This document shows positions 1 to 64,000 of a DNA stretch of 64,000 nt, piece after piece (the stretch's first letter is position 1; the number at the start of each line of letters is the position of its first letter). This DNA comes from a virus (Duplodnaviria > Caudoviricetes). The translations under genes and the position numbers were made by a program. The stretch covers positions 1 to 64,000 of IMG/VR virus record IMGVR_UViG_3300014204_000125. One strand, written 5' to 3'. The notes beneath the pieces were generated by a model that made no database searches, was not told the origin of the DNA, and saw only the letters and a program-made list of their open reading frames with translations.

Positions 1-2765
1 CTTGAGTTATTGGCATTAAACAAAACCCATGAACCATAATTAACCGTTTTATTGGCTCTGTATAGGGTGCAACAATCATAGTCAGCAGATACCATCTTAA
101 ATTTGCCATTAACATACAGCTTATAAGTCGCGCCAGCTAAATCGGTTGCGCCGAGGGTGACGCCACCGTGCAGTTGACTGATTATAACGCTGGCTCCAAC
201 ACCAGCAGTAGCACTGTAAAAAACCAAGTCAGAGTTTGTGTCTCTAAAAAACCACCATTTTTGAGTACCTGCCGCCGCAAATGTGATACCACAATTTTTA
301 TTAGCAGGGGCGTCACTCATAATATACACATGTTCTGTGCTGTAAACTTTAAAAGGGTAATTTAAGGCTCCGCCATCTATATATAGTTTGGATGTGGTAG
401 AGGCAAGATCAGACGCCCCTAACGTCAAATTGCCCGATGGGTTCCAATTCGCTACAACTGCGTTTGCAACAGTACCAAAAATATTAAGCTGATTTGTTGT
501 AGTATGCCTGTAAAAATACCATTTGGCAGTACCAGCAGAACTGAATTGCACTCCCGCATCTGCATTGTCAGGGCTGTCTACTTCTATGTAACCTAAGCCA
601 GAACTATATACTTTCAGAGGGCGAATGTAGGTGCTGTTGATGTACAGCGTGTTAGTAGAGCCAGCTAAATCAGAAACAGAACCACAAGTTAAGCCACCGA
701 CAATAGCCTGATTCCCTGTATCTCCCCATACATATTGAATATAACCACCGGCATTTGAATTTAATCCATAACTGTAAATACTTAAAATATTATTGGTATC
801 TACCCAATTATAATGCCATTCGTGATTTGCGGTTGAGTTTAAAATTCTTTGAGTACAAATGCCTGATGCACTTGTCTGCAAACTCAAAGTAGGTCGGCTT
901 CCATAAATATTGAATTGTGAGTTTGCCCACCCTGTATTTGCGATAGCAGTAGAGCCAACCGTCATATCTCCATTCACTACAAGTTTATTTGTCGCCCCAG
1001 CTAAATCGGATGCGCCGAGCGTCCAGTTGCCGGACTTATTTGAGCGCAAAATAGGGGTACTTGTAGCACCATCGAAAGTTACAAACCAAAACTGCCCTGA
1101 TGTTGCGGCGGCATTCGATGAATTTACAAGGAAATGCAATAAACCTTCGCCAGTAGGATAATCTTTTTGATAGAATTGGATTCTTGCGCCAGTCGAGGCA
1201 TGACCAAAATTAAAATAATTACCAGCGGAATTTGCATACAGGTACATTGTTTTAGTGGATACGCATGATATATTCCCTGTAATATTTATATCAGCGAAAA
1301 CAGCGTTACCGGCATTATCGACATTATATGTAGTGTTATTAGCAAAGTATAAAATCCCATTCATTGTAAGGTTGCCGGTAATAGTGGAGTTGGTATCATT
1401 CCTCACAAATTGAGTGCCATGCAACCCATCAACATAATCCGAATTGAGGTTAGCATTAACAACTTTTGATGTAACGATAAGAGGTGAGTCGCCACCATCC
1501 GCCAGAGACAGAGTAAGCCGCCCTGCGTAACTACCCGCTAGGAATGTTGAATTACCGCTGGAGTCTACGTTATAAACTGTGCCGTTGGCGAAATTGGTTT
1601 GGCCCACTACGCTCAGTGCGCCATCTATTGTCGTTGCGTTATATATGGTGAAGGATGATTGTGTATAACCAGAGGAGCCAGAGAACCCAATAAATCCCTG
1701 ACCATAGGTTGTCGCTCTGCTCTTGGCGGGTTCGGTCGGACTATACTGTTTTACCTCAAGCCCAACTATTTTAGTATTAGTCGTGATGCCTTTGAAGAAT
1801 AATTTGATACCTGTTGCGGCTCCATCATAGGACGGGTTCATATACATAAGACCCTGAAGTATATTCGCATTTATACTCGTCGAATCGACGTTGGTTATAC
1901 TGCCATAAAAACAAGAGGGATAAGTGCTTCCGCTGCCAACATTTGTTTGAGTTACGCTGATTATGCCTCCGTCAGCGGAACCAGTAAAATTAGTCGGAGC
2001 GGTAAATGTTACTCCCGCTGATGTAGCGTATAAAGGCGCGGTGTCGTAACTCGTTCCCCCGATATACACGACAGGGAACCACGCGCCCCAGACGTTATGC
2101 GAGAGGTATCCAATTTTAACCTCTTGGACACCGCTGTTCCACACGCCAAAGCCAGCCGGAGTCATCTTGGCATAATAAGCATTACCATCGTCACCCGTAC
2201 AAAGCATCTTCAAACCAGTCTTGTCCATGAAGACTATGTTGGCGGGGTCATCGCTCGATGCAATTGTGATTTCTTTCGAGAGCCTTAAAGTCTGGCCGTA
2301 GAATTCATCCGCGAGGGACACGACTTCGGGTTTGATTTCGGAGAGATTTAATGTGTCTCCTGTGCATTGATCTTTGACTGCAACTATCTTGACCGAGTTC
2401 ATAAGCCATCTTTTGCCATCAGTCTTCAATGCGCTTGTTATAACTACCTTGTGCGTATCGGCAACTTCAGGTGTTGCGCCAGCGCCTATAACAGTTGTGG
2501 CGAACCATTTAGCCGCAGCTTCGGCAGCGCTCGCGTATTCAACAACTACTCCGGTTGAGTGAGTTGCGTCCGAGCCAATATAAACATTGTCGGTCGAGAA
2601 TTTATCTTTCGAAACTACGAGATAGAAGGCGTAGGTATTATCGGCTTCCGCGATCACGGGGAACTGCAATAAGACTCGCTGAATCCATTCTTGTTTCTGA
2701 AGATTTATCTGATAAAAGAAATCTGTATCGTTCGTAATGCTCGGTATCGAAATATATTGTGACAT
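1..2765 (-). CDS. Tail fibre / receptor-binding protein, 3'-truncated by window edge (>920 aa)
   Basis: Not in the ORF track because there is no stop inside the window. Hand translation from ATG 2765 (AAGGAG RBS) gives MSQYISIPSITNDTDF..., open to position 1. Contains fibre-type motif NLNSDYVDGLHGTQFVRND and four LGASDLAG-like repeats. Follows the baseplate genes. Confidence 0.8.
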   Translation of the reverse strand, partial: MSQYISIPSITNDTDFFYQINLQKQEWIQRVLLQFPVIAEADNTYAFYLVVSKDKFSTDNVYIGSDATHSTGVVVEYASAAEAAAKWFATTVIGAGATPEVADTHKVVITSALKTDGKRWLMNSVKIVAVKDQCTGDTLNLSEIKPEVVSLADEFYGQTLRLSKEITIASSDDPANIVFMDKTGLKMLCTGDDGNAYYAKMTPAGFGVWNSGVQEVKIGYLSHNVWGAWFPVVYIGGTSYDTAPLYATSAGVTFTAPTNFTGSADGGIISVTQTNVGSGSTYPSCFYGSITNVDSTSINANILQGLMYMNPSYDGAATGIKLFFKGITTNTKIVGLEVKQYSPTEPAKSRATTYGQGFIGFSGSSGYTQSSFTIYNATTIDGALSVVGQTNFANGTVYNVDSSGNSTFLAGSYAGRLTLSLADGGDSPLIVTSKVVNANLNSDYVDGLHGTQFVRNDTNSTITGNLTMNGILYFANNTTYNVDNAGNAVFADINITGNISCVSTKTMYLYANSAGNYFNFGHASTGARIQFYQKDYPTGEGLLHFLVNSSNAAATSGQFWFVTFDGATSTPILRSNKSGNWTLGASDLAGATNKLVVNGDMTVGSTAIANTGWANSQFNIYGSRPTLSLQTSASGICTQRILNSTANHEWHYNWVDTNNILSIYSYGLNSNAGGYIQYVWGDTGNQAIVGGLTCGSVSDLAGSTNTLYINSTYIRPLKVYSSGLGYIEVDSPDNADAGVQFSSAGTAKWYFYRHTTTNQLNIFGTVANAVVANWNPSGNLTLGASDLASTTSKLYIDGGALNYPFKVYSTEHVYIMSDAPANKNCGITFAAAGTQKWWFFRDTNSDLVFYSATAGVGASVIISQLHGGVTLGATDLAGATYKLYVNGKFKMVSADYDCCTLYRANKTVNYGSWVLFNANNS
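110..1035 (-). repeat. Four degenerate intragenic repeats (TLGA[S/T]DLAGxTxKLxVxG) in the tail fibre
   Basis: Copies near 975-1035, 645-695, 380-435 and 110-165. DNA core ccagctaaatc at 133, 661 and 997. Confidence 0.8.
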
Positions 2766-2777
2766 TTTTGACTCCTT

Positions 2778-5700
2778 TTAGTCTTTGAAATCTCCGTCTA
2801 CAAGGTTTAAGAAGAGGGGGTTATCCGCTTGTGTTTGTATCCCGGAACCAGAGTTTACCCAGACTTCAAATCTCATCGGGTTATCCCCCATGTTGACAAA
2901 CTCTACTTTTATGGGTTCCGCGTTGGCTACGCCGGAGTTAGTTGAGAGCTTTCCCCATCTGTTCTGGGTCAGAACTTCAATATAATTCGTAACACTCGCC
3001 TGAACCCTCTCACTTGCGTTCATTGAGCGGAAGAATGAGTTCGTCGTGATGCCTGAGTATGTTGACCATGCGCCTGCACCAATCTTGGTTCGAACCGAGT
3101 AACCCCAGATATCATCGGTTGCTAAATGGTTCTCGTCGGTCGTGACTTCGTCCCATGCAAACTGAACGCCATTCAATTCGCTCGATGTCGATATGGTTCC
3201 GACTGCGTGTGGTTTAACATTTACTGCGGTAACGGTCGCGGCGGCGTTTGAATAGTTATCCGCATAGTCGAATGCTTTTGCGAAGTATGTCACATTTCCG
3301 CTATTCGTCGGGGTTGTTGTGAACTCATTCATTTCGCCTTTGTAAACATATCCGGGGGTTCCCCAATCCGCGTCTGTGGGTCTAATTTCGTATCCCGCCA
3401 CGCCAGAGTTATCATCGGTCGCGACGCCCCATGTCCATCTAATTTTAGTCTGAAACAGTGCGGCGAATGTCGGCACCGTTATTGGCGGAATTGAATCGTA
3501 TTTGAAGGAAAAAGGAGCCACAGCTTCGTTGCCTGCATTGTCTATTGCTTTGATTTGAACCGTCTGGCCGCTCTGTACTGCCGGATTAAGCGTAACGCTC
3601 TGGGGGCTCGTTGCTGTCGCCCAAGCGCCACCGTTCAGTGAATACTGATACCCCGCCACGAGGCTTCCCCCGATATCGGTTGCACTGAAAGTTACATCTA
3701 CCCCGCTATTGTGGGTGTATCCGTATTGGTTAATATTCGATACGGCTGATATGCCGAGAACGGGCGGTGTGATATCTATCCAAACCGAATTACTCGCACT
3801 TGATAAATCTCCTTCTACCCCGTTTCGTTTAACTTGTCTTGCCTTGAAATTAACTTGAGTCGCAATATCAGCGGGGAAGGTGTATTTGAGATAACGATCT
3901 TTCGTGGCTTGCATGTAAGTATCCACGCTGCCCGAATTAACATACCACCAATACTCTTTGAAGTTATCGGTCTGGGTCGGGCTTGAAGTCGAGACATAAA
4001 CGCTGCGTCCGTCCTTGTAGCACACAGGGGTTGTCGGCGCGTCGGGGGTCACGATATCGACTTCTATCCATTTAGGTTCAGTGAAACTGTAATTACCCGC
4101 GAGATCGATGGACTTAAAAGTTAAAGAATGGACTCCCTGTGTTATGCCTGACTCGATGTAATTGCCCGTCCTTGAGTGGGGGTCGCTCGTATCGTATGTT
4201 ATGCCGGAGTTTGTGAAGGGTGTACCTAAATGGGCATCCAGCGATGCGAGGAGGCTATTATCATCGAGCCCCGCGCCCGCATCTGTCATTCCGAAATCCA
4301 CCCTGATCGCGGATGTGCTTCCGCCGCCCACCCCGAGAAGTCTGTCTGCGGTTATATCGGAGGTATAATCTGATATCAGGAAAGCGGGTGCAATACTGTC
4401 GATTAAGACTGCATTCGATAGCACGGCGCCGGGCGAATTCAAAGCCGCGTCATGCAGTTTGGTTGCTATAATTTTGGTGTCGATGTAACCGTTCGCGGGA
4501 ATGGTTTCCGAGAACGCAACTGCGGAATGGGAGTCAAGGTACGACCAACTTCCGCTATTTGTTCTGTAATACAGATCGAAAGTTTTGAAGTGTTCGGGCA
4601 AGGTTCCGTAATTGACCTGGACCCCGAGGGTGTCTTTCGATATCTGGGTCAGCACTATCGAGTCCGGGTCTGCGGCTTGTACGGTATCCACTTCGAATAC
4701 CTTCGAGTTTACGCCCGCGTTCGCCGCGCTATCGAGGGCTCTTATTTCGTAATTCCAAGTCGAGGTCGTGAGCCCTGAAAATATAAAGTATCCGCTATTT
4801 ATTCCACCCGAGAGTCCGGTAGTTTTCTGCCAATCCCCGGCGGCGTCTCCCGCTTTTGTGACTCTGCCCCAAACCTCAGAGAGATTGCTCGTCTCGTCAG
4901 TTGTCATCCAATTTACGCGAAGCGTTGCAGAGTTTATGATTGCGTAAGGCAGAAGTGCGGGAACTGTCGTTGTAGTATCGATGCTCGGGCCTACTGCGTC
5001 AACCGTGACTCCCGAGAAAACTACTGAGTCGGCGCCAGCGGTTTCGCGATAGTCAACGGGGCGAAGTTTGAAGTAATAACTCTTCGGCACCGCAGAGAGT
5101 TGACTTCCATCTGGCATTTTGTTTATTACGATTTGACTTGCTCTCCCGCGCCATGTCAACTGAGAGTCATCGGGAGTATTAAGATCGGCTGCGCTTACGT
5201 CTGAAATATAGAGCTTATACTCTTTCAAACGGGTTGCTGTTGTTCCCGACCACTGAAGATTTAATTTCTGTTTATCTCCGGTCGCGATGCAATCCGTAGG
5301 CTGTTTCAGAGTACCTTCTATTGTAATTGCAATAGGAGTATAGTCGGGGGAGTAATAATATTCTTCCATGTCTTTTTGACCGTAGAAATTCCAAAGTCCT
5401 TTGAACATCGGGGTCCTTTCTCGGTCGGCGATTGCTTTGACGCCATAATAATATGTCGTATCATCGTCCGGCGCTGTATCCTCGGGCGCATTAACCCAAA
5501 CACCATATAAGAAGGCGCTCGGGTTTTTTGTATTGCGGAAAACAGATATGCCGCTATTCCATGACTCCCCAGAATTTGTTCCGAAATATTTGGCCTCAAT
5601 TCCCATTACCTTACCGTAATACGAGGGATTATTCTGAAAATATTCTCTTGTGTTTTCGTATAACTGCCCCCACCTTAAATTTACCGTATTCGTAGAGCCT

Positions 5701-7256
5701 ATAAAAGTTCCGATAAGCCCCGAAAGAGTCGGAGGCACTGGGTTATAAGTAAATGACTCTTTTGCAATCAATTTGCTGTATTCAAGCGACTCTGTGGTCA
5801 TATTGCCGACGCCCGCAACTATTCTTAAATAATAGTTATTGGTGTCTCCATATTGAATAGCGGACTCGTAAGGGAAGTCGGTTAAAAGCACTGTGTTATG
5901 CCCGGAAAGGGTAATAACGTCTTTCGGATGCCAGGGCGATATCGTGCCAGCCGGATTCGATTTCCACGGCACATGGCAATACACGATTTGATCATCGCTG
6001 GTACGGCAAAACTCGAGGCGATAATCGGTTAGACTCTTTGCCATTATATCGGCGTCCCAGTCGATCTGAATTGGCATATCAAGATCACTTTTTGTATGGG
6101 TGATAGTGACAACTGGAGAATCAAAAACTGCACTCGTATTTACCTTGTTCGAAAACGAGAAAGAAGAGGCGTTCGCAGAAATGTCGAGGGCCCTTACCCC
6201 ATAGACATATGGCACTCCAAGCGTTATGCCTGAGTCTATAAATTCCGTCGGCCAAGGTTTATCATTATAATCGGCTTCCCCTATTTTAGAGTAATTAGCT
6301 ATTCCTGAGTTTGCAAAACCTCTATATATTTCGTACTTATTGATATCCCAGGCCCCATACGCATTCGGATCGGGTCGGCGCCAGGAAACACTAATAAGAT
6401 CCGCTATGTTTGTCGAAATATCAACTGCTCTGACATTCCTAACCGGGTTCGGCGCCGTGTAATCGCCGGCTGTAAAATGGGCTTCATCAGAATCCTCGGA
6501 GACGTTATTCGCGTGGTCGAAGGCTTGCATCTTCAGGGAATACCTTTTCCCGCGCACTAGCCCTTTTATCGGGGCATACCATTTCTGGGATGTATGCAGG
6601 CTCAATCCGCTTTTTAACACCAGAGTTTCCGCATACGCAGTGTCCGCGAGTTCAAAGGGTTTCGTATAAACCTTCATGTACGCGAAGTCGGGATCTTCAT
6701 TCTGTACGTATTCGAGAAGCCCGTGACAGGCATCCCCGAATGAATCTGTACGAACCCCATCGGTTACAACCACAGGGGTTACAGGTTTGTTCGGGATCGT
6801 ATTATCACGCGCGGAAATCGCGAATTGTTCCGATATATTTGAGTTTCCATTCGCATCCACGACTTGAACGTAATAAGAAACAACCTCGGTGGAACTTACT
6901 CCGTAATCTTCGTAATAAAGGGTTTCGCCTCTAGGGATCGTTGCTATTATAGTGCGGCCGCGATATATTACATATTTCTGTCCAAGCCCTTCATAATAAT
7001 GGCCGAGTTCATCGTGATCCACGGGGGTTATCGATATTGCAATCCTGGGCACCCCGTCGTTTGACTTCCTCGTATATTCAACAGATGGCGCAGCGGGGCG
7101 CACCATTTGGTTGAAGCGAGTCTCCTCTTTCCCAATAAAAGAAGGAGAGGATAGCCCATCAATTTCAGAGAGGAGGGGGCCATTCAAACCTTTGTTCTTT
7201 GAGCCCTGTATTTTATTTGATATCTGATTGTCTATTATTTGGGGTAGATTCGGCAT
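2778..7256 (-). CDS. Large tail-tip/central fibre protein with FN3/Ig-like repeats
   Basis: 1492 aa; repeated Y.V.A.D..GN and D.TPP beta-sandwich signatures; distal tail position. Confidence 0.75.
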   Translation of the reverse strand: MPNLPQIIDNQISNKIQGSKNKGLNGPLLSEIDGLSSPSFIGKEETRFNQMVRPAAPSVEYTRKSNDGVPRIAISITPVDHDELGHYYEGLGQKYVIYRGRTIIATIPRGETLYYEDYGVSSTEVVSYYVQVVDANGNSNISEQFAISARDNTIPNKPVTPVVVTDGVRTDSFGDACHGLLEYVQNEDPDFAYMKVYTKPFELADTAYAETLVLKSGLSLHTSQKWYAPIKGLVRGKRYSLKMQAFDHANNVSEDSDEAHFTAGDYTAPNPVRNVRAVDISTNIADLISVSWRRPDPNAYGAWDINKYEIYRGFANSGIANYSKIGEADYNDKPWPTEFIDSGITLGVPYVYGVRALDISANASSFSFSNKVNTSAVFDSPVVTITHTKSDLDMPIQIDWDADIMAKSLTDYRLEFCRTSDDQIVYCHVPWKSNPAGTISPWHPKDVITLSGHNTVLLTDFPYESAIQYGDTNNYYLRIVAGVGNMTTESLEYSKLIAKESFTYNPVPPTLSGLIGTFIGSTNTVNLRWGQLYENTREYFQNNPSYYGKVMGIEAKYFGTNSGESWNSGISVFRNTKNPSAFLYGVWVNAPEDTAPDDDTTYYYGVKAIADRERTPMFKGLWNFYGQKDMEEYYYSPDYTPIAITIEGTLKQPTDCIATGDKQKLNLQWSGTTATRLKEYKLYISDVSAADLNTPDDSQLTWRGRASQIVINKMPDGSQLSAVPKSYYFKLRPVDYRETAGADSVVFSGVTVDAVGPSIDTTTTVPALLPYAIINSATLRVNWMTTDETSNLSEVWGRVTKAGDAAGDWQKTTGLSGGINSGYFIFSGLTTSTWNYEIRALDSAANAGVNSKVFEVDTVQAADPDSIVLTQISKDTLGVQVNYGTLPEHFKTFDLYYRTNSGSWSYLDSHSAVAFSETIPANGYIDTKIIATKLHDAALNSPGAVLSNAVLIDSIAPAFLISDYTSDITADRLLGVGGGSTSAIRVDFGMTDAGAGLDDNSLLASLDAHLGTPFTNSGITYDTSDPHSRTGNYIESGITQGVHSLTFKSIDLAGNYSFTEPKWIEVDIVTPDAPTTPVCYKDGRSVYVSTSSPTQTDNFKEYWWYVNSGSVDTYMQATKDRYLKYTFPADIATQVNFKARQVKRNGVEGDLSSASNSVWIDITPPVLGISAVSNINQYGYTHNSGVDVTFSATDIGGSLVAGYQYSLNGGAWATATSPQSVTLNPAVQSGQTVQIKAIDNAGNEAVAPFSFKYDSIPPITVPTFAALFQTKIRWTWGVATDDNSGVAGYEIRPTDADWGTPGYVYKGEMNEFTTTPTNSGNVTYFAKAFDYADNYSNAAATVTAVNVKPHAVGTISTSSELNGVQFAWDEVTTDENHLATDDIWGYSVRTKIGAGAWSTYSGITTNSFFRSMNASERVQASVTNYIEVLTQNRWGKLSTNSGVANAEPIKVEFVNMGDNPMRFEVWVNSGSGIQTQADNPLFLNLVDGDFKD

Positions 7257-7268
7257 GGAGCCCTCCTG

Positions 7269-10200
7269 TTAGTTAAATAAGAAATTACGAGTGGTTCTGG
7301 CGTTCGAGGCATCGTCCCGATTAAACACGACTGCGGGGGTGCTTCCGATCGATACCGAAATGCAATCGATCCCGAGGGTGGGGAGATAACTCCTGTCGTA
7401 AACTGTACTCGCATATACGTCTTCATTAAACCCGCCCATATAAATAATGGGGTACATTCTCGCGTCATCGGCTTCGGTCGTGAACGTAGTTATATGGCGC
7501 TCCCAGCCGGCTCCCGGGGTGTATGTTATTCCCGAATTCATTGCGAGTCTCCAGACTCCATTCGTTTTCTGGGTTGCGATCGCGAATTTAGGGTTCCATA
7601 AATTAACGAGCTCTGTGCTTTTCAAGTAAGCCGCGAAGCAGTATTCCGTAGAAGCTTTGACCGGGATGGTGTCATTGCTATATATCAGGAAAGGGGTTCT
7701 CGGGGCGTCCGGTTTCCCGTTACTCGAATTTATTGTGATATCGGTACTGTATTTTACGAAACTCGCCCCGACTTTGACCCCGGGGGTAGTCTTGGCGTCC
7801 TTTGTTAAAACCAGCTCAAGAAATGATTTATTATCAAGCGCGCCGCCCGTGGGGGCATACGTGTAATCCAATCTAACAATCTGTTCCGCAGGGCGTGACA
7901 TTGTCATTCCGTACACGTTAGCCCAACTCGTTAAAAGATTTAACTGGGTGGCCTGAAGATTATTCATATAGAATGGTTTTGTGACAGGGGTCCAGCCTTT
8001 CACGACGATCCCGGAATTATTTATCCAGGAATCCAGAACAAAGGGTTTTCCATAATCCGGATTCGGGATCTTCGTCGGGGTTTCCTCTATCCAGAGCCCA
8101 CCATTATTCACGACATTTTTGCCGGCGCTTTTCGTAATATTTACGACCTCGCCGTTGATTAAAAAAGCATTCTTAATCTGGAGTTGATATTTACCTGAAG
8201 GCACATACTGACCCTGGGTGTCCGTATAGTCCCAATTTATGAACTGGACAAGCGCCGGGGTCGTAATCCATCTCGGGGTGTTCGATGTGGCTCCGTCCGC
8301 GCGCAATGCGTTTACGTCTTTTCCCGTATTATCCTGAGCGCAGCAGTCAAGATAAACCTTATCGTTTACATCCTGAACCACATCATTAATAAGGAGATCG
8401 AGAGGCACGGTCAAGAGATCACCGACATGGCCTTCATCCGGGGTCAAATCGCCCCACTGCATTTCGTAGGTATCCACATCAAGCCCGCTATTAACGAGGC
8501 TCTGGGTATATGTGGTTTCAAGATCAGACGCGCCCTGGGCCGAGGTGATGTTGACCAGACTTATTTTCCGAGTCGTGACTTCGACTTGATAATAACTCGG
8601 GGTGGTCAGATTCAAAGGGGTCCCATCCGGGCTCGCGAGCCAGTTGAATTGTCCCTGTCTGAACCAGATATCAAAAGTATTGTTATAAACATAATTTGTT
8701 TTTGAATTCGTAGGATAGAGATATAGTTTATCGACAAGGGCGCCGAATCTCTCTTCGAAATTAATCCCGCAGTCCCATTTCAATCCATTCTCTCTCTTAT
8801 ATACCCCGGGTTCCATTATCGTCTCTTCGATCGGCCATGCGTAGATTTCATTCCGACTTCCCGTGATTCCTTTGGGATATCTCACCTTCATCGCAACTTT
8901 ACGTTTTACTGGAATCGCAAAATTGAAAACACAGTAATGTTTAATCGAATTTATTACGCCAGTATTTGTAAACCCGGAATAGGACTGCACGAGAGAGTTA
9001 TCAGATTTCTTGAATACGTCCATACTCCAGTCGTAAATACCGGGAGGATATAACCCGGAAGGTATCTCGGGCGGCTTCGTATAAGTCTTCGCCGGCGGGA
9101 CCGAGGACAAAGATAATTTGGTATCATACGCGATCGGGGTTTCCGTGGAAGCCACCCCCTGAACCCAGAGTTCGGTTTCCGCGTACATATCATTTTCAAC
9201 ATCGATCAGAGTTAAGCAATCCCCGATTTGAATATACGGATTTCCTAATATTGACGCGCCGGCCTGTCTCGCATTCTTGCGGTGTGTGTCCAATTCACTC
9301 GCGCTCATCCAGTCATTTGTAGCCTTATCGGACACGTTATCCTTGACGATGAGCATTTCTTTTTTGTACCCGATATAATTATAAGGGATGTCGGCCGTGA
9401 AACCTTCGATCTGACAAACAGATAAATCATAGGGAGTATTGTCCGCAAGTTTTGCGTTTATATAAAGTTTTTTTAACGAATATAAAATAGATCCGCCAAT
9501 AGGTTCCAACCTTAACACAAGTCCCGCATTTGTCAAATCGGATTGGACTACCGTGTGGGTTGCCACAGCAGTTATAACGGCGCCATCGGAGACTCCCGAT
9601 ACTGTAATTACCGTACCGAGAGGAGTATTCCCGCTTAGGTATAATATCAGAGTGCGAATATCCGCCAAAATCTCATAGTTCCCAATAATTACTTTATTCG
9701 TTTGGCTCGTTACAAGCGTCTGGTATTTAGTATATTTCCCGTCCATAAGGGAAGAATTGGCATGGGTTAAAGTATCTAGATTGTTTATAACACATGTCAC
9801 GATACTGGCGCCGCCGTGGATTGAATAATTATCCGCACTCTTGGAAAGCAGCGGACGCTGAGACGCCGGCTTGCCGAGAACAATTACACTATTTCTTATT
9901 TCAGACGAGTTATCGATTACATTGTCCGTCCTCATATCGAGACTTGCATTGAATGTCCCCGAAACAGTTTCCTCGTCTGTATTCAAATAAGAAAACCCGT
10001 TGAAATAACAAGTGGTATGGTCGTTAGGATCCATTGCGACAGCCCAAAGGTAGTCGCCCAAGTACGTTGTAGTATCCGAGTTCAATGCGCTGTAAAGTTC
10101 AACCTCCGCGTATTGATACGGCGATAATTCCGGCACCGCTACGTTCGTGGCTACGACTTTCCAATTTCCGTCCTTATAGACTTGGACATTAACTTCACAC

Positions 10201-11411
10201 GCCTCTGTTTTTGTGGCAAGGGATATAAAGCGCCCTTTTATGACTCTTGCATTTGTCAGAGCCGAAATAGAGGGTACACTATCGCATCCCACCTGGTCCG
10301 AAAGTATCCAATACTTCCAACCCCAGACATGATTTTCCTTCGCTTCGACATCGCTGAAATCGTTATTTCCGCCCACCCATGCGTACTGCCGGCATCCCTT
10401 TATTGTGAGACATCCCGTTTCACTGAAAAACATACGAAGCCCAAACTCTTCGCAAAGCACGATCAGGCAATCCCAAAGAGATTTGCCGTAATCAAACTTA
10501 TATTTAGCCTCATCAAGTTTTTCGGAATCAATGCCTTGGTATATCGTCTTTTCAATCCGGGAGGTTTGTGCGGGAACTGAAGGGTCAGTCACAAAACTCG
10601 GGATGGGTCTGCCCGGGACCATATTCGCAACCGTCGTATCCGATGTGACATAGTCAAATATTGTTTTGCTTTTCATGAATGGGTATGATGTAGCGTGTCC
10701 GAGCCGCATCGTGGCGGAATCGTTGAAACTAATGCTTAACCACTGCGCCAGGACTGGGAACTTCGCTTTTATGCAAATATCCCGAATCGCGTCTTTTAAA
10801 AGCCAGTTATCGTATGCCGGGACATAAAGTCCGAGCAACTGATCATTATACAAATTGTCGGGCTGAACCCTTTCCGAATCAGCCGCGGCATCCCGGTATG
10901 AATTTATATCGGGATATCCGTAGTTCAGAGCGTTCATGAATATTGTTGAGAAATCAACGCAATTTATTACGAGTTCATCGGATTCCGCATTCGGCACGAT
11001 GTCATTCACTACCCCCATAAACCTCTGAAGCACAGACGAGTTCTCCGGGATTATTGTGGATGCGTATCCGAAATAAGCCTTGACAAGATATCCTTTCCCG
11101 ATCGTGTGTGCCGTGACAGGCGCGCCGGCGATCGTGGTTCGCGTTGCGTTTACATAATTGTATTCGTAATAGGAAAGCGGAATATGAATCGCGAGAGTTT
11201 TGGCCTGTCCTATCTGTGTGTTCTCTGTCATTGCGAAAGGGAACACTTTGATCATCGCAGGATACTGGCCCGTAGAATTATACACTCCCACATATTCTTC
11301 AAGGGAGCCCGCATATATTTCAAAGTAATAATGAGAGCGCGCTATTTTCGAATAATTGGTAGTATTCAATCCCAGGGTCGCATCTATTATACTTACGTCT
11401 TTCGGTAACAC
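7269..11411 (-). CDS. Baseplate hub (Tal-like) protein with C-terminal carbohydrate-binding-like domain
   Basis: 1380 aa; follows TMP and Dit-like genes; hub-like segment SLWDCLIVLCEEFGLRMFFSETG; C-terminal IPVKASTEYCFAAYLKS...WERHITTFTT resembles a CBM. Confidence 0.65.
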   Translation of the reverse strand: MLPKDVSIIDATLGLNTTNYSKIARSHYYFEIYAGSLEEYVGVYNSTGQYPAMIKVFPFAMTENTQIGQAKTLAIHIPLSYYEYNYVNATRTTIAGAPVTAHTIGKGYLVKAYFGYASTIIPENSSVLQRFMGVVNDIVPNAESDELVINCVDFSTIFMNALNYGYPDINSYRDAAADSERVQPDNLYNDQLLGLYVPAYDNWLLKDAIRDICIKAKFPVLAQWLSISFNDSATMRLGHATSYPFMKSKTIFDYVTSDTTVANMVPGRPIPSFVTDPSVPAQTSRIEKTIYQGIDSEKLDEAKYKFDYGKSLWDCLIVLCEEFGLRMFFSETGCLTIKGCRQYAWVGGNNDFSDVEAKENHVWGWKYWILSDQVGCDSVPSISALTNARVIKGRFISLATKTEACEVNVQVYKDGNWKVVATNVAVPELSPYQYAEVELYSALNSDTTTYLGDYLWAVAMDPNDHTTCYFNGFSYLNTDEETVSGTFNASLDMRTDNVIDNSSEIRNSVIVLGKPASQRPLLSKSADNYSIHGGASIVTCVINNLDTLTHANSSLMDGKYTKYQTLVTSQTNKVIIGNYEILADIRTLILYLSGNTPLGTVITVSGVSDGAVITAVATHTVVQSDLTNAGLVLRLEPIGGSILYSLKKLYINAKLADNTPYDLSVCQIEGFTADIPYNYIGYKKEMLIVKDNVSDKATNDWMSASELDTHRKNARQAGASILGNPYIQIGDCLTLIDVENDMYAETELWVQGVASTETPIAYDTKLSLSSVPPAKTYTKPPEIPSGLYPPGIYDWSMDVFKKSDNSLVQSYSGFTNTGVINSIKHYCVFNFAIPVKRKVAMKVRYPKGITGSRNEIYAWPIEETIMEPGVYKRENGLKWDCGINFEERFGALVDKLYLYPTNSKTNYVYNNTFDIWFRQGQFNWLASPDGTPLNLTTPSYYQVEVTTRKISLVNITSAQGASDLETTYTQSLVNSGLDVDTYEMQWGDLTPDEGHVGDLLTVPLDLLINDVVQDVNDKVYLDCCAQDNTGKDVNALRADGATSNTPRWITTPALVQFINWDYTDTQGQYVPSGKYQLQIKNAFLINGEVVNITKSAGKNVVNNGGLWIEETPTKIPNPDYGKPFVLDSWINNSGIVVKGWTPVTKPFYMNNLQATQLNLLTSWANVYGMTMSRPAEQIVRLDYTYAPTGGALDNKSFLELVLTKDAKTTPGVKVGASFVKYSTDITINSSNGKPDAPRTPFLIYSNDTIPVKASTEYCFAAYLKSTELVNLWNPKFAIATQKTNGVWRLAMNSGITYTPGAGWERHITTFTTEADDARMYPIIYMGGFNEDVYASTVYDRSYLPTLGIDCISVSIGSTPAVVFNRDDASNARTTRNFLFN

Positions 11412-11424
11412 CTTTTCGCTCCTT

Positions 11425-11802
11425 TTACGACTGCGAAATTATTCTGACTTTCATGGCTATCCCCCAGAGGATTTCCCCGTCTTGTGATGTCTTTAGATGT
11501 TTCGCAATAAATTCGATTATTTGGAGAGTGTAATCGATTCCAGACTCCTGATCCTGAAACACAACATTCATAAATTTAGGGATGCTTTCTAAAAGGGTTT
11601 TATTGGTCTCGTCCGTGAGTTTCCACTGGATCGTTCCAACCTCATACGCCTCCCGGGCAACATAGGAATCATTCGACCCAATCCCCTTCGGCATCGTGTG
11701 TTTGACCGAATTGTACTTGGGGCGAAGATCTTTTGTCGTGGGGCCGTACACAGCGACTTGGTTCGCAGGGGCCCACTGGAATATCCATGTGCGCGCGCTC
11801 AT
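11425..11802 (-). CDS. Small tail protein (Dit-like by position)
   Basis: Start refined to the ATGA overlap with the upstream stop; synteny only. Confidence 0.5.
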   Translation of the reverse strand: MSARTWIFQWAPANQVAVYGPTTKDLRPKYNSVKHTMPKGIGSNDSYVAREAYEVGTIQWKLTDETNKTLLESIPKFMNVVFQDQESGIDYTLQIIEFIAKHLKTSQDGEILWGIAMKVRIISQS

Positions 11803-12200
11803 ATCAACACCCGATTCCATTTCAGCGTTATAGAATACGCCGTTTTATTGCCCTTCAAAGTTAAACCCTCGAGATGCGAAATCGTGGAATCGATTATTTC
11901 TATGCGATAGTTTAATCCGGAATTATAGTATGCCCCATAGAACCCAGAGAAGCCCATTTTTGTACCTCGTGTAAAAGAAGCTAGCGTATTATATAAAGAT
12001 GTCCCGGACTGTACTAAAGGCCAGATTGCCGAGTCTATGATGTTCATTTTAATCCCACTCGGGCTCACCCATTCGTTTGTGAAGTAGACAGGTTTCCCGA
12101 AACCGGGTTTAAATAAACCATATTCCGGCTCCGATGATTCGATCGAAGCCGGACCTAATGGCAATCGGGTTGTATTGAAGTAGAATTTCGCTCTATTCAT
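11799..12200 (-). CDS. Small tail protein (Dit-like by position)
   Basis: 133 aa directly after TMP. Confidence 0.5.
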   Translation of the reverse strand: MNRAKFYFNTTRLPLGPASIESSEPEYGLFKPGFGKPVYFTNEWVSPSGIKMNIIDSAIWPLVQSGTSLYNTLASFTRGTKMGFSGFYGAYYNSGLNYRIEIIDSTISHLEGLTLKGNKTAYSITLKWNRVLI

Positions 12201-12201
12201 A

Positions 12202-15200
12202 TCAGCCTACATTTTTACTCGGGGTTGTGAAGGTAGCCAAGTTTCTCTGATACTCCGCGACCCCATCGCTTATCGATCTCGCGACCTGGGAAGAATTGGC
12301 TCCCGAACCCACCTGAATAGTAAGTGTTCCTATCTGTACCGCCGAGGCATTTGCTGTGGCCTGAGCCTTTGGCATTTCGAAAGCAGTGGGCGCATTGAAT
12401 ACGCCTTCACTGATCTTCATAAGTGCGAGAGTATTTCTATCCAGTGCCTCTGTGTTTTTGGTCACGGGATAGAACTCTCTCTGTGGGGGCGGGGGTGGGG
12501 CTTCATCGTCTCCGCCTCCACCGAACAGGCCACCCAGAACCCCGATGATCGCGCCCGGGATTCCACCCGACATAAATCCAGTAAGCCCGCCCGCGAGCGC
12601 ACCTGCGCCTTTAGATTTCGTGGCTTTCCCTACCCCGTATCCCACGAGCCCGCCGGTGAGTGTTCCCATGATTCCTCCACCACCGCCGAATAGTCCACCC
12701 GATCCGGATTCTGCCGCAGATGATAATGAATTGGCTCCGCCTTTTGTGAACCAACTTCCCGCATCAGCGCCGCCCCCGCCACCGAATGCGCTCATAAGCG
12801 AACTCCCGATCGAACCCATACTGCCACCCGAGGCCGCATTTACGACATTGAATACAGTGCTACCGCCGGCGCCAATGAAACTACCCACTGAAGAATTTCC
12901 TGCCGCAGAGAACATAGACTTGCCGCCCGAGAACAATCCGCCGAGAGCCGGGACTGCACCCGCTAACGACATCGAGTTTGTTGATTTGGATCCACCGCCG
13001 CCGAACAGACTTCCGAATATCCCGCTTCCTCCGCCGGCTCCGAATAGCCCACTTAAACCGCCGTCAACAAGTGCGCCCGCGATCTTGTCGAAGATTTTCT
13101 TTATGACTGTATTCCCGATGTCTTCGAGAACCTTTTTCCATTTATTCGTGGATTCATTTACTTTATCGAGACTTTCCTTGGTCTGTTTAATCTGGTCGTT
13201 TACCTGACGGTACTTATCGCGAGCCGCGTTTATTTTGTCAATGTTTCCCGTTTGTTCCGCACCCGCGACATCCCCGGAAGCCATGCTCGCATCGCCCTGA
13301 AGTTTTGTAAGCTGTGCGTTTATCTCGTCGCGCTTTTTGTTCTTCTCGTCCCGCTCTTTCATTAGGGTTATCGGGTTAAAGAGTTCATTCAGTATTCCCG
13401 AAACCTTATTGATCGCTGCGAGTCTCTGGGCGGCTTCCCCCTGTGCCTGAATGAGTTGGAGCCTTTCCTTTTCTGACTCCACGACTTCCTTCATCTGTAG
13501 AAGATCGGTATTCGTAGTTTCAAGTTTCTCAATGGCTCTCGCTATGCCTTGTTTTGCCGCCTCGTCAGTATCCACGGCAAGCATCTTAGCTTCGAGCCCC
13601 GCTTTTATTTCCTGAACTTTAATCGCATACTCGCGCTCTTTGAAGGCAATGAGCTCTTTCTGCTGGCGCAACTGGAATTTAACATCATCCGAGGGATCGT
13701 TGACACTTCCCCCGCGACGGGTTGACTCGAGTTTCTGCTGGAACGCGAAGCGATTCTCCGTGGCTTTTTTGGCCGCGGTTTGCTGTCTCTCAAGGTTCTC
13801 TTGGATATCCACTTTGATCCAGCCGGGGGTTGCCGCTTTTTCCTCTTCCATTTTGATCCGGGCCGTGTCCGACATGCCCTGATATTTCTTCCTATTCTCA
13901 TCGGACAATCCCTTATCCCCGGCGTAGCGAGCGTACATCTCCATCTCGCGCTGGTAGTCTGCGGTCTTCCGGATCGATTTCATCTCTTGACTGGAGAGGT
14001 ATTTATTGACTTCTTTCTCAAGATAGACTTGCTGTTCTTTGAGGACGTTATATTTAGCCTGCTCGGCGTTGATCCTGGCCTGTGCGTCGAGCCCTTCCAT
14101 GCGCTCGGCTTTGCGGGCTGCGCCACCGCCTCCAGACGCCTTAGTTTTCGAGTATTCAATTAAAGATTTGCCATACAAAGCCAACTCTCTTGCTTCGGAG
14201 TTGCTTTCTGAATTTGCTCCCCCTGCTTTCTCTAAAGCAGACATAACGCCTTCGTACACGACTCGAGCTTTTGCTTTCTCTTCGATTTGAGGATTGGTTA
14301 AGGTTCCGCCTTGTTTTTTCTGCAAAGCATCAAATGATTCCATCGTTTTTTGAGCTTCTTTGGCCTTTGGAACCCCAATATCAATAATTTCTTGGATCTT
14401 TTCTTTTATATTTGGCTGGGCGGAAACCGTTTTTTTTGTGCCCATTAAATATGTAAGGGCTGTGTCCAAAATACCAGCGCCCTTACCGAGTCCCATAAAC
14501 TGAGCCCCGATATTTATTATCCAATTCTGTCCTGTCAAATTAGACAGAGAAGTGATCAAAGAGTTTATTGCAGATGTAAAAAGATTTATTGAATTTGGGA
14601 TTAACTGTAAAGTATTATAAAATTCAGTCAATTTCTCTTTTGTAACAAGCGTTTTACCGCTCGCATCGACCATCCCCGCGCTATATGCGTAATACGCAAG
14701 ATTAATATCCGACAGTTCTTTTTTTGTGTCAGCAATTGCATCGGCAAGTTTCATTTGTTCTTCTACTCTGCCTGTTCTTCCCGCCCTATCGTATTCGTCA
14801 TTTTGCTTTACAAGAAGCGCATTAATTTTATCCATATTTTCTTGTATAGACATATAGGTGGAAAGGGACTCTCCCATAAATGAACCCGAAGCCCGAGTGT
14901 TTAACCCGCCCTTTTCTGCGTTTTCCTGTATTCGAGCCATTGTGAGTTCTATCGTATTCGAAATACTTTCGGTCAAAGGACCAGCCTGTTTGGGTTTAAT
15001 ATCCGACATTACTCCTATAATGTTTTTTATGAGCCCCACCGCATCATCTTTTACTTTTCCGGCGAGAACGGCAAATTGAGCCGCGTCTTGCTTCAAGAAA
15101 ACAGAAAGCGGGCCCTCTTTAATTTCCTTTTCTTTTTCAAATAAACGAGTTAATTCCAAATACCTTTCCGAATCAATTCCCCAATCGGCAGCTAAAGTCG

Positions 15201-17523
15201 TGTTTCCCTCCGGTGTGGAATAAGGTTTTCTCTTCGCATATCTTGCTCTTTCATTTTCAGATATACTTCTAATTGAAGCCATATCTTCAAACTGGGATTG
15301 CATTTCTCTTACTTTTCTGTTTTCTAGTCTACCGCTTTCAGGGATGAAAGTTTTAAAACCCTTGACAATATCATCTATCGGAGGTCCACCCGCTTCGGGC
15401 AATATACCCTGTTTTTGGAGCATTTTTAGATTCTTTTCGGTTTGGGCTATTTTGATCTGCCCGTTTTCAATATCAACCTGTAACCCCTTTTCCAGAATAA
15501 GGGTATTTAAATCTTTATCGGAAAGACCCGACAAAGCGTTTGGGAGGTTAGCGGTTTTTTCTTGAATAGTTTTAAATTTATTAAGTTCTTTATTTACATC
15601 GCTCATTGATTTTGCAAAAGCATCATTCTCTGCCGTTGACTTTTGCATCTCGGCTCTATTTTTAGCCCATACTGAAATAAGTCCGGTAACAATAGCGAAT
15701 ACAGCCGCAACACCTACTTGAGTTGCAGATAGTCCCATAATTATAGGTTTAAGCCAAGAAAGGGCACCAACTGCCATTGCGCCAATTCCTGCGGCAAGCG
15801 TCGCGACAGCCGCCGCCATCGCATATGCCGCCGCACCACCTTCATTAAAGCTCTTGGTTACAGATGTTAAAGCTGGATATATATATTGGGAAACCGCCGA
15901 AGCCATCTCTAATCCGGTCTGTTTAAATACTTCCCACTGCCGAGATAATTTTGACATCTCAGTCATGTTGGCGCGTTCAGCGAACCCAAGAGAATTGTGT
16001 TGGTTAATCATCTGGGTAGAAACTGTTTTCCAATTATTCATTATACCGAGGAAAATGTTTATCTGGCGCCCCGCAGCGATGGTTTCGCCGACTTGTTTTC
16101 TCTGAACATCAGTTAAGTTTTCCCATCGTTTTGCAATTTCTGTCAAAAGATATTCGGAAGAAGATATATTCCCGGCTTGATCTGTAAAATTGATATCACT
16201 TAAAGGAGCAATCGATTTGAGTTTTTGCATTGAACTCAATCTCTGAACCCTTTCCAAAATAGTCTTCAGGGCATTTCCGATTATGTCTCCTGACTGCCTT
16301 GTCTTTTCAGCCGCAGCGGCAACGAGTCCGTTGAAGAATTCGAAAGAAGATCCCGTAGCCTGAGCAACAGCACCCGCTTTAAGGAACGCTTCAATTAACT
16401 CTTTCGCTGAAACCGCTGATCTCGCCTGAACGATCGCAAGCTTATCCACGATAGTTGAGGACTGATTTAGATCCATATTATAAACTCGGGTCACGGCTGT
16501 GATTGCAGAAACCGAATCCTTAAATGATGTCGCAGCAATATTGGAAGCTAATAAAGCAGATTTTGTAACAGCTAAAATCTCATTGACTTTTAACCCCTGT
16601 TGAGCAAAGGTTACATAGGCTTCAAGGATTTGACTTGAAGTTTGACCGTAAGTTTTTGAAAGATCATATAGACTTCCTCGAAGCATTCCAATACTTTCGG
16701 TCATAGGCAAATATTTTCTGATATCGATAAATTGCTCTTCCGCGTTTCCAAGTTCCTGAAGAGTACCAAGTAAAGTTTTATGAGCCTGAGAAAGCAAGAG
16801 AAACGAACCATAGTATGTCCCGAGTTTCCCTGCTGCATTTTTAAGGGTTTCCATGGATTTCCCGAAATCTACCCCGGCCTGCTGGAACCAAGTGAGAGGA
16901 GGACCTTGAGTCACAGCGGCTTTTCCTCCGCCTGTTGCCGCATTTACGCCCCCTGCCGTCACTCTTATATTCGCTCCCTGTGGCATCGACCCCATTACAT
17001 TCGCAACTTGTTGCATCATGGGGATTGCTGTCTTGGCATTGGGAGCCACGCGCGCGAGGTTGCGGAAAGATAAAGCTAAATTATTTATCTGCCGAGCCAT
17101 CTGACCCAATCCCGACGCTGCCTGTGGTCCCATAGTGGCGTAAGGCGCCATTGTGGTCGCGAGACGAGCAAGCGCTGTTTCTAACCTTGGGATCATCCCG
17201 ACATCGACCTTGGCGAGTCTTTCGAAGGCGCTCGCCGCGGTCAATAGCATTCGGGCCATATTCCCTAAGTTAGCAAGATTGGTTACGCCGGTTGCAGAAA
17301 AAAGAGGACTCGCGGAAAGGCGCCGGCTTACATTTTCGGCTGCATTTGCGAACCGAGTCATTGTGCCTTCTATACCTTTAATTTTTGACTGGGCGTCCCC
17401 AAGAGATCTAAGCCCGCCCGCCATTGCCGTCATAGACTTCGCCACAGCCGCCATATTGACGCTGGCGCGATCGTCCATGATCATTTCCATCATCCACGTT
17501 ACTTTATTCTGCATATCGGCCAT
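12202..17523 (-). CDS. Tail tape measure protein
   Basis: 1773 aa, helical Ala/Lys/Glu-rich, TP901-type core (TRQSGDIIGNALKTI, IAAGRQIN), Gly-rich hydrophobic C-terminus; follows the chaperone pair. Confidence 0.93.
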   Translation of the reverse strand: MADMQNKVTWMMEMIMDDRASVNMAAVAKSMTAMAGGLRSLGDAQSKIKGIEGTMTRFANAAENVSRRLSASPLFSATGVTNLANLGNMARMLLTAASAFERLAKVDVGMIPRLETALARLATTMAPYATMGPQAASGLGQMARQINNLALSFRNLARVAPNAKTAIPMMQQVANVMGSMPQGANIRVTAGGVNAATGGGKAAVTQGPPLTWFQQAGVDFGKSMETLKNAAGKLGTYYGSFLLLSQAHKTLLGTLQELGNAEEQFIDIRKYLPMTESIGMLRGSLYDLSKTYGQTSSQILEAYVTFAQQGLKVNEILAVTKSALLASNIAATSFKDSVSAITAVTRVYNMDLNQSSTIVDKLAIVQARSAVSAKELIEAFLKAGAVAQATGSSFEFFNGLVAAAAEKTRQSGDIIGNALKTILERVQRLSSMQKLKSIAPLSDINFTDQAGNISSSEYLLTEIAKRWENLTDVQRKQVGETIAAGRQINIFLGIMNNWKTVSTQMINQHNSLGFAERANMTEMSKLSRQWEVFKQTGLEMASAVSQYIYPALTSVTKSFNEGGAAAYAMAAAVATLAAGIGAMAVGALSWLKPIIMGLSATQVGVAAVFAIVTGLISVWAKNRAEMQKSTAENDAFAKSMSDVNKELNKFKTIQEKTANLPNALSGLSDKDLNTLILEKGLQVDIENGQIKIAQTEKNLKMLQKQGILPEAGGPPIDDIVKGFKTFIPESGRLENRKVREMQSQFEDMASIRSISENERARYAKRKPYSTPEGNTTLAADWGIDSERYLELTRLFEKEKEIKEGPLSVFLKQDAAQFAVLAGKVKDDAVGLIKNIIGVMSDIKPKQAGPLTESISNTIELTMARIQENAEKGGLNTRASGSFMGESLSTYMSIQENMDKINALLVKQNDEYDRAGRTGRVEEQMKLADAIADTKKELSDINLAYYAYSAGMVDASGKTLVTKEKLTEFYNTLQLIPNSINLFTSAINSLITSLSNLTGQNWIINIGAQFMGLGKGAGILDTALTYLMGTKKTVSAQPNIKEKIQEIIDIGVPKAKEAQKTMESFDALQKKQGGTLTNPQIEEKAKARVVYEGVMSALEKAGGANSESNSEARELALYGKSLIEYSKTKASGGGGAARKAERMEGLDAQARINAEQAKYNVLKEQQVYLEKEVNKYLSSQEMKSIRKTADYQREMEMYARYAGDKGLSDENRKKYQGMSDTARIKMEEEKAATPGWIKVDIQENLERQQTAAKKATENRFAFQQKLESTRRGGSVNDPSDDVKFQLRQQKELIAFKEREYAIKVQEIKAGLEAKMLAVDTDEAAKQGIARAIEKLETTNTDLLQMKEVVESEKERLQLIQAQGEAAQRLAAINKVSGILNELFNPITLMKERDEKNKKRDEINAQLTKLQGDASMASGDVAGAEQTGNIDKINAARDKYRQVNDQIKQTKESLDKVNESTNKWKKVLEDIGNTVIKKIFDKIAGALVDGGLSGLFGAGGGSGIFGSLFGGGGSKSTNSMSLAGAVPALGGLFSGGKSMFSAAGNSSVGSFIGAGGSTVFNVVNAASGGSMGSIGSSLMSAFGGGGGADAGSWFTKGGANSLSSAAESGSGGLFGGGGGIMGTLTGGLVGYGVGKATKSKGAGALAGGLTGFMSGGIPGAIIGVLGGLFGGGGDDEAPPPPPQREFYPVTKNTEALDRNTLALMKISEGVFNAPTAFEMPKAQATANASAVQIGTLTIQVGSGANSSQVARSISDGVAEYQRNLATFTTPSKNVG

Positions 17524-17528
17524 ATTTT

Positions 17529-17801
17529 TCAGCTCCTGTTTGCTCTTCTTTTTATCTCTTCTAGTTCACGTTTGCGTTGTCTATCCATTAAAAACCTATC
17601 CAATTCGTAGTCGTTGTCCCAGATATCATTGCCCGGGCGATCCTCCCCCGTGGTTTCAGTTAAGCCGTCATAGAAAGCGAGCCAACGCAACATTTGAGCC
17701 TTATTAAACGAGATTTGATAATCCTGGCCCGGGAAGATTAAGCCGATGTTTCCTGATTTGCAGGCTTGGTATCGGAACCACCATTCCGGATCACGGGCCA
17801 T
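17529..17801 (-). CDS. Tail assembly chaperone C-terminal extension (gpT-like, via -1 frameshift)
   Basis: Overlaps the upstream ORF in the -1 frame, just after T TTT TTA. Confidence 0.75.
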   Translation of the reverse strand: MARDPEWWFRYQACKSGNIGLIFPGQDYQISFNKAQMLRWLAFYDGLTETTGEDRPGNDIWDNDYELDRFLMDRQRKRELEEIKRRANRS

Positions 17802-18484
17802 GCGTCTAAAAAACGCTCCTCAATCCCTTGCCAGAACTTCGTTGCGACCTTTAATACCGCGCGGAGTTCGCTTCCATTTTTGTATTTCTGGATATCGTCG
17901 TAATGCTTGAATATGGGCTGATCATTCTCGTCCACGAAGCAGAGGGAGAGTTTTACGAACTCCATTTCTTTGCCGAGCAGCATTTCAAGGCATCCACAGA
18001 AAAGACCCTCGAGTTCCATTGTCTTTCCCGTGTATTCCTGCATTGCCTTTTCACATTTCTCGCAGAGATCCTGAAAGTCCTTGGATACGGTGTTGTCGGG
18101 GTTGACCTTCATGCCCATCGGATACGAATTCATCTCTTTGAAATAATCCGAAAAGCGCTGGGCGACTTCTTTGTAATTTTCTTCGTCCTCTTTCGTCCAG
18201 TCCCCCGATTTCTCGAGTTTCTTGGCGAGAACTTTCCTTGACACATAGCCTTCGTCGATCATTTCGATATAGCGCCTCGCGTATCTGCGTCGGATAACGG
18301 TTTCCGCGTTTACATCCGCATTTTTGATGAACGCGGATTTCCCGTCGAACATGATTTCAATTTTGTCCTGGATCAGAACATCCGTTGCGTCTGCGTACTT
18401 CGACTCTTCCTTGGCCTCAGCCTTCTGAACATCGATTAGGGTCATTTCTTTTTTTGCCACTGGGGTTGCCTGCGTTTCTTCCAT
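17738..18484 (-). CDS. Tail assembly chaperone (gpG-like)
   Basis: Acidic helical protein between tube and TMP; GGAGG RBS supports ATG at 18484. Confidence 0.75.
   Translation of the reverse strand: MEETQATPVAKKEMTLIDVQKAEAKEESKYADATDVLIQDKIEIMFDGKSAFIKNADVNAETVIRRRYARRYIEMIDEGYVSRKVLAKKLEKSGDWTKEDEENYKEVAQRFSDYFKEMNSYPMGMKVNPDNTVSKDFQDLCEKCEKAMQEYTGKTMELEGLFCGCLEMLLGKEMEFVKLSLCFVDENDQPIFKHYDDIQKYKNGSELRAVLKVATKFWQGIEERFLDAWPVIRNGGSDTKPANQETSA
17807..17813 (-). other. Programmed -1 frameshift slippery heptamer T TTT TTA
   Basis: CGT TTT TTA GAC; a -1 slip gives TTT AGA CGC ATG GCC, in frame with the 17529-17801 ORF. Canonical gpG/gpGT position. Confidence 0.8.
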
Positions 18485-18507
18485 AATATCCTCCAACTCT
18501 ATATTTT

Positions 18508-18541
18508 TAGGGGCGAGGGTCGCATGGATCCCCGCCCCTAA
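18508..18541. other. GC-rich intergenic hairpin after the tail tube gene
   Basis: taggggcgagggtc...gatccccgccccta; no U-tract on the - strand, so a stabiliser/attenuator is more likely than a terminator. Confidence 0.5.
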
Positions 18542-18566
18542 TACCGGGATTATTTAATTATTGAGA

Positions 18567-19829
18567 TTAAAGCACAAAGGGATTGACGCCAGTGCCGCTC
18601 ATTATGAAGTTGTTGCCTTCGAGACTAAAGGTGCGAGTTCCGAACGATGCTCCGGCTTTTCCGTCGCTGTTTTCGCTCGCGACTTTCATTCCCGACATCG
18701 TTACCTTGCAAAGCAAATTCGCGGCTAAATGCACAGTCTCGCTATTGTAGAATGACATCGTGACAACCATGTCATTGACATAGTTATTCGCGTCAACCAC
18801 CGTCGAAGAAGTCCCGACCATCTGCTTCATCATTTCGAGATCGTTATCGTTGATGGTGATGTCGGCTTTAACGGGAACGGGATACGTGACAACCCTGTCA
18901 ACATCCCTCTGGGTTCCCATTTCGTTCGAAGCGATACGGCCGAGATTAAGGGTAGCCGCGACGCTCTGGATACGCAACGATTTGGTTTCGGCTTCCGTGG
19001 CTTTATGCAAACTGATAACGATAGCGCCCCTGCGGAGTCCGCCGCGTTCGTTGGTGTCAGCGAGTCCCGGGAAAGCCTGAGAAGTGTCTTTCGTGAGGAG
19101 CATGACTACCCTCTCGGTGCCATCGAAGGTCACGCCGGCGATGGCTAACGAGTTCGTTGCGAAGCTCGGGGTGACTTCTGTCGTGTAAGAATCGATTCTG
19201 TTTACGAACGCTTTTACGAAGGTATAGCCGCTCGAGAAATCGGCGTATCCGGGATCCCATGTCGCGGAACTTGTCGCGGCAATGGGATAGCACACGACTA
19301 CCCTGATGTCTTTGGAAGCCCCGTCGTAATCGGTTTTCGAATCGCCGGCGAGGCTGAAGGATTCGGTTGCTACGCCGTCGGTGGCAGCGCGGAGTTCGTA
19401 TGAATTCACGAACATACCGGGAACATAAGCCGATCTTGAGAGAACGGTATCGTTGAACTCGGAATACCTTGCCACTATTTCAGGCATATTGTTCGTGTCG
19501 AAGCCGAGGGTCGCATCTCCGTTTATGTCCATACCCGCGGAGGTCATGGTGAAGCAAAGGCCCGAGTTAAGCTGAGGCATCCAGCCCGAGTTCTTGTAGC
19601 CGGCCATCAGCATGAAATTGCCGACGTATCCGATTGCGTTGAAATCGAGTTTAAGTGAAGTGTCGGGGAGATTCGATTTACGTTCGATAACGCCGCCGTC
19701 ACCCATCTGTTTCATGTCTTCGTTGCTCAGATTTACACCGAGCGCTCCGCCCTGAAGGCGCTTGAGAGTTAAGCCGTTGATTTCGATTATTTCGCCTTTT
19801 CCAAGCATACCAGTCGTTTTTCTAGCCAT
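18567..19829 (-). CDS. Major tail tube protein
   Basis: 420 aa, beta-rich, strong AAGGAG RBS, located upstream of chaperones and TMP. Confidence 0.75.
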   Translation of the reverse strand: MARKTTGMLGKGEIIEINGLTLKRLQGGALGVNLSNEDMKQMGDGGVIERKSNLPDTSLKLDFNAIGYVGNFMLMAGYKNSGWMPQLNSGLCFTMTSAGMDINGDATLGFDTNNMPEIVARYSEFNDTVLSRSAYVPGMFVNSYELRAATDGVATESFSLAGDSKTDYDGASKDIRVVVCYPIAATSSATWDPGYADFSSGYTFVKAFVNRIDSYTTEVTPSFATNSLAIAGVTFDGTERVVMLLTKDTSQAFPGLADTNERGGLRRGAIVISLHKATEAETKSLRIQSVAATLNLGRIASNEMGTQRDVDRVVTYPVPVKADITINDNDLEMMKQMVGTSSTVVDANNYVNDMVVTMSFYNSETVHLAANLLCKVTMSGMKVASENSDGKAGASFGTRTFSLEGNNFIMSGTGVNPFVL

Positions 19830-19974
19830 TTTAATCCGCTCCTTTAAGTTAATTTATATTAACAATAAGATTTTTTTATTTCAAAATCAGTTTATATTAA
19901 AACAGAGATTGGAAGATATACGGTTTCCTTCGATAAAAATATCCGTTCCGCATTTGCTTTCAAATCTCCTTATC

Positions 19975-21215
19975 GTGAACTGCTTTAACTAAAAAATTTA
20001 AGAGCGTTGGGTTTCTTTGCCTTGCGAACTCGCAACGACTCCACCCGTTTTTGTTTAGAGTCCGACTGCGTTCCGCAACCAGACATTAAATTTATTCCTT
20101 GTTTCTTAATATTAATTGCAGCGTTAATGTCCCTGTCGTGAATTGTTTTACAGACAGGACAAGTCCATGTCCTTGTATTTAAAGGGAGATCTTCAAGAAC
20201 AAACCCGCAATCACTACACATTTTACTTGATGGGAAGAATCGATCAACTTGAATGAAGACTCGATTATTCCAATCCGATTTATATTTGAACTGGCGAATT
20301 AGTTCTCCCCAAGAACAATTAGATATGGACTTTGCTAAACTATGATTTTTTAACATACTAACTACCGATAAGTCTTCGGAAACAACCACTTGGTTTTCGT
20401 GAATTATTTCATGACTTATTTGATGTAGATGGTTTTCCCGAATATTCTTGATTTTGTTATGGATTCGGGCCAACTTAAATACCTGTTTTTTTCTTGAGCT
20501 GCTTCCTTTCTTTTTTTGGAAATCTGTCTTTGATTAAATTTTAATTTTTTCTCATATTTCTGATAAACTTTAAGGTTTTCATATTTCTTTCCGTCAGAAG
20601 TAATTACTAAGTCTTTAATCCCTAAGTCAAGCCCAACAGTATTCCCGTTCTGAGGGAGAACTTCATATTCTGTTTCGCAAGTAATTGAAACGAAGTATTG
20701 GTTACAAGGGTTCTTTGATATTGTGGCAAATAACATCTTTCCTGTTAATGGACGATGAAGAACTATTTCAATCCCCGATTTTAATTTAGGGATAAATAAT
20801 TTATTTTCTTTGACTTTAAAAGATTGGGGAATAGCAAACGATTGTTTATCCCGTTTGGACTTAAACTGGGGAAACATCGCTTTTTTTTTAAAGAACTTGA
20901 TATAAGCAGAGTCAAGATATTTCAATGACTGCAAAATAGACTGAGAGTTTACTTCTTTAAGCCATTTAAATTCTTCTGTTCCCTTTATGATAATTAGTTG
21001 TTTAGCATTATCGTAATAATTTAAGGTTTTCTTTTTCTCTTTTTTGTTATTTAAATAGTAGGATTTACGTTGATTTAAAAAATAATTATAAACGAAACGA
21101 CAACACCCAAAGTGTTTAATTAAAAAAACTTGTTGTTCTTTTTTCGGGTATATCCTATATTTAAAAGTTTTAATTACTATTTTTTTCATAGTTTAATATA
21201 TCATTTGTTTATAAG
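19975..21215 (-). mobile_element. TnpA-less IS200/IS605 (IS1341-like) element
   Basis: AT-rich insert between tail terminator and tube genes; ends ...GCAGTTCAC at 19975, a typical right end; left end approximate. Confidence 0.75.
19985..21189 (-). pseudogene. tnpB: TnpB RNA-guided nuclease split by a 1-nt frameshift
   Basis: N-terminal KYRIYP...HFGCCRFVYN, RuvC GLDLG / VSEDL / DRDINAAINI, Zn finger CSDC..CPVC; frame break in the A7 run at 20511-20517. Confidence 0.9.
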
Positions 21216-21222
21216 ATGTTCC

Positions 21223-21837
21223 TTACAGATCTACGCCTTTCACTCTATCATATTGAATTGTTCCCGTGATTTGGTAGGAGTACCTTTTAACGAAATTTGC
21301 AGTTTCAATATCCTCGATCTTGAGCCGAATCGTGCTCGCATCCCCGACGGCGAGAGTAAATACTCCGAGATCTTCCGTGGGCATCGTCAATATTGAATCA
21401 TCCGCAATAACATGGAGCTCTCTCGTAACCCCATCCCCATTCAGTTTCCAAATCAAATCGTTAAAGTCCGGGGTGCCGTTCCATTCATTGAAGTTCCAGA
21501 TATAATGTTGCCCGAAAAGCCGGGTATTCACTATATCGGAAGCGTCCATTGCATCCCCATCATTGACGCTCTGGATGTCCACCCAGAAATCCGATTTCTC
21601 TCCGAACCCGCCCATCTCGGGGATGTTGGGATCCCAAGAATTAAACTCAATGGCAGCGAGGGGGAGTTTCACGTTTTTTCCGGCTTCGTAATCCTCGGGA
21701 AGCACAACTTCTTTTGGGTTATCCACAATTTCAGTCGTATAGAAATACGCATTCGAACCAATGCGGCCCCCATCAATTTCGAGGATCTGTTTTATTTTAA
21801 GTAGTGAACTCAGGTGGACGAGTCTGCGTAAATTCAT
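21223..21837 (-). CDS. Tail terminator/completion protein
   Basis: 204 aa, LPLAAIE..EMGG motif, positioned before the tube gene. Confidence 0.6.
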   Translation of the reverse strand: MNLRRLVHLSSLLKIKQILEIDGGRIGSNAYFYTTEIVDNPKEVVLPEDYEAGKNVKLPLAAIEFNSWDPNIPEMGGFGEKSDFWVDIQSVNDGDAMDASDIVNTRLFGQHYIWNFNEWNGTPDFNDLIWKLNGDGVTRELHVIADDSILTMPTEDLGVFTLAVGDASTIRLKIEDIETANFVKRYSYQITGTIQYDRVKGVDL

Positions 21838-21846
21838 AATCCCCTC

Positions 21847-22737
21847 TTACTTTAAACCTAAAAAATTAAGATCAAATTTAGCGATTGAAGTGGCAAATGA
21901 TTGGTTAAAAATATCTCTGTATTTTTTTCTAAGTATTCCTTTACCCTCAAATATTTCATTAACACGAGGCGGGGTTCCCTTTGGAGCACTTCCTACTTTT
22001 GAAAAGAAATATTCATTGGATCCTTTTTTCTTTAACAATAGGACTTGACGTAAATCGCCTCGTCTCGCGCTTGATCTCCCTGTTTTATTTGTTCTCATGC
22101 CTCTGTATGTTTTCGTGTGATATGGAGAAAATTCCGTTGACGCTTTGGCTCCCTGAAAAACGATTCTCCACATGGGAGGGTATTTTGATCCCCTATACCC
22201 CGGCACAGCCCTCACATAATCAATCGGGTAGGTGTATCTATACTCTTTGCTTAATTCTTTGTTCTTATTCAAGTTCTGTTTTGTTGATACCGCTGTACCC
22301 GCTTGCCTTACATAGAGTTGAGCGATTTGTCTTTTTTTGTCTTCGGTGTCCAAAATAATAAGATCAATAAGCGCAATATCACAACGCACCGACTTCTTTT
22401 CAAGCATCTCGCCCCTGAAATGTTTTGACTCACCCCAATATATAAACCTCTTTATATTCTGCCCCATTATGTTAAAAGTGGCTCTCAATGCGGCATGAAT
22501 AAGGTCGTATTTATCCCCACGAAACCTGAGTTTAAAGTCATTGAGTATCTGGTTCCACATCTTAGCGAGAGCCGGCCAGATACACTCTTTGATAACCCTG
22601 TCTTCATTGAGTTCATTCGCTGTTTTTACGGACTTGTCCCCAAATATCTTCTTGCGTCTCAGGAACTCAGCCTGAATCCTTTGGAGATCCGAGATCATTT
22701 CGGGGACACTTGGGACCGCGACAAATTCGAGGCTCAT
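21847..22737 (-). CDS. Basic neck/tail completion protein
   Basis: 296 aa, Lys/Arg-rich; synteny. Confidence 0.45.
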   Translation of the reverse strand: MSLEFVAVPSVPEMISDLQRIQAEFLRRKKIFGDKSVKTANELNEDRVIKECIWPALAKMWNQILNDFKLRFRGDKYDLIHAALRATFNIMGQNIKRFIYWGESKHFRGEMLEKKSVRCDIALIDLIILDTEDKKRQIAQLYVRQAGTAVSTKQNLNKNKELSKEYRYTYPIDYVRAVPGYRGSKYPPMWRIVFQGAKASTEFSPYHTKTYRGMRTNKTGRSSARRGDLRQVLLLKKKGSNEYFFSKVGSAPKGTPPRVNEIFEGKGILRKKYRDIFNQSFATSIAKFDLNFLGLK

Positions 22738-23270
22738 CTCATATTCGTCCGTTTCAGTTTCAATAAAATAGTGAAATGGGTTCCGTCAATAATAAACCCG
22801 TCTTCCTGTGGCGCCTTTACATTAACCCATTTCTCACCATTCATTTTGAGATATTTCATTACGTCGCTCGCAAGCCGACCCGAGAATATTCCAGAAGGTA
22901 TTTCAAGTTCGCTGCGGAGCATCGAGAGTTCGAGTTCGACATCATCGAATTGACCCCCAGGGATCATCTTACGCCCGTCGAACGGGCCCACATAACTCGC
23001 ATTACCGCTGAGGCTCACGGAACCCGTTGTAACGAGCTTCCCGACCCCAGAGCATACAGGGCAAATCCCTGTGAAAACAATCCCGCTACCCGTCGGATTG
23101 AACTTGCCGTTAGAACTCTTTTTAACCGCATCGTAAAAGCAGTTATAGCAGTTCATTTCGGACTCATTCCAAACGCACTCGCAGGAATCCCCGAACTGGT
23201 GTTTCACAGCCGGGATGTACCTTTTATATAGGTCTGCAATTTTCGAATTGATTAGAATTGGCTCTGCCAT
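22734..23270 (-). CDS. Head closure protein (CxxC...CxxCxG)
   Basis: CYNC and CPVCSGVG motifs; follows the adaptor gene. Confidence 0.55.
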   Translation of the reverse strand: MAEPILINSKIADLYKRYIPAVKHQFGDSCECVWNESEMNCYNCFYDAVKKSSNGKFNPTGSGIVFTGICPVCSGVGKLVTTGSVSLSGNASYVGPFDGRKMIPGGQFDDVELELSMLRSELEIPSGIFSGRLASDVMKYLKMNGEKWVNVKAPQEDGFIIDGTHFTILLKLKRTNMR

Positions 23271-23746
23271 TACGACACCCAGCTCCCGGAAGGCAGACTC
23301 TCATAGTACGCCCCGGTGTGAAGATTTTCATTGACATCGTTTAGGATCCTGAGATATTCGGAATGGAATTTCTCAGCCACGAGTTTTGAACCCGCCATCG
23401 CATTTGTCGTATCGATCGAGTCTCTTCCCGATTTAACCTTAACGGCTTCCCCGGCCTTCTCGTCCTGTTTCTTGCCGCTCGCGCCTTCAAGGACTCGATA
23501 TGTCACGAGTTCCCTTAAATCCCCGCGGCCCGATGTAATATTGCCGTCTACATCGACATCATCCGCGATCGTTGGGAAAATCTCATAATCGATCTCGTTG
23601 AGAAACCGAAATTTGATCAGTTTTCCGGTATCCGCGAATATGGCATCGAACGCAGAATCAATCCGATCGCAGAGTTCGATGTCGGTCTCGGTTGTCGAGA
23701 TGAGCCCTTTTATCTTACGAATTATTTTAGCAGTCGTAGTGTCCAT
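23270..23746 (-). CDS. Head-tail adaptor
   Basis: Start at the TAATG overlap with the GT stop, GGAGG RBS; helical N-terminus plus VKVKSGRDSIDT hairpin. Confidence 0.55.
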   Translation of the reverse strand: MDTTTAKIIRKIKGLISTTETDIELCDRIDSAFDAIFADTGKLIKFRFLNEIDYEIFPTIADDVDVDGNITSGRGDLRELVTYRVLEGASGKKQDEKAGEAVKVKSGRDSIDTTNAMAGSKLVAEKFHSEYLRILNDVNENLHTGAYYESLPSGSWVS

Positions 23747-24993
23747 TACAGCCTCCGGCAAATATCCTCAAGTCTTGGAATTACTCTCTGCTTGAATATG
23801 TGTTCCCAAGAGAATCCGCCGGATTCCTGCCGGGTTGCGATTTCGAATATAGAATCGAAAATGGGGAGCCCATTCGATTTCCATTTCTCATAGAGATCCC
23901 GCATGGCTTTCCGGATCGAGTTGATATCGGGTTCGAAGTAGAAGAATGTGGCATCCTCATCCCCGCCATCCGGGAAATGCGCACGCCCAGATATTCGGTT
24001 TGTCCATTCCATCCGCCCCTGGACCCACCACTTATATCCGGGTTGAATGTAGTCTTTGGGTCCCATGAAGTCAGACACAATAACCGGCCGGCCGCAGCTT
24101 AAAGACTCAAGCGGGATCATCCCGAAACCTTCGCCCCTGTGCGGGGATACAATGACATCGCACGACCTAATGAAATTTGCAATCCCCTCTGGGCCGCATT
24201 CCTTCGTAGTGTAGTAGGTGTGCATTTGTTTCGGATATCGATTTATAATATCCGTATATTCCTTGTACCAGTGCCCGTGTCCGTCAAAGGCTTTGCTGAA
24301 ATTGCGATGCGAGGACTGCATTATCATTTCGACCCTATCCTCAACCCCAAACTCCTGCATAAATGCGTTTAAAGCCAAATCTGCGCCTTTGTATATACAT
24401 ATTGAATTACAGAGCCCAAAGCGGAACCTGTCTTGCCCCTTCTTTTCCGTGGGATAGAATACGGTCCGGTTTACCCCATGAGGCACGACATAGATTAATT
24501 CAGGAGGCGCGCCGGCTTCAATAAAGGAATCCCGATTTGCCTGGGACGGGGTCCAAACCTCATCGAAATTTGTTATGTTCTGGATCCACGATTTCGGGGC
24601 GTTTTGATGACTCCAGACGAAATATCCGATCCTGTATTTTTCCTTCACTTCGGCGCCGGGGAGCCGGTGAAAAGTTGCCGCGGCTTCAAGGTTTAGGGTT
24701 GATACAAAATATAACGCGATATCAAATTCCTCTACCCCGGCGGCTATCCTATCCTGTCCATAATACGCCTTTTCGAGTTGAACTTCATACCCGTCGAACA
24801 TTCCGGGGGCCCAATGATTCAATCCCTTCCAGAACTGTTCAAAGGAAAGAAATCCGGGATGGGGTCTCGAATTCCAAATCGAAACATCTACCTCGTTTTT
24901 TAAGAACTGAAGCAAGAGATTTCTGTTCACGTTCGAAAATGAATTATTTACGATGAACTCCCCGACGAAAAGAACCCTTTTATTTTCTATCAT
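23746..24993 (-). CDS. Glycosyltransferase, GT4/GT-B
   Basis: DEVWTPS, VVPHGV, KGAD, HRGEGFGMIPLE (EX7E). Confidence 0.9.
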   Translation of the reverse strand: MIENKRVLFVGEFIVNNSFSNVNRNLLLQFLKNEVDVSIWNSRPHPGFLSFEQFWKGLNHWAPGMFDGYEVQLEKAYYGQDRIAAGVEEFDIALYFVSTLNLEAAATFHRLPGAEVKEKYRIGYFVWSHQNAPKSWIQNITNFDEVWTPSQANRDSFIEAGAPPELIYVVPHGVNRTVFYPTEKKGQDRFRFGLCNSICIYKGADLALNAFMQEFGVEDRVEMIMQSSHRNFSKAFDGHGHWYKEYTDIINRYPKQMHTYYTTKECGPEGIANFIRSCDVIVSPHRGEGFGMIPLESLSCGRPVIVSDFMGPKDYIQPGYKWWVQGRMEWTNRISGRAHFPDGGDEDATFFYFEPDINSIRKAMRDLYEKWKSNGLPIFDSIFEIATRQESGGFSWEHIFKQRVIPRLEDICRRL

Positions 24994-26093
24994 AGCGCCT
25001 CTATCCTCTGAATTGTTTTCATTACTTCGGTTCCCCCGTGTCCAAATGTCGCGTCAAAATTGGCGAATCCGGATTTGTCCTGATACCTCACCGAATTATA
25101 TCTGTGATCTATCATGGACTTTACGAGTTCGTTTATGTCCGTCTGGATCCAGAGCATAGACTCATTGTAGTTGGGGTTGTGAGGGAATCGACACGCCGGC
25201 TTGAGTTGACTCTTTATGAGCTGACCCGTGCCGGGGAGGATATAATCGACCTGTCCGCCACGATCCGGTGCAATTACGGGGACTCCGCACGCGAGAGCTT
25301 CAAGATAGGGAATCCCACAACCTTCCCCGCGGGTGGGTAAGACATAACAATCCGCGCTCTTATACAGGAACCAAACATCCTCGGCCGGGATTATGTCCGC
25401 GATAAGAAACACGCGCGCCTGAGACTTCTTTTCATACTTAAACATCTCGATCATATTCCGCATTGAGTTGAAATTATCAACCCCGCTGAAACAACATGTC
25501 TTAATGATCAGAGATACGTTCGGATCGTTCTGGAAAGCATGAAAATAGGCTTCCAAAAGAATATCCCAACCCTTCCTTGGGGTCCACTCCGAATTCGCGA
25601 AGAATACGAAGGCGCCGGGATCTTTATGGAACCGGAAAGAATCCGATTTTGAGTTCCGAATCCTTTCAATGTCAATCGGCATAAGGGTAATTTCTACAGG
25701 CACGGAAACCCCGGAATGCACGAACGCCATCTTCGAAAAATAACTCATAGTCCAGACTTCATCGGCTTCGTTACATTTATTAACCCAGGACTCGCTTACC
25801 GAATCCGTCTCCGCGACCGTCATAAGAATATGTTTTGTCTCTCTGGGAAAATAATCCGCTTTACGATCGAAACAAGGCGGGATTACGTTATGAATCACAA
25901 GGTCGTATTCATACCCAACATAACTTTCGAACGGTTTCATTTCGGGCATATCGGGATAATCTTTGGCGCCCTCGTGGACAAGGAATCGGGTTTCCATTCC
26001 CGCCGCATTGAGCCCCTTTATCCACTCACGCGAATTCCTTGCATATCCCGAATTTTCCGTGTATCCGAATATCCAGAGGATCTTTTTCGCCAT
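24990..26093 (-). CDS. Glycosyltransferase, GT4/GT-B
   Basis: SGYAR, ADEVWTMS, RKGWD, TRGEGCGIPYLEALACG. Confidence 0.9.
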   Translation of the reverse strand: MAKKILWIFGYTENSGYARNSREWIKGLNAAGMETRFLVHEGAKDYPDMPEMKPFESYVGYEYDLVIHNVIPPCFDRKADYFPRETKHILMTVAETDSVSESWVNKCNEADEVWTMSYFSKMAFVHSGVSVPVEITLMPIDIERIRNSKSDSFRFHKDPGAFVFFANSEWTPRKGWDILLEAYFHAFQNDPNVSLIIKTCCFSGVDNFNSMRNMIEMFKYEKKSQARVFLIADIIPAEDVWFLYKSADCYVLPTRGEGCGIPYLEALACGVPVIAPDRGGQVDYILPGTGQLIKSQLKPACRFPHNPNYNESMLWIQTDINELVKSMIDHRYNSVRYQDKSGFANFDATFGHGGTEVMKTIQRIEAL

Positions 26094-27319
26094 TAGATTT
26101 CACCCCGATTCGGGAACTCGATCGGGATCGATTGAAACAGCTCCGCCCACTCCCGGGCCACTATATCCCAATCCCTGCGTTTCGCGAAGTCGAGTGCAAA
26201 CATCTTCTGCGTGTCTCTGAATTCAGGCGGGGCTCCCGGTTTCAGTTTCGAATAGAGCTCGAGCATTTTCTCGGCGCCTTTATTCGTATCCGGCAAATAT
26301 CGGATATGCGCGAGATCGTTGTTCCAGTATGTCCTCTGGTTGATCGGGGGTACGAGATGAATGCACTTCATGTCGGCCTGGAGATCTCGCATGACTGAGT
26401 TGTCCGTGACGAGGCTGGGGATCCCGACGGCACATGCGTGGTTAATGGGAAGCCCATAGCCTTCCCCATACGAGAAGAGGCAGTTCACATCGAAACTATT
26501 GTAGAGCTGATTCATCTCGGCGTGGGTGAACGCGCGGTTCGTCGGCCGGATAAACACGACATCCCGATTAGTTTTGTTGAGTCCGAAATGGGTTGCCATT
26601 GTCAGGATATCAAAGCTGTCCGGGGTCAAATGGGCCTCGGTAGTATATACGGCGAGGACTACCTTTTTGCCCTCTTCCTCAGGGAGCATCTTCTTGAATT
26701 TAGCGAATGACTCGACGAGTTCAGGAAATCTTTTTCTCTGAAAATTCTTGCCCACCATTCCGAAAACAAAAACATTGGGATCCTGATAGTACCCGACTTT
26801 TACTTTCGCTTTATCCTCGGGTTTCATTGGAAAATAGAGTTTGTCCACGCCATGCCAAATCACGTTCGATTTGAGATGAGGGTATATTTTTGCAACTTCT
26901 CGCTGTTGCCACGGGGTAGGGAAAACAAGACAGTCGGCATGATTAAGAGAGTCGGCCCAGGGTCCAAGAGGCGCGCCGTCGAATACGACATGCTGCACCC
27001 AGACAGGGCGTTTCTCAGCCTGGAATATCTCGGGCAATTTCTCGACATACATCGGCATTACATACCCGTCGTTCAGAGTATATATGATATCAGGTTTTAT
27101 GTTTTTAATCATGGGTACGAAATCGGCGAGATTGTATGTGCTTCTGCACGCCCAGACAGGGAACCTTGCCGGGAATACCGGCTTGAATCCGTCGTAATTG
27201 CACGCGAGTACGCTTATATCAAAGTTTTCATATATACGATCGAATATACTTTCATTCACATAGCCGTAGCCAGTCGGGACATTGTAATCCCCGACAACAA
27301 GGATTTTACGCTTTGCCAT
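26093..27319 (-). CDS. Glycosyltransferase, GT4/GT-B
   Basis: ILVVGD..VPTGYG, IWHGVD, NFQRKR, GEGYGLP (second Glu of EX7E replaced by His). Confidence 0.9.
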   Translation of the reverse strand: MAKRKILVVGDYNVPTGYGYVNESIFDRIYENFDISVLACNYDGFKPVFPARFPVWACRSTYNLADFVPMIKNIKPDIIYTLNDGYVMPMYVEKLPEIFQAEKRPVWVQHVVFDGAPLGPWADSLNHADCLVFPTPWQQREVAKIYPHLKSNVIWHGVDKLYFPMKPEDKAKVKVGYYQDPNVFVFGMVGKNFQRKRFPELVESFAKFKKMLPEEEGKKVVLAVYTTEAHLTPDSFDILTMATHFGLNKTNRDVVFIRPTNRAFTHAEMNQLYNSFDVNCLFSYGEGYGLPINHACAVGIPSLVTDNSVMRDLQADMKCIHLVPPINQRTYWNNDLAHIRYLPDTNKGAEKMLELYSKLKPGAPPEFRDTQKMFALDFAKRRDWDIVAREWAELFQSIPIEFPNRGEI

Positions 27320-27332
27320 TCTATCCTCCAGT

Positions 27333-27533
27333 TTATTTTTCAGGGGGTTTGTCCGCGGGCTTATCCGCCGGCTTGGGTTCGGGTTTTACTTTATTAACGA
27401 AATCCTGATACGTTTTAAGGTACTCCGGTTTTTCTTCTGGAGTATTCTTAAATTTATCAACCAGTTCGTTATATATTCCGATAAGTTTCTCGTCTTTGAT
27501 CAGTTTATTTCGAATCTTCTCGATTGCACCCAT
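27333..27533 (-). CDS. Small hypothetical protein with (K)PADK tail
   Basis: ATG 27533 with AGGTGG RBS; 66 aa. Confidence 0.55.
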   Translation of the reverse strand: MGAIEKIRNKLIKDEKLIGIYNELVDKFKNTPEEKPEYLKTYQDFVNKVKPEPKPADKPADKPPEK

Positions 27534-27544
27534 TTTTTTAACCA

Positions 27545-27780
27545 CCTGGTTTACCAAATTTGCAAAAAATTAACCTTGCACATTTGGAAGGAGACCTTTC
27601 GTTCTCCTGACGTGAACTTCATTTCTGTTTCACCTGCCTTTGGGTCAGGCTGAATTCCACCGCATAGGCGACCAATTCTCACCTACGACTACCTTCCGGC
27701 TTTGCGACACCGGATTCTGACCTCTTGCCTATTTACATAGGAACCGGGTCAACCGCAGTGAGCGGAGGCTTGAGGTAACA
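27545..27780 (-). ncRNA. Putative omegaRNA/right-end RNA of the TnpB-related element
   Basis: Hairpins CCGG-UGUCGCAAAG-CCGG, CGUAGGUGA..UCGCCUAUG, GCCU..AGGC, GGAGA-ACGAAAGG-UCUCC directly 3' of the ORF. Confidence 0.5.
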
Positions 27781-28914
27781 GTCTTTTAAATAATCCAAAG
27801 CCTTGTATCCAATATTCTTGGAATACTTTCTTCCTTCAAGGTTCCAGTATCCCAATTTTTTGGGGTCTTTGGTTATCTTAAAAGTCTGGCGTTCTCTCAA
27901 ACCCATTCCTCTTCGCGCTATCACTAACGCAGCGGATTCATGGGAACTCAACGAGAACATACCTCGGTATTTGAGTTGTCCTAATATAGAAGTAAATGCG
28001 GGATCAACCTCTTCTACTAAAACTCCGTGTTTAATCCCTTGTATTTTAATTGCCTCGGTTAATTTGCGATAGACAAAGTTATGTTGCATTCTCTTAAATT
28101 TTTTGGAATATTTATTTTTATTGTTTTCTTTAAAATTTAATTTTTCTATTATTATCGGCTTATTTTTATTTAAAGCTTGAACAACAAGAAGTTTAGCCAT
28201 TGTTTGAATTTCATGGTCTCTTTTGTTTTTTTGAGCAAACTGAATTTTTTTAAATTTAGTAGAGTAATGGTTTAAAAGATTGCCCGCTTCATTAGTTTCA
28301 GATATGGCAAGTCTATCAGGATTTGTGTCAACTCCTACTGTGCCTTTAGTATTTAAAATAACTGACAATTTTGGGGGTTCAACTTCAAAGGTTATCATTA
28401 TTTTAAATTTGTTCTTTCGATATACAAGCCTGGCATCATAACAAGCCGAACTCCATTCCTTAAATTTATCAGAAACAAATACCAAACCCTCTAACCACTT
28501 TCCTCTTGCTAAGGGTTCATTTACAAAGATTTTATTTTTTTCTATGCGAATATTGGGATTCCCTTTTTTTGATTTTTCTCCCATAGAATACAACTGGGAA
28601 TTACGTTTCTGCGTCCATTGCTCTTTAGTTATACTCTCTTTTCGAAATCTTTTCCACGTATATTTTCCGCCAAAAATAACATGTTCTGATTCTATCCCAG
28701 AGGCAAGCGTGCAGGCGTCAGAGATATAACGTCCATTTAAATGCTTCATAAAATTAATTTTTACATATTTTTTAATTGCATTCCCTTTCTGTTCGTATTT
28801 GTGAATAGCCTGATATGCGGAATGAATGGCAGAACATTGAGCCTTCATTAGCTCAAGAATTCTGGTCTTGATTTCAGGTTTAAAATAAACTTCTCCGTGT
28901 ATTACTTTCCGCAT
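27733..28914 (-). CDS. IS200/IS605 accessory TnpB-related protein (no Zn finger)
   Basis: GNPNIRI, GVDTN, IIIEKL, VDPAFTS, HESAALVIARRGMG. Confidence 0.8.
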   Translation of the reverse strand: MRKVIHGEVYFKPEIKTRILELMKAQCSAIHSAYQAIHKYEQKGNAIKKYVKINFMKHLNGRYISDACTLASGIESEHVIFGGKYTWKRFRKESITKEQWTQKRNSQLYSMGEKSKKGNPNIRIEKNKIFVNEPLARGKWLEGLVFVSDKFKEWSSACYDARLVYRKNKFKIMITFEVEPPKLSVILNTKGTVGVDTNPDRLAISETNEAGNLLNHYSTKFKKIQFAQKNKRDHEIQTMAKLLVVQALNKNKPIIIEKLNFKENNKNKYSKKFKRMQHNFVYRKLTEAIKIQGIKHGVLVEEVDPAFTSILGQLKYRGMFSLSSHESAALVIARRGMGLRERQTFKITKDPKKLGYWNLEGRKYSKNIGYKALDYLKDCYLKPPLTAVDPVPM

Positions 28915-28959
28915 ATTCTTTTTGCCTTACAGCGTTTTTTTACAGTTTAAAACTTAGTT

Positions 28960-29472
28960 TTATACTACAACCGATATGTTTATCAATTCGTCAAGTGCAG
29001 TGATGAGTTTGAAGGATTTATTCGCGTCGATGCACTTGTTGCGGAGGTCATTCAACGCAGACCTGCTTCTTATTCCTTCCGCGCGTTTCAAGATATCTTC
29101 GTCTTTAAGTTTTATCCACTCGAACGCCTTGCCCTCTATCTTTGAATCGATATGGCTTATTGCCGGGATCTTCGAGAAGGCTTCGACTTCGCTCGCATCG
29201 AGTTCTTTGACCCTGCCGTCTGACATGAACGGCGCCGAGGAATTCATCTGAACCTCGGAGTCCGTAAGGGCAATGATCTGGTTCTGTTCGAGAAGGATTT
29301 CTTTGCCATTGTCCTGTTCAAACTGAAGGAGATGTTTGCTCGTATTCGCGATAAAAGTAAGGTTTTCGCCCTTCTTGTCTTTCCCCATTCCGCGAAGACT
29401 CCTTATCTTATAAAGAGATGTTAAGTCCTTTTTTTCTGTCTGTTTCACTTCGGTAACTTTCTTTTTTGCCAT
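28960..29472 (-). CDS. Hypothetical protein after the major capsid gene
   Basis: 170 aa with its own promoter and GGAGG RBS. Confidence 0.6.
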   Translation of the reverse strand: MAKKKVTEVKQTEKKDLTSLYKIRSLRGMGKDKKGENLTFIANTSKHLLQFEQDNGKEILLEQNQIIALTDSEVQMNSSAPFMSDGRVKELDASEVEAFSKIPAISHIDSKIEGKAFEWIKLKDEDILKRAEGIRSRSALNDLRNKCIDANKSFKLITALDELINISVVV

Positions 29473-29499
29473 TTTGCTCGCCTCCTATATTTTAAAACA

Positions 29500-29528
29500 A
29501 TTCTATCAGATATGGCGCCGGGTGTCAA
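29500..29528 (-). promoter_or_regulatory. sigma70-type promoter
   Basis: TTGACA-17 nt-TAGAAT with TGn; CATATCTG in the spacer. Confidence 0.8.
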
Positions 29529-29544
29529 GACAATGTTACCAAAT

Positions 29545-29580
29545 AGAAACACAAAGAGCCGCTGGCAAGGCGGCTCTTGT
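29545..29580 (-). terminator. Intrinsic terminator after the capsid gene
   Basis: AAGAGCCGC-cttgcca-GCGGCTCTT followed by a T-rich tail. Confidence 0.75.
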
Positions 29581-29612
29581 GTACGGAGGATATATAGGAA
29601 CGCGGGCAGGAA

Positions 29613-30566
29613 TTAGCCAGTTACGGTATGGAGAGCGAAGAACTGGTCGGCTACGATTATGGCGCCGAAGTCTTCTGCGGTATGGGACAGAGTGCCCATC
29701 TTTTCTACGTCCGGGCCGGACATCGTGGACTGGCCGCTGGAACCGTAGACGCCGGCTTTTTTACCGACATATATTAAATGGGTCTGGTCGAGCTGTGCGG
29801 TTTTGTACTTCTTGCCGGCTCCGTCAACGATGTATTCGGGAACATCGTATATCGAGTACAACGGAATGCCGTGGTACGTTTTGAGAGCGCCTTTTACGTC
29901 GATGTCTCTCTGGGTGAGGTCCGAGTATCCCGTGAATTCCGAGAACTGTCCGATAAGGTCAGCTCCGCCTATGATACCGGCTACCCCGCCAATTTTAGCA
30001 GAGAGTTTACGGATCATGGTATTGACGGTGGCCTGGACGAGGGTGGAAGCGGAAGCAACGAGATCCGTGTCCAGGGTTGCGGCGATCATGAGGTCGAGAA
30101 CGTATTTGACTCTCTGGGTGCGGAGACCTTTCTGTATCTGAGCCGCGTCGGTCATCAGTTTAACAAGAAGAGAGTCGCGAACCGCAGCGATGTCCAGCAT
30201 GTAAAACCATGAGAGTCTTTCCATCTGGGTCGATACGAAACTCGAATAAGTTGCAACCTGAACCGCTTTCGAACCGATAGCGTGTTTGTACGCTCTGCCT
30301 TCGAATCCGGTTTCCACGCTGAGGGTTGCGCCGTTTACGGTGCCTTTCTCAAGGACCATATCGGTGAAATCCTCGTTATCCGGGAAAGCCTGGATGAATT
30401 CGTTGACGTAGAACGTGCCGGCGGCTACGAGTTCGGCAACGTGTGCGGGATTCTTGAGATCGTATTCTGCAACTTTCGCTACGACCTGTTCGAATTCGGC
30501 ATTGTCTTTTTTTAATTTATCGAAGAACGATTTTGCCTGATTAGGATTGATTTTGCTGATGTCCAT
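29613..30566 (-). CDS. Major capsid protein (HK97 fold inferred)
   Basis: 317 aa from ATG 30566 with AAAGGAG RBS; high-expression codon style; follows scaffold/decoration genes and precedes a terminator. Confidence 0.75.
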   Translation of the reverse strand: MDISKINPNQAKSFFDKLKKDNAEFEQVVAKVAEYDLKNPAHVAELVAAGTFYVNEFIQAFPDNEDFTDMVLEKGTVNGATLSVETGFEGRAYKHAIGSKAVQVATYSSFVSTQMERLSWFYMLDIAAVRDSLLVKLMTDAAQIQKGLRTQRVKYVLDLMIAATLDTDLVASASTLVQATVNTMIRKLSAKIGGVAGIIGGADLIGQFSEFTGYSDLTQRDIDVKGALKTYHGIPLYSIYDVPEYIVDGAGKKYKTAQLDQTHLIYVGKKAGVYGSSGQSTMSGPDVEKMGTLSHTAEDFGAIIVADQFFALHTVTG

Positions 30567-31104
30567 TTTGAATTCTCCTTTACTCAATATTTTTTATATG
30601 TTATTCGATCTTGTCAGATTTAGATCATGGCTTTCATCGTGGCTTTCATGATGCCTGAGTCGGTGTCGCCGACGAAGGATTCGAAACGGAAATAATCCGT
30701 GGTGCTGGCGGTTGCGGAGCTGACGATGCAGATCTTGCCCGATTTGATACCGAGGAAATCGCCGCGGGTGGAGACCGTTCCGAAACTGTCGGCTATTTTG
30801 AGAGTGTCTGCGTCGCAGAGGAAACTGCAACCATTGACTACCCTGACGGAGATTCCGGATTTGATCGTGGCTTCGTTCTGGTATGCCTCGGGCTGGATTT
30901 CGGTGTTTCTGACGGCGATCCATACGGATTTTACGTCATTGGCTGCGGTGGACGATTTGAGTGCGGTGCCATTTGCGGCTTCGTAAACGAGTTCTCCGCT
31001 CTCGAGATCCTGACCCGCGATGAGGCTTTTTTCATTGATGGGGTTAGAAAGTAATCTGAACATTTTGAATTCTCCTTTACTTAATATTTTTTCTTATGTT
31101 GTTC
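30564..31104 (-). repeat. Duplicated ~40-nt translation leader before the decoration and capsid genes
   Basis: AAAAAATATT[A/G]AGTAAAGGAGAATTCAAAATG at 30564-30595 and 31061-31092, with similarity extending about 10 nt further upstream. Confidence 0.85.
30620..31063 (-). CDS. Capsid decoration/cement protein
   Basis: 147 aa, beta-rich, directly before the MCP and sharing its leader. Confidence 0.6.
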   Translation of the reverse strand: MFRLLSNPINEKSLIAGQDLESGELVYEAANGTALKSSTAANDVKSVWIAVRNTEIQPEAYQNEATIKSGISVRVVNGCSFLCDADTLKIADSFGTVSTRGDFLGIKSGKICIVSSATASTTDYFRFESFVGDTDSGIMKATMKAMI

Positions 31105-31115
31105 TTACCTAAACT

Positions 31116-31700
31116 TTATCTGGACTTTTTCGCAAGACCCTTTGATGCGTCTACCAGCATTTTCCCGAGCTGTTTTCCGAGTCCCTGATCCTTGGGAAGA
31201 GTTAAGCCGCTTTTGTCGGTATGTGCGAGAACGAGTTCCTGATTTTTTGTCATTTCAGTGCGTTCCTGGGTGGCTACGCTTTTCTTGCCGAGATCTATCG
31301 CGAGGGTGAGTTCAGCGACGTATTCGTCAAAAGCACCCTGATCAGAAAATCCGGCGAGCCTTTTGGCTACAACGGGGATTCCGATTTCAGTAAGTTTGGC
31401 CGTCCATGCGTTTTCGAGAGCGTTGCGCTCGGCTTCGGCTTTTACGAGTTCGAGCTCGACTTCGCCGGCGTAAACGATCGCGGCGGAAACCTGATTTTCA
31501 ACTTCCATATCGCGCAGTTTTTTCGACATTGAAAGGTTTTCCGCTTTTACGAGTTCCATCTCTTTGTCTTTGGATTCGATAGCCGCGGCAAAAACTTCAT
31601 TATCGCTTTTTATTTTTTCGATTTCAGCCGTGACAAAAAGAGACTTGCCTTCAAGATTCAAATCGATTTTGTCGAGTTTGTTTTTGATTTCTTCGTTCAT
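31116..31700 (-). CDS. Scaffolding protein
   Basis: Acidic coiled-coil between protease and head genes. Confidence 0.6.
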   Translation of the reverse strand: MNEEIKNKLDKIDLNLEGKSLFVTAEIEKIKSDNEVFAAAIESKDKEMELVKAENLSMSKKLRDMEVENQVSAAIVYAGEVELELVKAEAERNALENAWTAKLTEIGIPVVAKRLAGFSDQGAFDEYVAELTLAIDLGKKSVATQERTEMTKNQELVLAHTDKSGLTLPKDQGLGKQLGKMLVDASKGLAKKSR

Positions 31701-31712
31701 GATTTTCTCCTT

Positions 31713-32684
31713 TTACGAAAGTTTTAATTTTCTATTTATATTATTAAGACGTTCCAGAATTTCGAGTTCGTCATTATTTTCGAAATTTTCTGATGCGGCA
31801 ACAAATGTTTGACTCTCGCGATACGCCGGATTTGCTACCACGCCTTCCCCGGAAACCACGAATTGCCTATGAATTCTTGAAACGGGGGATCCCGGCATCT
31901 TGCGACTCTTTAGGTGTTCGCAGTAATGGTCATGTTTTTTATTTACGAGGGTTTCAAAGACTTGATGACATTCCGAACACTCAACTTCGAAACTATATAT
32001 CTCATAAGAAAACTTGAGGACCCCCATATTATACGAGTCCCTGACTTGCTTTACGAGAGGGCGAACGAATGGGCGCGCCTCCCAAAAGCGGGTATTGCAT
32101 AATACAATTCCGGTGCGGGAGTCGAGGGTTGCATCCAGGATTGTTCCTATATATTTTGTCTGATCATGCTGCCATGTCGAAACCTGACCCACGAGGGATT
32201 CACAGAAATAGTCAGCGAGTTCAAAGGGAATGACATCTCCATTCACATTTTTCGCCCCGATCTGCGCCAGGGAATGCCCCACAGTGAATGTGCCAAGAAC
32301 AGGGCGAAAGCGATACAGGAGAATATCGGATAACCTCTGGACTTCAGAAGGTTCAAGGGATGCCTGAACCTCGGCACCCTGTTTCCCCATCTCGGGTTCC
32401 GGATCGCTTTCCTCATCGAGATCGTCCCAGCATTTCTGAATTTCACACATAACCTTGTCCATGTCTTCGTTCGAAATATCCTGGGATACAAGATTTTTAT
32501 CTTTGCAGCCCGCTTTGATCTTATCGCATTGTGCCGAAGTTACTTTGTCCTTGGCGCCACAGCCTGAAGCCACCATATGCGATTTGATTTTGCAATAAGT
32601 CGCGTGTGCGGAAGGAAAAAGGAGAGAAGAGATCCCGCCTTTCACGGCTTCGCCTTTCGAGAAATCGAGGTCTTTAATTCGCAT
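31713..32684 (-). CDS. Prohead maturation protease-like protein
   Basis: NVNGD, WQHD..YIG, FSYE, CSEC..CEH, GEGVVANPA; follows the portal gene. Confidence 0.7.
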   Translation of the reverse strand: MRIKDLDFSKGEAVKGGISSLLFPSAHATYCKIKSHMVASGCGAKDKVTSAQCDKIKAGCKDKNLVSQDISNEDMDKVMCEIQKCWDDLDEESDPEPEMGKQGAEVQASLEPSEVQRLSDILLYRFRPVLGTFTVGHSLAQIGAKNVNGDVIPFELADYFCESLVGQVSTWQHDQTKYIGTILDATLDSRTGIVLCNTRFWEARPFVRPLVKQVRDSYNMGVLKFSYEIYSFEVECSECHQVFETLVNKKHDHYCEHLKSRKMPGSPVSRIHRQFVVSGEGVVANPAYRESQTFVAASENFENNDELEILERLNNINRKLKLS

Positions 32685-34530
32685 TTTCTAACTCCTTCCG
32701 ATATCTATCCAGTAATGAATAAACTCGGATTGTAAGATTTTCTTTTAAAGTATTTGTTTTGTTCATTATTTCAGTCTGTTCAACTTCACCGGCCACAATT
32801 AAATGTTGAACATCGAGACTGAATTTATTGGCTTCCTCGAGCATGGCTTCCCTTAATACAGTTTCCGGAATAATATCATTCTCGACGCTCTGCTTCACGG
32901 CTTCAGCGATATGGCACGCCGTGGTCAAGGGGATATAAATCTTGTCTTCCATTCCCACATAATCAAGGCTCAAATCCGCGAAAAGACTGGAGGCATAGAT
33001 TTCAACGATATCTTCGATACTTGCTTTGACTTTATTCTTTTCTTTAGTTTTATTCGCAAGTCTTTTCTGTGCAGTCGATTTAAGAACCGAAGCGGGATCC
33101 GCCTTGGCTGGGCGTCCGTTCTGCTTTGCTCCGCCCGGGCCGGATTGCTCTGCGCCGGCTACCCCCTGAAAGGGAACCGCAGCGGGGCGCCCAAAGCGAT
33201 AATTCTCATCTTCCATTTGTTTCATGTACTCTTCAGTTTCCTGATATTCCTGCATCCCAACGCTGTAATCGTAGATGTCGGCAACGGTTTCGCTCGAGAT
33301 AATTCCGGAATCCCTCTGGGCTTTTATCTTCGCAAAGAATGTTGCGTTATCGTTAAGATCAGAAAGAGACATGTAAACCTGAAGATCATCCACTTCGTCT
33401 CCATTTATCTCCATCATCTTTTCTATGCGCGAACTGTACCAGGCGCAAATGTTTTGACGTATATTCTGAATCAGAGAGCGCAAGTTTGTTAATGCAGTCT
33501 CGGCCGCGCTGGAGCCGCCTTCAAATTTTCCCGAGATAAGGAAGCGAGGGTATCCCAGAGAATCATAGGTATCATCGTCGATCTGGGTATATCTTTCCTG
33601 GTATTTCAGGATCTCGCCATTGGGGCCAGTCCTCAATATTTTTATAGGGCCACCCCAGAATATATTTTTATTAGAGACTCCGTTTGTGCTATCCATGAGT
33701 TGTTTGAATTTAGCCACAGTGGGCTGTTTTGCATTTTGCCCCACCTTATCGTCATAGAAACAAAATACAGTTATATCGTCTTTGATTCCCTGTGAAATAA
33801 CATCATCAAGGTTTCTAACCCTGTCCTTCCTTGCGATATCGGCGAACGCCCGGGCTCCATACGGGATACCCCAGAGCATATAGTCAGTCCCGCCGAGCGC
33901 CATCCTCTGCATGTTTGAAGTCCGGATTGTTACCGTATCGGCTCTCCCCGGATTTAATTGCCCGCTGCCTTCATTGTAGGGCATACTTGTAAACACGATG
34001 TTTTCGAAAAACCCGTTGGCAAGGCTCATATTTATAGCGATCGGATTGAGCATTAAAACATTCATGGGCAGAAACACATCCGGGCCCGCCTTGGGTTCCG
34101 TCTCCCATTTCTCGTAAGGGAAAAAGTTTCCACTCACTATATAATCTTTAATAAGGCGTTGGGTCAGGGTGAACTGACCGCGGATTGTTCTCGGGTTAGC
34201 CCGGTTGACATGTCTTAGCCAGTATTTCGTATATTTATTTACTTTTTTGTTTTTGGTTTTTACAAATACGGTTCCGCACGCGAGACCTATTATAGAATCC
34301 ATAACAGTTCTATAGACTCCGCCAAGGAACCAAAGTTTGTTCGATAAAATAATTGCCTGTTTCGCGATGGTTTCGACAACGGCGCCCTGGGAGATCATGG
34401 AATTGTACTCGGGGATGCTCTGCAAATAAGGGATCGACGGGGTGAACGAAATCGTAGAAGCCTCTGCGAAAACCTCTTCCATCTCGCCACTCGGCGTTAA
34501 TGTTTTGAGTTTTTGCGATAACTTAGACAT
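32674..34530 (-). CDS. Portal protein
   Basis: 618 aa after terminase; WGIPY motif, LGYPRFLISG, low-complexity GRP-containing C-terminal part. Confidence 0.75.
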   Translation of the reverse strand: MSKLSQKLKTLTPSGEMEEVFAEASTISFTPSIPYLQSIPEYNSMISQGAVVETIAKQAIILSNKLWFLGGVYRTVMDSIIGLACGTVFVKTKNKKVNKYTKYWLRHVNRANPRTIRGQFTLTQRLIKDYIVSGNFFPYEKWETEPKAGPDVFLPMNVLMLNPIAINMSLANGFFENIVFTSMPYNEGSGQLNPGRADTVTIRTSNMQRMALGGTDYMLWGIPYGARAFADIARKDRVRNLDDVISQGIKDDITVFCFYDDKVGQNAKQPTVAKFKQLMDSTNGVSNKNIFWGGPIKILRTGPNGEILKYQERYTQIDDDTYDSLGYPRFLISGKFEGGSSAAETALTNLRSLIQNIRQNICAWYSSRIEKMMEINGDEVDDLQVYMSLSDLNDNATFFAKIKAQRDSGIISSETVADIYDYSVGMQEYQETEEYMKQMEDENYRFGRPAAVPFQGVAGAEQSGPGGAKQNGRPAKADPASVLKSTAQKRLANKTKEKNKVKASIEDIVEIYASSLFADLSLDYVGMEDKIYIPLTTACHIAEAVKQSVENDIIPETVLREAMLEEANKFSLDVQHLIVAGEVEQTEIMNKTNTLKENLTIRVYSLLDRYRKELENAN

Positions 34531-35203
34531 TCTTCGTAGCCTCCAATGATTTTATAATTTGTTTTAATCCCGTCTTTGCATTTATCCAATTCGGTTCCAT
34601 CTCTTCCCGGCAATATCGACACAGGGTGATCCCGTTATCCACATCGAGCCGGCGTTCCGGAAAATAAAGAAACTCGTCAATATGATAAATCGTAGTTTTT
34701 ATTTTCCCGGAAATATGAGAATGCCCGCACATTCGGCAGGTAGAATTATCTCTCTTTTGGATTAAGTGTTCCCATTCAACATATCTGGGGTTACTTTTGA
34801 GCACATCTATTTCCATCTCAGATATGGAATATTTCAGAAAAGCATCGCAGTTCCGGGCGAAATCTCGTTTTTTCTTTATAATGGATTCCATTTCGCTCCC
34901 AAAACGAGAGTCAAGAAGATTGATCACATCACTCCGTCTTTTCCTAAAACGGAATTGTAAATGGGTATGATTCGCATCTGTATTCTTGAAAATGGAATAA
35001 AGTTCTTCCGGATCAAATTTATCTTCGCTTTTTTCGAGTTCATAACTTTTCTTCGCATTTGCAATAATTGAATTCACCAAATCCAAATCGATCTGGAATT
35101 TATTTGACAAAATAACAGGGCTATACCCGAACATAAAAAACAAACGCGATATTTGAACTTTAATGTATTTGTAAATAATGGGTTGCCTCATTAGCCGGTA
35201 CAC
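34523..35203 (-). CDS. HNH-family protein (degenerate)
   Basis: RDNSTCRMCG...YHI...RLDVDNGITLCRYC; located between terminase and portal. Confidence 0.7.
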   Translation of the reverse strand: MYRLMRQPIIYKYIKVQISRLFFMFGYSPVILSNKFQIDLDLVNSIIANAKKSYELEKSEDKFDPEELYSIFKNTDANHTHLQFRFRKRRSDVINLLDSRFGSEMESIIKKKRDFARNCDAFLKYSISEMEIDVLKSNPRYVEWEHLIQKRDNSTCRMCGHSHISGKIKTTIYHIDEFLYFPERRLDVDNGITLCRYCREEMEPNWINAKTGLKQIIKSLEATKNV

Positions 35204-36966
35204 CCACCAACATCATCTGCATCGTCTTGGATTCCCATCTGCCGGATCATCTGCACCCCGGCGCTTGCATACACCATAGCGGAATATCTATCCTTTTGAC
35301 CCTTGGCTATGAAATATTTAAAATAGTTTCCCGCGCGCTCGAGTTGCACCTTCGTAAGCTGAATCTTCAGCATGTGAATCCCAAGATATTCATCCTTTAT
35401 CTCCTCCATCCGAGCCAGGTATTCCTTGGGGAGATTATCCGTATCAAAGATTTCCGCCTGATTTATATAGGTGCGAGGCATGAGTTGAGTGTGGGACTCC
35501 AGAGAAGACTTCAAGAAATTATTCCAGATGGTATTCTTTTCCGCAGATGGCGCCAGCATCCTAAGGATCGAAACGTAGGGGGAAGTACCATCCATGATTA
35601 AAGGCGCATTCATTATATCGTCGGGATCTATGATCAAAGGGATATCGGGATACCCAAGCATATCGAGGGTTGCCCTGTTCCTTAAATTATCTTTGATCTC
35701 CGAGCCGGCGCCGCCCTGATCGATGCAAATCAGTCTTACCCCCGGGAACTTCCGGAAATATTTACATATCGTAGCCGTCATTTGGAGATGCGACATTCCC
35801 TGTTTTCCGAAACATGACACAACCCGGAATCGATCCTCGTCTACCATATTCACAACAAGACTAAACTCTGCGTTCTTATATGACATCGAGGACTTGGAAG
35901 GGTCTATTCCGAACACACAAGGGCGATCCGAGGATAGCAACGGGATAATCCGGCTATCCATGCCATCCCGGGACTTATACGAATTAAAAACCATCTCGGG
36001 CCCGTACTCGCGCCCCGAGGAAACCATGACTCTATTTTTGTTCTGGGAATTCCAAATATCTTTGTCAGTGAGAGGGTCCGCAAAAGAGTTGAGAATATTA
36101 TTAAGATCCATTTTGAAATAACGCCGTTTCACGTTCGGGTGATCAAAAGTGGAGTCTCCAATATATGTATCCTGAAAATCAAGAATGACAATCCCGTGTT
36201 CCTTACTCCCATTTTTTACATAATCGAGATACTGATTTATCGTATTCCAATACGCTGTGTAATCGTAGGAAAGGGTGCCAGAAAGAAGGATTGAGTTCTT
36301 ATTTTTTATCGGATTGCGAAACGCATAATAATAAAAGTCGCTATCGCTTTCCTTCTTATCCAAATCACTCATTGGATCGTACTGGACATTCATGAAGGGT
36401 TCGATTACGAGGGTCAAAGTCTCCCGGGGAACATCATCCATTTCACCCACATTAACCCTGAACCCACGGAATCCAAGAATATCGCCGGCGATCGAAACGC
36501 CTTTCATCGAACTCTTCGCGATCTTAATCGTGTATTCGTTCGTTTTTTTACTCACGGGTTTCCGGGGTTCTTCTAGTATTTTAGATATATATTGTTTCGG
36601 AGTCTGGCCGGCGATCTCATTCTTGAGAATCGACTCTGCGTAATCGAACGACTGCGCCGTCTGTTTGAACGAGCCCCCCGCTGTGGACATAATCTTATAT
36701 GCTTTATAAAGGATAGCCAGAATCAGATTGTATTCGCCTTCCTGAAAGGTCTTGGAGACACCACGAGACAGGAGCCAAACGCATTTACTTTTGCGAAAAA
36801 ACATGCGCGCGCATATCCGCTGGTGCGGGGCATTCTTTATCCCAAGAATCGCCCTCGCGAACCAGAGCGGGTGGGTCCGGAAGCCGTACACCATTTTCAA
36901 GTACCGCTTCCGGGTCGCCCAATCCGATTTGACATTTTTATTAGAGAATAGACTTAAAAGTCCCAT
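35191..36966 (-). CDS. Terminase large subunit
   Basis: NAPHQ, Walker A SRGVSKT, LSGT coupling motif, nuclease GIDPS / IDQGGAG / KDRYSA. Confidence 0.9.
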   Translation of the reverse strand: MGLLSLFSNKNVKSDWATRKRYLKMVYGFRTHPLWFARAILGIKNAPHQRICARMFFRKSKCVWLLSRGVSKTFQEGEYNLILAILYKAYKIMSTAGGSFKQTAQSFDYAESILKNEIAGQTPKQYISKILEEPRKPVSKKTNEYTIKIAKSSMKGVSIAGDILGFRGFRVNVGEMDDVPRETLTLVIEPFMNVQYDPMSDLDKKESDSDFYYYAFRNPIKNKNSILLSGTLSYDYTAYWNTINQYLDYVKNGSKEHGIVILDFQDTYIGDSTFDHPNVKRRYFKMDLNNILNSFADPLTDKDIWNSQNKNRVMVSSGREYGPEMVFNSYKSRDGMDSRIIPLLSSDRPCVFGIDPSKSSMSYKNAEFSLVVNMVDEDRFRVVSCFGKQGMSHLQMTATICKYFRKFPGVRLICIDQGGAGSEIKDNLRNRATLDMLGYPDIPLIIDPDDIMNAPLIMDGTSPYVSILRMLAPSAEKNTIWNNFLKSSLESHTQLMPRTYINQAEIFDTDNLPKEYLARMEEIKDEYLGIHMLKIQLTKVQLERAGNYFKYFIAKGQKDRYSAMVYASAGVQMIRQMGIQDDADDVGGCTG

Positions 36967-38123
36967 TAATAACTGAGTCCTATCATTCTAATGTTTGTTT
37001 CCAGAATTATCTTCGACCCGTCCGTCGGATTCGCGAAGAACTGTCTGATAACGCATTTATTCGTGTCGGGGTCTACGGTGAAATGCAGCGCGCCGCACAT
37101 TGTTGCGAGGCTGTCGCAGAAAAGCTGGGCGGAGATATTGAACTCGATATCGCGAGAGAGTTCGATTATGCCTTGGGTGATCACGCTGTGCGCGGTGTTG
37201 AGATCGCTACCACATGAAAGCCTGAATATCTTATCTTTGGAGAGTTTGCAGTTCACGACAAGATAAGACTTGTTTTGGATAAGGCTTGTGATTTTGCTCA
37301 ACTCATGGGCCAGGGTTTCCGAATCGATTTCGAAAGATACAGCCGTATCGCTTGTCATCATAAGTTTCTCGGAAGCGATCCGGTTCACCGGCATTATTCG
37401 ACTCATTATCTGATAAAGCCCCTCGCCGGCCGAGATCATTACCATCGAATTTGAGGCGCTGACTTCGACCTCGCCGGTGGCTAAAACACCTGCGGAATAC
37501 TCGAGGAATGCGGGCGGGATTGCAACCGTAAATTCAGTCTCGGGCGGCTCTACGAGTTCAAGGGTGGTATGGGAAAGCACTTTGCCGTTCGTGGCTTCGA
37601 ATATGACTTCATTCTCCTTACTGAAAGCGTGGATAGCGCACAGTCTTTTGTCGGCGCATTCCTTGGGACCACATGCGAATTTTACTTTCTCAAATGCGTC
37701 GGCGAGATATGGCGCATGGACAAGGAAATTCCAGATTTCTTCCCCAAAACTGGGGGCGAAGAGGGATGTCAGACCGATACAACTCAGGTCTGTTTCGAAA
37801 GATCCCTGCAAAACCTTGATGCGACCCGAGCCTGGGTCCACATCGAGACTCACTTCGATTTTCTTATCGCAGTTCTCTACGATATCTTTGATAAGAGATC
37901 CCTGAATACCGAGGAGCATCGGGGAAACCTCGCCCTGAAACTGCCCGGGCGTTTGAATCGACGCGAAGGTCATACCATCGTTGGCATGCCATGTCACATA
38001 GTTCTGTCCCGGAATCACTTGCATAACCACGATATTCGGCAGTAATAACTTGTTTGCCTTGGCAAGTTTCACTGTCGCGTCGAGAGCCTTGAAAAGGCGT
38101 TCCCTGTTGATTGAAATGAGCAT
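36966..38123 (-). CDS. DNA polymerase III beta sliding clamp-like protein (divergent)
   Basis: 385 aa; INRERLFKAL, HANDG, VKFA..L.AIH..FEATNGKVLS parallel DnaN (VATDGHRLA). Confidence 0.75.
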   Translation of the reverse strand: MLISINRERLFKALDATVKLAKANKLLLPNIVVMQVIPGQNYVTWHANDGMTFASIQTPGQFQGEVSPMLLGIQGSLIKDIVENCDKKIEVSLDVDPGSGRIKVLQGSFETDLSCIGLTSLFAPSFGEEIWNFLVHAPYLADAFEKVKFACGPKECADKRLCAIHAFSKENEVIFEATNGKVLSHTTLELVEPPETEFTVAIPPAFLEYSAGVLATGEVEVSASNSMVMISAGEGLYQIMSRIMPVNRIASEKLMMTSDTAVSFEIDSETLAHELSKITSLIQNKSYLVVNCKLSKDKIFRLSCGSDLNTAHSVITQGIIELSRDIEFNISAQLFCDSLATMCGALHFTVDPDTNKCVIRQFFANPTDGSKIILETNIRMIGLSY

Positions 38124-38138
38124 TCCTTTCGCCTCCGA

Positions 38139-38663
38139 TTAAAATTTGCAAAGATTCTTTGCGCGTACCCTATTGTATTCACTTTTGAAGATTTGATAGT
38201 ATTCGAAAAAAGGAGATCCCACTGTATTACCAAGCCCTTCGATTATTACGAGACAACACGCCGGCGATATATTCTCAAAAACCTCATCGAGTATTTCGTT
38301 TTTATCAAATGCGTCCGAGAGATCATCCCAGTGCTGAATTGGTGCCGTGTTATCGTCCAAGGGTACGGTATGGACATCCCTCTTTTTATTAAGGATATGA
38401 TAGTAAATATTCCTGGAATTAACTCCGCGGATTATCCGATAAATCTCGGATTTCATCGTCTCAAAAGCAACAACCCCATTCTGACAATCCGCAATAACAA
38501 AACGAAGCGCCTTGCGATACACCGTGTAACGAATGCAGTTCATCAATTCATCCCGGCGCTCATAGTCGAGCCGCATCGCGGTATCCCGGACGGTGTCCTC
38601 GTAGATCCCCAGGATCGTATTTATCTGAGATTTAATCTCATCTATATTTTGACGCTTTTGCAT
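38139..38663 (-). CDS. Hypothetical protein, possible minimal sigma factor
   Basis: RDELMN..VYRKALRF..FET..PLDD loosely resembles sigma region 2. Confidence 0.35.
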   Translation of the reverse strand: MQKRQNIDEIKSQINTILGIYEDTVRDTAMRLDYERRDELMNCIRYTVYRKALRFVIADCQNGVVAFETMKSEIYRIIRGVNSRNIYYHILNKKRDVHTVPLDDNTAPIQHWDDLSDAFDKNEILDEVFENISPACCLVIIEGLGNTVGSPFFEYYQIFKSEYNRVRAKNLCKF

Positions 38664-39607
38664 TTCTCTGTCAACACCGCGATTTCGGGTTCATGGCTTA
38701 AAAAGAAAGGGATTATTTGTTTATCTACAAAATCTTTGCAGGCATCGTGTACCGTCATTCCAAGGTTTTGAATACATGCCGTCGGGATTTCTCCTATATA
38801 ACTCACGAATAACCAAGCCTCAATCTCGCCCCGGTTATATCGCTGAATCAAGATATCGAGTTCTTCCAGAAATTCGAGTCGATCCAAATCAACAAACTGC
38901 GCCATATACTCATAAGTCTCAACAGCCGAAGCGATCGTATCGGTTAAATCGTCACTGCCCTCGGTTCTTTTTATTCGGGAAACCCCGAGGGTGTTCTGGG
39001 CTTTCTGGAGTCGGGTGAAAATAAGATCTCTTTCCTCCCCGATAAAAGTCCGGGGATTTCTTTGTTCGTAAAGGGTGAATCTGGCGAGCGCCATTTCACA
39101 AGATAAGACTTCGGCGAGAATCGGGACATCACTCGAATTATTTAGGTTGAAATCGTCTTTATACGCTTTCTCCCGAGTCCGTTTTGTGACTTCCTCTTCC
39201 TCGGAAAGCGCGTTCATATTGAGAATTCGATCCAAATCCGCGGAAGGGATAGGTTTTAAATCATTCTTTTGCGAATCGATTGATTTACGCTGTTCGTCAG
39301 GGGTCGTAATACTCGCCTTGATTTTACGCGGGCTCTCGTACCCGGTCACATCTTTAAGTCTTAAAAGGAAAGCGGATTCGCTGTGTCCATATGAATCAAA
39401 TATATCAAGGAAAGTTTTCTTTATATCGTTCCAAAGAATTATATCGGGATCCTGGCACATCTGGACATCCCGCATATAGCGTTCGGTTTCTTTAAAGATC
39501 CCGAAGAGATCAAACTTGGGATTCGCAGGGAAATCTTCGTTTAAAAGGAACTCATCGATGTTCCGATACGCTTTTATTTCTTTGCTTGTCTTGGGCGCTC
39601 TAGCCAT
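38642..39607 (-). CDS. Possible terminase small subunit
   Basis: Helical protein (YKDDFNLNNSSD..L..EM..R..LGVSR) upstream of terL; start refined to MARAPK. Confidence 0.45.
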   Translation of the reverse strand: MARAPKTSKEIKAYRNIDEFLLNEDFPANPKFDLFGIFKETERYMRDVQMCQDPDIILWNDIKKTFLDIFDSYGHSESAFLLRLKDVTGYESPRKIKASITTPDEQRKSIDSQKNDLKPIPSADLDRILNMNALSEEEEVTKRTREKAYKDDFNLNNSSDVPILAEVLSCEMALARFTLYEQRNPRTFIGEERDLIFTRLQKAQNTLGVSRIKRTEGSDDLTDTIASAVETYEYMAQFVDLDRLEFLEELDILIQRYNRGEIEAWLFVSYIGEIPTACIQNLGMTVHDACKDFVDKQIIPFFLSHEPEIAVLTEKCKSVKI

Positions 39608-39770
39608 GCAAGACTTCCCCTTTGGTTTCACTCACATCGATCGCGTATTGCTCCATACACGAATTCAGAAGATACTTGATATCGTCTTCTGACAAATTCT
39701 TTAAAACTTTTTCCATTTTCTCGGGCGGAAAATTAAACGTGTTACAATAATTAAGGCCGAACGGTGTCAT
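39600..39770 (-). CDS. 56-aa hypothetical protein (below the ORF track cutoff)
   Basis: GAGGTG RBS, MTPFGLNYCNTF...EVLHG; first gene after the promoter. Confidence 0.6.
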   Translation of the reverse strand: MTPFGLNYCNTFNFPPEKMEKVLKNLSEDDIKYLLNSCMEQYAIDVSETKGEVLHG

Positions 39771-39789
39771 GTTACCACCTCTCGGCCTT

Positions 39790-39818
39790 ATTATACCAGA
39801 TATGTTTCATTTCCGCAA
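39790..39818 (-). promoter_or_regulatory. sigma70-type promoter of the packaging/head operon
   Basis: TTGCGG-17-TATAAT with TGn; CATATCTG in the spacer. Confidence 0.75.
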
Positions 39819-39821
39819 CAT

Positions 39822-41231
39822 CTAATCGAACTGTTTCAGGAATATCTTAAAATGTTTTTCCACATGAACAAAATGTTCTTTCTCATATCCCGGATAAACC
39901 CCAATCCAGAAAGCTCTGTCCATTGCAATATCGCAAACAGGGAAGGAAACATTATTTATTGCCGCGATACCCGGCATCGTCTTCATAAGGGGTTGCCGCA
40001 TTATGTTGCCGGCGAAGATCATTCGGGTCTGAATGTTCTGTGATTCAAGATATCGAACCAAAGAACTTCGAGAAAATTTAGCGTCCGGCTTCAGAGTCAT
40101 TACAAAACCGAACCATGAAGGCTCTCGCAACTTGCCCAAAACCGTAGTGAACTGGGAATCATCAGGCATATCTATATTTTCGTTGAAGCCCTTAATCTGG
40201 GACAGGGTCATTTTCCACCAATCCCAGTTCTCGTTGCGCGTTTCAATAAACCCGGGCAATTTTTCGAGTTGGGTGCATCCCACCGCGGCTTGAAACTCTG
40301 TCGCCTTTAAATTAAACCCAAATGTTGAGTAAATGTATTTATGGTCATAGCCTTCCGGAATACCTTCGAATTGCTGGTCGAACCTGCTACCACAGCAATT
40401 ATCCTTTCCCGTCGGACACATGCAATCCCGGCCCCAATCCCGAAGGCTCCGAAGCACTTTTGCTATGTCGGGATCGTCGGTGCATACCATACCGCCCTCG
40501 AAGGTAAATAAGTGGTGCGCGGGATAGAATGAAAATGTTGCTATATCCGAGAAATGAGATATATTCCATGTAATCCCATCCTTGGCGCCGAGGGCGTCAC
40601 AGCAATCCGCAATCATCCAGAGGTTATTTTTTTTACACCAATCCTGAACCTTCGAGGCTTCGAATGGGGATCCGAGAACATGCGCCGCAATCACCACTTT
40701 GGCGTCGGGATGCCTTTTGAACGCCTCTTCCAAATTCTTGACTGTAATATTATAGTTTTCCTCTTGGGTCACATCGCAAAAAATAGGGATAAGTCCAAAC
40801 TGGACAAGGGGAGAAACTGTGGTAGGGAAACATAGCGCCGGCGTAATTACCTTGTCTCCCGGTTTCAGAACGGGATACTCGGTTTTATCGGGATCATTCG
40901 CCCAATTCATTAAAGCCGCGACAGCGAGAAGATTCGCGGATGAACCCGAGTTCACGAATATGGCGTGCTTTGACCCCACAAATTTAGCGAATGCGGTTTC
41001 AAATCGATTCGATATTTCACCGTCGGTTCCCCAGAAGTCGCATACGGCTTCGAGTAAAGCAAGCCTTTCTTTCTCGTCGAATACGCGGCCGGCATAAGGC
41101 ACCCGGAAAGGGCGTTGTTTCGCGCAGAGTTCGTCGTACTGTTTTCTCGCCTGATAGAATTGAGACATAAAACCTTGCAGTTTCGAATACAACGAACTGC
41201 ACCAGTGTTCGTTTTTCCACGGCATTCCCAT
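39822..41231 (-). CDS. rfbH: CDP-4-keto-6-deoxyglucose 3-dehydratase (E1)
   Basis: VPYAGRVFD, VNSGSSANLLA, DCCDALG, SFYPAHH (His in place of Lys), WGRDCxC..DNCC Fe-S motif, YDHKYIYS. Confidence 0.93.
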   Translation of the reverse strand: MGMPWKNEHWCSSLYSKLQGFMSQFYQARKQYDELCAKQRPFRVPYAGRVFDEKERLALLEAVCDFWGTDGEISNRFETAFAKFVGSKHAIFVNSGSSANLLAVAALMNWANDPDKTEYPVLKPGDKVITPALCFPTTVSPLVQFGLIPIFCDVTQEENYNITVKNLEEAFKRHPDAKVVIAAHVLGSPFEASKVQDWCKKNNLWMIADCCDALGAKDGITWNISHFSDIATFSFYPAHHLFTFEGGMVCTDDPDIAKVLRSLRDWGRDCMCPTGKDNCCGSRFDQQFEGIPEGYDHKYIYSTFGFNLKATEFQAAVGCTQLEKLPGFIETRNENWDWWKMTLSQIKGFNENIDMPDDSQFTTVLGKLREPSWFGFVMTLKPDAKFSRSSLVRYLESQNIQTRMIFAGNIMRQPLMKTMPGIAAINNVSFPVCDIAMDRAFWIGVYPGYEKEHFVHVEKHFKIFLKQFD

Positions 41232-42014
41232 TTACTCCCACACCTTCCAAGGCGCATTGCCTTCCCGCCACATTTTCTCGAGATCATTTTTATCTTTTAA
41301 AGTATCCATGCTATGCCAGAACCCGTCGTGTTTATACGCAGATACCTTATTGAGCATCGACAATTTCGCAAGCACAACTTCTTCGAAAGAAAAATTTTCG
41401 TAAGGCATATAATCGAAAACCTCGGGATTACATACCATGTATCCCCCGTTAATCCAGTCCTTTTCAGCTTTCGGCTTCTCAACGAAAGACTCGACTTTAC
41501 CAGAGTCGATTCCGAAATGGAGGCACCCGAATCTACCATGCGGCCGAACCGAAGTGAGTGTTACTAATGAGTTTTGATGTTCGTGGTGTCCGATCACTTT
41601 ATTCAAATCAACATCACAAACCCCGTCTCCGTATGTCAAGAAAAAACAATTCGCACCTATTGACTCTATCGCCTTCTTGATTCGAGTTCCAGTAAGAGAG
41701 TTTTCCCCAGTATCGATTAATTCAACAGAGGAAAAAGGAGGAGGCGATTTATATCCGCCATATAAATTACTTCCTCCCGAAGAATATATCGTTACATCCG
41801 AATTATTCCGTTTATAGTTCACGAAATAGTCCCGGATCATTTCGCCCTTGTAGCCCAATAATATCACGAACTCATTGAATCCGAAATGGCTAAAATGCTT
41901 CATGATATGCCAGAGGATAGGTTTGCCGCCTATCTCCACCATCGGCTTCGGGCGAATACTCGTTTCTTCCCCGAGCCGTGTCCCATACCCGCCCGCGAGG
42001 ATTACAACCTTCAT
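41232..42014 (-). CDS. rfbF: Glucose-1-phosphate cytidylyltransferase
   Basis: MKVVILAGGYGTRLGEET..PKPMVEIGG, LTYGDGV, WINGG, HDGFWHSMDT. Confidence 0.95.
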   Translation of the reverse strand: MKVVILAGGYGTRLGEETSIRPKPMVEIGGKPILWHIMKHFSHFGFNEFVILLGYKGEMIRDYFVNYKRNNSDVTIYSSGGSNLYGGYKSPPPFSSVELIDTGENSLTGTRIKKAIESIGANCFFLTYGDGVCDVDLNKVIGHHEHQNSLVTLTSVRPHGRFGCLHFGIDSGKVESFVEKPKAEKDWINGGYMVCNPEVFDYMPYENFSFEEVVLAKLSMLNKVSAYKHDGFWHSMDTLKDKNDLEKMWREGNAPWKVWE

Positions 42015-42226
42015 TTGATTACCTCGCCCTGGGCGTTCAGTTTTATTTTTGAACAAGCCTTGCGAATAGAAGCCGGCATTTTCTTATAGTTCTCTTCGTT
42101 GAACCTGACTTTAAGAACATAAGTCAGGGCTGTCGCGATATCTTTTACCGTCTTCAATTTGCCAAAATTGAGTTCATATCTGATTTCGGGTCCAATTTTA
42201 ATGTTACCTATTTCTTTCTTTTTCAT
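42011..42226 (-). CDS. Small basic hypothetical protein
   Basis: 71 aa, coupled to its neighbours. Confidence 0.55.
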   Translation of the reverse strand: MKKKEIGNIKIGPEIRYELNFGKLKTVKDIATALTYVLKVRFNEENYKKMPASIRKACSKIKLNAQGEVIK

Positions 42227-43238
42227 AATTTATCGTCCTTTCAAATCCTTCGAGATACCCCACCTGGGGCTCCCAGCCGAGTTCGCGTTGTATCTTCGAA
42301 CAATCCGGCACGAAATACAAACGAGAATTCGACATTGTTTTTATTTTTTTATTCACTACATTTAATTCGTACTTTGTTGCGATCGATGTAGCAAGCCTCT
42401 GCATCGTAACAGCCGCGCTCGAGTTCCCCACGTTATAGACTGCGGGCTCCCCGGGGGCTGCGAGCAATCTTAAAAATGCAATCGTAGCGTCTCTTAAATA
42501 AAGAAAGGCCCGGGTAGAACATCCGTCGCTATTGAGAACTATATCTCTTTTATTTACCGCCGCCCAGACGAGTTCAGAAAATATTCTGTGATCTTTTTCG
42601 GAAACCCCGGGACCGTAGGTGTGAAATAGCCGAGCAATCTTACAGGGGAATCCAGAGGAAAAGATCATCTGCTCCGCCATTCTTTTGCTTTCGGGATACG
42701 CCGATCTCGCCGCGGCGCAATCGAGCCCGCCGAAATCAGTCTCGTTTGTAAGACAATCCCCTTGTGGCCCTGCCCCATATATTTCCCCAGCGCTTAGAAA
42801 TAAGATGTTCTTTACATTGGGTGTCGCATATTTCAATATTTTGAGAGTGCCTTCAATATTCGGGCGCCATACATTCGCCGCTTTTTTAAAATCAGTCGGC
42901 TTCGCCGGCGATGCGCCATGAATAATATAATCGCAACCAGAAGCGACAATGTCGGACTCGTCTATGTTTTCAACTTTCTTGAAAACGGGTCTAAGTTTCA
43001 TTCCCGGCTGTGGTCTGAACTCATCCACATATTTTATTCTGTCTCGAACCGTCAGAGTCAATAAAGTCTGTAAATCCGGGGTCAAGGTTTCATTCCTATA
43101 AAGAATAAATTTAACGAGATAGGACAAGACAAGCCCGGTCCCGCCCGTTATAAAGACCGACTTCCTATTAAGGAAATTCAACCGCTCGCCTTCCTGTTTT
43201 ATAATTAAATCAAAGTCTTCTTTTAAAATGCTATTCAT
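42204..43238 (-). CDS. NAD-dependent epimerase/dehydratase/reductase (extended SDR)
   Basis: ITGGTGLV, IIHGASPA, YPESK, ARLFHTYGPG. Confidence 0.9.
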   Translation of the reverse strand: MNSILKEDFDLIIKQEGERLNFLNRKSVFITGGTGLVLSYLVKFILYRNETLTPDLQTLLTLTVRDRIKYVDEFRPQPGMKLRPVFKKVENIDESDIVASGCDYIIHGASPAKPTDFKKAANVWRPNIEGTLKILKYATPNVKNILFLSAGEIYGAGPQGDCLTNETDFGGLDCAAARSAYPESKRMAEQMIFSSGFPCKIARLFHTYGPGVSEKDHRIFSELVWAAVNKRDIVLNSDGCSTRAFLYLRDATIAFLRLLAAPGEPAVYNVGNSSAAVTMQRLATSIATKYELNVVNKKIKTMSNSRLYFVPDCSKIQRELGWEPQVGYLEGFERTINYEKERNR

Positions 43239-44154
43239 TTATAAGTCCTTTAACCCTTTCAAGTCCGAGATGTTTTTCTTTATGAAGAAAAATGAAATTG
43301 GTGTTTTCAGTTTGCTCGGTTATCCAATCTATCTGAACCAGTTTCCCGGCTTCTATTATATAACAATTATACCCCAAATCAAAGAAAAAAGATAAAATAC
43401 CGTTATAATGATATCCGAACTTGGCCGTCCACTTACGGAGGATTTCAGTAAACACCATCGGGAGATCGCGCGCAATAGTTTTTTCTCCACCCTTGAATAC
43501 ATTGAGTTCGGCGCCCTCGACATCGCACTTAATAAAATCAACTCTGTACTTATGCGTTTTTACGAACTCGTCCATTTTTCTTACTTTACAGTGTTCAATT
43601 TTCTTGGGAATATCAACTCCAAGATCTTGACTCGAAGCGTTACCCGACCATTCCGGCGAATAATAAAAAGGGATACTTTTATTTTGATCCGATAACCCGC
43701 AATTAAATACCTTGGCGCAACTCCCGTTTAATTTAACATTATAATTGAGCTGAGTGAACGTATTGCAAATAGGTTCAAACGCAACGATCTTCCATTTCTC
43801 TTTTGCCTTATCAACATTAAGGCTGTACCAGCCGATGTTGGCCCCGATGTCAAAGAATGTACCCGAATCCCCAATAAGCGCAAGGATCATGTCAAGTTCG
43901 GCTTCCTCGTAGGTTCCGAAATTAAATATCTCGAGAGGTATTATTCTTTTATCCTCGATATTTACTACCATCCTAACTCTGTTTTTTCTCGAAGTAAAAA
44001 CGACCTCGCCGGCGCTGATATCAATATGAGATATCCCGACATGCCCGAGTTCCTCTGCATATCTGAAAAGAATCCGATGATATTCTTGCATCCTATTAAT
44101 AAACTCGCGTTTATCTATCTGCCCCAGATAGTGTTGATTCTTTATATCTTGCAT
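43231..44154 (-). CDS. FkbM-family methyltransferase
   Basis: FDIGANIGWY, AFEP, DFIKCDVEGAE; start refined to the TGATG overlap. Confidence 0.9.
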   Translation of the reverse strand: MQDIKNQHYLGQIDKREFINRMQEYHRILFRYAEELGHVGISHIDISAGEVVFTSRKNRVRMVVNIEDKRIIPLEIFNFGTYEEAELDMILALIGDSGTFFDIGANIGWYSLNVDKAKEKWKIVAFEPICNTFTQLNYNVKLNGSCAKVFNCGLSDQNKSIPFYYSPEWSGNASSQDLGVDIPKKIEHCKVRKMDEFVKTHKYRVDFIKCDVEGAELNVFKGGEKTIARDLPMVFTEILRKWTAKFGYHYNGILSFFFDLGYNCYIIEAGKLVQIDWITEQTENTNFIFLHKEKHLGLERVKGLINE

Positions 44155-45020
44155 CAAAATCCCTTTATCTTTGAAATAAGAACCAAATATTGATCTTGGC
44201 ATATTATATCATGTTTTAACAACAATGAAAAGCACATCAAGGCTTGCGTAGGCGCGATATTTATTTTCCACTCATTCGAAGCATCCGCAGCACTGCCGGC
44301 CCACCAACCCGTCATGAGTTCTCTAAAGAGTTCTGGCTTCAAATTTCGGCACGCGCAGACGAATCCGTATAAGGAATACACATACCCGTTGGGGGTAAAG
44401 ATCGGGGCCGCCTGTTTCTGAATAAAGTAATCCAAATTTTCGAGACAATATGTCTGAACACATTTATCTTTCGCTGATTCAAATATCATTGAGAGTTGGG
44501 CGAAGCGAGTAAAAAGGTTATCGAAAAAAACAGGAGCATGTTTTAAATAGTGTCTTGAATATATGACATTACTTATTTTACCTAAACCAAAATTTAAAAA
44601 CCTAACGAATTCATCCTGAGTCCAGCCTTGTTTTTCCGAATGCTGTGGTAACAAAGTCACTGGGAAATAAATCAAATTTTCCTGAAGATGTATAGGGAGA
44701 TCCTTGAGATAGGCAAGAACTTTTTTAACCGCTCCGGGTTTCAGTGTATCATCATCGCTCAAAAGCCAAAAATAAATCCCAATATCTTGAGCGAAAGCAC
44801 CCGAGTAATTACCTTCCGCGCCGATGTTCTCGGAATGATCAATATACTTAATCGGATATAATCCTCTTGCGAAGTCTTTGGGAGAGCCGTTATTGGAAAC
44901 GATAACTTCCAAGAGATCCCTTTCGGTTTCATCGAGCCCCCAAAAGATAGACTCGATCTGTTTCCACAAAAGATCTCCCCTGTTATATGTTGGGATATAA
45001 ATCGTGAGAAGTTTATTCAT
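44154..45020 (-). CDS. Glycosyltransferase family 2
   Basis: LTIYIPTYNR, ENIGAEGN, WLLSDDD. Confidence 0.9.
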   Translation of the reverse strand: MNKLLTIYIPTYNRGDLLWKQIESIFWGLDETERDLLEVIVSNNGSPKDFARGLYPIKYIDHSENIGAEGNYSGAFAQDIGIYFWLLSDDDTLKPGAVKKVLAYLKDLPIHLQENLIYFPVTLLPQHSEKQGWTQDEFVRFLNFGLGKISNVIYSRHYLKHAPVFFDNLFTRFAQLSMIFESAKDKCVQTYCLENLDYFIQKQAAPIFTPNGYVYSLYGFVCACRNLKPELFRELMTGWWAGSAADASNEWKINIAPTQALMCFSLLLKHDIICQDQYLVLISKIKGF

Positions 45021-46832
45021 AATTCCAATCCTTTATGTACATCTCACGCTTAATATCTATCTTGGGGGTCATGTCTTCGAGGGGCGGGGATACCATTGTC
45101 CCGTCCGGACGTTTACTCGAAACCGTCTTGGGCCAGAATTTCTGTTCCGGATTCATTTTGATTTCGATAAGCATCGGCCCCGGCGCCGCGAATATTCTCG
45201 GGAAAGCCTTTATCAAATCGCCTTCGTTATCGAAACAATCGTACTGCATATCGAACGCCATAGAGACCCAATCCAGACGAGGCAGAGTGAGCCCACTCTT
45301 CTTATCGCACCCCACCCTATGTCCGTTGAAATAAAGATCCTGGGTATGCTTTATACTGAGATAACCCTGATTATTGAAAACGAAAAGTTTTAAAGGAATT
45401 TTGTGGAACTTGACGGTTTGGAGTTCCTGCAAATTCAACATAAGCCCGCCGTCCCCGTGTACGCACACGAGATTTTTTCTCGAACCGTTTCTTCCGAAAT
45501 GTGCCCCGATCGCCGCGGGGAGCCCATAGCCCATTGGCGAGAACCCGCCGTTGGTAAATATATGCTGATCCTTTTTTACTTGGAAAGTGACGTTGTATCC
45601 ATAGAAAGCGGCGCCCTGATCCGTTACCATTATGTCCCCGGGAGCCATTGCCTGAGAAAGCGAATGGTAAAACGAATACGAATTAATAAACCCGTCTTCG
45701 TGATGAACGTAGGGGTCATACTCTTTGAGAGGAGCGAATTTTAATGAGCCCCGCCAGTCTTGAATTTTCTTTAGCCATGATTTTCTCTCGCGAGCGCAAA
45801 TAGGAAACACCAAGTCTTTAACCCTGTCGAAAAACATATTGAGATCGGACAGAATAATGTATTCAGGTTTGAATTTCTTGAAATTTTCATTCAAGACATG
45901 GGGATCCGCATCTACGATCGCGATCTTCGCGTTTCTTCCGAACGCTTTAAAATTATATCCCGTTGTGGGCTGGGACAGGCGCGCGCCCAAGACAAGGATA
46001 AAGTCTGCATTCTGCACCGCGATATTCCCGCAACGCTGTCCGTTTACCCCAATCCGGCCGGCAAGGAGAGGGTTATATTCTGTAATCAAATCAAATCCAA
46101 GCTTTGTTGTAACTATAGGAATCTGAAAGAGTTCAGCGTAATGCAGTGCTTTCACTTGAGTTCCTGAAAGTTTAACTCCATGACCTAAAACTATAATCGG
46201 GCGTTTCGCCTCCGCAAGCCCTTTTGTAATAAGTTTCGGATTATCCAACTGGGCTTTCATTTCGGAAACCGACATCAACCAATCCCGTTTTAATTCAACC
46301 CCGGACAAGGATATATCTTTGCTCTGAATATCAATCGGGATATCACAACCCATACCGGGCCGGGGCGTCCCGTAGTCGCCTTGTCATACGCGATCTGCAT
46401 TATGGTTTCAATTTCATTTGCATCCCGGACTGTAATTGCATATTTCGTTATTGGCGCCACCAGACTCGTAATATTGACTTCATGCACCCCGCGCTGTCGC
46501 AGTCCCGTCTGATCAATAAGCCATTGCGAATTCGACTGCCCGGAAATAATTATCATCGGGATTGAGTCGTTCCATGCACACGCAACCCCAGTGATCGCGT
46601 TTGTAGCTGCGGGGCCCGTGGTTACGAGCGCGCACCCGAGTCGATTGGAAATACGCTGATACCCTTCCGCGGCCATTACCGCGGCTTGTTCGTGGTGGCA
46701 GCATATATGTTCGAGTTGAGGATGATTGCCCAAGGAATCGATTAAGTGCATCCCGCCGCCGCCGGCTACCATGAATACTTTTTCGCATCCCCGTTTCGCG
46801 ATGAAGTCAATTACATAATCTGAAAGTTTCAA
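45013..46832 (-). pseudogene. ThDP-dependent acetolactate-synthase-like enzyme (YerE-like), frameshifted near 46345
   Basis: The N-terminal ORF (HHEQAA, TTGP, PGPVWV) and C-terminal ORF (DIPIDIQ, MGYGLPAAIGA, GDGG..NN) join if 2 nt are removed from GTT GT GAT. Confidence 0.88.
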
Positions 46833-47551
46833 ATGCCCATCTCCTTAATCCGATTCTCCTGCATCCCCAGAAGCATATCTGAATCCACCCCAATACAAAA
46901 CACATTAACCCCGCACTCGAAAAGAATTACCTTCTCTCGGAGCGATGTAGCCATAGCAATTAAAGGTATTTTCAAACCCCGACATAACAACCCGATTTCG
47001 TATAAGAACTTGAGAGACTGTGCAGAATAAAGTTCTTTTTCTCCCAGATCGATCATCATATCGTAGGCCCCATAGTAAATAAAATCGCTATCTTCGACTA
47101 TGCCTTGAAAATTAGCAAAACCCAAGGCGCTTTCGATAATTGAACCCACAAGGTTCGGAGAGTTACCTTCTGATTTCACATAAGAATTGCCCGGACAATA
47201 CGGCGAATAACTCCGAGTCCCGTTCGGGGGATAATTCGCATAGTTTCTTATTTTTTGAATCGTTTTCCTCGACTCAACACCTGAAACGAGAAGTCCGGAC
47301 GCACCAGAGTCAAAAATATTACAAACAAGGCTCCCCGAAACATCCGCGGGAACCCGAACAAAAGCATTCGTCTTTTCGTCTATCTCTGAAACCAAATGTC
47401 CTATCTCGTTATACGAAATCCTGCCGTGTTCCCCGTCTATCAGAAGAAAATCCATTTGGTTCCGCGGAGTCTTCGAAAGAATACGGCCGGATTCGGCGTG
47501 GGTGATCCACATTGTTTTTCCAGGATTCTTTTGATTAAACACGCGGTACAT
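46829..47551 (-). CDS. HpcH/HpaI-family aldolase
   Basis: DFLLIDGEHG, VRVP, YPPNGTRSYSP, IIES, YGAYD. Confidence 0.85.
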   Translation of the reverse strand: MYRVFNQKNPGKTMWITHAESGRILSKTPRNQMDFLLIDGEHGRISYNEIGHLVSEIDEKTNAFVRVPADVSGSLVCNIFDSGASGLLVSGVESRKTIQKIRNYANYPPNGTRSYSPYCPGNSYVKSEGNSPNLVGSIIESALGFANFQGIVEDSDFIYYGAYDMMIDLGEKELYSAQSLKFLYEIGLLCRGLKIPLIAMATSLREKVILFECGVNVFCIGVDSDMLLGMQENRIKEMGI

Positions 47552-48521
47552 CCTTTATCAACTCGCTTATTTTATCCTCGTCATAATTTACAGGGAGTTC
47601 TTTCTGAACCCGGAAAAGAATCTCTTCCCGCCAGATTTCGTCCACATTATTATCGTCTAAGTAGTCCGCATAATAAGGATGGACCCCGGCGATCCCGGCT
47701 TCTAAAGTGTTTGTATTGTATCCCCAATAAAAATCTTCTTTCATCCTATAAAAATGAGAATTGATAAGTTTAAGATAAGGAACATCCCAATATTTATTAA
47801 TGCCTTCCCTGCGAAGATGTCGTATTAAAAGTTCTATAGGAAGATTGCCTCCCCCACGACCCATCCCATAAACAGAGGCATCTATGCCATAGGGGGATTC
47901 AGTTTTCAATAACTTGAGGACATTCGCGAATGCAAGTTGGGTATTATTGTGAGCGTGGAAATTAACCCTTGAAAACCCGAGATCCCGGAGTTTCAAATAA
48001 CAATACAGAACTTCTTCGGGAAGCATTGATCCAAAACTGTCCGCGAAAGTAATCGCTTCTATGCTATCTTTGAAATCCTGAGTGAGCCGGCTGAGATATT
48101 TGAGATCGGAGTTCTGGAAACGGCAGAAACCCATAAGACTTAAAAAGACCTTGTAGCCTCTCAGAATAAGTCCTGGGATAAGGTTCAAAGCGATATCGAT
48201 ATTATGAGAATACGTCGCGAGCCTAATATATTTAAACTGGCTGTTTTCAGCCTTTGTCCAGTCTATTTCCGTATTGCGATCGCAGTCTATCATTCCGATT
48301 ATTTTACACTTTTGAGTCTCAATATCTTCGAGTCCGTGATTTCCATTTAACTTCATTTTACCATAAAAACCACGATCCAGTTTGTTCGAAATATATCCGA
48401 GTTCAAAAAAATCTACCCCAGCCTGAGTCGCGGCGTGGTATGTTTTACGGACGAGTTCATCAGAGAATTCCCAATTATTCGTGTGACCCCCATCTCGAAT
48501 TGTGCAATCGGTGATTATCAT
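47535..48521 (-). CDS. HMGL-like (DRE-TIM) aldolase
   Basis: DCTIRDGG, ADSFGSM, FHAHNN, GMGRGGGN. Confidence 0.88.
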   Translation of the reverse strand: MIITDCTIRDGGHTNNWEFSDELVRKTYHAATQAGVDFFELGYISNKLDRGFYGKMKLNGNHGLEDIETQKCKIIGMIDCDRNTEIDWTKAENSQFKYIRLATYSHNIDIALNLIPGLILRGYKVFLSLMGFCRFQNSDLKYLSRLTQDFKDSIEAITFADSFGSMLPEEVLYCYLKLRDLGFSRVNFHAHNNTQLAFANVLKLLKTESPYGIDASVYGMGRGGGNLPIELLIRHLRREGINKYWDVPYLKLINSHFYRMKEDFYWGYNTNTLEAGIAGVHPYYADYLDDNNVDEIWREEILFRVQKELPVNYDEDKISELIKDVPRV

Positions 48522-49297
48522 TTCGAAACCTCAATCTTTAACTCGGAAAGACTTGAAACGATCCCGTGACAGTACGGGACAAGATGGCTTGCCGGAGTGT
48601 TGCCTGTGGTAACTCCAAGGCATTTACCCCGAAAACTCATTCCTATTTTCATATCGCCGCAAGTATCCCCAATAAAGAGGCAGTTTTCTGGTTTAATATT
48701 TTCTTTTGTAAGAAAATTCAAAGATAAGATTTGTTTGGATATTTTCTCTGGGCCTACTCCGTAAGAGACAGAATAGTGCTCTCCGAAATCGAAAATATGC
48801 CGGCACGCTTCCGTATTTCTGACATCATCCATAGATATTATTGCAATAGGAATCAGCGCATCTTTCGAAATCTTTTTCAGTCTATTCGCAAATAACCTGG
48901 CGCCAGGAACGGGCTGAATTATTTTCTTAAAATCAGCCGAAGATAAAGAAGAATGGACATATTTGAAAATCCTGTCTATTTCGTAATATGAAGCGCTATA
49001 TCCGCGTTTACAAAGACTAAGAATAACGCTCGCAATAACTGCTTCCCTACTATATCTTCCCACCGGGCCGTCTTCGAATAAAACGTCACGAACCGTATTA
49101 AGTCCCATCGAGGTGCAGGTGATTTTTTTTTCGATATTGGCCTTTAATCCGATATCATATATTTTATGAATCTCTTCCGCGCGGCGCCGGATAATTGCGC
49201 CCCAATAAATGTCGGAGTCGATAAGAGTTCCGTCTTTATCGAATATAATGGCTTCAATATTTTTGAAAACATATTTCCCGGCTTTTATATCGATCAT
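48518..49297 (-). CDS. HAD-family hydrolase/phosphatase
   Basis: IFDKDGTL, FIGDTCGD, GVTTG. Confidence 0.88.
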   Translation of the reverse strand: MIDIKAGKYVFKNIEAIIFDKDGTLIDSDIYWGAIIRRRAEEIHKIYDIGLKANIEKKITCTSMGLNTVRDVLFEDGPVGRYSREAVIASVILSLCKRGYSASYYEIDRIFKYVHSSLSSADFKKIIQPVPGARLFANRLKKISKDALIPIAIISMDDVRNTEACRHIFDFGEHYSVSYGVGPEKISKQILSLNFLTKENIKPENCLFIGDTCGDMKIGMSFRGKCLGVTTGNTPASHLVPYCHGIVSSLSELKIEVSK

Positions 49298-49305
49298 TTC
49301 ATCTC

Positions 49306-50325
49306 CTATATACTCGCCACGAGTGGGCGAACTTTATTTACGACTTCATCGAATATTTCTCTCTGATTATACAGGTCTTCGTATCTTAAATCAAGATGTT
49401 CTTTAAAATACTTTTGCACGAGATGGCGCGCATAAGATCCGACCGAGACCCCGTGATAATTTATACCCATCATCCGCGCAAGCCAGCCCGTTCTTGCGTT
49501 GGTGCCGCCCGAAAGGAGTAAATACGCCTTGGCGTTCATGCGATCGAATAATTGCGCGCTCGCGAGAGCCTGAAGAGTTGTAGATTCATCATTGTCGCAA
49601 CCACTCATAGGATTCCCGTCAGCCTGAATTATTGTTGACCAATCCTCCCGGCCTTTCAATGCTTTCGAAATACGATCGACAAAATCGAGATCTCCGGAGT
49701 GCTTCCGGTCTATGCAATAACTCAACATGCCTCCCGGGAATAAACTTTGAAGTTCATTCCAACCCTGTATTACTTCGTCTGTCTTGGGCGATACGGCATG
49801 ATACTCGATCGAATCGATCCCCATCTCAACAAGCGGCGGGATTATCTCGGAAAACTTTCGGGTGGAGTAATGCGCGATCAGAGCGTTACTTTTACAGACT
49901 TCATGACATTTTCCACAGCCGATACACTTATGGTCTGAGACATCGAGAGGGCAGTTAAATAAATTATTAAATCGATACCCTATTGCTTCCTGAGGGCATA
50001 CTTTTACGCACTCTTTACAGTCCGAACACAGGGTATGGTCAATCGCGAACTTGCGAACATGGGGATCCCCTTTGATCCCGACGCTGACATTTATGAAACT
50101 CATATAGTCTGAAATATTCGCAAAACGTAATCCCGCCTTAGTCGCCTCAACGACTTCCGGATATGCAGCAACATCGAAATATCGTACCCCTGCAATAGCG
50201 TATATTGCAGTCATAACCTTGACTTCTTCCAAATTAGAATTACCCGCACCACATACAAGTTTAAAAACCTTACCCTGCTTAAAATGTTTCTGGAGTTCCA
50301 CCTTAGAGCGCGAAGCGTTAAACAT
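49306..50325 (-). CDS. LdpA-like 2x[4Fe-4S] protein
   Basis: FKLVCGAGN, GDPHVRK, CSDCKECVKVCP, CIGCGKCHEVC, QADGNPMSG, LSGGTN. Confidence 0.8.
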   Translation of the reverse strand: MFNASRSKVELQKHFKQGKVFKLVCGAGNSNLEEVKVMTAIYAIAGVRYFDVAAYPEVVEATKAGLRFANISDYMSFINVSVGIKGDPHVRKFAIDHTLCSDCKECVKVCPQEAIGYRFNNLFNCPLDVSDHKCIGCGKCHEVCKSNALIAHYSTRKFSEIIPPLVEMGIDSIEYHAVSPKTDEVIQGWNELQSLFPGGMLSYCIDRKHSGDLDFVDRISKALKGREDWSTIIQADGNPMSGCDNDESTTLQALASAQLFDRMNAKAYLLLSGGTNARTGWLARMMGINYHGVSVGSYARHLVQKYFKEHLDLRYEDLYNQREIFDEVVNKVRPLVASI

Positions 50326-51475
50326 CTATAAACTCCTTTATCTGTTTCTGGGTTAATTTCAAAGCGGCGTCCGGGCTTTTCTTGTACGCTTTTACCCATG
50401 TCACGAACATCTCAAGAGCCATATCAAGTTTTATTCTGGGGCGCCAACCAAGAACTCTCTTGGCCTTTGTACTGTCGATATCTAAGAAAGAAGTGTCGCT
50501 GGTCGGATGCGATTCATAATGAGAATAATGAAACCACTTCTTGTTCTTCAAAATAACGCTTAATTTATCCGCTATTTCTCCGATAGTCGTGCAATCTTCA
50601 GTGTCGGGGCCGAAGTTAAATTCTTTCCACCATCCCAAGGGGTCTCCATATTGAGAAAAACTGTCCATACAATGTTTTAAATGCTCAGAAAAATTTTCGT
50701 TATAGAGTTCTTCAGCAACAAAAAGATATCCTTCAAGCGCGGATAAAACGTGTTGCCACGGACGCACGGAAAAAAGCGATTTGAACTCTACTACTTTGTT
50801 CGATATCAAACCTTTCATCATATCCGCGAAAAGTCTGTTCTGCGCCCAGTCTCCGCCGCCGAATACATTGCCAGCGCGCACGGAACTCAAGTGATTATTT
50901 AACCCGGTCATTGTGCCATAACTTTTATTCAAAATTTCACAACACGCCTTGCTCGCGTCGTAGGGTTTATAAGGCACCATTGAATCCCTTTCACGCCGAC
51001 GCTCCCAAGGTCTTGAATCAAAGTTATCGTACACTTTATCTGTCGTAATCATTACGGCCGCAAAATGAGAACATTCGCCGGGGCCTTTGCGATACTGGGC
51101 CAGAGCATCGAGTAAATTCAAATTTGCCATGATATTATTTTCAAAAGTAAAATGCGGATTCTCCCAAGCCGCGGATACAATGGGCTGTGCCGCGAGATGA
51201 ATCACCACATCGGGCTTCCATCTATTTAATAGTCCCAAGATATCTTTCGGGCAACTTTGGCTTAAATTATATCCGTAAAAATGTTCCTGAATACAATTTA
51301 CTATGTCAAGGGATTGAAACATATTAGGAGCAGAAGGGAATTCATTCGACATCCCATATATCTTCGCGCCCAACTCGTGAAGCATCAGGCACAGCCAGGA
51401 GCCCTTGAATCCGGTATGCCCCGTTACCAATATCCGTTTGCCCTTCCAAAACTTTCTGTCTAATTGCCTCCCCAT
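50318..51475 (-). CDS. rfbG: CDP-glucose 4,6-dehydratase
   Basis: FWKGKRILVTGHTGFKGSWL, HLAAQP, TTDKVY, RAGNVFGGGDW, RPWQHVL. Confidence 0.95.
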   Translation of the reverse strand: MGRQLDRKFWKGKRILVTGHTGFKGSWLCLMLHELGAKIYGMSNEFPSAPNMFQSLDIVNCIQEHFYGYNLSQSCPKDILGLLNRWKPDVVIHLAAQPIVSAAWENPHFTFENNIMANLNLLDALAQYRKGPGECSHFAAVMITTDKVYDNFDSRPWERRRERDSMVPYKPYDASKACCEILNKSYGTMTGLNNHLSSVRAGNVFGGGDWAQNRLFADMMKGLISNKVVEFKSLFSVRPWQHVLSALEGYLFVAEELYNENFSEHLKHCMDSFSQYGDPLGWWKEFNFGPDTEDCTTIGEIADKLSVILKNKKWFHYSHYESHPTSDTSFLDIDSTKAKRVLGWRPRIKLDMALEMFVTWVKAYKKSPDAALKLTQKQIKEFIDV

Positions 51476-52416
51476 AACTCACACTCCCTCGCTATTGTAT
51501 TCACCCAATTCTCCGCCGAGAATATTTTACCCCGCCCCGCGACCCATTCGAATATCGCATCTATTTTCCTGTTGTATTCGTCATTACTCATAAACGCTAA
51601 ATCGGAAACCACATCGTCTACACTGAATTTATTTAAGTCGATAAAACATTCTTTCGGAATATAATCTAACACATCCGGGGCGCCTTTGTAAAGCGGAATT
51701 GTAAGGGACAAAAGACAGTCGATTATCTTCTCGGAAATATAGCCGGGACAAATGCAATTTTCATAAGCGAGCGCAAATCTGTATTTTGAAAGGACATCAA
51801 TTTTTCTTTCCACGGGGCCTTGGTAAAAAGGAAAGTTTTCCTTTTCCCATCCCTGTCCGTATAAATGAAATTTATTGTAATTATTGCCAAGCCAAAATAT
51901 ATCCTGCATCCTCTTGGTGTAAAGAGTTGGGAATAAAGACGAATCGTTTTGTTTATTCCCGAAAATAGCGCACATAAAACGAGTCTTACGGATCGCGTTA
52001 AATTTCTCCGTTATTCTCCATTTATTAGGCAAAAAGACTTGAACCCCATTGGGAATTTTCTTTAAAATATCAGTGCGATATGTAAATACTTTTTCGAACC
52101 ACTCGTGATGAAGTTCTCCAATATTATGCGTATAACCATTCCATATCGGGGATTCAAATGTAAGAAGAAACTTGCGAGCCCTCATAGGATATCTGATTGC
52201 GCTATCCCCGGACCTGGCATCACTTAAAAATAAAACGTCAACTTCGTCGGGATGTGAATAGCGATCTAAAGTGTCGCATCTATGACCCATTGAATTTGCC
52301 ATTTCTTTAAATAATATTAGAGGATATAAAAGAGAATCTCCTATGGAAACATTTTCGTTTTCAAACATTCTATTGTTGTTGAAATAAGCATCCGCACAGT
52401 GAAATGCAATATTCAT
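51460..52416 (-). CDS. Glycosyltransferase family 10 (fucosyltransferase-like)
   Basis: YRFALAYEN...GYISEKI...IPLYKGAP..IPKECFID. Confidence 0.85.
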   Translation of the reverse strand: MNIAFHCADAYFNNNRMFENENVSIGDSLLYPLILFKEMANSMGHRCDTLDRYSHPDEVDVLFLSDARSGDSAIRYPMRARKFLLTFESPIWNGYTHNIGELHHEWFEKVFTYRTDILKKIPNGVQVFLPNKWRITEKFNAIRKTRFMCAIFGNKQNDSSLFPTLYTKRMQDIFWLGNNYNKFHLYGQGWEKENFPFYQGPVERKIDVLSKYRFALAYENCICPGYISEKIIDCLLSLTIPLYKGAPDVLDYIPKECFIDLNKFSVDDVVSDLAFMSNDEYNRKIDAIFEWVAGRGKIFSAENWVNTIARECELWGGN

Positions 52417-53193
52417 TTATATATCCCCCGAATAGCCAGTGCGCCATTTATCCGCGTACGCATCGAGTCCAGGGCATAGCGTGATCCCGGCGATAAAAGT
52501 TAATAAGTCGGCTTGAATATTCAAAAGTTCTGGCATTGTAATCGGAACTGCAAAGGTAGGACGATTCGGCTGACAGTCAACTAATCGGATCTGTCCGTTT
52601 GTCCATACTTGTTCGTATTCAGAAGCCGAAGCGAGCCCAACCGCAAGCGTGTAGCCTATCATATATCTTAAATGCGACTGGCTCTCTGCAAAGCCGATAT
52701 TAAAAAGAGATCTTTTAAATATTAATCCAGAAATCCAAGTGCAATGCGTGACAAGGTATTTAGGGCAACTCAAAGATTTTAGTTTAATAAACTCCTGATA
52801 ATTCGCGTATCTTTTTTCTTCCATATCGTGATGAGGCAGAATCATCAGCCCATAAACCCCATCCCTTAAATGTTGATATAAGTTTTGAATTAAACTTCCA
52901 ACAATGATATCGTCATCGCCGAGAAGCCAAACATAATCTCCCTTGGCCCATTTGACGCACTCGATATAGTTCTTTTCCGCACCAATGTTTTCCCCGTTAT
53001 ATTTATAGACAATCCCATACTGGAGTGCCGTTTTTATATTGGCCTCCCGAACTTCAAGTTTATCCGAATTATCCGAAATTAATATTTCGTTACCCTCGAG
53101 TTGCCAGCCCGGGAGCGCGCGCATGAGAGATTCCACGCACACCCTTAAATTAGCCGGCCGGTTATATGTCGGAATACAAATACTTAAAAGCAT
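52417..53193 (-). CDS. Glycosyltransferase family 2
   Basis: LSICIPTYNR, ISDN, ENIGAEKN, WLLGDDD. Confidence 0.9.
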   Translation of the reverse strand: MLLSICIPTYNRPANLRVCVESLMRALPGWQLEGNEILISDNSDKLEVREANIKTALQYGIVYKYNGENIGAEKNYIECVKWAKGDYVWLLGDDDIIVGSLIQNLYQHLRDGVYGLMILPHHDMEEKRYANYQEFIKLKSLSCPKYLVTHCTWISGLIFKRSLFNIGFAESQSHLRYMIGYTLAVGLASASEYEQVWTNGQIRLVDCQPNRPTFAVPITMPELLNIQADLLTFIAGITLCPGLDAYADKWRTGYSGDI

Positions 53194-53924
53194 CCCAGCT
53201 CCCTCCATTCAGCAATGTTTATCTGGAGTTTTTGAAGAAGCGGATTCAGCCGCGGGAGTTCGGAACCGTAGAGGTGGGCTTCTTTTCTATGCGACTGTTT
53301 GGGGTGGTATCGGTACTGGACAAGGCATTCCGGGACATTTGACATTACTACATCTTTCTCGATGGCGAGCCGCAGCCAGAGTTCGAGATCAAGCGCGACC
53401 CGATAGGATCCATTAAAAATGAAACCACGATCCACGAGCCGTTTGTTTAACATCATGGAGGGACACCCAAACGGGCACTGGCCCTGGGATAATAAGGTTT
53501 TTATCATTGAGTTTTCTTGTGGGTATTTCCATTCACCCTCAAGCCCCTGGAACAATTTCAAGAATGTACCGCAAACATCGATCTTCATTTCTTCCATGTA
53601 AAAATATTGCTTCGAAAGTCTATCCGGTGCCGAGATATCGTCCCCGTGCGCCATCGCGATATACTTCCCCTGCGCGTCGTGCATCATGATATTCGTGCGA
53701 TCCGCGACATTAATGGAATCCTCGGGGGTGTCCATTGGTATCACGCGGTTATCCCGCATCGCCCACTCAAGAATCGTCTTCTGCGAACCATCCTCGGATC
53801 CTCCGTCAAAGATCAATAATTCGATATTATTAAGAGACTGGTTCAGAATCGATTCGATCGCAGGACTCAGGTATTCCCCTGAATTCAATACGGGCATAAC
53901 GACGGATACCAATGGATTATTCAT
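53184..53924 (-). CDS. Glycosyltransferase family 2
   Basis: VSVVMPV, DGGSEDGS, GKYIAMAHGDD, DLELWLR. Confidence 0.9.
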   Translation of the reverse strand: MNNPLVSVVMPVLNSGEYLSPAIESILNQSLNNIELLIFDGGSEDGSQKTILEWAMRDNRVIPMDTPEDSINVADRTNIMMHDAQGKYIAMAHGDDISAPDRLSKQYFYMEEMKIDVCGTFLKLFQGLEGEWKYPQENSMIKTLLSQGQCPFGCPSMMLNKRLVDRGFIFNGSYRVALDLELWLRLAIEKDVVMSNVPECLVQYRYHPKQSHRKEAHLYGSELPRLNPLLQKLQINIAEWRELGCF

Positions 53925-54232
53925 TATTTTACCTCTTCATCTTTTCTTGCTTTTTCTTCGAGATCTCGAATTTCCTCTTCCATGAATTTCCGGAAGTATT
54001 TCCCGACATTGCTTTTCTGCAAGAACTGATCTTCGAAGCCGGCCTTAACGAGCATTACAGTCTGATATCCCGTCTGGCGCTCGTAAAGGAATTTAAGAAA
54101 GTCTTTAACCGCTTCGATCGAATCTACCCGATCCCACTCCAATTTGAGAGGGAACGCGGCCTGGGGCTGAGGTTTGGAAAGGTCTATCGCTTTACTTGTA
54201 TCGATCCCGGGAAGACTTGGTGTTTTATTCAT
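53924..54232 (-). CDS. Hypothetical protein
   Basis: 102 aa, coupled ORF. Confidence 0.6.
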   Translation of the reverse strand: MNKTPSLPGIDTSKAIDLSKPQPQAAFPLKLEWDRVDSIEAVKDFLKFLYERQTGYQTVMLVKAGFEDQFLQKSNVGKYFRKFMEEEIRDLEEKARKDEEVK

Positions 54233-54761
54233 TCGCTTCTCCTATAATATTTTTTACGCCCTTTAAGTTATAGTATATTCGAATAAATGTTTTGGCCGGC
54301 TCGTTCGGCCGGAGCAATCGGATCGGGGGAAGATATGACACTATATTCTTATCGTCCTCTATAATCCCAACGCATTGGGTGCGCTTCCCTTTTGGCTCCT
54401 GAAGGAAATCATTTGGCGCCTCTACGAGATTACTCAAATCGCCCAGACTTTTCATATTCGGGACTTGGAATATATAAGCCAGAATAATTGGGCCGCGGAT
54501 AGGGAAGATATTCCCGAGTTTCGCCTTGAGCCCGTATTTCTGGATCATTAGAGAGTCCATATAATACTTCTTGAACTCTTCGTACTGTGCATTCTTGCCA
54601 ACGAACACCCCGCCAGTTTTACGATTAATTCCGATATTGGCCCTGTTCTTTTTTACGATCGCCGGGGCTTCGAGGCAGAGGTCAATGTAAGGGATGTCTT
54701 GATTAAAATCAACCCCCAACATTTTGAGCCGGGTATAACAATCATCAAGGATTTGACTCAT
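54225..54761 (-). CDS. RusA-like Holliday junction resolvase
   Basis: DLSNLVEAPNDFL...GIIEDDKNI. Confidence 0.7.
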   Translation of the reverse strand: MSQILDDCYTRLKMLGVDFNQDIPYIDLCLEAPAIVKKNRANIGINRKTGGVFVGKNAQYEEFKKYYMDSLMIQKYGLKAKLGNIFPIRGPIILAYIFQVPNMKSLGDLSNLVEAPNDFLQEPKGKRTQCVGIIEDDKNIVSYLPPIRLLRPNEPAKTFIRIYYNLKGVKNIIGEANE

Positions 54762-54952
54762 CCGCGAATCACATCTTTGGGATAATCGTTTTTATGAAAT
54801 CCCGGGCCTTTCAGGATCGACGCATTCGAATAGGCTTCGACCCGCTGCATTAATACAGAGCACTCGGAGCACACGACTTTAATGTTTTTGTTCTTGACAA
54901 GAAACTCTTTTGATTTCTCACACTTAGGGCAATTATATTCAAACAGTGGCAT
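54758..54952 (-). CDS. FmdB-family zinc ribbon protein
   Basis: MPLFEYNCPKC...CSEC...KGPGFHKNDY. Confidence 0.85.
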   Translation of the reverse strand: MPLFEYNCPKCEKSKEFLVKNKNIKVVCSECSVLMQRVEAYSNASILKGPGFHKNDYPKDVIRG

Positions 54953-55373
54953 CTTTGTCTTCCTTTCGGAGTATAGCGGAAATTATTTTTGCATTTTGCC
55001 TTAGCAGTTGCTCTGGGTTGGGAATAGAAGTTTCGACGCCTTCGAAGACGTAGTCCACAAAATCAAATCTATCTAAATTAACTCTTTCTGGGTCAACTAA
55101 AATAGATACAGGAATATGGAACCAATAAAACTTTTCTTTGTCAAAATAATCTTTGAATAAAACGCACAACGACTCGCCCCAACTCTCAGCCGACCTATTG
55201 GCTCTGAGAGAAGGTTCAAGATCATCGGCCCTACAATATCCTATTGCAGAATCGAGTGCGCCTTCAATGGCCTTCGCGCACCCGAGTCCTTCGACCAAAA
55301 AAGAATAAGAGTCATCATATCTTTCTAAGGAAAACTCTCCTATATCCATTCTCGGAATTGTTTTTTTATCCAT
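54939..55373 (-). CDS. Hypothetical protein
   Basis: 144 aa, coupled ORF. Confidence 0.55.
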   Translation of the reverse strand: MDKKTIPRMDIGEFSLERYDDSYSFLVEGLGCAKAIEGALDSAIGYCRADDLEPSLRANRSAESWGESLCVLFKDYFDKEKFYWFHIPVSILVDPERVNLDRFDFVDYVFEGVETSIPNPEQLLRQNAKIISAILRKEDKDATV

Positions 55374-56010
55374 AAGTTTTAACCTCTTTCAGATAGAGCC
55401 CGCCGGCCTTTATCTCTATTGTCTTGATTACCCCGCGATTCAGTATGTCTTGGAGATTTCCGCGCGCGCTTGAGTGGTTCGCATAGTGATGCGGGATATG
55501 TCTTAACGCCTCACTCAAAGTGACTCCAGGGTTATTGCCGACATACGTCTCGAGGAGTTGGCAGGTTTCCCGGAACGGGGACCAGTATTGCCGATTCGCG
55601 CTGCCGGAGGGGCTAAATGTTTTCTGTTTCTCGTATAGGGTAAGTTTCAAAACTTTGCGGGTAAATACGGGTTCCACGGCTTTTCGGATCTCCTGGGTTG
55701 AGATACAGAAATAAAAGACTCCGATCCCAAGTTTCCGCGCTATGTGTTCGACCGTGTGCCTGATACTATAAGAAGCGGGGTACGGGACACATATAGAGAC
55801 CTTATGGCAATACTGTTGCGCCGTAATAGCCTGATCCAGAACACTCAGGCAAGCCGTAACCTTAACCTCAATCCCCCAACGCATGACCCCACACACCGAC
55901 ACGACATCGATTACATTCCCTTGCCGGCCCGTTGTGACTTCCATGTAATTCGTGAAGCCGTGGGTCTCCATGTATTTAAGCATGTGTTGGGCTAATTCGG
56001 TTTCCTTCAA
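55366..56010 (-). CDS. PD-(D/E)xK nuclease-fold protein
   Basis: ETEL..YMEV..IDVV..GIEVK..QA. Confidence 0.65.
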   Translation of the reverse strand: MKETELAQHMLKYMETHGFTNYMEVTTGRQGNVIDVVSVCGVMRWGIEVKVTACLSVLDQAITAQQYCHKVSICVPYPASYSIRHTVEHIARKLGIGVFYFCISTQEIRKAVEPVFTRKVLKLTLYEKQKTFSPSGSANRQYWSPFRETCQLLETYVGNNPGVTLSEALRHIPHHYANHSSARGNLQDILNRGVIKTIEIKAGGLYLKEVKTYG

Positions 56011-56246
56011 ACTTCGGCTTCCTTTTCTTTCTTAAAAGTATCTTCCGCCATATCATTAGCGATCTGGGACATTGCCTTATCTTCCTTGGAGATCTTGGGG
56101 CCTTCCCGAGCAATCACAGACGCGCGATACCGGGTGAGCATTGTGTCCACGATTTGAGACATGATGACCCTGCGCTCCCGGCAGAACTCAATGTTGTCCT
56201 TGGACAGATAAACCGATATACTTAACATGTTTTTACGCTTTGCCAT
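56007..56246 (-). CDS. Ribbon-helix-helix DNA-binding protein (probable)
   Basis: SISVYLS alternating strand followed by two helices (MSQIVDTML); first gene after the promoter. Confidence 0.55.
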   Translation of the reverse strand: MAKRKNMLSISVYLSKDNIEFCRERRVIMSQIVDTMLTRYRASVIAREGPKISKEDKAMSQIANDMAEDTFKKEKEAEV

Positions 56247-56269
56247 AAATCTTCCTTTCTAACAGTTCT

Positions 56270-56298
56270 ATCATAACACAGATATGGACTTGGGTCAA
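56270..56298 (-). promoter_or_regulatory. sigma70-type promoter of the RHH-to-sugar operon
   Basis: TTGACC-17-TATGAT with TGTG; CATATCTG in the spacer. Confidence 0.75.
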
Positions 56299-56311
56299 TA
56301 TATTTCTGGGC

Positions 56312-56340
56312 TTGACACTGTTTTATTTTTGTGTTAATAT
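56312..56340 (+). promoter_or_regulatory. Divergent sigma70-type promoter
   Basis: TTGACA-17-TAATAT with TGTG. Confidence 0.7.
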
Positions 56341-56345
56341 GAGAG

Positions 56346-56438
56346 CATTGATTCGACACATTCCTCGCCTATCCCGTTACGTCGGTAGTAACGCATATCC
56401 TCACCCAACAGCCGCCTCCCCGGGCGGTTGTTCTATTT
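56346..56438 (+). ncRNA. Putative ~90-nt small RNA
   Basis: Promoter, hairpin CGTTAC-gtcggta-GTAACG and terminal hairpin; no ORF. Confidence 0.5.
56407..56438. terminator. Hairpin terminator, possibly bidirectional
   Basis: AACAGCCGCC-tccccg-GGCGGTTGTT-ctattt. Confidence 0.65.
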
Positions 56439-56528
56439 ATGGTGCTTAAATTTTCCGATGATCCCGGCGCCGGCGAAAGTGATAATCAAAGTAATCACCC
56501 AACCCCAAAAATCCTGCACAGCGATCAT
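56433..56528 (-). CDS. 31-aa single-TM peptide
   Basis: MIAVQDFWGWVITLIITFAGAGIIGKFKHHK; ATGA overlap with the upstream gene. Confidence 0.55.
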   Translation of the reverse strand: MIAVQDFWGWVITLIITFAGAGIIGKFKHHK

Positions 56529-56929
56529 CCAAGTTCCTTTATATCAAACACGAGTCCGCGGCAGAATTTCTCTCCGTCTTCCATGATCACGAACGGGCTC
56601 GCTGGGAAGTCGCAGGACATCAGCCAGGAGAATCCGCCCGGATTATTCCAGAATTTGGCTTTGATTTTCTTCATGCCAGCCTCGTGTGCCTTATTCAACT
56701 TGCAATCATCGCAGTCCTCGCAGATCCTCTGGTATATCCCGTCCTTGGAAACAAGAATGGAGTCCCCATAGGCTTCATCTTCTATGGCGCCACGGAACTC
56801 CACGCAATCGTCGCTGTGTCCAAAGACTACAACGAGCCCGTCTTTCTTCGCCAGTTTCGCTTCGATCTCCGTGATCTCGGCGCCGTATTCCCGATCATTA
56901 AGGATTGCTGCCAATTCCTCTTTAGTCAT
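56525..56929 (-). CDS. Phage-type hypothetical protein
   Basis: 134 aa; GLVVVFGHSDD..EFRGAI, FVIMEDGEKFCRGLVF. Confidence 0.7.
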   Translation of the reverse strand: MTKEELAAILNDREYGAEITEIEAKLAKKDGLVVVFGHSDDCVEFRGAIEDEAYGDSILVSKDGIYQRICEDCDDCKLNKAHEAGMKKIKAKFWNNPGGFSWLMSCDFPASPFVIMEDGEKFCRGLVFDIKELG

Positions 56930-57257
56930 TATCTTCCTCCCGTTTTATTTTCTTTGAGGTCTGTTTGATTATCTTTTTAAGCCAAGCGATTTCCTTGAGT
57001 TTCGTTTCCTCGTTCTTCCCGTAGCGCTCTATCAACCCCATCTTCGCCAGTTTCTCTGCGACATAGACCTCGAGTATGCCAGCGCATCGTTTACAAATAC
57101 AGCACGAGGGCCAATATTCGAAAGAAGTCTCTTGATTTAAACCCGAGGTTAAAGAGAATCGGCCGTCATCCTTTTCCTTTTCGCAGACATCGCAGATATC
57201 GATTTCTTTATCCACACGTTTATAAACTTTGACGGAGGTTTTGACTATTTTCTTCAT
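56922..57257 (-). CDS. Hypothetical Zn-binding protein
   Basis: CDVC...CKRC. Confidence 0.55.
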   Translation of the reverse strand: MKKIVKTSVKVYKRVDKEIDICDVCEKEKDDGRFSLTSGLNQETSFEYWPSCCICKRCAGILEVYVAEKLAKMGLIERYGKNEETKLKEIAWLKKIIKQTSKKIKREEDND

Positions 57258-57748
57258 TCGTAAACCTCCACGTAATATTTATATTTACTCGCGAAATCGA
57301 GGAGTAAAGGTTTGACTTCATTTTCCCAATTAAGCCCGCCTAATCCGCACCCAATTTTTGGGAAAGCAATCGATGTTACTCCAGTGCAACCCAATTTCTT
57401 ACCTTCAGGACTTACGTGGTGCAGTATTTTTGCAAGCCCTCTTTTTATAAGTTCAATATCGGATTTCTCACGCCAATCCCATTTTGTAGGGAACAAACAA
57501 ACCGAATAATCCTTGTCTTGTTTATAAATATTATAATGGACCTTGGTGTAATCTTTTACCCCCTTTTCCAACTTCATAGTCACCAAACAAGACTTATAAA
57601 AATCGTTCAATCTTTTACCGAAAAGATCTTTGAAAGTTTTAGCCAATCCCGCACCCATAACCCCGACAAGATTCGTGGGGCATACCAACATATCGCATTT
57701 CGATTTAAAAATATCCCCGCCCTTTATTATTTCAAGATTATCCATCAT
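57254..57748 (-). CDS. Macrodomain ADP-ribosylhydrolase (DarG/TARG1-like)
   Basis: GDIF..NLVGVMGAGLA..FPTKWDWR..SIAFPKIGCGLGGLNW. Confidence 0.9.
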   Translation of the reverse strand: MMDNLEIIKGGDIFKSKCDMLVCPTNLVGVMGAGLAKTFKDLFGKRLNDFYKSCLVTMKLEKGVKDYTKVHYNIYKQDKDYSVCLFPTKWDWREKSDIELIKRGLAKILHHVSPEGKKLGCTGVTSIAFPKIGCGLGGLNWENEVKPLLLDFASKYKYYVEVYE

Positions 57749-57999
57749 TTTCCTCCCAATATTGCATCAGATTCTTCCCCGTACCTCCGGACCACGCACT
57801 CCCGATTCAGTTTGCCTTCCTTGCCGATTATCTTGAGTTTGGCAATCGGAAGCGCTTCTAAAACGCCTTTGCAAAACCCTTCGCAATATATGGCAAGTCT
57901 ATTCTCACAGGACTCAACCCGGCGCCATTCCGAATCAAATTCGTTATAAACTTCCACCCGATATGACCGGCTATTTTTTGTCATTAAACCTTTCCTCAA
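57745..57999 (-). CDS. Hypothetical protein
   Basis: Coupled ORF. Confidence 0.5.
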   Translation of the reverse strand: MRKGLMTKNSRSYRVEVYNEFDSEWRRVESCENRLAIYCEGFCKGVLEALPIAKLKIIGKEGKLNRECVVRRYGEESDAILGGK

Positions 58000-58240
58000 G
58001 AAGTGAAATTAAAACGTCCCCATGACACGAAAAGGGTCTACAAAAACAACCCAATACTTTATCCTTTAACTCGGTCAAATCCTTTAACAAACCAGGACTT
58101 CTTAAAAGATAAAGCCGATATTTTTCAAGAACCGTTTTCCGATTTCCATCCCTGCCGAGTTCGTATGGGTTTCCCCATTTACTCGGCCGGCCGATGTAGA
58201 TGTCATATTTTTCTTTTTTCAGATTAACTACTCGGGTCAT
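57971..58240 (-). CDS. DUF4326-family protein
   Basis: YIGRPSKWGNP..LKDKVLGCFCRP..CHGDVL. Confidence 0.88.
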   Translation of the reverse strand: MTRVVNLKKEKYDIYIGRPSKWGNPYELGRDGNRKTVLEKYRLYLLRSPGLLKDLTELKDKVLGCFCRPFSCHGDVLISLLEERFNDKK

Positions 58241-58412
58241 TTTTTCTCCTGAACACTTTCTTGCAGTCGGGACAGAATGCGTGGAACACCTGATTCCCGA
58301 AGTCTTTAATGTACTCTTTGGTACGGCGCTGTTTCCTGTTGATTAGGGTCATTTTGGGATGTTGGCACTCTGTCGGGATATGGGTCATTTCTTTTAAATC
58401 TTTCGGATCCAT
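58224..58412 (-). CDS. Small Zn-binding hypothetical protein
   Basis: CQH...CPDC; AAGGAG RBS. Confidence 0.6.
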   Translation of the reverse strand: MDPKDLKEMTHIPTECQHPKMTLINRKQRRTKEYIKDFGNQVFHAFCPDCKKVFRRKNDPSS

Positions 58413-58422
58413 TTTAACTCCT

Positions 58423-58602
58423 TTATATTTCCAATTTTGCTTTGCAGTTCACGCACTCGATTTGGTTTGTGACTCCGTTGGGGTTCTCGTGTTGCAGAAT
58501 AAAGATATGGAAATCCCGGCACCCGCATACGCATACGAACTCGGCGTAACGGTACGGGGATTCCCCGGAATGGGGTAGATTTGTTAATTTAATTCTCTTC
58601 AT
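58423..58602 (-). CDS. 59-aa Zn-ribbon protein (below the ORF track cutoff)
   Basis: MKRIKL...CVCG...CVNC; fills the gap between its neighbours. Confidence 0.6.
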   Translation of the reverse strand: MKRIKLTNLPHSGESPYRYAEFVCVCGCRDFHIFILQHENPNGVTNQIECVNCKAKLEI

Positions 58603-58611
58603 TTTATCCCC

Positions 58612-59238
58612 TTATACAACAGTCTTCCAATCCGCGGCGATGGCGCCCGTGGATCTATAACTCGACACGGCACAGCAATACCCGGAGAAAGCATCGCCCA
58701 TTCCTTTGGAATCCCCGGAAAACGACATGCAAGCCGACTTAGATATCCCGATCGATGAACCCGCAATCATCGCGTCCTGATTCGCAGCGAGAAAAACGAA
58801 CTGCCATTTGTAAACATCCGTCTGGTGAGATATCATTTCGAAGACCTGTTCGCGTGTGAATTTTCTGGAAGCGTTTTCTTCCCCGTCGGTGAGGATTGTC
58901 ACGATGACTTTCTCGGGGCGCTCGTCTTCCTTCATAGCCGCAATCCTGGCCCCGATTCGGGTTACGGTTTCCCCGATCGCATCGTAAAGCGCGGTGCCGC
59001 CGTTGGGGACATAGGTTTCGGTGTCAAGCCTCTTGACTTCACCTACGAGAGCGTTCTCGCATACAATTTTGAGATCCCCATCAAAGGAAAAAAGAACGAG
59101 GTCCATCCTGGCTTCCCCGGGTTCTTTCTGCTGGGCTTCGAGAAAAGTATTGAATCCGCCGATCGCGTCGTTGCGGATGGATTCCATTGATCCTGATTTG
59201 TCGATGATAGAAACAATTAAGGTGAGATCTTTTTTCAT
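58612..59238 (-). CDS. vWA-domain protein
   Basis: MIDAS DKSGSM, GGTALYDA, LTDGEENAS. Confidence 0.9.
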   Translation of the reverse strand: MKKDLTLIVSIIDKSGSMESIRNDAIGGFNTFLEAQQKEPGEARMDLVLFSFDGDLKIVCENALVGEVKRLDTETYVPNGGTALYDAIGETVTRIGARIAAMKEDERPEKVIVTILTDGEENASRKFTREQVFEMISHQTDVYKWQFVFLAANQDAMIAGSSIGISKSACMSFSGDSKGMGDAFSGYCCAVSSYRSTGAIAADWKTVV

Positions 59239-59255
59239 AGCGACTCCTTTTAAAT

Positions 59256-59492
59256 TTAAAACGGCATTACGGGTACATCGGGTTCCTGATTGAATTTGAA
59301 TATCTTCTGTATCCCGGCTTCAGCATCACTCCCGGCCCGCATAAGGCTTTCTTGGACCATCATTGCATTGGCGAGGCTGACATAGGCACCCAGGGCAAGT
59401 ATTGAGTTATCCAAAAGACATTTCACTTCGATATAGAAGTATTGTTTAATTCGGATAATTTCGTAGGAAAAGAATTTGTTTTGTTTTTTCAT
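59256..59492 (-). CDS. Hypothetical protein
   Basis: Start refined to MKKQNK. Confidence 0.5.
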   Translation of the reverse strand: MKKQNKFFSYEIIRIKQYFYIEVKCLLDNSILALGAYVSLANAMMVQESLMRAGSDAEAGIQKIFKFNQEPDVPVMPF

Positions 59493-59494
59493 AC

Positions 59495-59800
59495 CTATAC
59501 TTTCTTGTTTGTTTTTATTTCCATTTCGTCTACCCAAGAAAAAACGATTTCGTGCATCCCTAGCTTTGAATCTTTGAAGACAACGACATGAAAACCTTGT
59601 TCTACAAAATCCGATAGAAAAGACTGGAATATTTCGGATTCGTAACTCTTAATTTTGATACAGCAACAATGTGTCTTTTTGTTTTCTTTTGCCGTATCCA
59701 GCATAGCCTTGCGAACCTCTTCAATAAACTCAGAAGTTCTCCCGTTGGATTGGCGATCCGTCTCGTTAATAAGTGTTTGTTTAAAAAGCCCTTTATTCAT
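59495..59800 (-). CDS. Hypothetical protein, G[FY]..I.W paralog family
   Basis: FVEQGFHV...EIVFSW. Confidence 0.55.
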   Translation of the reverse strand: MNKGLFKQTLINETDRQSNGRTSEFIEEVRKAMLDTAKENKKTHCCCIKIKSYESEIFQSFLSDFVEQGFHVVVFKDSKLGMHEIVFSWVDEMEIKTNKKV

Positions 59801-59828
59801 TTTGCACCCCACATTTATTTAATACCTA

Positions 59829-59857
59829 ACTCTAACACAAAAAATATAAAATGTCAA
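59829..59857 (-). promoter_or_regulatory. sigma70-type promoter
   Basis: TTGACA-17-TAGAGT with TGTG. Confidence 0.7.
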
Positions 59858-60052
59858 TCCAATATAAACAAAAATCACCTTCTCCTATCTCGCGGCGTAT
59901 CCTCGGGCAACACACCCAAAACAATGCGATAAAGAGAAAGCGATCCCAAAGTTCCATCGGGTCCGAAGGAAACCAACACCGGGTTGATATCCGGCATAAC
60001 CCTTCGCCTCTTGCAAAACCCCGGGCGAATTTCTTTCATAGCTTACGAATAA

Positions 60053-60081
60053 AGTGTACCAGAAATCAATCCAGAAGTAAA
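60053..60081 (-). promoter_or_regulatory. sigma70-type promoter directly after the terminator
   Basis: TTTACT-17-TACACT with TGn. Confidence 0.55.
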
Positions 60082-60082
60082 C

Positions 60083-60110
60083 AAAAAAAAGTCCTGAATT
60101 TCTTCAAGAC
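60083..60110 (-). terminator. Intrinsic terminator of the ncRNA operon
   Basis: GTCTTGAA-GAAA-TTCAGGAC followed by T8. Confidence 0.85.
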
Positions 60111-60165
60111 TTCTTTTGCCGGGTGTACGCCCGAGGTAGTCGCAGAACCACCTTAAAATATAAGG

Positions 60166-60257
60166 AGGAGCTAGTCCGGGATGAAGATTTGCGCCTATCC
60201 ACACTTTGCGCTGTCTCCGTTTTACAAGGGTGGACCAAGTTCCCGGATCAAGCCCCT
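60166..60257 (-). ncRNA. Unidentified structured RNA (long closing stem plus T-loop-like arm)
   Basis: AGGGGCU/AGCUCCU, UCCGGGA/UCCCGGA, GUCCAC/GUGGAU, AGG-CGCAAAU-CUU. Confidence 0.5.
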
Positions 60258-60275
60258 ACTCTTTGATATTAAAGA

Positions 60276-60420
60276 CCCCAAGGGAGGGTTCGCGCCTCAT
60301 CTTCCCGGTGCGGTGGTTATCCCACAATACGAACTTAATCGGACGCACTTTTTACACCACGCGTGGCGGGTTTGCTCTTTCTTTCAGCCTTGCAAGACCT
60401 TTCATTGAGCTACCTCAGAG
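60276..60420 (-). ncRNA. tRNA-like RNA with expanded D loop and anticodon-arm insert
   Basis: CUCUGAGG/CCUUGGGG acceptor-like stem, UA-GCUC..GAGC D stem, CCCG/CGGG, GAGG-CGCGAAC-CCUC T-like arm. Confidence 0.45.
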
Positions 60421-60425
60421 AGATT

Positions 60426-60835
60426 TGGTGGAGGTGTGGGAAATTGCATCCCAGTCCGAAGATCTTTCCCTGTCTTGATTTTTACACGCTTATCCCTTTT
60501 ACCCGCGGGAAGGGTGTCGGTTTTGAGGCGTTACCCTGTGTCATGGTAGAACAACCGATGCCCCATGATCCACTTGCGTTAGATTCTTTACGCGGATAAC
60601 TCCGTTGGCAAGTTCGCAGAGTTTTTACGCGGGCGTCCCCTTTCGGTTCGGCCGTGGGTTCACAATTAAGCGGCTAACATAACAGGAGCGAGTTCTTTTA
60701 CGAACAAACCTCTGACAATATTGTCCACCTGATCGAGAACTGAATTAGTTTTGGCAATTAGTGTTTGTGCATTAAGGAAGCACGCCTTTGCGTGACAAGA
60801 TAGTTCGTTATCTCCGTCGAAACTAGTTCACCCCC
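60426..60835 (-). ncRNA. ssrA: tmRNA (410 nt, one piece)
   Basis: 5' GGGGGUGAACUAGUUUCGAC; 3' UGGGA-UGCAAUU-UCCCA CACCUCC ACCA with a G3.U pair; H2 pairings (GGAGAU/AUCUUC, CACGC/GCGUG); PK1 (AAGG/CCUU, GUGC/GCAC); UAAUU-GCC resume; tag ends LAA-stop (60666-60755). Confidence 0.95.
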
Positions 60836-60845
60836 GAAATATTTG

Positions 60846-60945
60846 TTGCGGCGCTTCAAGTCTTGGGTGATCATGCCAGACGAGCTTCGGGAGATCCAGA
60901 GAAAAGAGGGCCCTCTAATATCCCTTTGGGATTCCCATACCGCAA
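60846..60945 (-). ncRNA. Unidentified structured RNA upstream of tmRNA
   Basis: UUGCGGU/GCCGCAA closing stem enclosing several hairpins. Confidence 0.4.
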
Positions 60946-61129
60946 TTAAATTTTATAGGGGAGCCAAATCGAGTTGAATAATTTCTCTGGCGGTACTAAG
61001 GTCAAAGGTCATATTCGGTTGGACATGGATCCCCATTTTCAAAAAACATATGGATAACCGGCCGGGAACTCAAGTGGATAAATCCCTGGGGCGGGACATT
61101 TCTTCTGAGCCCCGAACGATTACATTCCA

Positions 61130-61158
61130 AGTATAGCATTAATGTTAGATGGTGTCAA
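61130..61158 (-). promoter_or_regulatory. Strong sigma70-type promoter of the ncRNA operon
   Basis: TTGACA-17-TATACT with TGn. Confidence 0.85.
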
Positions 61159-61475
61159 GCCTTTTTCTTTTTCATGAACTCAAAGGGCGTCTTCAGCCTT
61201 TTCCAGTATTTACTCGTATCCGCGAGTTTGATCTGGGATTCGTTTTCGAGCCGCATGCCGCCCCAAGTGATCAGGTGCGCCTCGAACATCGCGTTGACTT
61301 TATCCTCTATGGTTTTGATCATCGAGAGATCCAGCATGTAATACACGGGTTCTTTGCGTGGGTCTTTAGGATTTTCCGGTTTGATCTTAGGAACCTTAAC
61401 TTTTTTATTGAGAAGTTTATTAAGTCTCGCTGCTTCCGCCGCATTTTCTTTTTGGGTTCCCATTCTTGCTTTCAT
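61155..61475 (-). CDS. Basic hypothetical protein
   Basis: 106 aa, AAGGAG RBS. Confidence 0.6.
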   Translation of the reverse strand: MKARMGTQKENAAEAARLNKLLNKKVKVPKIKPENPKDPRKEPVYYMLDLSMIKTIEDKVNAMFEAHLITWGGMRLENESQIKLADTSKYWKRLKTPFEFMKKKKA

Positions 61476-61487
61476 AAAGGCTCCTTT

Positions 61488-61811
61488 TTATTGTTTGGTT
61501 TCATCGGATTTGGGGACAGAAAGCTGTCTCTTTTTTAAGATTTCTTTTACGACTTCCCAGCTCTTAGAGTAATCGTATGGATCTCTCGATTTTGGAACAA
61601 TCCCCGACATAAATATCGGCGTAAAGAACTGTTTGCCATAGGGTTCTCCCCACTCCGGTATCGGGTCTTCTTTCTCCGTTGTGAAGTTCTTTATATCCTG
61701 AACTTCAGGGTCCGGTTTAATTTCAAGAGCAACAGGTTTATTATAAACCAGTGGCGCCTGCCTCTTGATCTCGGGTTTGAATAGGTCCAATATTTTTCTA
61801 AAAAGTGACAT
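61488..61811 (-). CDS. Hypothetical protein
   Basis: Start refined to MSLFRK. Confidence 0.5.
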   Translation of the reverse strand: MSLFRKILDLFKPEIKRQAPLVYNKPVALEIKPDPEVQDIKNFTTEKEDPIPEWGEPYGKQFFTPIFMSGIVPKSRDPYDYSKSWEVVKEILKKRQLSVPKSDETKQ

Positions 61812-62247
61812 TTGGCTTGCAACCCCCTCTGTCCTTCCACTCAATACAGCATGCCTGATACTTATTACAGCCCATACAGTTCGTCCTACGCACTGAACTC
61901 GGCCCCTTTTTCACAAACTTGTTACACCCTACCCGATTCGGCCATGCCGGGGTGTGAGAGATACGACCCTCGATCATGCCAGAGCCTTCCTTAATCTTCC
62001 GGCCTTCGATTTCACAGGAATAGGGATCCTTGAGGCAGTAGTCGCATATGTGGAAATTGGCTTCGTAGAAATCGATTTTCTTTTGCATTCGGGTTGCGGC
62101 AAGATATATTTGCTTTGTTTCGAACAGGGTTAATTTGGACCGGTTCCCTCCCGAACATTCCGCGATATCAAACCATTTTTTGTCAGCATTAATGTACTTT
62201 TCCACAACGTCTATTTCGGTGTAAGGTATTGTTTCTAAAGATTCCAT
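61798..62247 (-). CDS. Cys-rich hypothetical protein
   Basis: 149 aa with several CxxC motifs. Confidence 0.55.
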   Translation of the reverse strand: MESLETIPYTEIDVVEKYINADKKWFDIAECSGGNRSKLTLFETKQIYLAATRMQKKIDFYEANFHICDYCLKDPYSCEIEGRKIKEGSGMIEGRISHTPAWPNRVGCNKFVKKGPSSVRRTNCMGCNKYQACCIEWKDRGGCKPNVTF

Positions 62248-62471
62248 GATTTCACCCTTTCCTCAACGGCTTTCTTAGCAGACTCATAGTCAGCAAAAAC
62301 TCCCATGTTAATACATCCTCCGGATACCGCTTTCTGAAACACGGAATACTGAACGGGTTCAGAATAACCCGCTTCAAACCTTACAGGATCAATGGTAAAA
62401 TGCCAATGCGAGCCTTTCCATTCAACATAGGTCTCTATCATTTTTCTTTCGTTAAAAACAAGTTCACTCAT
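62235..62471 (-). CDS. Hypothetical protein
   Basis: GGAGG RBS; G.FADYESAKKAVE motif. Confidence 0.6.
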   Translation of the reverse strand: MSELVFNERKMIETYVEWKGSHWHFTIDPVRFEAGYSEPVQYSVFQKAVSGGCINMGVFADYESAKKAVEERVKSWNL

Positions 62472-62479
62472 TGTTCCTC

Positions 62480-62881
62480 CTACGCCATATAGGTTATTTC
62501 TCCGTTTGGGTCTATGACTTGTGGGGTCCAGTCCTTTTCATTGCAAAGGGTATCTGTGAAAAGAGGGCCCCCATTGAAATGTCCTTTAAAACATCGAAAA
62601 TTAAGATAACCCACAAATCTATAATTATCACAGTTAGAACAGCCCTTTTGAAACTCTTTGTCGTTCATATTGGGTTTCATTTCGGGTAGGATTGCTTCAA
62701 TTTCTGTTTTGAGTTCTTGCAGGCATGTATCGCAGAACCAAGTCTCTTTGAGGGCAGCGAATCCGACTACACTGACAACCCTCTTAAAGTCTTTGTGACA
62801 TTGTCCACACTGCCGCATATCCTCATCATGCCACTTTATAGGGGTTAAGAACTTTTGGTTCATATCTGCTGGTTCCCCCAT
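62480..62881 (-). CDS. Cys-rich hypothetical protein
   Basis: CGQC, CDTC, CSNC. Confidence 0.55.
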   Translation of the reverse strand: MGEPADMNQKFLTPIKWHDEDMRQCGQCHKDFKRVVSVVGFAALKETWFCDTCLQELKTEIEAILPEMKPNMNDKEFQKGCSNCDNYRFVGYLNFRCFKGHFNGGPLFTDTLCNEKDWTPQVIDPNGEITYMA

Positions 62882-63267
62882 GTCACTTCGAAAGTAGAAT
62901 TGTTATGGTCGTGTTTGAACTTTGCTTTGAATCCCACACTTTTCAGGAACTCGATATAATCGTTTACGATAGCATTCCCGTATTCGATATGAGAACCCGC
63001 GTCTACATGGGCCCAATCGTAACCCTTGAGTGCCTGAGCTTCTATCTGGGGATGGAATTCTATGATGAACTGGCATCCCATGATCTCGTTTCGAACTTTA
63101 TCAATCTCTTTATTCCGCTTCCAGAGATCTACACACGTATCCGCGGAGAGTTCGTATGTGGAAGCGTCGGATTGCATTTGGGTCTCAAGGGCATGGGCTT
63201 TCTGTCTGAGGAGCCCCATTTGAGTTTTTACTTTGGCGATGAAGGTGTCGATCATATTGCCTCCCAA
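62860..63267 (-). CDS. Hypothetical protein, G[FY]..W paralog family
   Basis: FLKSVGFKA...FEVTW. Confidence 0.55.
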   Translation of the reverse strand: MGGNMIDTFIAKVKTQMGLLRQKAHALETQMQSDASTYELSADTCVDLWKRNKEIDKVRNEIMGCQFIIEFHPQIEAQALKGYDWAHVDAGSHIEYGNAIVNDYIEFLKSVGFKAKFKHDHNNSTFEVTWGNQQI

Positions 63268-63494
63268 CTTATTTCAATTTCTTTTTCATCGAATCCGCGT
63301 GGATTTGGAGTTATTTTGTATCCCAGCCTTTCCAGTGCCTTAATAACCATATCTTTCAGGGAATAAAAATGAGGAAATTTATAAATCGTTTTCATTTCGT
63401 TCCGAAGTGCGGCTTTAAGAATTTCTTGGATTGCCCACCAGTATTCCCTACTTTGTTCCCCGATAGCGAGTTCCTTCATGTACTTGGCTTTCAT
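63252..63494 (-). CDS. Hypothetical protein, G[FY]..W paralog family
   Basis: ALERLGYKI...IEISW; GGAGG RBS. Confidence 0.6.
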   Translation of the reverse strand: MKAKYMKELAIGEQSREYWWAIQEILKAALRNEMKTIYKFPHFYSLKDMVIKALERLGYKITPNPRGFDEKEIEISWEAI

Positions 63495-63496
63495 TT

Positions 63497-63664
63497 TTAC
63501 CTCCGGTTTCTCAGATCGTCTATTTTGTTTTCTATAATTACGAGCTGGGATAGGATCGCAAGAGCCAAAGCGAAGCCAGCGGCTATGGGTTCCCTTGAAT
63601 TTAAGTAGAAAGCCAGAACGATCAATACGAGTAAGCCGAATCTAAGTCTAAAATTGAATTTCAT
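63497..63664 (-). CDS. Small two-TM membrane protein
   Basis: FGLLVLIVLAFYL and IAAGFALALAILSQLVII. Confidence 0.55.
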   Translation of the reverse strand: MKFNFRLRFGLLVLIVLAFYLNSREPIAAGFALALAILSQLVIIENKIDDLRNRR

Positions 63665-63665
63665 T

Positions 63666-63968
63666 TTATTTTCCACTCCAATCGATATCGATAACGACAT
63701 CGGAATCTCCGGTTTCGTCTACGGAGTAAGAGAAACCTCTTTTGAGAAGGCTTTGGATTTTAGAAACAATGTCTGATCCGAAACTTTCTTTGTCGATTAA
63801 GATACGGCAGTTGGTCTTTCCGAGCCGGGTGTACATTGCAATCCTGTTTTCGATACGATTACAAACGGCCCTGGCTAAATCACGCTCTATCAATGCCGAG
63901 GTCTCCATAGCAATTTGTTTATATTCCTCGGCCGTGGGTTGTCTCCAGAACTTCCACCACATATCCAT
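63666..63968 (-). CDS. Hypothetical protein, G[FY]..W paralog family
   Basis: LLKRGFSY...IDIDW. Confidence 0.55.
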   Translation of the reverse strand: MDMWWKFWRQPTAEEYKQIAMETSALIERDLARAVCNRIENRIAMYTRLGKTNCRILIDKESFGSDIVSKIQSLLKRGFSYSVDETGDSDVVIDIDWSGK

Positions 63969-64000
63969 CGCCTTCCCTTCGGATAAGATCTCACTCCAAT

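Follow-up and report, generated by a model that had tools for sequence, protein, structure and literature searches.

The tripeptide Asn-Ser-Gly (NSG) occurs 12 times in a 1492-aa tail protein of an uncultured Caudoviricetes phage, hereafter the tip, and may mark the sites that the phage's own enzymes decorate with sugars. That NSG is a glycosylation tag, read by a phage glycosyltransferase, is the best of the readings weighed here, although it is unproven and we would put its chances somewhat short of even. The phage genome (IMG/VR record IMGVR_UViG_3300014204_000125) is 115 kb long and has a terminal repeat of 123 bp, across which the record was circularized; the window is the stretch of 64,000 nucleotides at positions 1 to 64,000 of the record, and all coordinates refer to it.

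To our knowledge, only a few mycobacteriophages have been shown to glycosylate their virions with enzymes of their own, and we know of no mechanism that explains how such enzymes choose their sites. If NSG is indeed a tag, three residues that can be read from a sequence would make glycosylation target sites predictable and would allow orphan phage glycosyltransferases to be assayed simply by co-expression, and the finding would bear on how exposed parts of the tail are hidden from proteases, antibodies and host receptors. If NSG is merely structural, it would still be unusual for one turn sequence to have been fixed repeatedly within a single lineage.

Distribution of NSG among the phage proteins

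The features under discussion are listed in Table 1. Searches of Pfam and PHROGs at E-values as high as 5 gave no family for the tip, hub and tube or for the small tail proteins. The tip had no match in the phage collection, where the tube homologue P0155 was likewise without a match, and no homologue was found for the C-terminal part of the hub. A search of viral contigs returned no relatives of the tip and hub, a scan of genome contigs for relatives gave no match, and an alignment-based scan for tip or hub relatives yielded two loci that share one Ig domain only. Distant relatives (L004, L005 and L007, about 28% identity) were recovered by a metagenome scan and compared over the tube, the tape measure and the start of the hub, the comparison covering 11–21 kb of these 125-kb sequences.

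Table 1. Window coordinates of the tail, glycosyltransferase and sugar-pathway genes, with the NSG tripeptides observed and those expected from composition
Feature	Window positions	Strand	NSG observed (expected)	NSG residue (codon positions)
Tip, 1492-aa tail protein; about 13 predicted FN3/Ig-like domains in a string	2778..7256	minus	12 (0.65)	316 (6303-6311), 561 (5568-5576), 567 (5550-5558), 820 (4791-4799), 900 (4551-4559), 1016 (4203-4211), 1107 (3930-3938), 1183 (3702-3710), 1283 (3402-3410), 1318 (3297-3305), 1440 (2931-2939), 1468 (2847-2855)
Hub, 1380-aa tail protein; also 2 NTG (residues 816 and 1028)	7269..11411	minus	3 (0.45)	974 (8484-8492), 1132 (8010-8018), 1292 (7530-7538)
133-aa tail protein	11799..12200	minus	1 (0.09)	93 (11916-11924)
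Tape measure protein, 1773 aa; Pfam PhageMin_Tail, E 8e-26	12202..17523	minus	0 (0.73)	
Putative major tail (tube) protein, 420 aa	18567..19829	minus	2 (0.24)	80 (19584-19592), 88 (19560-19568)
Tail fibre, 1228 aa after circularization	3..2765, continuing across record start	minus	1 (0.86; window part 0.71)	(2130-2138)
Three overlapping GT4 glycosyltransferase genes (415, 367 and 408 aa; Pfam)	23746..27319	minus		
Sugar-nucleotide pathway, four more glycosyltransferases and FkbM methyltransferase (Pfam)	39822..53924	minus		

The NSG counts given for the six tail proteins in a preliminary description of this DNA were all reproduced on recomputation, and its rough estimate of about one expected copy in the tip is close to the composition-based value. 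None of 2000 shuffles of the tip reached 12 copies, and NSG is the most enriched tripeptide of the protein (Poisson p 6.3e-12). Across the last seven domains the sites are spaced at about one per domain, with gaps of 76–122 residues.

Outside the tip the excess is weak. Pooled, the other outer tail proteins hold 7 NSG against 1.66 expected (p 0.0016). When Thr is admitted at the second position, the hub has 5 N[ST]G against 1.0 expected (p 0.002), and all of its NSG and NTG sites fall within the C-terminal third; the single copy in the 133-aa protein is not significant alone (p 0.09). Neither the full-length fibre nor its window part shows an excess, and NSG is near expectation in the rest of the genome. 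In essence, the signal comes from a single protein, the hub and tube adding a weak excess. The preliminary description had extended the enrichment to exposed tail proteins as a group, which is right for the tip, weakly so for the hub and tube, but too broad in view of the fibre. The tape measure, which had served there as a contrast, does lack NSG, but its zero is uninformative at this expectation (P about 0.48).

Among the ORFs of the head module NSG occurs in a glycosyltransferase only and in none of the structural ORFs, though the GT4 genes adjoin head genes. This distribution was counted against the tag, as was the lack of an excess in the fibre, the most distal part. No ORF could be assigned as the capsid gene; the 393-aa ORF adjoining the GT4 genes matches a transposase PHROG instead.

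NSG fits neither of two established acceptor motifs, in agreement with the preliminary description. N-x-[ST], from which it departs by having Gly at +2, is enriched in no tail protein, the fibre being a marginal exception (tip, 11 against 16.4 expected), and D-[ST]-[AILVMT] shows no enrichment in the tip, hub, tube or fibre (tip, 11 against 7.6 expected).

Specificity of the tripeptide and comparison with relatives

In the tip, the enrichment of NSG goes beyond composition, depends on residue order and does not rely on homologous sequence context. The five remaining permutations of N, S and G together give 2 copies against the 12 of NSG, which speaks against an effect of composition, and near-variants are not enriched (DSG 1, NTG 0, TSG 0, SSG 0, GSG 1). 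NSG accounts for half of the xSG tripeptides (12/24) and for 12 of the 19 in both the NxG and NSx sets. As had been noted before, the codons differ between copies: Asn is written AAC or AAT, Ser with TCN at seven sites and AGC at five, and Gly with all four GGN codons. The recurring xSG[I/V] variants DSGIT, ESGIT and YSGIT are also present, together with NSGIT. A hydrophobic residue follows at position +1 at 14 of 19 sites and stands at +3 at 11 of 19.

Could the excess be a statistical artefact, produced by the number of tripeptides and proteins searched, by composition-rich loops or by internal repeats? Small p-values are common among proteins of this kind: 54 of 149 Ig-repeat comparators have a tripeptide at p <= 1e-10, and 45 of them reach p <= 6e-12. 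Moreover, an expectation that takes dipeptides into account is 3.35 copies in the tip, instead of 0.65 by composition alone. Yet the excess (p 6e-12) remains significant after correction for 8000 tripeptides in about 150 proteins, the permuted tripeptides total only 2, and the codons vary between sites. Identity among the flanks of the tip sites (0.072) resembles the background (0.062), so the excess is not a repeat artefact, whereas in every one of the repeat-driven comparators (54/54) flank identity is 0.17–0.89, that is, the context is one of homologous repeats. The exceptions in the tip are site 1283 and a group of five to six sites that share the FN3 C-C' hairpin; with this group taken as one event, 7 events stand against 0.65 expected (p 5.5e-6, or 0.044 once corrected for 8000 tripeptides). 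The flank and permutation controls largely refute an artefact, which we regard as highly improbable.

In the sequences compared, the excess appears to be specific to this lineage. The tip is matched by 420 proteins at E <= 0.001, mostly across its Ig-like repeat region. In 151 other proteins, nearly all of which carry the Ig-like repeats of the tip, NSG occurs 128 times against 127.3 expected, and the residue before SG in the family turns is G, D or T. Over 834 instances of the domain, the only conserved column is the turn Gly (58% and 80% at two sites), N and S not being consensus. At all five of the sites that could be aligned, the closest tip homologues (30–36% identity) lack NSG. The tube homologues (28% identity) read YNS[ST]R in this region and are without either NSG site; after the sites, the phage has an 18-residue insertion of its own. 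The preliminary description had raised an equal frequency of NSG in homologues from phages without glycosyltransferases as a possibility that would weigh against it; homologues without NSG were found, P0015, P0021, P0045 and P0079 being compared at the protein level. Streptomyces phage Annadreamy shows no NSG excess, and its GT4 is 27% identical to one of those described here, which is too distant to be informative.

Placement of the sites in the Ig-like domains

The tip is predicted to be a tandem FN3/Ig-like protein of the beads-on-a-string type. A model of residues 956–1492 (pLDDT 75) matched chains of titin, MyBP-C, gp130, fibronectin and GhpA in Foldseek, with E-values down to 1e-12. A further AlphaFold2 model, of residues 293–1492 and built without an alignment, was discarded (pLDDT 30). 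Structural mapping thus covers the C-terminal model, seven N-terminal NSG sites lying outside the usable part. In this model, sites 1183, 1283, 1318 and 1440 are in coil at the starts of strands according to DSSP (pLDDT 80–95), and the confidently modelled sites occupy the A-B, B-C, E-F and F-G positions of the Ig/FN3 fold. Sequence landmarks place 5–6 of the 12 tip sites at the FN3 C-C' hairpin, while the remaining sites fall at five or more other topological positions.

Such a placement would also be expected of a purely structural turn, in which NSG closes a loop and starts a β-strand by means of an Asn side-chain cap, Ser and then a left-handed Gly, remaining unmodified while the glycosyltransferases serve other targets. 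Every confidently modelled site is in coil immediately ahead of a strand, and the hydrophobic residues at +1 and +3 agree with this geometry, as does the Gly conserved at two sites. The tripeptide has points of contact with the family turns of bacterial Ig-like repeats (Big_3/Y_Y_Y-type), whose motifs, xSG[IVL] and D-x-x-S-G-[IV] among them, were read with the help of a 33-sequence alignment among others and also include D-x-A-G-N. Site 1283 (DDNSGVAGYEIR) is an exact instance of the family motif, sites 1318 and 1107 use the conserved turn Gly, and xSGI[T] is a canonical FN3/Ig feature. The fibre and head proteins, non-Ig-like as far as seen, lack the motif, and the plausibility of NSG as a tight-turn sequence was itself counted against the tag. 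With about half of its sites at the C-C' hairpin, part of the count in the tip is accounted for by a structural role. The preliminary description had opposed its proposal to a fixed turn in each FN3 repeat, and such a turn is found only in part, because the other half of the sites are at five or more other positions.

Against a turn as the whole explanation, the same domain family elsewhere has no preference for NSG, with G, D or T before SG, and most NSG sites of the tip are off the family motif. The orthologous positions of the closest homologues are not NSG, and 34 comparable hairpins in other proteins, a small sample, have NG or DG at the turn and NSG never. Furthermore, turn propensities do not demand so strict a preference for N rather than D and for S rather than T, G or A, and the sites are spread over at least six topological positions. 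On balance, we consider an unmodified turn rather unlikely, though clearly the strongest competitor to a glycosylation tag. A more doubtful alternative is that NSG is recognized or contacted by a factor other than a glycosyltransferase, such as another modifying enzyme, a partner in assembly or decoration that docks at each domain, or a host surface polymer bound weakly and repeatedly. The specificity, lineage restriction and free-standing context of the tripeptide fit this explanation as well as they fit a sequon; the spacing, at about one site for each of the last seven domains, favours it, and so does the weak binding of carbohydrates by Ig-like domains on phage surfaces. In contrast, no candidate for another modifying enzyme or docking partner was identified in the genome, where glycosyltransferases are the only obvious modifying enzymes, and sites on different faces and positions of the fold are a poor fit with a common docking geometry.

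Phage glycosyltransferases and known glycosylation systems

The phage encodes seven glycosyltransferases above the curated Pfam cut-offs: three GT4, three GT2 and one GT10. The GT4 trio (Pfam Glycos_transf_1 and Glyco_trans_1_4), whose ORFs overlap, is situated within the structural operon, upstream of the head-tail genes and adjoining the head genes. No TM segments were predicted in the three GT4 proteins, and no ORF of the whole 115-kb genome has more than two, which argues against a phage-encoded Wzx, Wzy or oligosaccharyltransferase route. Judging from predicted TM segments, soluble cytoplasmic action of these enzymes on virion proteins fits, host machinery being possible as well. Beyond them, the phage has no obvious enzyme for modifying proteins or glycans, and the glycosyltransferases could instead act on DNA or on host glycans. 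In the sugar pathway, Pfam matches include DegT, NTP_transferase, two epimerase/dehydratase genes, HpcH, HMGL, HAD and an Fe-S protein, with a TPP enzyme split across two ORFs. The splitting of the branching enzyme of this pathway into two ORFs was counted against the glycosylation reading.

Since the phage has seven soluble glycosyltransferases but lacks machinery for export across the membrane, NSG is best read as a glycosylation tag, as the preliminary description had proposed in calling the sites acceptors for the phage's enzymes. Specificity of order and residue, freedom from repeats, lineage restriction and strand-edge loops speak for that proposal, while the fibre and head proteins without the motif speak against it. 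The phage lineage would have installed NSG repeatedly at the junctions of loops and β-strands in the FN3/Ig-like domains of the tip, and more sparsely in the hub and major tail protein, most likely because a phage enzyme reads it. A soluble cytoplasmic glycosyltransferase, the GT4 trio of the structural operon being the prime candidate, would transfer the first sugar to Ser (O-linked) or Asn (atypical N-linked) while the domains fold or once they have folded, and no later than tail assembly. Elongation of the glycan would fall to the other transferases together with the sugar-nucleotide pathway of the phage, giving an extended rod, exposed to proteases and antibodies, with about one glycan on each Ig-like domain. 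Attachment of a sugar, the residue carrying it and the enzyme responsible are what we infer here; what the sequences and models show is the motif with its specificity, its lineage restriction and its place in loops, as well as the enzymes, which are predicted to be soluble. More tentatively still, NSG might be a previously undescribed acceptor tag of a cytoplasmic, phage-encoded glycosylation that places roughly one rare-sugar glycan on each folded Ig-like/FN3 domain of the tail. We know of no glycosylation system that uses N-S-G, and a full-text literature search found no paper discussing Asn-Ser-Gly as a glycosylation site.

Several known systems share some of these traits. The general O-glycosylation of Bacteroidota at D-[ST]-[AILVMT] and the N-x-[ST] systems are extracytoplasmic and proceed via lipid-linked glycans. 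Their motifs are, like NSG, short linear acceptors in which a hydroxyl residue is followed by a small or hydrophobic context, but the lipid-linked machinery is not encoded here. The autotransporter heptosyltransferases AAH and TibC and eukaryotic Ser-Gly xylosylation are examples of fold-dependent O-glycosylation by soluble transferases. They resemble the proposal made here in that a soluble transferase acts on Ser, within the strand-loop-strand of a β-repeat or before Gly; they differ in that the enzymes belong to unrelated families (outside GT4, as far as compared) and the folds are others. In chlorovirus PBCV-1, virus-encoded cytoplasmic glycosyltransferases modify the major capsid protein at non-canonical Asn sites. 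Shared with the phage are virus-encoded, host-independent machinery, an acceptor context other than N-x-S/T, and methylated or rare sugars, whereas PBCV-1 is a eukaryotic virus, its target is the capsid and its acceptor contexts are not NSG. Among solved structures, the 415-aa and 408-aa GT4 proteins have their best relative in chlorovirus B736L, a weak match (E 1e-4) that indicates homology at the level of the GT4 family only.

Mycobacteriophages provide a documented precedent, as their virions are glycosylated by phage-encoded glycosyltransferases according to PMC12363180 and to PMC12619734, both citing Freeman et al. 2023. The passages of PMC12619734 that cite Freeman et al. 2023 place the known phage virion glycans on the C-terminal ends of capsid and tube subunits instead of an internal sequon, which was counted against the tag. 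As far as these sources describe them, Che8, Corndog and Myrna resemble the present phage in carrying glycosyltransferase genes within or next to the structural genes, and both kinds of phage would have soluble cytoplasmic glycosyltransferases acting on virion proteins, with shielding of exposed surfaces as the proposed benefit. The C-terminal sites of the mycobacteriophage capsid and tail tube differ from those proposed here, which are an internal candidate tripeptide in the loops of multi-Ig tail proteins and include no head protein. Modification has been demonstrated in the mycobacteriophages described there, whereas for this phage it is a proposal; the sugar pathway of this phage is far larger.

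The tail module and its NSG counts

The virus record spans 115,335 bp with a 123-bp terminal repeat, the window being its first 64 kb. The minus strand carries all structural genes, with the tail module running from high to low window coordinates, and replication functions are encoded on the right arm. Searches of Pfam and PHROGs gave no match for the large tail proteins, the tape measure excepted. The C-terminal sequence of the fibre (…VSDRRAKKNI…GMIAQD…) is similar to the intramolecular chaperone domain, self-cleaving, that is found in tail fibres.

Tail, sugar-related and transposase-like features, with Asn-Ser-Gly (NSG) counts
Feature	Position	Strand	Length or remarks	NSG observed (expected)
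Putative major tail protein (tube)	18567-19829	minus	420 aa	2 (0.24)
Two chaperone-like ORFs	between tube and tape measure	minus		
Tape measure	after chaperone-like ORFs	minus	1773 aa; Pfam PhageMin_Tail	0 (0.73)
Two small ORFs	between tape measure and hub	minus	133 and 131 aa	133-aa protein, 1 (0.09)
Hub	after 133/131-aa ORFs	minus	1380 aa	3 (0.45)
Tip	2778-7256	minus	1492 aa	12 (0.65)
Tail fibre	3-2765 + genome 114.3-115.2 kb, across record ends	minus	1228 aa once circularised via the 123-bp terminal repeat	1 (0.71)
Three overlapping GT4 genes	23746-27319	minus	upstream of tail module	
Sugar-nucleotide pathway, three GT2, one GT10, FkbM methyltransferase	39822-53924			
TPP-dependent enzyme of sugar pathway	45013-46832	minus	two overlapping ORFs: N domain 46290-46832, M + C domains 45013-46353	
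IS605 OrfB/TnpB-like gene	19985-21189	minus	two overlapping ORFs, 257 and 162 aa	
Transposase-like ORF	27733-28914	minus	393 aa	

In the tip, NSG ranks first for enrichment among all tripeptides (p = 6.3e-12), making up half of all xSG, 12 of 19 NxG and 12 of 19 NSx. The counts per tail protein in the preliminary description were all correct on recount, as was its observation that codons differ between copies: serine is encoded by seven TCN and five AGC codons, so the excess does not stem from a DNA repeat. Its broader claim, that exposed tail proteins carry NSG, holds strongly for the tip and weakly for the hub and tube, but not for the fibre, whose full-length form has no excess (1 vs 0.86 expected). 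Pooled, the hub (3), tube (2), 133-aa protein (1), fibre (1) and 131-aa ORF (0) contain 7 NSG against 1.66 expected (p = 0.0016), an excess that is real but modest; the hub has 2 NTG besides. The tape measure does lack NSG, as described, but with 0.73 expected this zero is uninformative. Genes beyond the tail module have NSG at about the expected frequency, and the head-module ORFs are without it except for one glycosyltransferase (GT), which has an NSG near its N-terminus (residue 14).

Repeat controls and homologues

Because the tip is a string of FN3/Ig-like domains, control for repeats and composition is key. Some tripeptide reaches p <= 6e-12 in 45 of 149 proteins sharing its domains, and the p value alone therefore means little. 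In all 54 of the 54 comparators with a tripeptide at p <= 1e-10, that tripeptide sits in a homologous repeat context (flank identity 0.17-0.89); around the tip NSG, flank identity is 0.072, against 0.062 at random positions. Permuting N, S and G in the five remaining ways yields a total of just 2 in the tip, ruling out loops rich in N/S/G as the cause, and close chemical variants are unenriched (DSG 1, NTG 0, TSG 0, SSG 0, GSG 1).

The 151 other proteins of the set, nearly all with the tip's Ig-like repeats, contain 128 NSG against 127.3 expected, and their xSG are mostly G/D/T-SG. Across 834 aligned domain instances only the turn glycine is conserved (58% at residue 1285, 80% at 1320), N and S being minority residues in the columns at these turns. 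Judging from these sequence comparisons, the NSG excess is not a property of the domain family.

For the tip's C-terminal 370 residues, the closest true homologues are P0021, P0015, P0045 and P0079 (30-36% identity). These have NSG at none of the five aligned sites, and keep xSG only at site 1283, as T/V-SG. Three of them (P0015, P0021, P0045) represent stand-alone proteins of ~230-600 aa in metagenomic contigs, starting MA[VI]YTAEYTF and matching tip residues 1123-1492 (window 2781-3890); since this part occurs separately, the tip looks like a fusion of modules.

Both tube NSG sites are absent from the tube homologues (28% identity; contigs of 125-126 kb). Examined tail ORFs of these distant relatives contain 2 NSG against 3.4 expected, and the 20 kb around their tube gene yielded no GT4. 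At the first site homologues read YNS[ST]R, and an 18-residue insertion right after the two NSG (tube residues ~91-110, window 19500-19560) is missing from the protein's three homologues. Of the relatives found for the tube, tape measure and hub start, the nearest (~28-30% identity) are encoded on two metagenomic contigs, L005 and L007 (SDBS01000007.1, SDBT01000064.1; 125-126 kb), which appear to represent the phage lineage closest to this one among those known. They also recall Streptomyces phages of Annadreamy type in gene order and size.

Position in the fold and possible role of NSG

A model of tip residues 956-1492, based on 33 aligned sequences (pLDDT 75 overall, >90 for 1155-1445), matches tandem FN3/Ig chains. 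Every NSG in its well-modelled part is predicted as coil directly before a strand. The A-B loop contains residue 1183 and the B-C loop residue 1283 (at the family D-x-x-S-G-V motif), while 1318 lies in a hairpin ahead of the F strand and 1440 ahead of the last strand. Sequence landmarks (Y-x-[IVY]-[YW]-[RV]...NSG) place 316, 561/567, 900, 1107 and probably 1016 at the FN3 C-C' hairpin, and 820 ahead of strand E. Residues 1-315 lack NSG; from 820 onward each domain has about one site. A hydrophobic residue follows at +1 in 14 and at +3 in 11 of the 19 tail sites, so that NSG marks a strand start. The related variants reported earlier are all present, SGIT occurring at residues 342, 1017, 1036 and 1401 (DSGIT, NSGIT, ESGIT and YSGIT), but DSGIT and ESGIT sit where FN3 domains canonically have D-x-G-[LI]-x-x-G, ahead of the tyrosine-corner strand, and are a family feature outside the NSG signal.

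Strict residue and order specificity, the lack of homologous context, lineage restriction and the predicted loop position together point to a motif whose reader is particular to this phage. The readers could be its seven soluble glycosyltransferases, the only obvious candidates found, and we tentatively favour NSG as a putative glycosylation acceptor tag, at somewhat under an even chance; recognition of another kind is improbable. A purely structural turn at the strand start is rather unlikely, even with the coil-before-strand position of all well-modelled sites and the frequent hydrophobic +1 residue in its favour. The proposal of a turn fixed in each FN3 repeat accounts for about half of the tip sites, which share the C-C' hairpin, but the remainder lie at no fewer than five other positions, and counting the hairpin group once leaves 7 events vs 0.65 expected (p = 5.5e-6). 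With flank identity at background and the other orderings so scarce, an artefact is very hard to credit.

NSG fits neither the classical N-x-S/T sequon nor the Bacteroidota D-[ST]-[AILVMT] motif, as previously noted, and neither is enriched here. A full-text literature search returned no paper discussing Asn-Ser-Gly as a glycosylation site. In mycobacteriophages, phage enzymes glycosylate virions (PMC12363180, PMC12619734, both citing Freeman 2023); the glycans there are reported on the C-termini of capsid and tube subunits, unlike the candidate sites here, so NSG tagging would be a new variant of virion glycosylation.

Glycosyltransferase and transposase-like genes

Three of the seven soluble glycosyltransferases lie inside the structural operon, and genome-wide prediction gave no ORF with more than two TM segments. 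Among proteins of solved structure, the best relative of the GT4 proteins at 23746-24993 and at 26093-27319 is the chlorovirus glycosyltransferase B736L (3oy2), a weak match (E 1e-4) that is nearly full length in the 408-aa GT4. Several cyanophage and actinophage genomes carry related GT4 genes; phages with such genes include the cyanophages S-CBS4, S-EIVl and Mae-JY09, Tetrasphaera phage TJE1 and Streptomyces phages of ~125-130 kb.

Just upstream of the GT4 trio, the 393-aa ORF was considered as a capsid gene and rejected, having no capsid match and instead matching the transposase PHROG phrog_12300 (E 4e-7). The same family is matched by the split TnpB-like gene, which is inserted between the head-tail and major tail genes and looks frameshifted, its 257-aa ORF carrying HTH_OrfB_IS605 and OrfB_IS605 and its 162-aa ORF Cas12f1-like_TNB. 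Given this shared family, the GT4 trio and head-tail genes may be flanked by two IS605/TnpB-like genes.

Follow-up and report, generated by a model that had tools for sequence, protein, structure and literature searches.

A likely acyl-branched sugar pathway with a frameshifted carboligase gene in a 115 kb phage genome

Genome context and gene content

We analysed a 64,000-nt stretch of DNA (the window), which is part of a complete virus record of 115,335 bp with direct terminal repeats. The same genome encodes a tape-measure protein, a terminase and a sliding-clamp-like protein, so the description of the sugar genes as phage-encoded, made in a first-pass annotation, stands. The phage is virulent-looking, and the sugar-gene block adjoins the terminase and structural genes in the same orientation. 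All gene families named by the first-pass annotation were recovered at the positions it gave and on the minus strand, where all features below also lie; the 15 co-oriented genes it counted do share a strand but comprise 16 ORFs, because the ThDP gene consists of two overlapping ORFs. Codon use of the cluster is that of the remaining phage genome, and its composition is ameliorated to the phage. A Shine-Dalgarno (SD) sequence precedes most cluster genes, and the 14 genes other than the ThDP gene have uninterrupted reading frames with their catalytic motifs preserved.

The block begins with a GT2 glycosyltransferase gene (53184-53924, 246 aa; PF00535, E 6.7e-22) with an upstream AGAGG SD; a search of its product for a TM-like segment found none. 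Two further GT2 genes (52417-53208, 263 aa, PF00535, E 2.7e-17; 44154-45020, 288 aa, PF00535, E 6.1e-12) and a GT10-like gene of the fucosyltransferase fold (51460-52416, 318 aa; PF00852, E 2e-14) lie in the cluster, and nine other IMG/VR contigs have GT10-like genes close to YerE-like genes. Three tandem GT4 genes (23746-27319; PF00534, PF13692, with a phrog_2170 glycosyltransferase match) are situated outside the cluster among the head-tail structural genes and bring the glycosyltransferases to seven, as had been counted. A Lys-rich 71-aa ORF (42011-42226) with an AAGGA SD gave no match in a family profile search; its stop codon and the start of rfbF overlap in the sequence ATGA, by which the two genes are predicted to be translationally coupled.

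Genes for CDP-4-keto-3,6-dideoxyhexose and side-chain modification

Glucose-1-phosphate cytidylyltransferase (RfbF, 41232-42014; TIGR02623, 318.9 bits, cut-off 300.25), CDP-glucose 4,6-dehydratase (RfbG, 50318-51475; TIGR02622, 313.3 bits, cut-off 278.45) and CDP-6-deoxy-L-threo-D-glycero-4-hexulose 3-dehydrase (RfbH, E1, 39822-41231; NF011936, 492.3 bits, cut-off 423) were called by NCBI curated equivalog cut-offs, all of which were passed. The TIGR02623 match starts at residue 15 of the TTG-started RfbF ORF, and the start is most likely ATG 42014. RfbH carries E1-specific motifs, namely SFYPAHH, in which His replaces the PLP lysine, and the Cys motif C-X58-C-X-C-X7-C (residues 210/211, 270, 272 and 279/280). 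An E3 (AscD-type) reductase for RfbH was not found in the whole genome.

An extended SDR (42204-43238, 344 aa; PF01370, E 3.2e-28) is a candidate side-chain ketoreductase, whose position suggests the YerF/ErwF role; in an Elusimicrobiales locus (L002) and a viral contig (L082) the ThDP gene is immediately followed by the gene of an SDR with 31-35% identity. An FkbM-family SAM methyltransferase (43231-44202, 323 aa; TIGR01444, 99.5 bits, cut-off 37.7) comes after the SDR, as in the viral loci L082 and L094.

Donor module

Four genes between rfbG and the ThDP gene form a putative donor module. The LdpA-like protein (49306-50325; PF12617, Fer4 families, DUF561) is a TIM barrel into which a 2x[4Fe-4S] ferredoxin domain is inserted; eight of its Cys are invariant, and it has an SGGTN loop. 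Its AF2 model (pLDDT 85) matched aldolase-like phosphate-binding TIM barrels at Z 15-17, all tied. Assignment as an LdpA orthologue was rejected (NF045992 score 152.9, far under the cut-off of 450). The gene for a HAD-family phosphatase (48518-49297, 259 aa; PF00702, E 1.8e-12) adjoins the LdpA-like or the HMGL-like gene in several related module-bearing loci. The HMGL-like class II pyruvate aldolase (47535-48521, 328 aa; PF00682), of the BphI/DmpG/ErwI type, keeps the catalytic DCTIRDGGH, HxH and Tyr; its best PDB match was 3dxi, and it matched the 4-hydroxy-2-oxovalerate aldolase subfamily NF006049 at E 6e-28, under the cut-off. The HpcH/HpaI-family pyruvate aldolase (46829-47551, 240 aa; PF03328, E 2.7e-14), of the MMAR_2331 type, matched HpcH/HpaI aldolases and YfaU in the PDB, and its VRVP Arg and Glu/Asp ligand motifs were recognised by inspection of the sequence alone. 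Groundwater runs contain an in-frame 3-nt deletion variant of this gene at 47369-47371.

In the unifying scheme for acyl-branched sugars, aldolases make the longer 2-oxo-acid donor of the erwiniose, caryophyllose and gastriose pathways (Steitz et al. 2022, PMC9306805): ErwI (BphI/HMGL-type) or MMAR_2331 (HpcH/citrate-lyase-type) makes the 4-hydroxy-2-oxo acids for ErwE, MMAR_2332 and MyGE, whose other substrate is CDP-4-keto-3,6-dideoxyglucose. Compared by published description with those clusters (ErwE-ErwF-ErwI-ErwJ; MMAR_2331-2333; MyGE-MygF-MygI), the phage cluster likewise has the CDP-4-keto-3,6-dideoxyglucose genes, a YerE-like ThDP carboligase, a neighbouring gene for a candidate NAD(P)H reductase and pyruvate aldolases that could make the 2-oxo-acid donor, and, like the R. 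palustris cluster (PMC9306805), a SAM methyltransferase. It differs in its phage rather than bacterial carrier, in combining both published aldolase types, in lacking an E3 reductase and in its frameshifted ThDP gene. A search for an ErwJ/BphJ-type aldehyde supplier found none; where the erwiniose cluster has the ErwJ-type acetaldehyde dehydrogenase, the phage has the LdpA-like Fe-S TIM barrel and the HAD phosphatase.

ThDP carboligase and its frameshift

The ThDP enzyme, annotated earlier as a single gene, proved to be split. The N-terminal fragment (PYR domain, 46290-46832; PF02776, E 9.6e-35) has a TTG start preceded by an AAGGAG SD, and carries the HEQ catalytic Glu; its 159 native residues are followed by an out-of-frame tail of 21 residues, and it shares 60% identity with the unbroken proteins of L002 and L082. 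The YerE/JanthE-like C-terminal fragment (middle and PP domains, 45013-46353, 446 aa; PF00205, PF02775) has an intact GDG-X24-NN motif. Its nearest solved relative is JanthE (PDB 8rph), matched at E 8e-77 over residues 5-432; identity to the phage enzyme is ~45%, by eye from the alignment. AHAS was much weaker (E 1e-37), and PpYerE (5ahk, E 1e-33) was no closer than AHAS. JanthE (8rph/8rpi/8rpj), a characterised YerE-like carboligase of Janthinobacterium that makes tertiary alcohols from ketone acceptors and longer 2-oxo-acid donors, has the same domain order, but its ThDP-binding motif is CDG in place of the canonical GDG of the phage enzyme. The combination of RfbF/G/H, a ThDP enzyme and a reductase, read earlier as yersiniose logic, was borne out, the ThDP enzyme being YerE-like.

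Alignment with four intact close homologues, all single ORFs, placed a +2 insertion (a TG duplication, TGTG where the homologues imply TG) at 46344-46347, within the conserved motif GRPGPVWV|DIP, where the PYR domain meets the middle domain. The Logan assembly of the source run, made independently, has an identical sequence at this site. The duplication is probably recent. In the sequenced genome the branching reaction is probably abolished or weakened, because every homologue is intact and no ribosome-binding site precedes the second fragment; with the gene broken, the product here may be plain 3,6-dideoxyhexose only, or nothing.

It is possible, if unlikely, that the whole cluster is being lost, with the frameshift as its first lesion and no branched sugar made. 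This would fit an insertion in an otherwise conserved motif, a search that found neither an SD before the ATG of the C-terminal fragment nor a slippery heptamer, and searches of 5.8 billion proteins and of JGI and IMG/VR contigs that yielded no intact near-identical allele. Where shown, groundwater contigs of a different study were identical, with no indel reported at the site. Against such decay stand the 14 remaining open genes with their catalytic motifs, two ThDP halves without further stops, the ameliorated composition and the mostly synonymous divergence from a close relative described below; moreover, a lone lesion may be very recent or confined to a subpopulation.

That the PYR fragment and a middle/PP fragment translated from ATG 46353 associate as an active carboligase is improbable. 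The break does retain every native residue and falls at a domain boundary with an in-frame ATG exactly at the junction, and naturally split ThDP enzymes occur, for example ComD/ComE. However, that ATG lacks the SD found before most cluster genes, the first fragment ends in an out-of-frame tail, and, among the matches listed and the phage's own fragment aside, the 119 homologues from the protein search, like the 36 viral loci, appear as single chains with one exception. This exception, L123, may itself be shifted.

Conserved gene order in viral and bacterial loci

A search for the cluster in phage and bacterial genomes recovered the module in viral contigs and in Elusimicrobiales and Deltaproteobacteria loci. 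The order of the four donor genes is unchanged in two further viral contigs and in the Elusimicrobiales polysaccharide locus. The full LdpA-HAD-HMGL-HpcH-ThDP-SDR order is repeated in L082 and L002, with variants in L083 and L080. At least 36 IMG/VR contigs have YerE-like enzymes, which is new, and many ThDP and HMGL homologues come from equal-sized contigs, suggesting that they share contigs. The conserved order and a natural HpcH-ThDP fusion protein (P0131, 742 aa) support coupling between aldolase and ThDP enzyme, and together with the published scheme (PMC9306805) they uphold the earlier proposal that the aldolases supply a longer 2-oxo-acid donor. In a ~92%-identical wastewater relative, 33/40 of the differences listed across the ThDP, HpcH, HMGL and LdpA-like genes are synonymous, which shows strong purifying selection on the module.

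In the closest bacterial copy, L002, genes for Wzy_C, Wza and Wzc lie on the flanks of the module as part of a surface-polysaccharide export locus, a context that shows the native use of the bacterial module to be in surface polysaccharide. In the Deltaproteobacteria locus L016, the module adjoins a Wzx-like flippase and is followed by a CTP_transf_3 cytidylyltransferase, resembling the synthase, phosphatase and CMP-activation logic of KDO and nonulosonic acids. The L016 synthase is, however, a class II pyruvate aldolase and not a PEP-condensing NeuB/KdsA enzyme, and the phage acid would not be CMP-activated but, by context, passed to the ThDP enzyme.

Proposed pathway

Judged from its genes, the cluster likely represents a phage-borne acyl-branched sugar pathway of the yersiniose, erwiniose and caryophyllose kind; this identity and the broken ThDP gene taken together are somewhat less certain but still probable. 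RfbF, RfbG and RfbH would convert Glc-1-P and CTP to CDP-4-keto-3,6-dideoxyglucose, as their equivalog-level homology indicates. In parallel, the LdpA-like, HAD, HMGL-type and HpcH-type proteins would make a hydroxylated 2-oxo acid by joining pyruvate to an aldehyde, the latter probably phosphorylated initially; this step is proposed on the basis of the chemistry of the families, the conserved synteny and the published scheme. The YerE/JanthE-like enzyme would decarboxylate this acid and transfer the acyl group to C4, the neighbouring SDR may reduce the ketone of the side chain, and FkbM is a possible O-methyltransferase. The soluble GT2 and GT10 enzymes and the three GT4 enzymes of the head-tail operon would then build a cytoplasmic glycan.

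In yersiniose A synthesis of Yersinia pseudotuberculosis (DdhA-D, YerE, YerF), the DdhA/B/C steps correspond to RfbF/G/H, and C4 branching by a ThDP enzyme likewise precedes ketoreduction. YerE takes only pyruvate and gives a C2 branch, whereas the dedicated 2-oxo-acid module implies a longer one in the phage; the donor acid and branch length are inferred. The match to the published scheme (PMC9306805) makes the predicted chemistry one of a known kind. What is new is its location in a phage, such pathways having so far been described only from bacterial surface glycans, and a donor module unlike the published ones.

Glycan acceptor

The absence of a flippase, polymerase, ligase or initiating (phosphoglycosyl) transferase, noted earlier for the window, extends to the complete genome. 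None of its proteins has more than two hydrophobic segments, and it has no integrase or resolvase and, as far as was found, no membrane-anchored GT or Gtr-like protein. From such absences a cytoplasmic acceptor (virion protein or DNA) had been preferred to O-antigen; virion protein remains the best guess, whereas DNA is unsupported and L002 lies in a surface-polysaccharide locus. The complex glycan shield also proposed is conjecture.

Remodelling of the host envelope is a lesser possibility, in which soluble phage enzymes would modify undecaprenyl-linked intermediates at the host cytoplasmic face and the host Wzx/Wzy/ABC machinery would export the altered polysaccharide. The known acyl-branched sugars are all on LPS, LOS or O-antigen (PMC9306805), the L002 and L016 modules lie beside export genes, and such genes need not be phage-carried. 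But without integrase or resolvase there is no lysogenic conversion, membrane-anchored GTs and Gtr-like proteins are absent, and the block is co-oriented with the neighbouring terminase and structural genes, with three GTs inside the head-tail operon. Envelope remodelling could, for example, block superinfection or progeny adsorption to lysing cells.

Attachment of the rare sugar to hydroxymethylated phage DNA bases is very improbable. The cluster enzymes are soluble and cytoplasmic, and phage GTs that build DNA glycans are documented (bioRxiv 10.1101/2023.12.21.572611; PMC13326640). However, the complete genome, the rest of which had been proposed as a place to look for base hydroxymethylases, contained no thymidylate-synthase or dCMP-hydroxymethylase homologue and no C5-cytosine methyltransferase in searches with positive controls. 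A Tet/JBP search gave no match in the genome, its control likewise having no match in any genome.

Virion proteins of this integrase-less phage are our tentative choice of acceptor, at slightly short of an even chance. Mycobacteriophages are known to have their virions glycosylated by phage GTs (Freeman et al. 2023, as cited in PMC11256854). In Che8 and Rita, according to the same source, phage GTs are associated with structural genes, as the GT4 genes are here, and glycans are added to capsid and tail proteins in the cytoplasm. With only a few GTs, those phages rely on nucleotide sugars of the host, whereas the present phage would bring its own multi-step nucleotide-sugar pathway.

Phage genome and sample source

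The window covers the opening 64 kb of a complete virus record that comprises 115,335 bp with direct terminal repeats and whose DNA came from a landfill metagenome. The minus strand, which carries the sugar cluster, also encodes a tape-measure protein (12202–17523, PF10145), a terminase-like protein (35191–36966) and a clamp-like protein (36966–38123). No close relative of the phage was found among 50,697 deposited phage genomes, and a megablast search of these records with the 14 kb block returned no match. Identical fragments of the phage were present in a groundwater study, and wastewater runs contained a relative, approximately 92% identical and present only as fragments; scanning IMG/VR and JGI metagenomes with single proteins did not reveal a close relative. 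No RNA data set was listed as holding this stretch, and the RNA-Seq label on the wastewater runs is a guess. Promoter and terminator scans returned signals at chance level only, and ARAGORN predicted zero tRNA or tmRNA genes across positions 1–64000. Two TnpB/IS605 OrfB-like ORFs lie within the structural gene block (20416–21189 and 27733–28914), one comprising HTH_OrfB_IS605 with a partial OrfB_IS605 domain and the other giving a weak phrog transposase match.

Cluster composition and CDP-3,6-dideoxyhexose core

The cluster (39822–53924) consists of 16 tightly packed minus-strand ORFs, most of them preceded by a GGAG-type Shine–Dalgarno (SD) sequence. The first-pass annotation had proposed a 15-gene pathway for a CDP-linked C4-branched dideoxy sugar; Pfam and NCBIfam confirmed all of its gene families, and the count becomes 16 because the ThDP gene that it took as single is actually two ORFs. 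Probably rfbF begins at 42014, overlapping a 71-aa ORF in the sequence ATGA. The cluster agrees in GC content and codon use with the remainder of the phage genome (cosine 0.97), and it is therefore no fresh capture. Its presence suggests that the production of exotic glycans takes up approximately 12% of the genome in some phages.

The core enzymes all scored above their profile cut-offs: RfbF (glucose-1-phosphate cytidylyltransferase) with 318.9 bits against the equivalog TIGR02623 (cut-off 300.25), RfbG (CDP-glucose 4,6-dehydratase) with 313.3 bits against the equivalog TIGR02622 (cut-off 278.45), and RfbH (E1 3-dehydrase) with 492 bits against NF011936 (cut-off 423). RfbH carries the E1 hallmarks, namely SFYPAHH, in which the PLP lysine is replaced by His, and the [2Fe-2S] cysteine motif C-X58-C-X-C-X7-C. 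PF00175, searched as the marker of the E3 partner (AscD/RfbI, an NADH-dependent Fe–S flavoprotein reductase), was absent from the complete genome; the control matched in 11 of 14 genomes. The E3 step would have to be carried out by a host reductase or by the LdpA-like protein of the cluster as the required substitute. As the missing E3, the LdpA-like protein was set aside: across loci its gene accompanies that of the HMGL-like aldolase and not rfbH, so that an E3 role is not favoured.

A YerE-like ThDP enzyme with a frameshift

The ThDP enzyme is encoded by ORFs at 46290–46832 (PYR domain) and 45013–46353 (middle and PP domains), contains PF02776, PF00205 and PF02775, and has the catalytic motifs HEQ (PYR-domain Glu) and GDGGLML...FNN, the latter fitting GDG-X(24-27)-NN. 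Its C-terminal fragment matched JanthE (PDB 8rph) with an E-value of 8e-77, compared with 1.1e-37 for the best AHAS; PpYerE (5ahk) was no nearer to the phage enzyme than AHAS. JanthE is a YerE-like enzyme that joins longer 2-oxo acids to ketones, and its ThDP-binding motif is CDG, whereas the phage enzyme has the canonical GDG. The ThDP gene lies in the same block as the CDP-4-keto-3,6-dideoxyhexose genes and a putative reductase gene, as it does in three other loci (L082, viral; L080, Arcobacteraceae; and L103). By sequence, the phage protein is a YerE-like putative carboligase that would couple 2-oxo acids to 4-keto sugars. When cultured phages were searched with the ThDP fragment by tblastn, the only matches were of ≤30% identity and ilvB-like, many of them in contaminated records, and thus no cultured phage with a YerE-like enzyme was found.

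A +2 frameshift at 46344–46347 splits the gene into ORFs of 180 and 446 aa, compared with the about 570–620 aa expected of a single-chain YerE-like enzyme and the single ORFs of 574–601 aa of intact homologues (L082, L080, the viral L083 and L002, an Elusimicrobiales MAG). The minus-strand sequence at the lesion reads GTA TGG GTT GTG ATA TCC, and four close homologues have GRPGPVWVDIP(L/I)D(V/I)Q at the same site. The first ORF reads GRPGPVWV and then runs out of frame, and the second restarts at DIPIDIQ; the lesion is a 2-base insertion, TG duplicated to TGTG, with all native residues kept. An independent Logan assembly of the source run was identical across all 14.8 kb, so the frameshift did not arise during assembly. 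The groundwater run is probably frameshifted as well, as judged only from bin depth and from there being no reported indel. Programmed frameshifting was rejected because the site contains no slippery heptamer or homopolymer. An exact-pattern junction search allowing 0–3 bases at the insertion site gave zero matches in IMG/VR and JGI contigs, and an intact near-identical ThDP allele was not found in the protein database or contig collections. A functional enzyme assembled from two chains, between which every native residue would be retained, is a minor possibility; the opening ATG of the second ORF has no SD sequence, and we read the frameshift as a recent inactivating mutation. It calls for caution: this copy is unsuited to expression as it is, and the intact orthologues of L082 or L002 are preferred. 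At 10001–11720 of another locus, L123, N- and C-terminal ThDP matches lie in different frames with a gap of ~70 nt, possibly a second frameshifted or interrupted viral copy.

Comparison with published branched-sugar pathways

To our knowledge, acyl-branched sugars (yersiniose, erwiniose and caryophyllose) occur only in bacterial LPS/LOS and in some antibiotics. Their biosynthetic logic was solved only in 2022. For erwiniose, caryophyllose and gastriose, the acceptor is CDP-4-keto-3,6-dideoxyglucose and the donor is a 4-hydroxy-2-oxo acid, the product of a pyruvate aldolase that is either BphI-type (ErwI, with ErwJ) or aldolase/citrate-lyase-type (MMAR_2331); donor and acceptor are coupled by ErwE, MMAR_2332 or MyGE, a YerF-like reductase acts afterwards, and the cluster of R. 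palustris additionally encodes a SAM methyltransferase (Steitz et al. 2022, PMC9306805). Each of these classes is represented in the phage block, with the difference that both aldolase types occur together. The proposal of the first-pass annotation that the aldolases supply the donor coincides with this scheme, here transferred to a phage, and is a rediscovery because the block holds one member per class. The chemistry itself is of an already-known kind; what is new is its occurrence in a phage, a donor module unlike those published, and the wide spread of YerE-like genes in viral metagenomes.

A conserved putative donor module

The donor module consists of LdpA-like (49306–50325), HAD (48518–49297), HMGL-like (47535–48521) and HpcH (46829–47551) genes. 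The HMGL-like protein and its 16 compared homologues share the unchanged motifs DCTIRDGGH, HAHNN and HPYY, which by analogy with DmpG and BphI supply the catalytic Arg/Asp/His of DxTxRDGxH, the HxH metal ligands and a C-terminal Tyr. It scored 79 bits against the 4-hydroxy-2-oxovalerate aldolase equivalog TIGR03217, below the cut-off of 286, and PF09290, searched for an acylating aldehyde dehydrogenase partner (BphJ/ErwJ), was absent. The protein belongs to a distinct subfamily, the nearest structure being a “putative aldolase” (3dxi). The HpcH motifs, picked from the sequence alone, are consistent with a catalytic Arg and Glu/Asp ligands. Contigs of two groundwater runs have an in-frame 3-base deletion at 47369–47371 relative to the window, which is a natural length variant of the HpcH aldolase.

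The HMGL-like query recovered 80 bacterial and 11 viral loci, the gene content of which was then determined by tblastn. An LdpA-like gene was located ≤10 kb away in 18 of 90 HMGL-query loci, including every carrier of a fuller module. The order LdpA-like, HAD, HMGL, HpcH, ThDP, SDR recurs in L082, with rfbF and rfbH directly upstream of the module and an FkbM remnant downstream, and in L002, where the module sits inside a Wzy/Wza/Wzc polysaccharide locus; L083 and L080 have variant orders. A terminase search of the two viral contigs that carry the module besides this phage, both fragments (41% and 29% complete), found none. At 15790–17090 of L082, the FkbM gene is a C-terminal remnant followed by a GIY-YIG/NUMOD3 homing endonuclease, which suggests that the methyltransferase was broken up by a mobile endonuclease.

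Four Deltaproteobacteria loci contain LdpA-HAD-HMGL-HpcH without the ThDP enzyme; in the one annotated of the four (L016), a CTP_transf_3 cytidylyltransferase follows the module and a Wzx-like flippase adjoins, an arrangement that resembles ulosonic-acid logic, with synthesis, dephosphorylation and CMP activation. The evidence suggests that the module product is a hydroxylated 2-oxo acid, made probably via a phosphorylated intermediate. Two natural fusions, HpcH-ThDP (P0131, 742 aa) and NeuB-type synthase-ThDP (P0001, 1154 aa), hint, as Rosetta-stone support, at ulosonic-type acids as ThDP donors. In the wastewater relative, 33 of the 40 listed differences, which span the ThDP, HpcH, HMGL and LdpA-like genes, are synonymous third-position changes, so purifying selection acted on the module up to the very recent past.

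The LdpA-like protein gave a confident model (pLDDT 85), a TIM barrel into which a ferredoxin domain with two clusters is inserted and which bears a phosphate-type loop, SGGTN. The protein scored 152.9 bits against the circadian LdpA equivalog NF045992, below the cut-off of 450; it is a paralogous group from glycan loci, with the fold and Fe–S insert as in cyanobacterial LdpA. Foldseek and VIA-align gave only generic TIM-barrel matches for the model, with aldolase-like barrels tied at Z 15–17. We raise as a speculation, for which we hold limited confidence, that the four-gene set is a widespread module making an ulosonic-type acid, which is CMP-activated or fed to a YerE-like enzyme, and that phages coat their virions with higher-carbon acyl-branched sugars. 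If true, the LdpA family would gain its first enzymatic role, and an acyl-branched sugar would be described on virus particles for the first time. As a conserved set, the LdpA-like/HAD/aldolase module gives a concrete and testable lead on an unassigned protein family, and it could yield novel biocatalysts for the chemistry of tertiary alcohols and 2-oxo acids.

Spread among viruses

A profile of intact enzymes retrieved 37 IMG/VR loci with YerE/JanthE-like genes of 36–45% identity; at least 36 IMG/VR contigs carry YerE-like genes. Within 10 kb of the viral YerE-like gene, RfbH-like genes were found in 24 of the 37 loci, 4,6-dehydratase-like genes in 18 and GT10-like genes in nine; in L103, rfbF, rfbG, ThDP and rfbH are consecutive. 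Our literature search found no paper on viral YerE-like enzymes, and a 2025 review of YerE-like enzymes names viruses solely as an unexplored source. The full branched-sugar logic in a virulent-type phage, together with YerE-like genes on dozens of uncultivated viral contigs, extends the reach of this chemistry to viruses. Giant-virus MAG (GVMAG) contigs of IMG/VR (L087–L092) encode an HMGL-like aldolase (26–28% identity) together with a ThDP enzyme (34%), most of them with an RfbH-like gene too (31%), and L089 and L092 add 4,6-dehydratase-like SDRs; the branched-sugar logic may occur in NCLDV as well.

Possible acceptors of the glycan

The first-pass annotation had argued for a cytoplasmic acceptor, either virion protein or DNA. 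The complete genome contains no initiating transferase (PF02397/PF00953) and no tyrosine or serine recombinase (PF00589, PF00239), and its ORFs each have at most two hydrophobic segments; neither the integrase nor the Gtr/Wzy/Oac-like membrane parts that mark an O-antigen or serotype-converting cassette were found in it. Three GT4 genes (23746–27319) are located among the head-tail genes, with the portal/terminase side on one flank and the tape-measure side on the other. Mycobacteriophage-encoded GTs are known to glycosylate capsid and tail proteins (Freeman et al. 2023, as cited in PMC11256854), and flagellin glycosylation, of which the Maf/MptE-like domain is typical, likewise modifies proteins in the cytoplasm. 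Because of the genome-wide absences, the GT4 genes in the head-tail block, and the mycobacteriophage and flagellin-type precedents, we favour virion proteins as the acceptor, at just under even chances. Modification of a host polysaccharide, the setting of the module in L002, would be a possible but doubtful alternative. The DNA part of the earlier proposal fared worse: the complete genome has no thymidylate-synthase/hydroxymethylase homologue that would answer to a base hydroxymethylase and no C5-methylase, a Tet/JBP search of it gave no match (the control was likewise silent in every genome), and DNA is a very improbable acceptor.

About half of the listed HMGL-like homologues (e.g., P0044 from Clostridium botulinum) are ~570-aa fusions with PF01973 (MptE/Maf-like), which links this aldolase subfamily to flagellin-type glycosylation islands. 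In the 1492-aa tail protein (2778–7256), NSG is the most enriched tripeptide, occurring 12 times against 0.65 expected, a count reached in 0 of 300 shuffles. Its contexts are aromatic-rich, e.g., TNSG(I/V/S), and the repeat could be a candidate glycosylation site or merely a beta-turn conserved among repeated domains rich in beta structure.

Follow-up and report, generated by a model that had tools for sequence, protein, structure and literature searches.

The question raised by this locus is what a gene-dense phage keeps in about 1 kb of DNA free of long open reading frames, and whether the sequences on both sides of the tmRNA found there are RNA genes in their own right. The window analysed here is the first 64 kb (64,000 nucleotides) of the IMG/VR record IMGVR_UViG_3300014204_000125. 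The whole record is 115,335 bp in length with 123-bp direct terminal repeats, and it belongs to an uncultured phage that looks to be of the tailed and virulent type, with a tape-measure protein of 1,773 aa and a terminase that is recognised only weakly. All genes between about 2.8 and 64 kb are carried by the minus strand. On this strand the initial annotation had described a tmRNA flanked by several new structured RNAs, the whole being bracketed by a promoter and a terminator. Our analysis shows a non-coding unit that has a tmRNA at its core and is served by a promoter and a terminator of its own. It is a known kind of gene, namely a phage-encoded tmRNA, and the flanks as separate new RNAs are not supported by the tests run. 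The elements of the unit, in the order of transcription, are as follows.

61130..61158, minus strand: sigma-70-type promoter, TTGACA-17 nt-TATACT with a TG extended -10, 11/12 consensus matches
60836..61123, minus strand: 5' leader of about 288 nt, with hairpin A, hairpin B and a branched stretch
60426..60835, minus strand: one-piece tmRNA (ssrA) of 410 nt, RF00023
60666..60755, minus strand: tag reading frame within the tmRNA, resume codon GCC at 60755, UAA stop at 60668-60666
60118..60425, minus strand: 3' trailer of 308 nt, with a multibranch stretch, a 92-nt hairpin and two short hairpins
60084..60117, minus strand: intrinsic terminator T1, 15-bp stem, 4-nt loop and U-run, z -4.7

The bracketed 1-kb non-coding unit with its tmRNA is real, because the promoter, T1 and a full-length tmRNA are all found and credible ORFs are absent. 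The earlier statement that no sense-strand ORF of at least 60 aa occurs over about 1,040 nt holds: the ORF-free stretch extends from 59813 to 61154 (1,342 nt) and is the only real sense-strand gap of at least 400 nt in the 64-kb leftward arm, a listed gap at 1-2777 being left out as a gene that runs off the end of the record. The near-consensus promoter and the terminator are likewise confirmed, with 11/12 matches at 61158-61130 and T1 at 60117-60084, and they span about 1,040 nt. Sites with at least 11/12 promoter matches number only eight on both strands of the 115-kb genome. Other promoters of the TTGACA/TG type are located on the same strand at 64026, 59857, 56298 and 29528, and the minus-strand sites bearing the TG sit ahead of gene blocks. 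Since the sites are few in the genome and the TG-bearing ones precede gene blocks, this promoter class is, judging from its pattern of occurrence, probably real. From the position of the promoter at 61158-61130, the transcription start would lie near 61123. The upstream gene, of 106 aa, has its TGA stop codon inside the -35 hexamer of this promoter, and the terminator scan shows no minus-strand terminator between that gene and the promoter.

The tmRNA named in the initial annotation is borne out by the covariance model RF00023, which scores 92.1 bits against a gathering score of 47 (E 1.6e-34) and is matched over model positions 1-374, all 374 of them. The acceptor stem has 7 bp, in which 5' GGGGGUG pairs with CACCUCC and is followed by ACCA; the third pair is G-U (G3:U70), and the 3' end has a discriminator A and an encoded CCA. 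The tag consists of 29 codons (AKTNSVLDQVDNIVRGLFVKELAPVMLAA) with the C-terminus MLAA and then UAA, and the Rfam alignment puts the resume consensus just ahead of GCC at 60755 with high posterior probability. The tag is unusually long and ends as a canonical degron does. The T-arm has a 5-bp T-stem and a variant loop, UGCAAUU, with G where U55 is expected. Probably because of this loop, ARAGORN missed the tmRNA at its default threshold, and it accepted the gene with -ps as low-scoring; the alternative tag given by ARAGORN -ps (VNPRPNRKGTPA) was marked 'not identified' and is unconvincing. The same T-loop is also found in a bona fide permuted tmRNA of 117 bits in an unrelated viral contig (L005), and from its presence in so high-scoring a tmRNA we take UGCAAUU to be a natural variant of the T-loop. 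The PK1-PK4 region is of the right length and is aligned with low posterior probability and several non-canonical pairs, PK2-PK4 being weakly aligned. The tmRNA has a folding z of -1.36, and the global fold of the transcript lacks its acceptor helix.

Compared with bacterial one-piece tmRNA (RF00023), the gene has the tRNA-like domain with G3:U70, the long P2 helix, the T-arm and the CCA end, the resume codon after a UAAUU context and a tag ending LAA, and differs in that the posterior probability of the alignment to the model is low for PK2-PK4. At its 5' end, the E. coli ssrA precursor is only a few nucleotides longer than the mature RNA, whereas the leader and trailer here are much longer. 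In E. coli, RNase P generates the mature 5' end of the tmRNA while endo- and exonucleases form the 3' end, and by analogy the phage tmRNA would be matured by the same nuclease route. Most phages carrying a tmRNA carry tRNA sets too. Unlike in these, ARAGORN detects no tRNA gene in the whole 115-kb genome. A tmRNA phage without any tRNA seems uncommon. Further differences from other phage tmRNAs are that the gene stands alone in a 1-kb non-coding unit, with a leader of about 290 nt and a trailer of about 310 nt, that it has no sequence match in INPHARED or IMG/VR, that its tag has 29 residues and that its variant T-loop is missed by ARAGORN. On the other hand, a complete tmRNA in a virulent-looking phage is also known from cluster C mycobacteriophages, Streptomyces BE2 phages and the Methylophilales phage Melnitz, and the likeness extends to the sigma-70-type (early) promoter ahead and to the reliance on host SmpB. 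SmpB (PF01668) has no match in the phage at E up to 1; a missing phage SmpB is usual for phage tmRNAs and is no argument against the identity of the tmRNA. A tmRNA gene is present in about 2.3% of sequenced phages, one of which has it immediately after an early promoter; as to its role, it has been proposed that it maintains the function of hijacked ribosomes or that it marks proteins for degradation (PMC9004378). In Melnitz, a glutamine riboswitch (glnA RNA motif) is attached to the tmRNA in the same transcript (PMC9004378). The Melnitz tmRNA with this motif is two-piece, while the one here is one-piece, with neither a glnA motif nor any other Rfam riboswitch; actually, no Rfam family besides tmRNA is found in the whole 115,335-bp genome. 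A further comparison is with ROOL (RF03087) and GOLLD (RF01998), large ornate RNAs of phages that are non-coding, measure a few hundred nucleotides and have tRNA-type genes beside them; neither family matches the unit at E up to 10, and there are no tRNAs here.

We then come to the two flanks, about which the initial annotation had made its strongest claims. It had divided them into self-contained folded units separated by short AU-rich linkers, resembling a processed tRNA operon, and had read them as several novel RNAs made from one polycistronic transcript, with a role in translation or as defence decoys. The segments analysed here are listed below with their folding z-scores.

61052-61123, minus strand: hairpin A of the leader, starting at the predicted transcription start, z -3.4
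60946-61035, minus strand: hairpin B of the leader, rod-like, z -3.1; the antisense strand folds equally well
60846-60945, minus strand: branched stretch of the leader, z -0.60
60276-60420, minus strand: multibranch stretch of the trailer, weakly closed, z -0.27
60166-60257, minus strand: 92-nt hairpin of the trailer, z -2.2
60118-60165, minus strand: two short hairpins of the trailer, z -1.85

Taken as a whole, the leader (z -1.35) and the trailer (z -0.91) are ordinary. Two hairpins of the leader and one of the trailer appear to stand out, only modestly, and their z-scores are inflated because the boundaries of all three (61052-61123, 60946-61035 and 60166-60257) were hand-picked by eye. The supposed folded units were not borne out as more than chance, the two largest, taken with the boundaries of the initial annotation, having z-scores of -0.60 and -0.27 and the density of structure being at the genome average: in a control with RNALfold and z-scores on both strands of the whole genome, local structures with z of -3 or below make up 172 nt of the unit versus a genome mean of 222 ± 159 per 1,080 nt. 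In agreement with this, the terminator region and hairpin A are the sole peaks of a sliding-window scan. The sense and antisense strands give equivalent folds, with -82 versus -84 kcal/mol for the leader and -99 versus -92 for the trailer, and the full 1,040-nt transcript folds into one interleaved domain that is not modular, with about 47 expected pairs crossing the boundary between leader and tmRNA. AU-rich linkers are not enriched, with four in the unit versus 5.9 ± 4.1 per 1.1 kb genome-wide, and the idea of linkers as punctuation between RNAs was rejected. The one mildly positive count is that of perfect palindromes of at least 8 nt, which number 10 in the unit versus 4.3 ± 2.5 for the genome, about half of them inside the tmRNA. 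These thermodynamic tests are weak either way, since the genuine tmRNA fails them too; by the fold predictions, the visual impression of units appears to be not above chance, and real structure may exist.

The Rfam search that had been proposed for the flanks gave no family. When the 1.5-kb region as a whole and each flank alone were searched against Rfam 15 at E up to 10, nothing credible was found in the flanks, and the leader had zero matches. The best flank scores are those of BjrC68 (16.4 bits versus a cut-off of 39), a two-hairpin sRNA model whose match is the terminator itself, and of alpha_tmRNA (15.8 versus 50). The likeness to a processed tRNA operon fails as well, with no tRNA in the phage by ARAGORN, no match of the tRNA model RF00005 in either flank at E up to 10 and junk calls only from ARAGORN -ps70. 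Several more specific candidates were tried and rejected: a ToxI-like repeat array, neither flank having any direct or tandem repeat; tRNA mimics or a tRNA-like start of the trailer, which have no model support; a Y-RNA/Ro-type module, the TROVE domain being not found in the phage; a decayed smpB upstream of the tmRNA, with no SmpB trace; and a complementarity of 12/13 nt between leader and tmRNA, about 0.6 such pairs being expected by chance in the region by our own estimate. For the polycistronic set of novel RNAs, positive evidence is thus missing on every line followed here: Rfam families, an excess of structure, an asymmetry between strands, repeats and homologues.

The search for homologues covered INPHARED, IMG/VR, JGI and GTDB and found none. 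As to conservation of the flanks, its absence can therefore be stated in a weak sense, there being nothing to compare. In detail, positions 59900-61300 have no blastn match among the INPHARED phages, two flank motifs are absent from IMG/VR, and patterns of the 5' and 3' ends of the tmRNA retrieve from IMG/VR only unrelated permuted tmRNAs. Two scans of JGI metagenomes for patterns of the unit gave nothing. Among GTDB genomes, two of Chloroflexota and one of Pelagibacter share only the first 22 nt of the tmRNA, which are universal, and the whole 1.3 kb has no match in 401 Chloroflexota genomes. The neighbouring genes are equally isolated. Neither IMG/VR nor a set of 5.8 billion proteins contains a relative of the upstream 106-aa neighbour, and the downstream 101-aa neighbour retrieves, from 1.8 billion representatives, itself and one chance-level match (E 3.8e-4, over a 19-residue stretch of a 1,712-aa protein). 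A side observation concerns the Anaerolineae MAG contig JAIOHO010000772.1, in which 126 nt at 6318-6443 fit the tmRNA model end to end. This match has 51.9 bits, just over the cut-off, and its first 22 nt are the same as in the phage tmRNA; by its sequence it may be a truncated or miniature tmRNA-like gene.

The phage itself is, by terminase identity, very isolated: its terminase has at most 23% identity to that of any cultured phage, and only four relatives are found among 5.8 billion proteins, the best being 41% identical. The nearest relative reached through the terminase is IMGVR_UViG_3300004241_000001 (hereafter G001), which is 115,414 bp in length, has terminal repeats too, and has head, tail, glycosyltransferase and replication genes in common with the phage at 22-54% identity. 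The tmRNA unit is absent from G001 by covariance model (best 10 bits), by nhmmer to any part of the unit, by blastn and by gene order. Since neither G001 nor the searched collections have a counterpart, the unit is, so far as sequence comparison tells, a lineage-specific acquisition. G001 has a single tRNA-Gln at 57724-57796. In addition, near its divergent-transcription region, two stretches of G001 (9386-10815 and 11359-12430) are ORF-free on both strands.

With moderate confidence, we propose that the unit is the phage's own ssrA gene, transcribed autonomously as a non-coding unit, with the flanks as a long precursor leader and trailer. Host RNA polymerase would start at the strong extended -10 promoter and stop at T1, so that the primary transcript would have about 1,040 nt, and read-through from upstream early genes would probably add to it. 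Host RNase P would cut at G1 (60835), and host endo- and exonucleases would trim to the encoded CCA (60426), so that the 410-nt tmRNA is freed. It would then be charged by host AlaRS through G3:U70 and work with host SmpB and EF-Tu; host factors would be needed because the phage encodes no SmpB and no tRNA. During infection, stalled ribosomes would be rescued and a 29-residue degron ending LAA would be added. The 288-nt leader and the 308-nt trailer would most likely be precursor segments and not independent RNA genes, and their few hairpins would probably serve stability or processing, for example as a stem-loop protecting the 5' end or as entry sites for RNase III or RNase E. Counting against this precursor reading are the 288 nt of leader, far more than the E. 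coli ssrA precursor has, the three flank hairpins with z from -2.2 to -3.4 and the palindromes at about twice the genome level, and a gene-dense phage would be expected to lose 630 nt of useless spacer. The silence of the flank tests is weak evidence for it, since the tmRNA is silent in them as well.

The same observations can be read for one or more flank segments being independent novel structured RNAs, cut from the pre-tmRNA and acting in translation, RNA repair or host defence, with 60166-60257, 61052-61123, 60946-61035 or the whole trailer of about 300 nt as candidates. This reading, the main alternative, is possible and, in our view, doubtful. It survives because 630 nt free of ORFs, kept in a strong promoter-terminator unit, are odd in a dense genome, because three hairpins are moderately stable (z -2.2 to -3.4), with palindromes enriched, and because there is a precedent in the glutamine riboswitch on the tmRNA of phage Melnitz (PMC9004378); the phage also invests in RNA repair elsewhere, with RtcB and a Macro-domain protein. 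However, the flanks have no Rfam match, the two largest units are no better than shuffled sequence (z -0.60 and -0.27), the density of structure is at the genome average with no strand asymmetry and no modularity in the full-length fold, the z-scores that do stand out are inflated by hairpin boundaries chosen by eye, and no look-alike is found in INPHARED, IMG/VR, JGI metagenomes or GTDB genomes. An extended form, which we hold to be unlikely, is that leader and trailer each contain a new class of RNA of about 90-300 nt, which would share the transcript of the tmRNA and be freed by the same nucleases of the host. With RtcB and the Macro-domain protein as partners, these RNAs would make up a toolkit to repair the translation apparatus or to counter host defence, e.g. 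by acting as decoys for those host ribonucleases or toxins whose target is tmRNA or tRNA.

Two further readings deal with the flanks as something other than RNA genes. It is quite improbable that the leader is a cis-regulatory element setting the amount of tmRNA, whether an attenuator, a riboswitch-like switch or the target of a phage antiterminator. The candidate would be hairpin A, which lies at the predicted transcription start, is the most stable element of the leader (z -3.4) and is followed after 6 nt by UUUUUU (61046-61041); by eye, an alternative GGGGC/GCCCC pairing competes with the helix of minimum energy, and the Melnitz riboswitch is again an example of such an element linked to a tmRNA (PMC9004378). 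Against this, hairpin A is not called by the terminator scan, its U-run being 6 nt off and the base of its stem AU-rich, and the leader has neither a match to a riboswitch family nor comparative support. Very improbable is that the flanks encode micropeptides, the candidates being a 17-codon ORF at 60405-60352 in the trailer and an ORF of 26-29 codons at 61042-60953 in the leader. The 17-codon ORF has GAGG 7 nt upstream, a plausible Shine-Dalgarno motif and spacing, but an ORF of this length is expected by chance. All other small ORFs are without a ribosome-binding site, those of the leader having no Shine-Dalgarno motif while the motifs of the neighbouring genes are strong. No small ORF of the unit, on either strand, has a Pfam or PHROGs match, and with a purine content of 0.47 the leader lies about 2 sd under the coding arm (0.54 ± 0.036).

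Phage tmRNAs are a known but rare class for which no role in infection has yet been agreed. Here they have a clean test case, in the form of a stand-alone unit with a strong early-type promoter in a phage without tRNAs or SmpB. The unusually long tag adds to the interest, as does the presence of an RtcB RNA ligase and a Macro-domain protein in the same genome. If the flanks proved to be stable RNAs, they would add, as a possibility only, to the hints that phages pack RNAs around tmRNA and tRNA genes.

Several genes elsewhere in the genome are worth recording. The RtcB RNA ligase is full-length (PF01139, 373 bits) and is encoded at 87739-88944 on the plus strand of the phage genome, beyond the window, and the Macro-domain protein is encoded at 57254-57748 of the window; together with the tmRNA, they suggest that the phage invests in repair of the translation apparatus. 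About 850 nt downstream of the tmRNA terminator, with orphan genes on either side, the minus strand encodes at 58612-59238 a 208-aa vWA-domain protein of the YegL type, which has thousands of bacterial homologues at up to 58% identity. This neighbour is widespread and is of no use as a marker. Within the structural gene block, two transposase-like genes (PHROG transposase families) are located on the minus strand at 20416-21189 and 27733-28914, with one PHROG match at E 3e-67; should their insertion sequence turn up in a bacterial genome, it might point to the host.

Finally, the non-coding DNA continues beyond T1, where the following features are located.

59858..60083, minus strand: post-terminator non-coding stretch of 226 nt, ending just ahead of the next promoter
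about 59866-59960, minus strand: second terminator-like hairpin (T2), branched, about 95 nt, G-U-rich, with a U-run after it

A 21-nt direct repeat follows both T1 and T2 (60066-60086 and 59854-59874), and a weak promoter-like sequence, TTGATT-18-TAAGCT, can be read by eye after T1. The stretch has a local z of -4.5. Its sense strand folds with -73 kcal/mol (z -2.1, with 24 G-U among 77 pairs) versus -42 for the antisense strand. From these predicted folds, 59858-60083 may act as a back-up terminator in tandem with T1, or may give a small RNA (about 170 nt) of its own.
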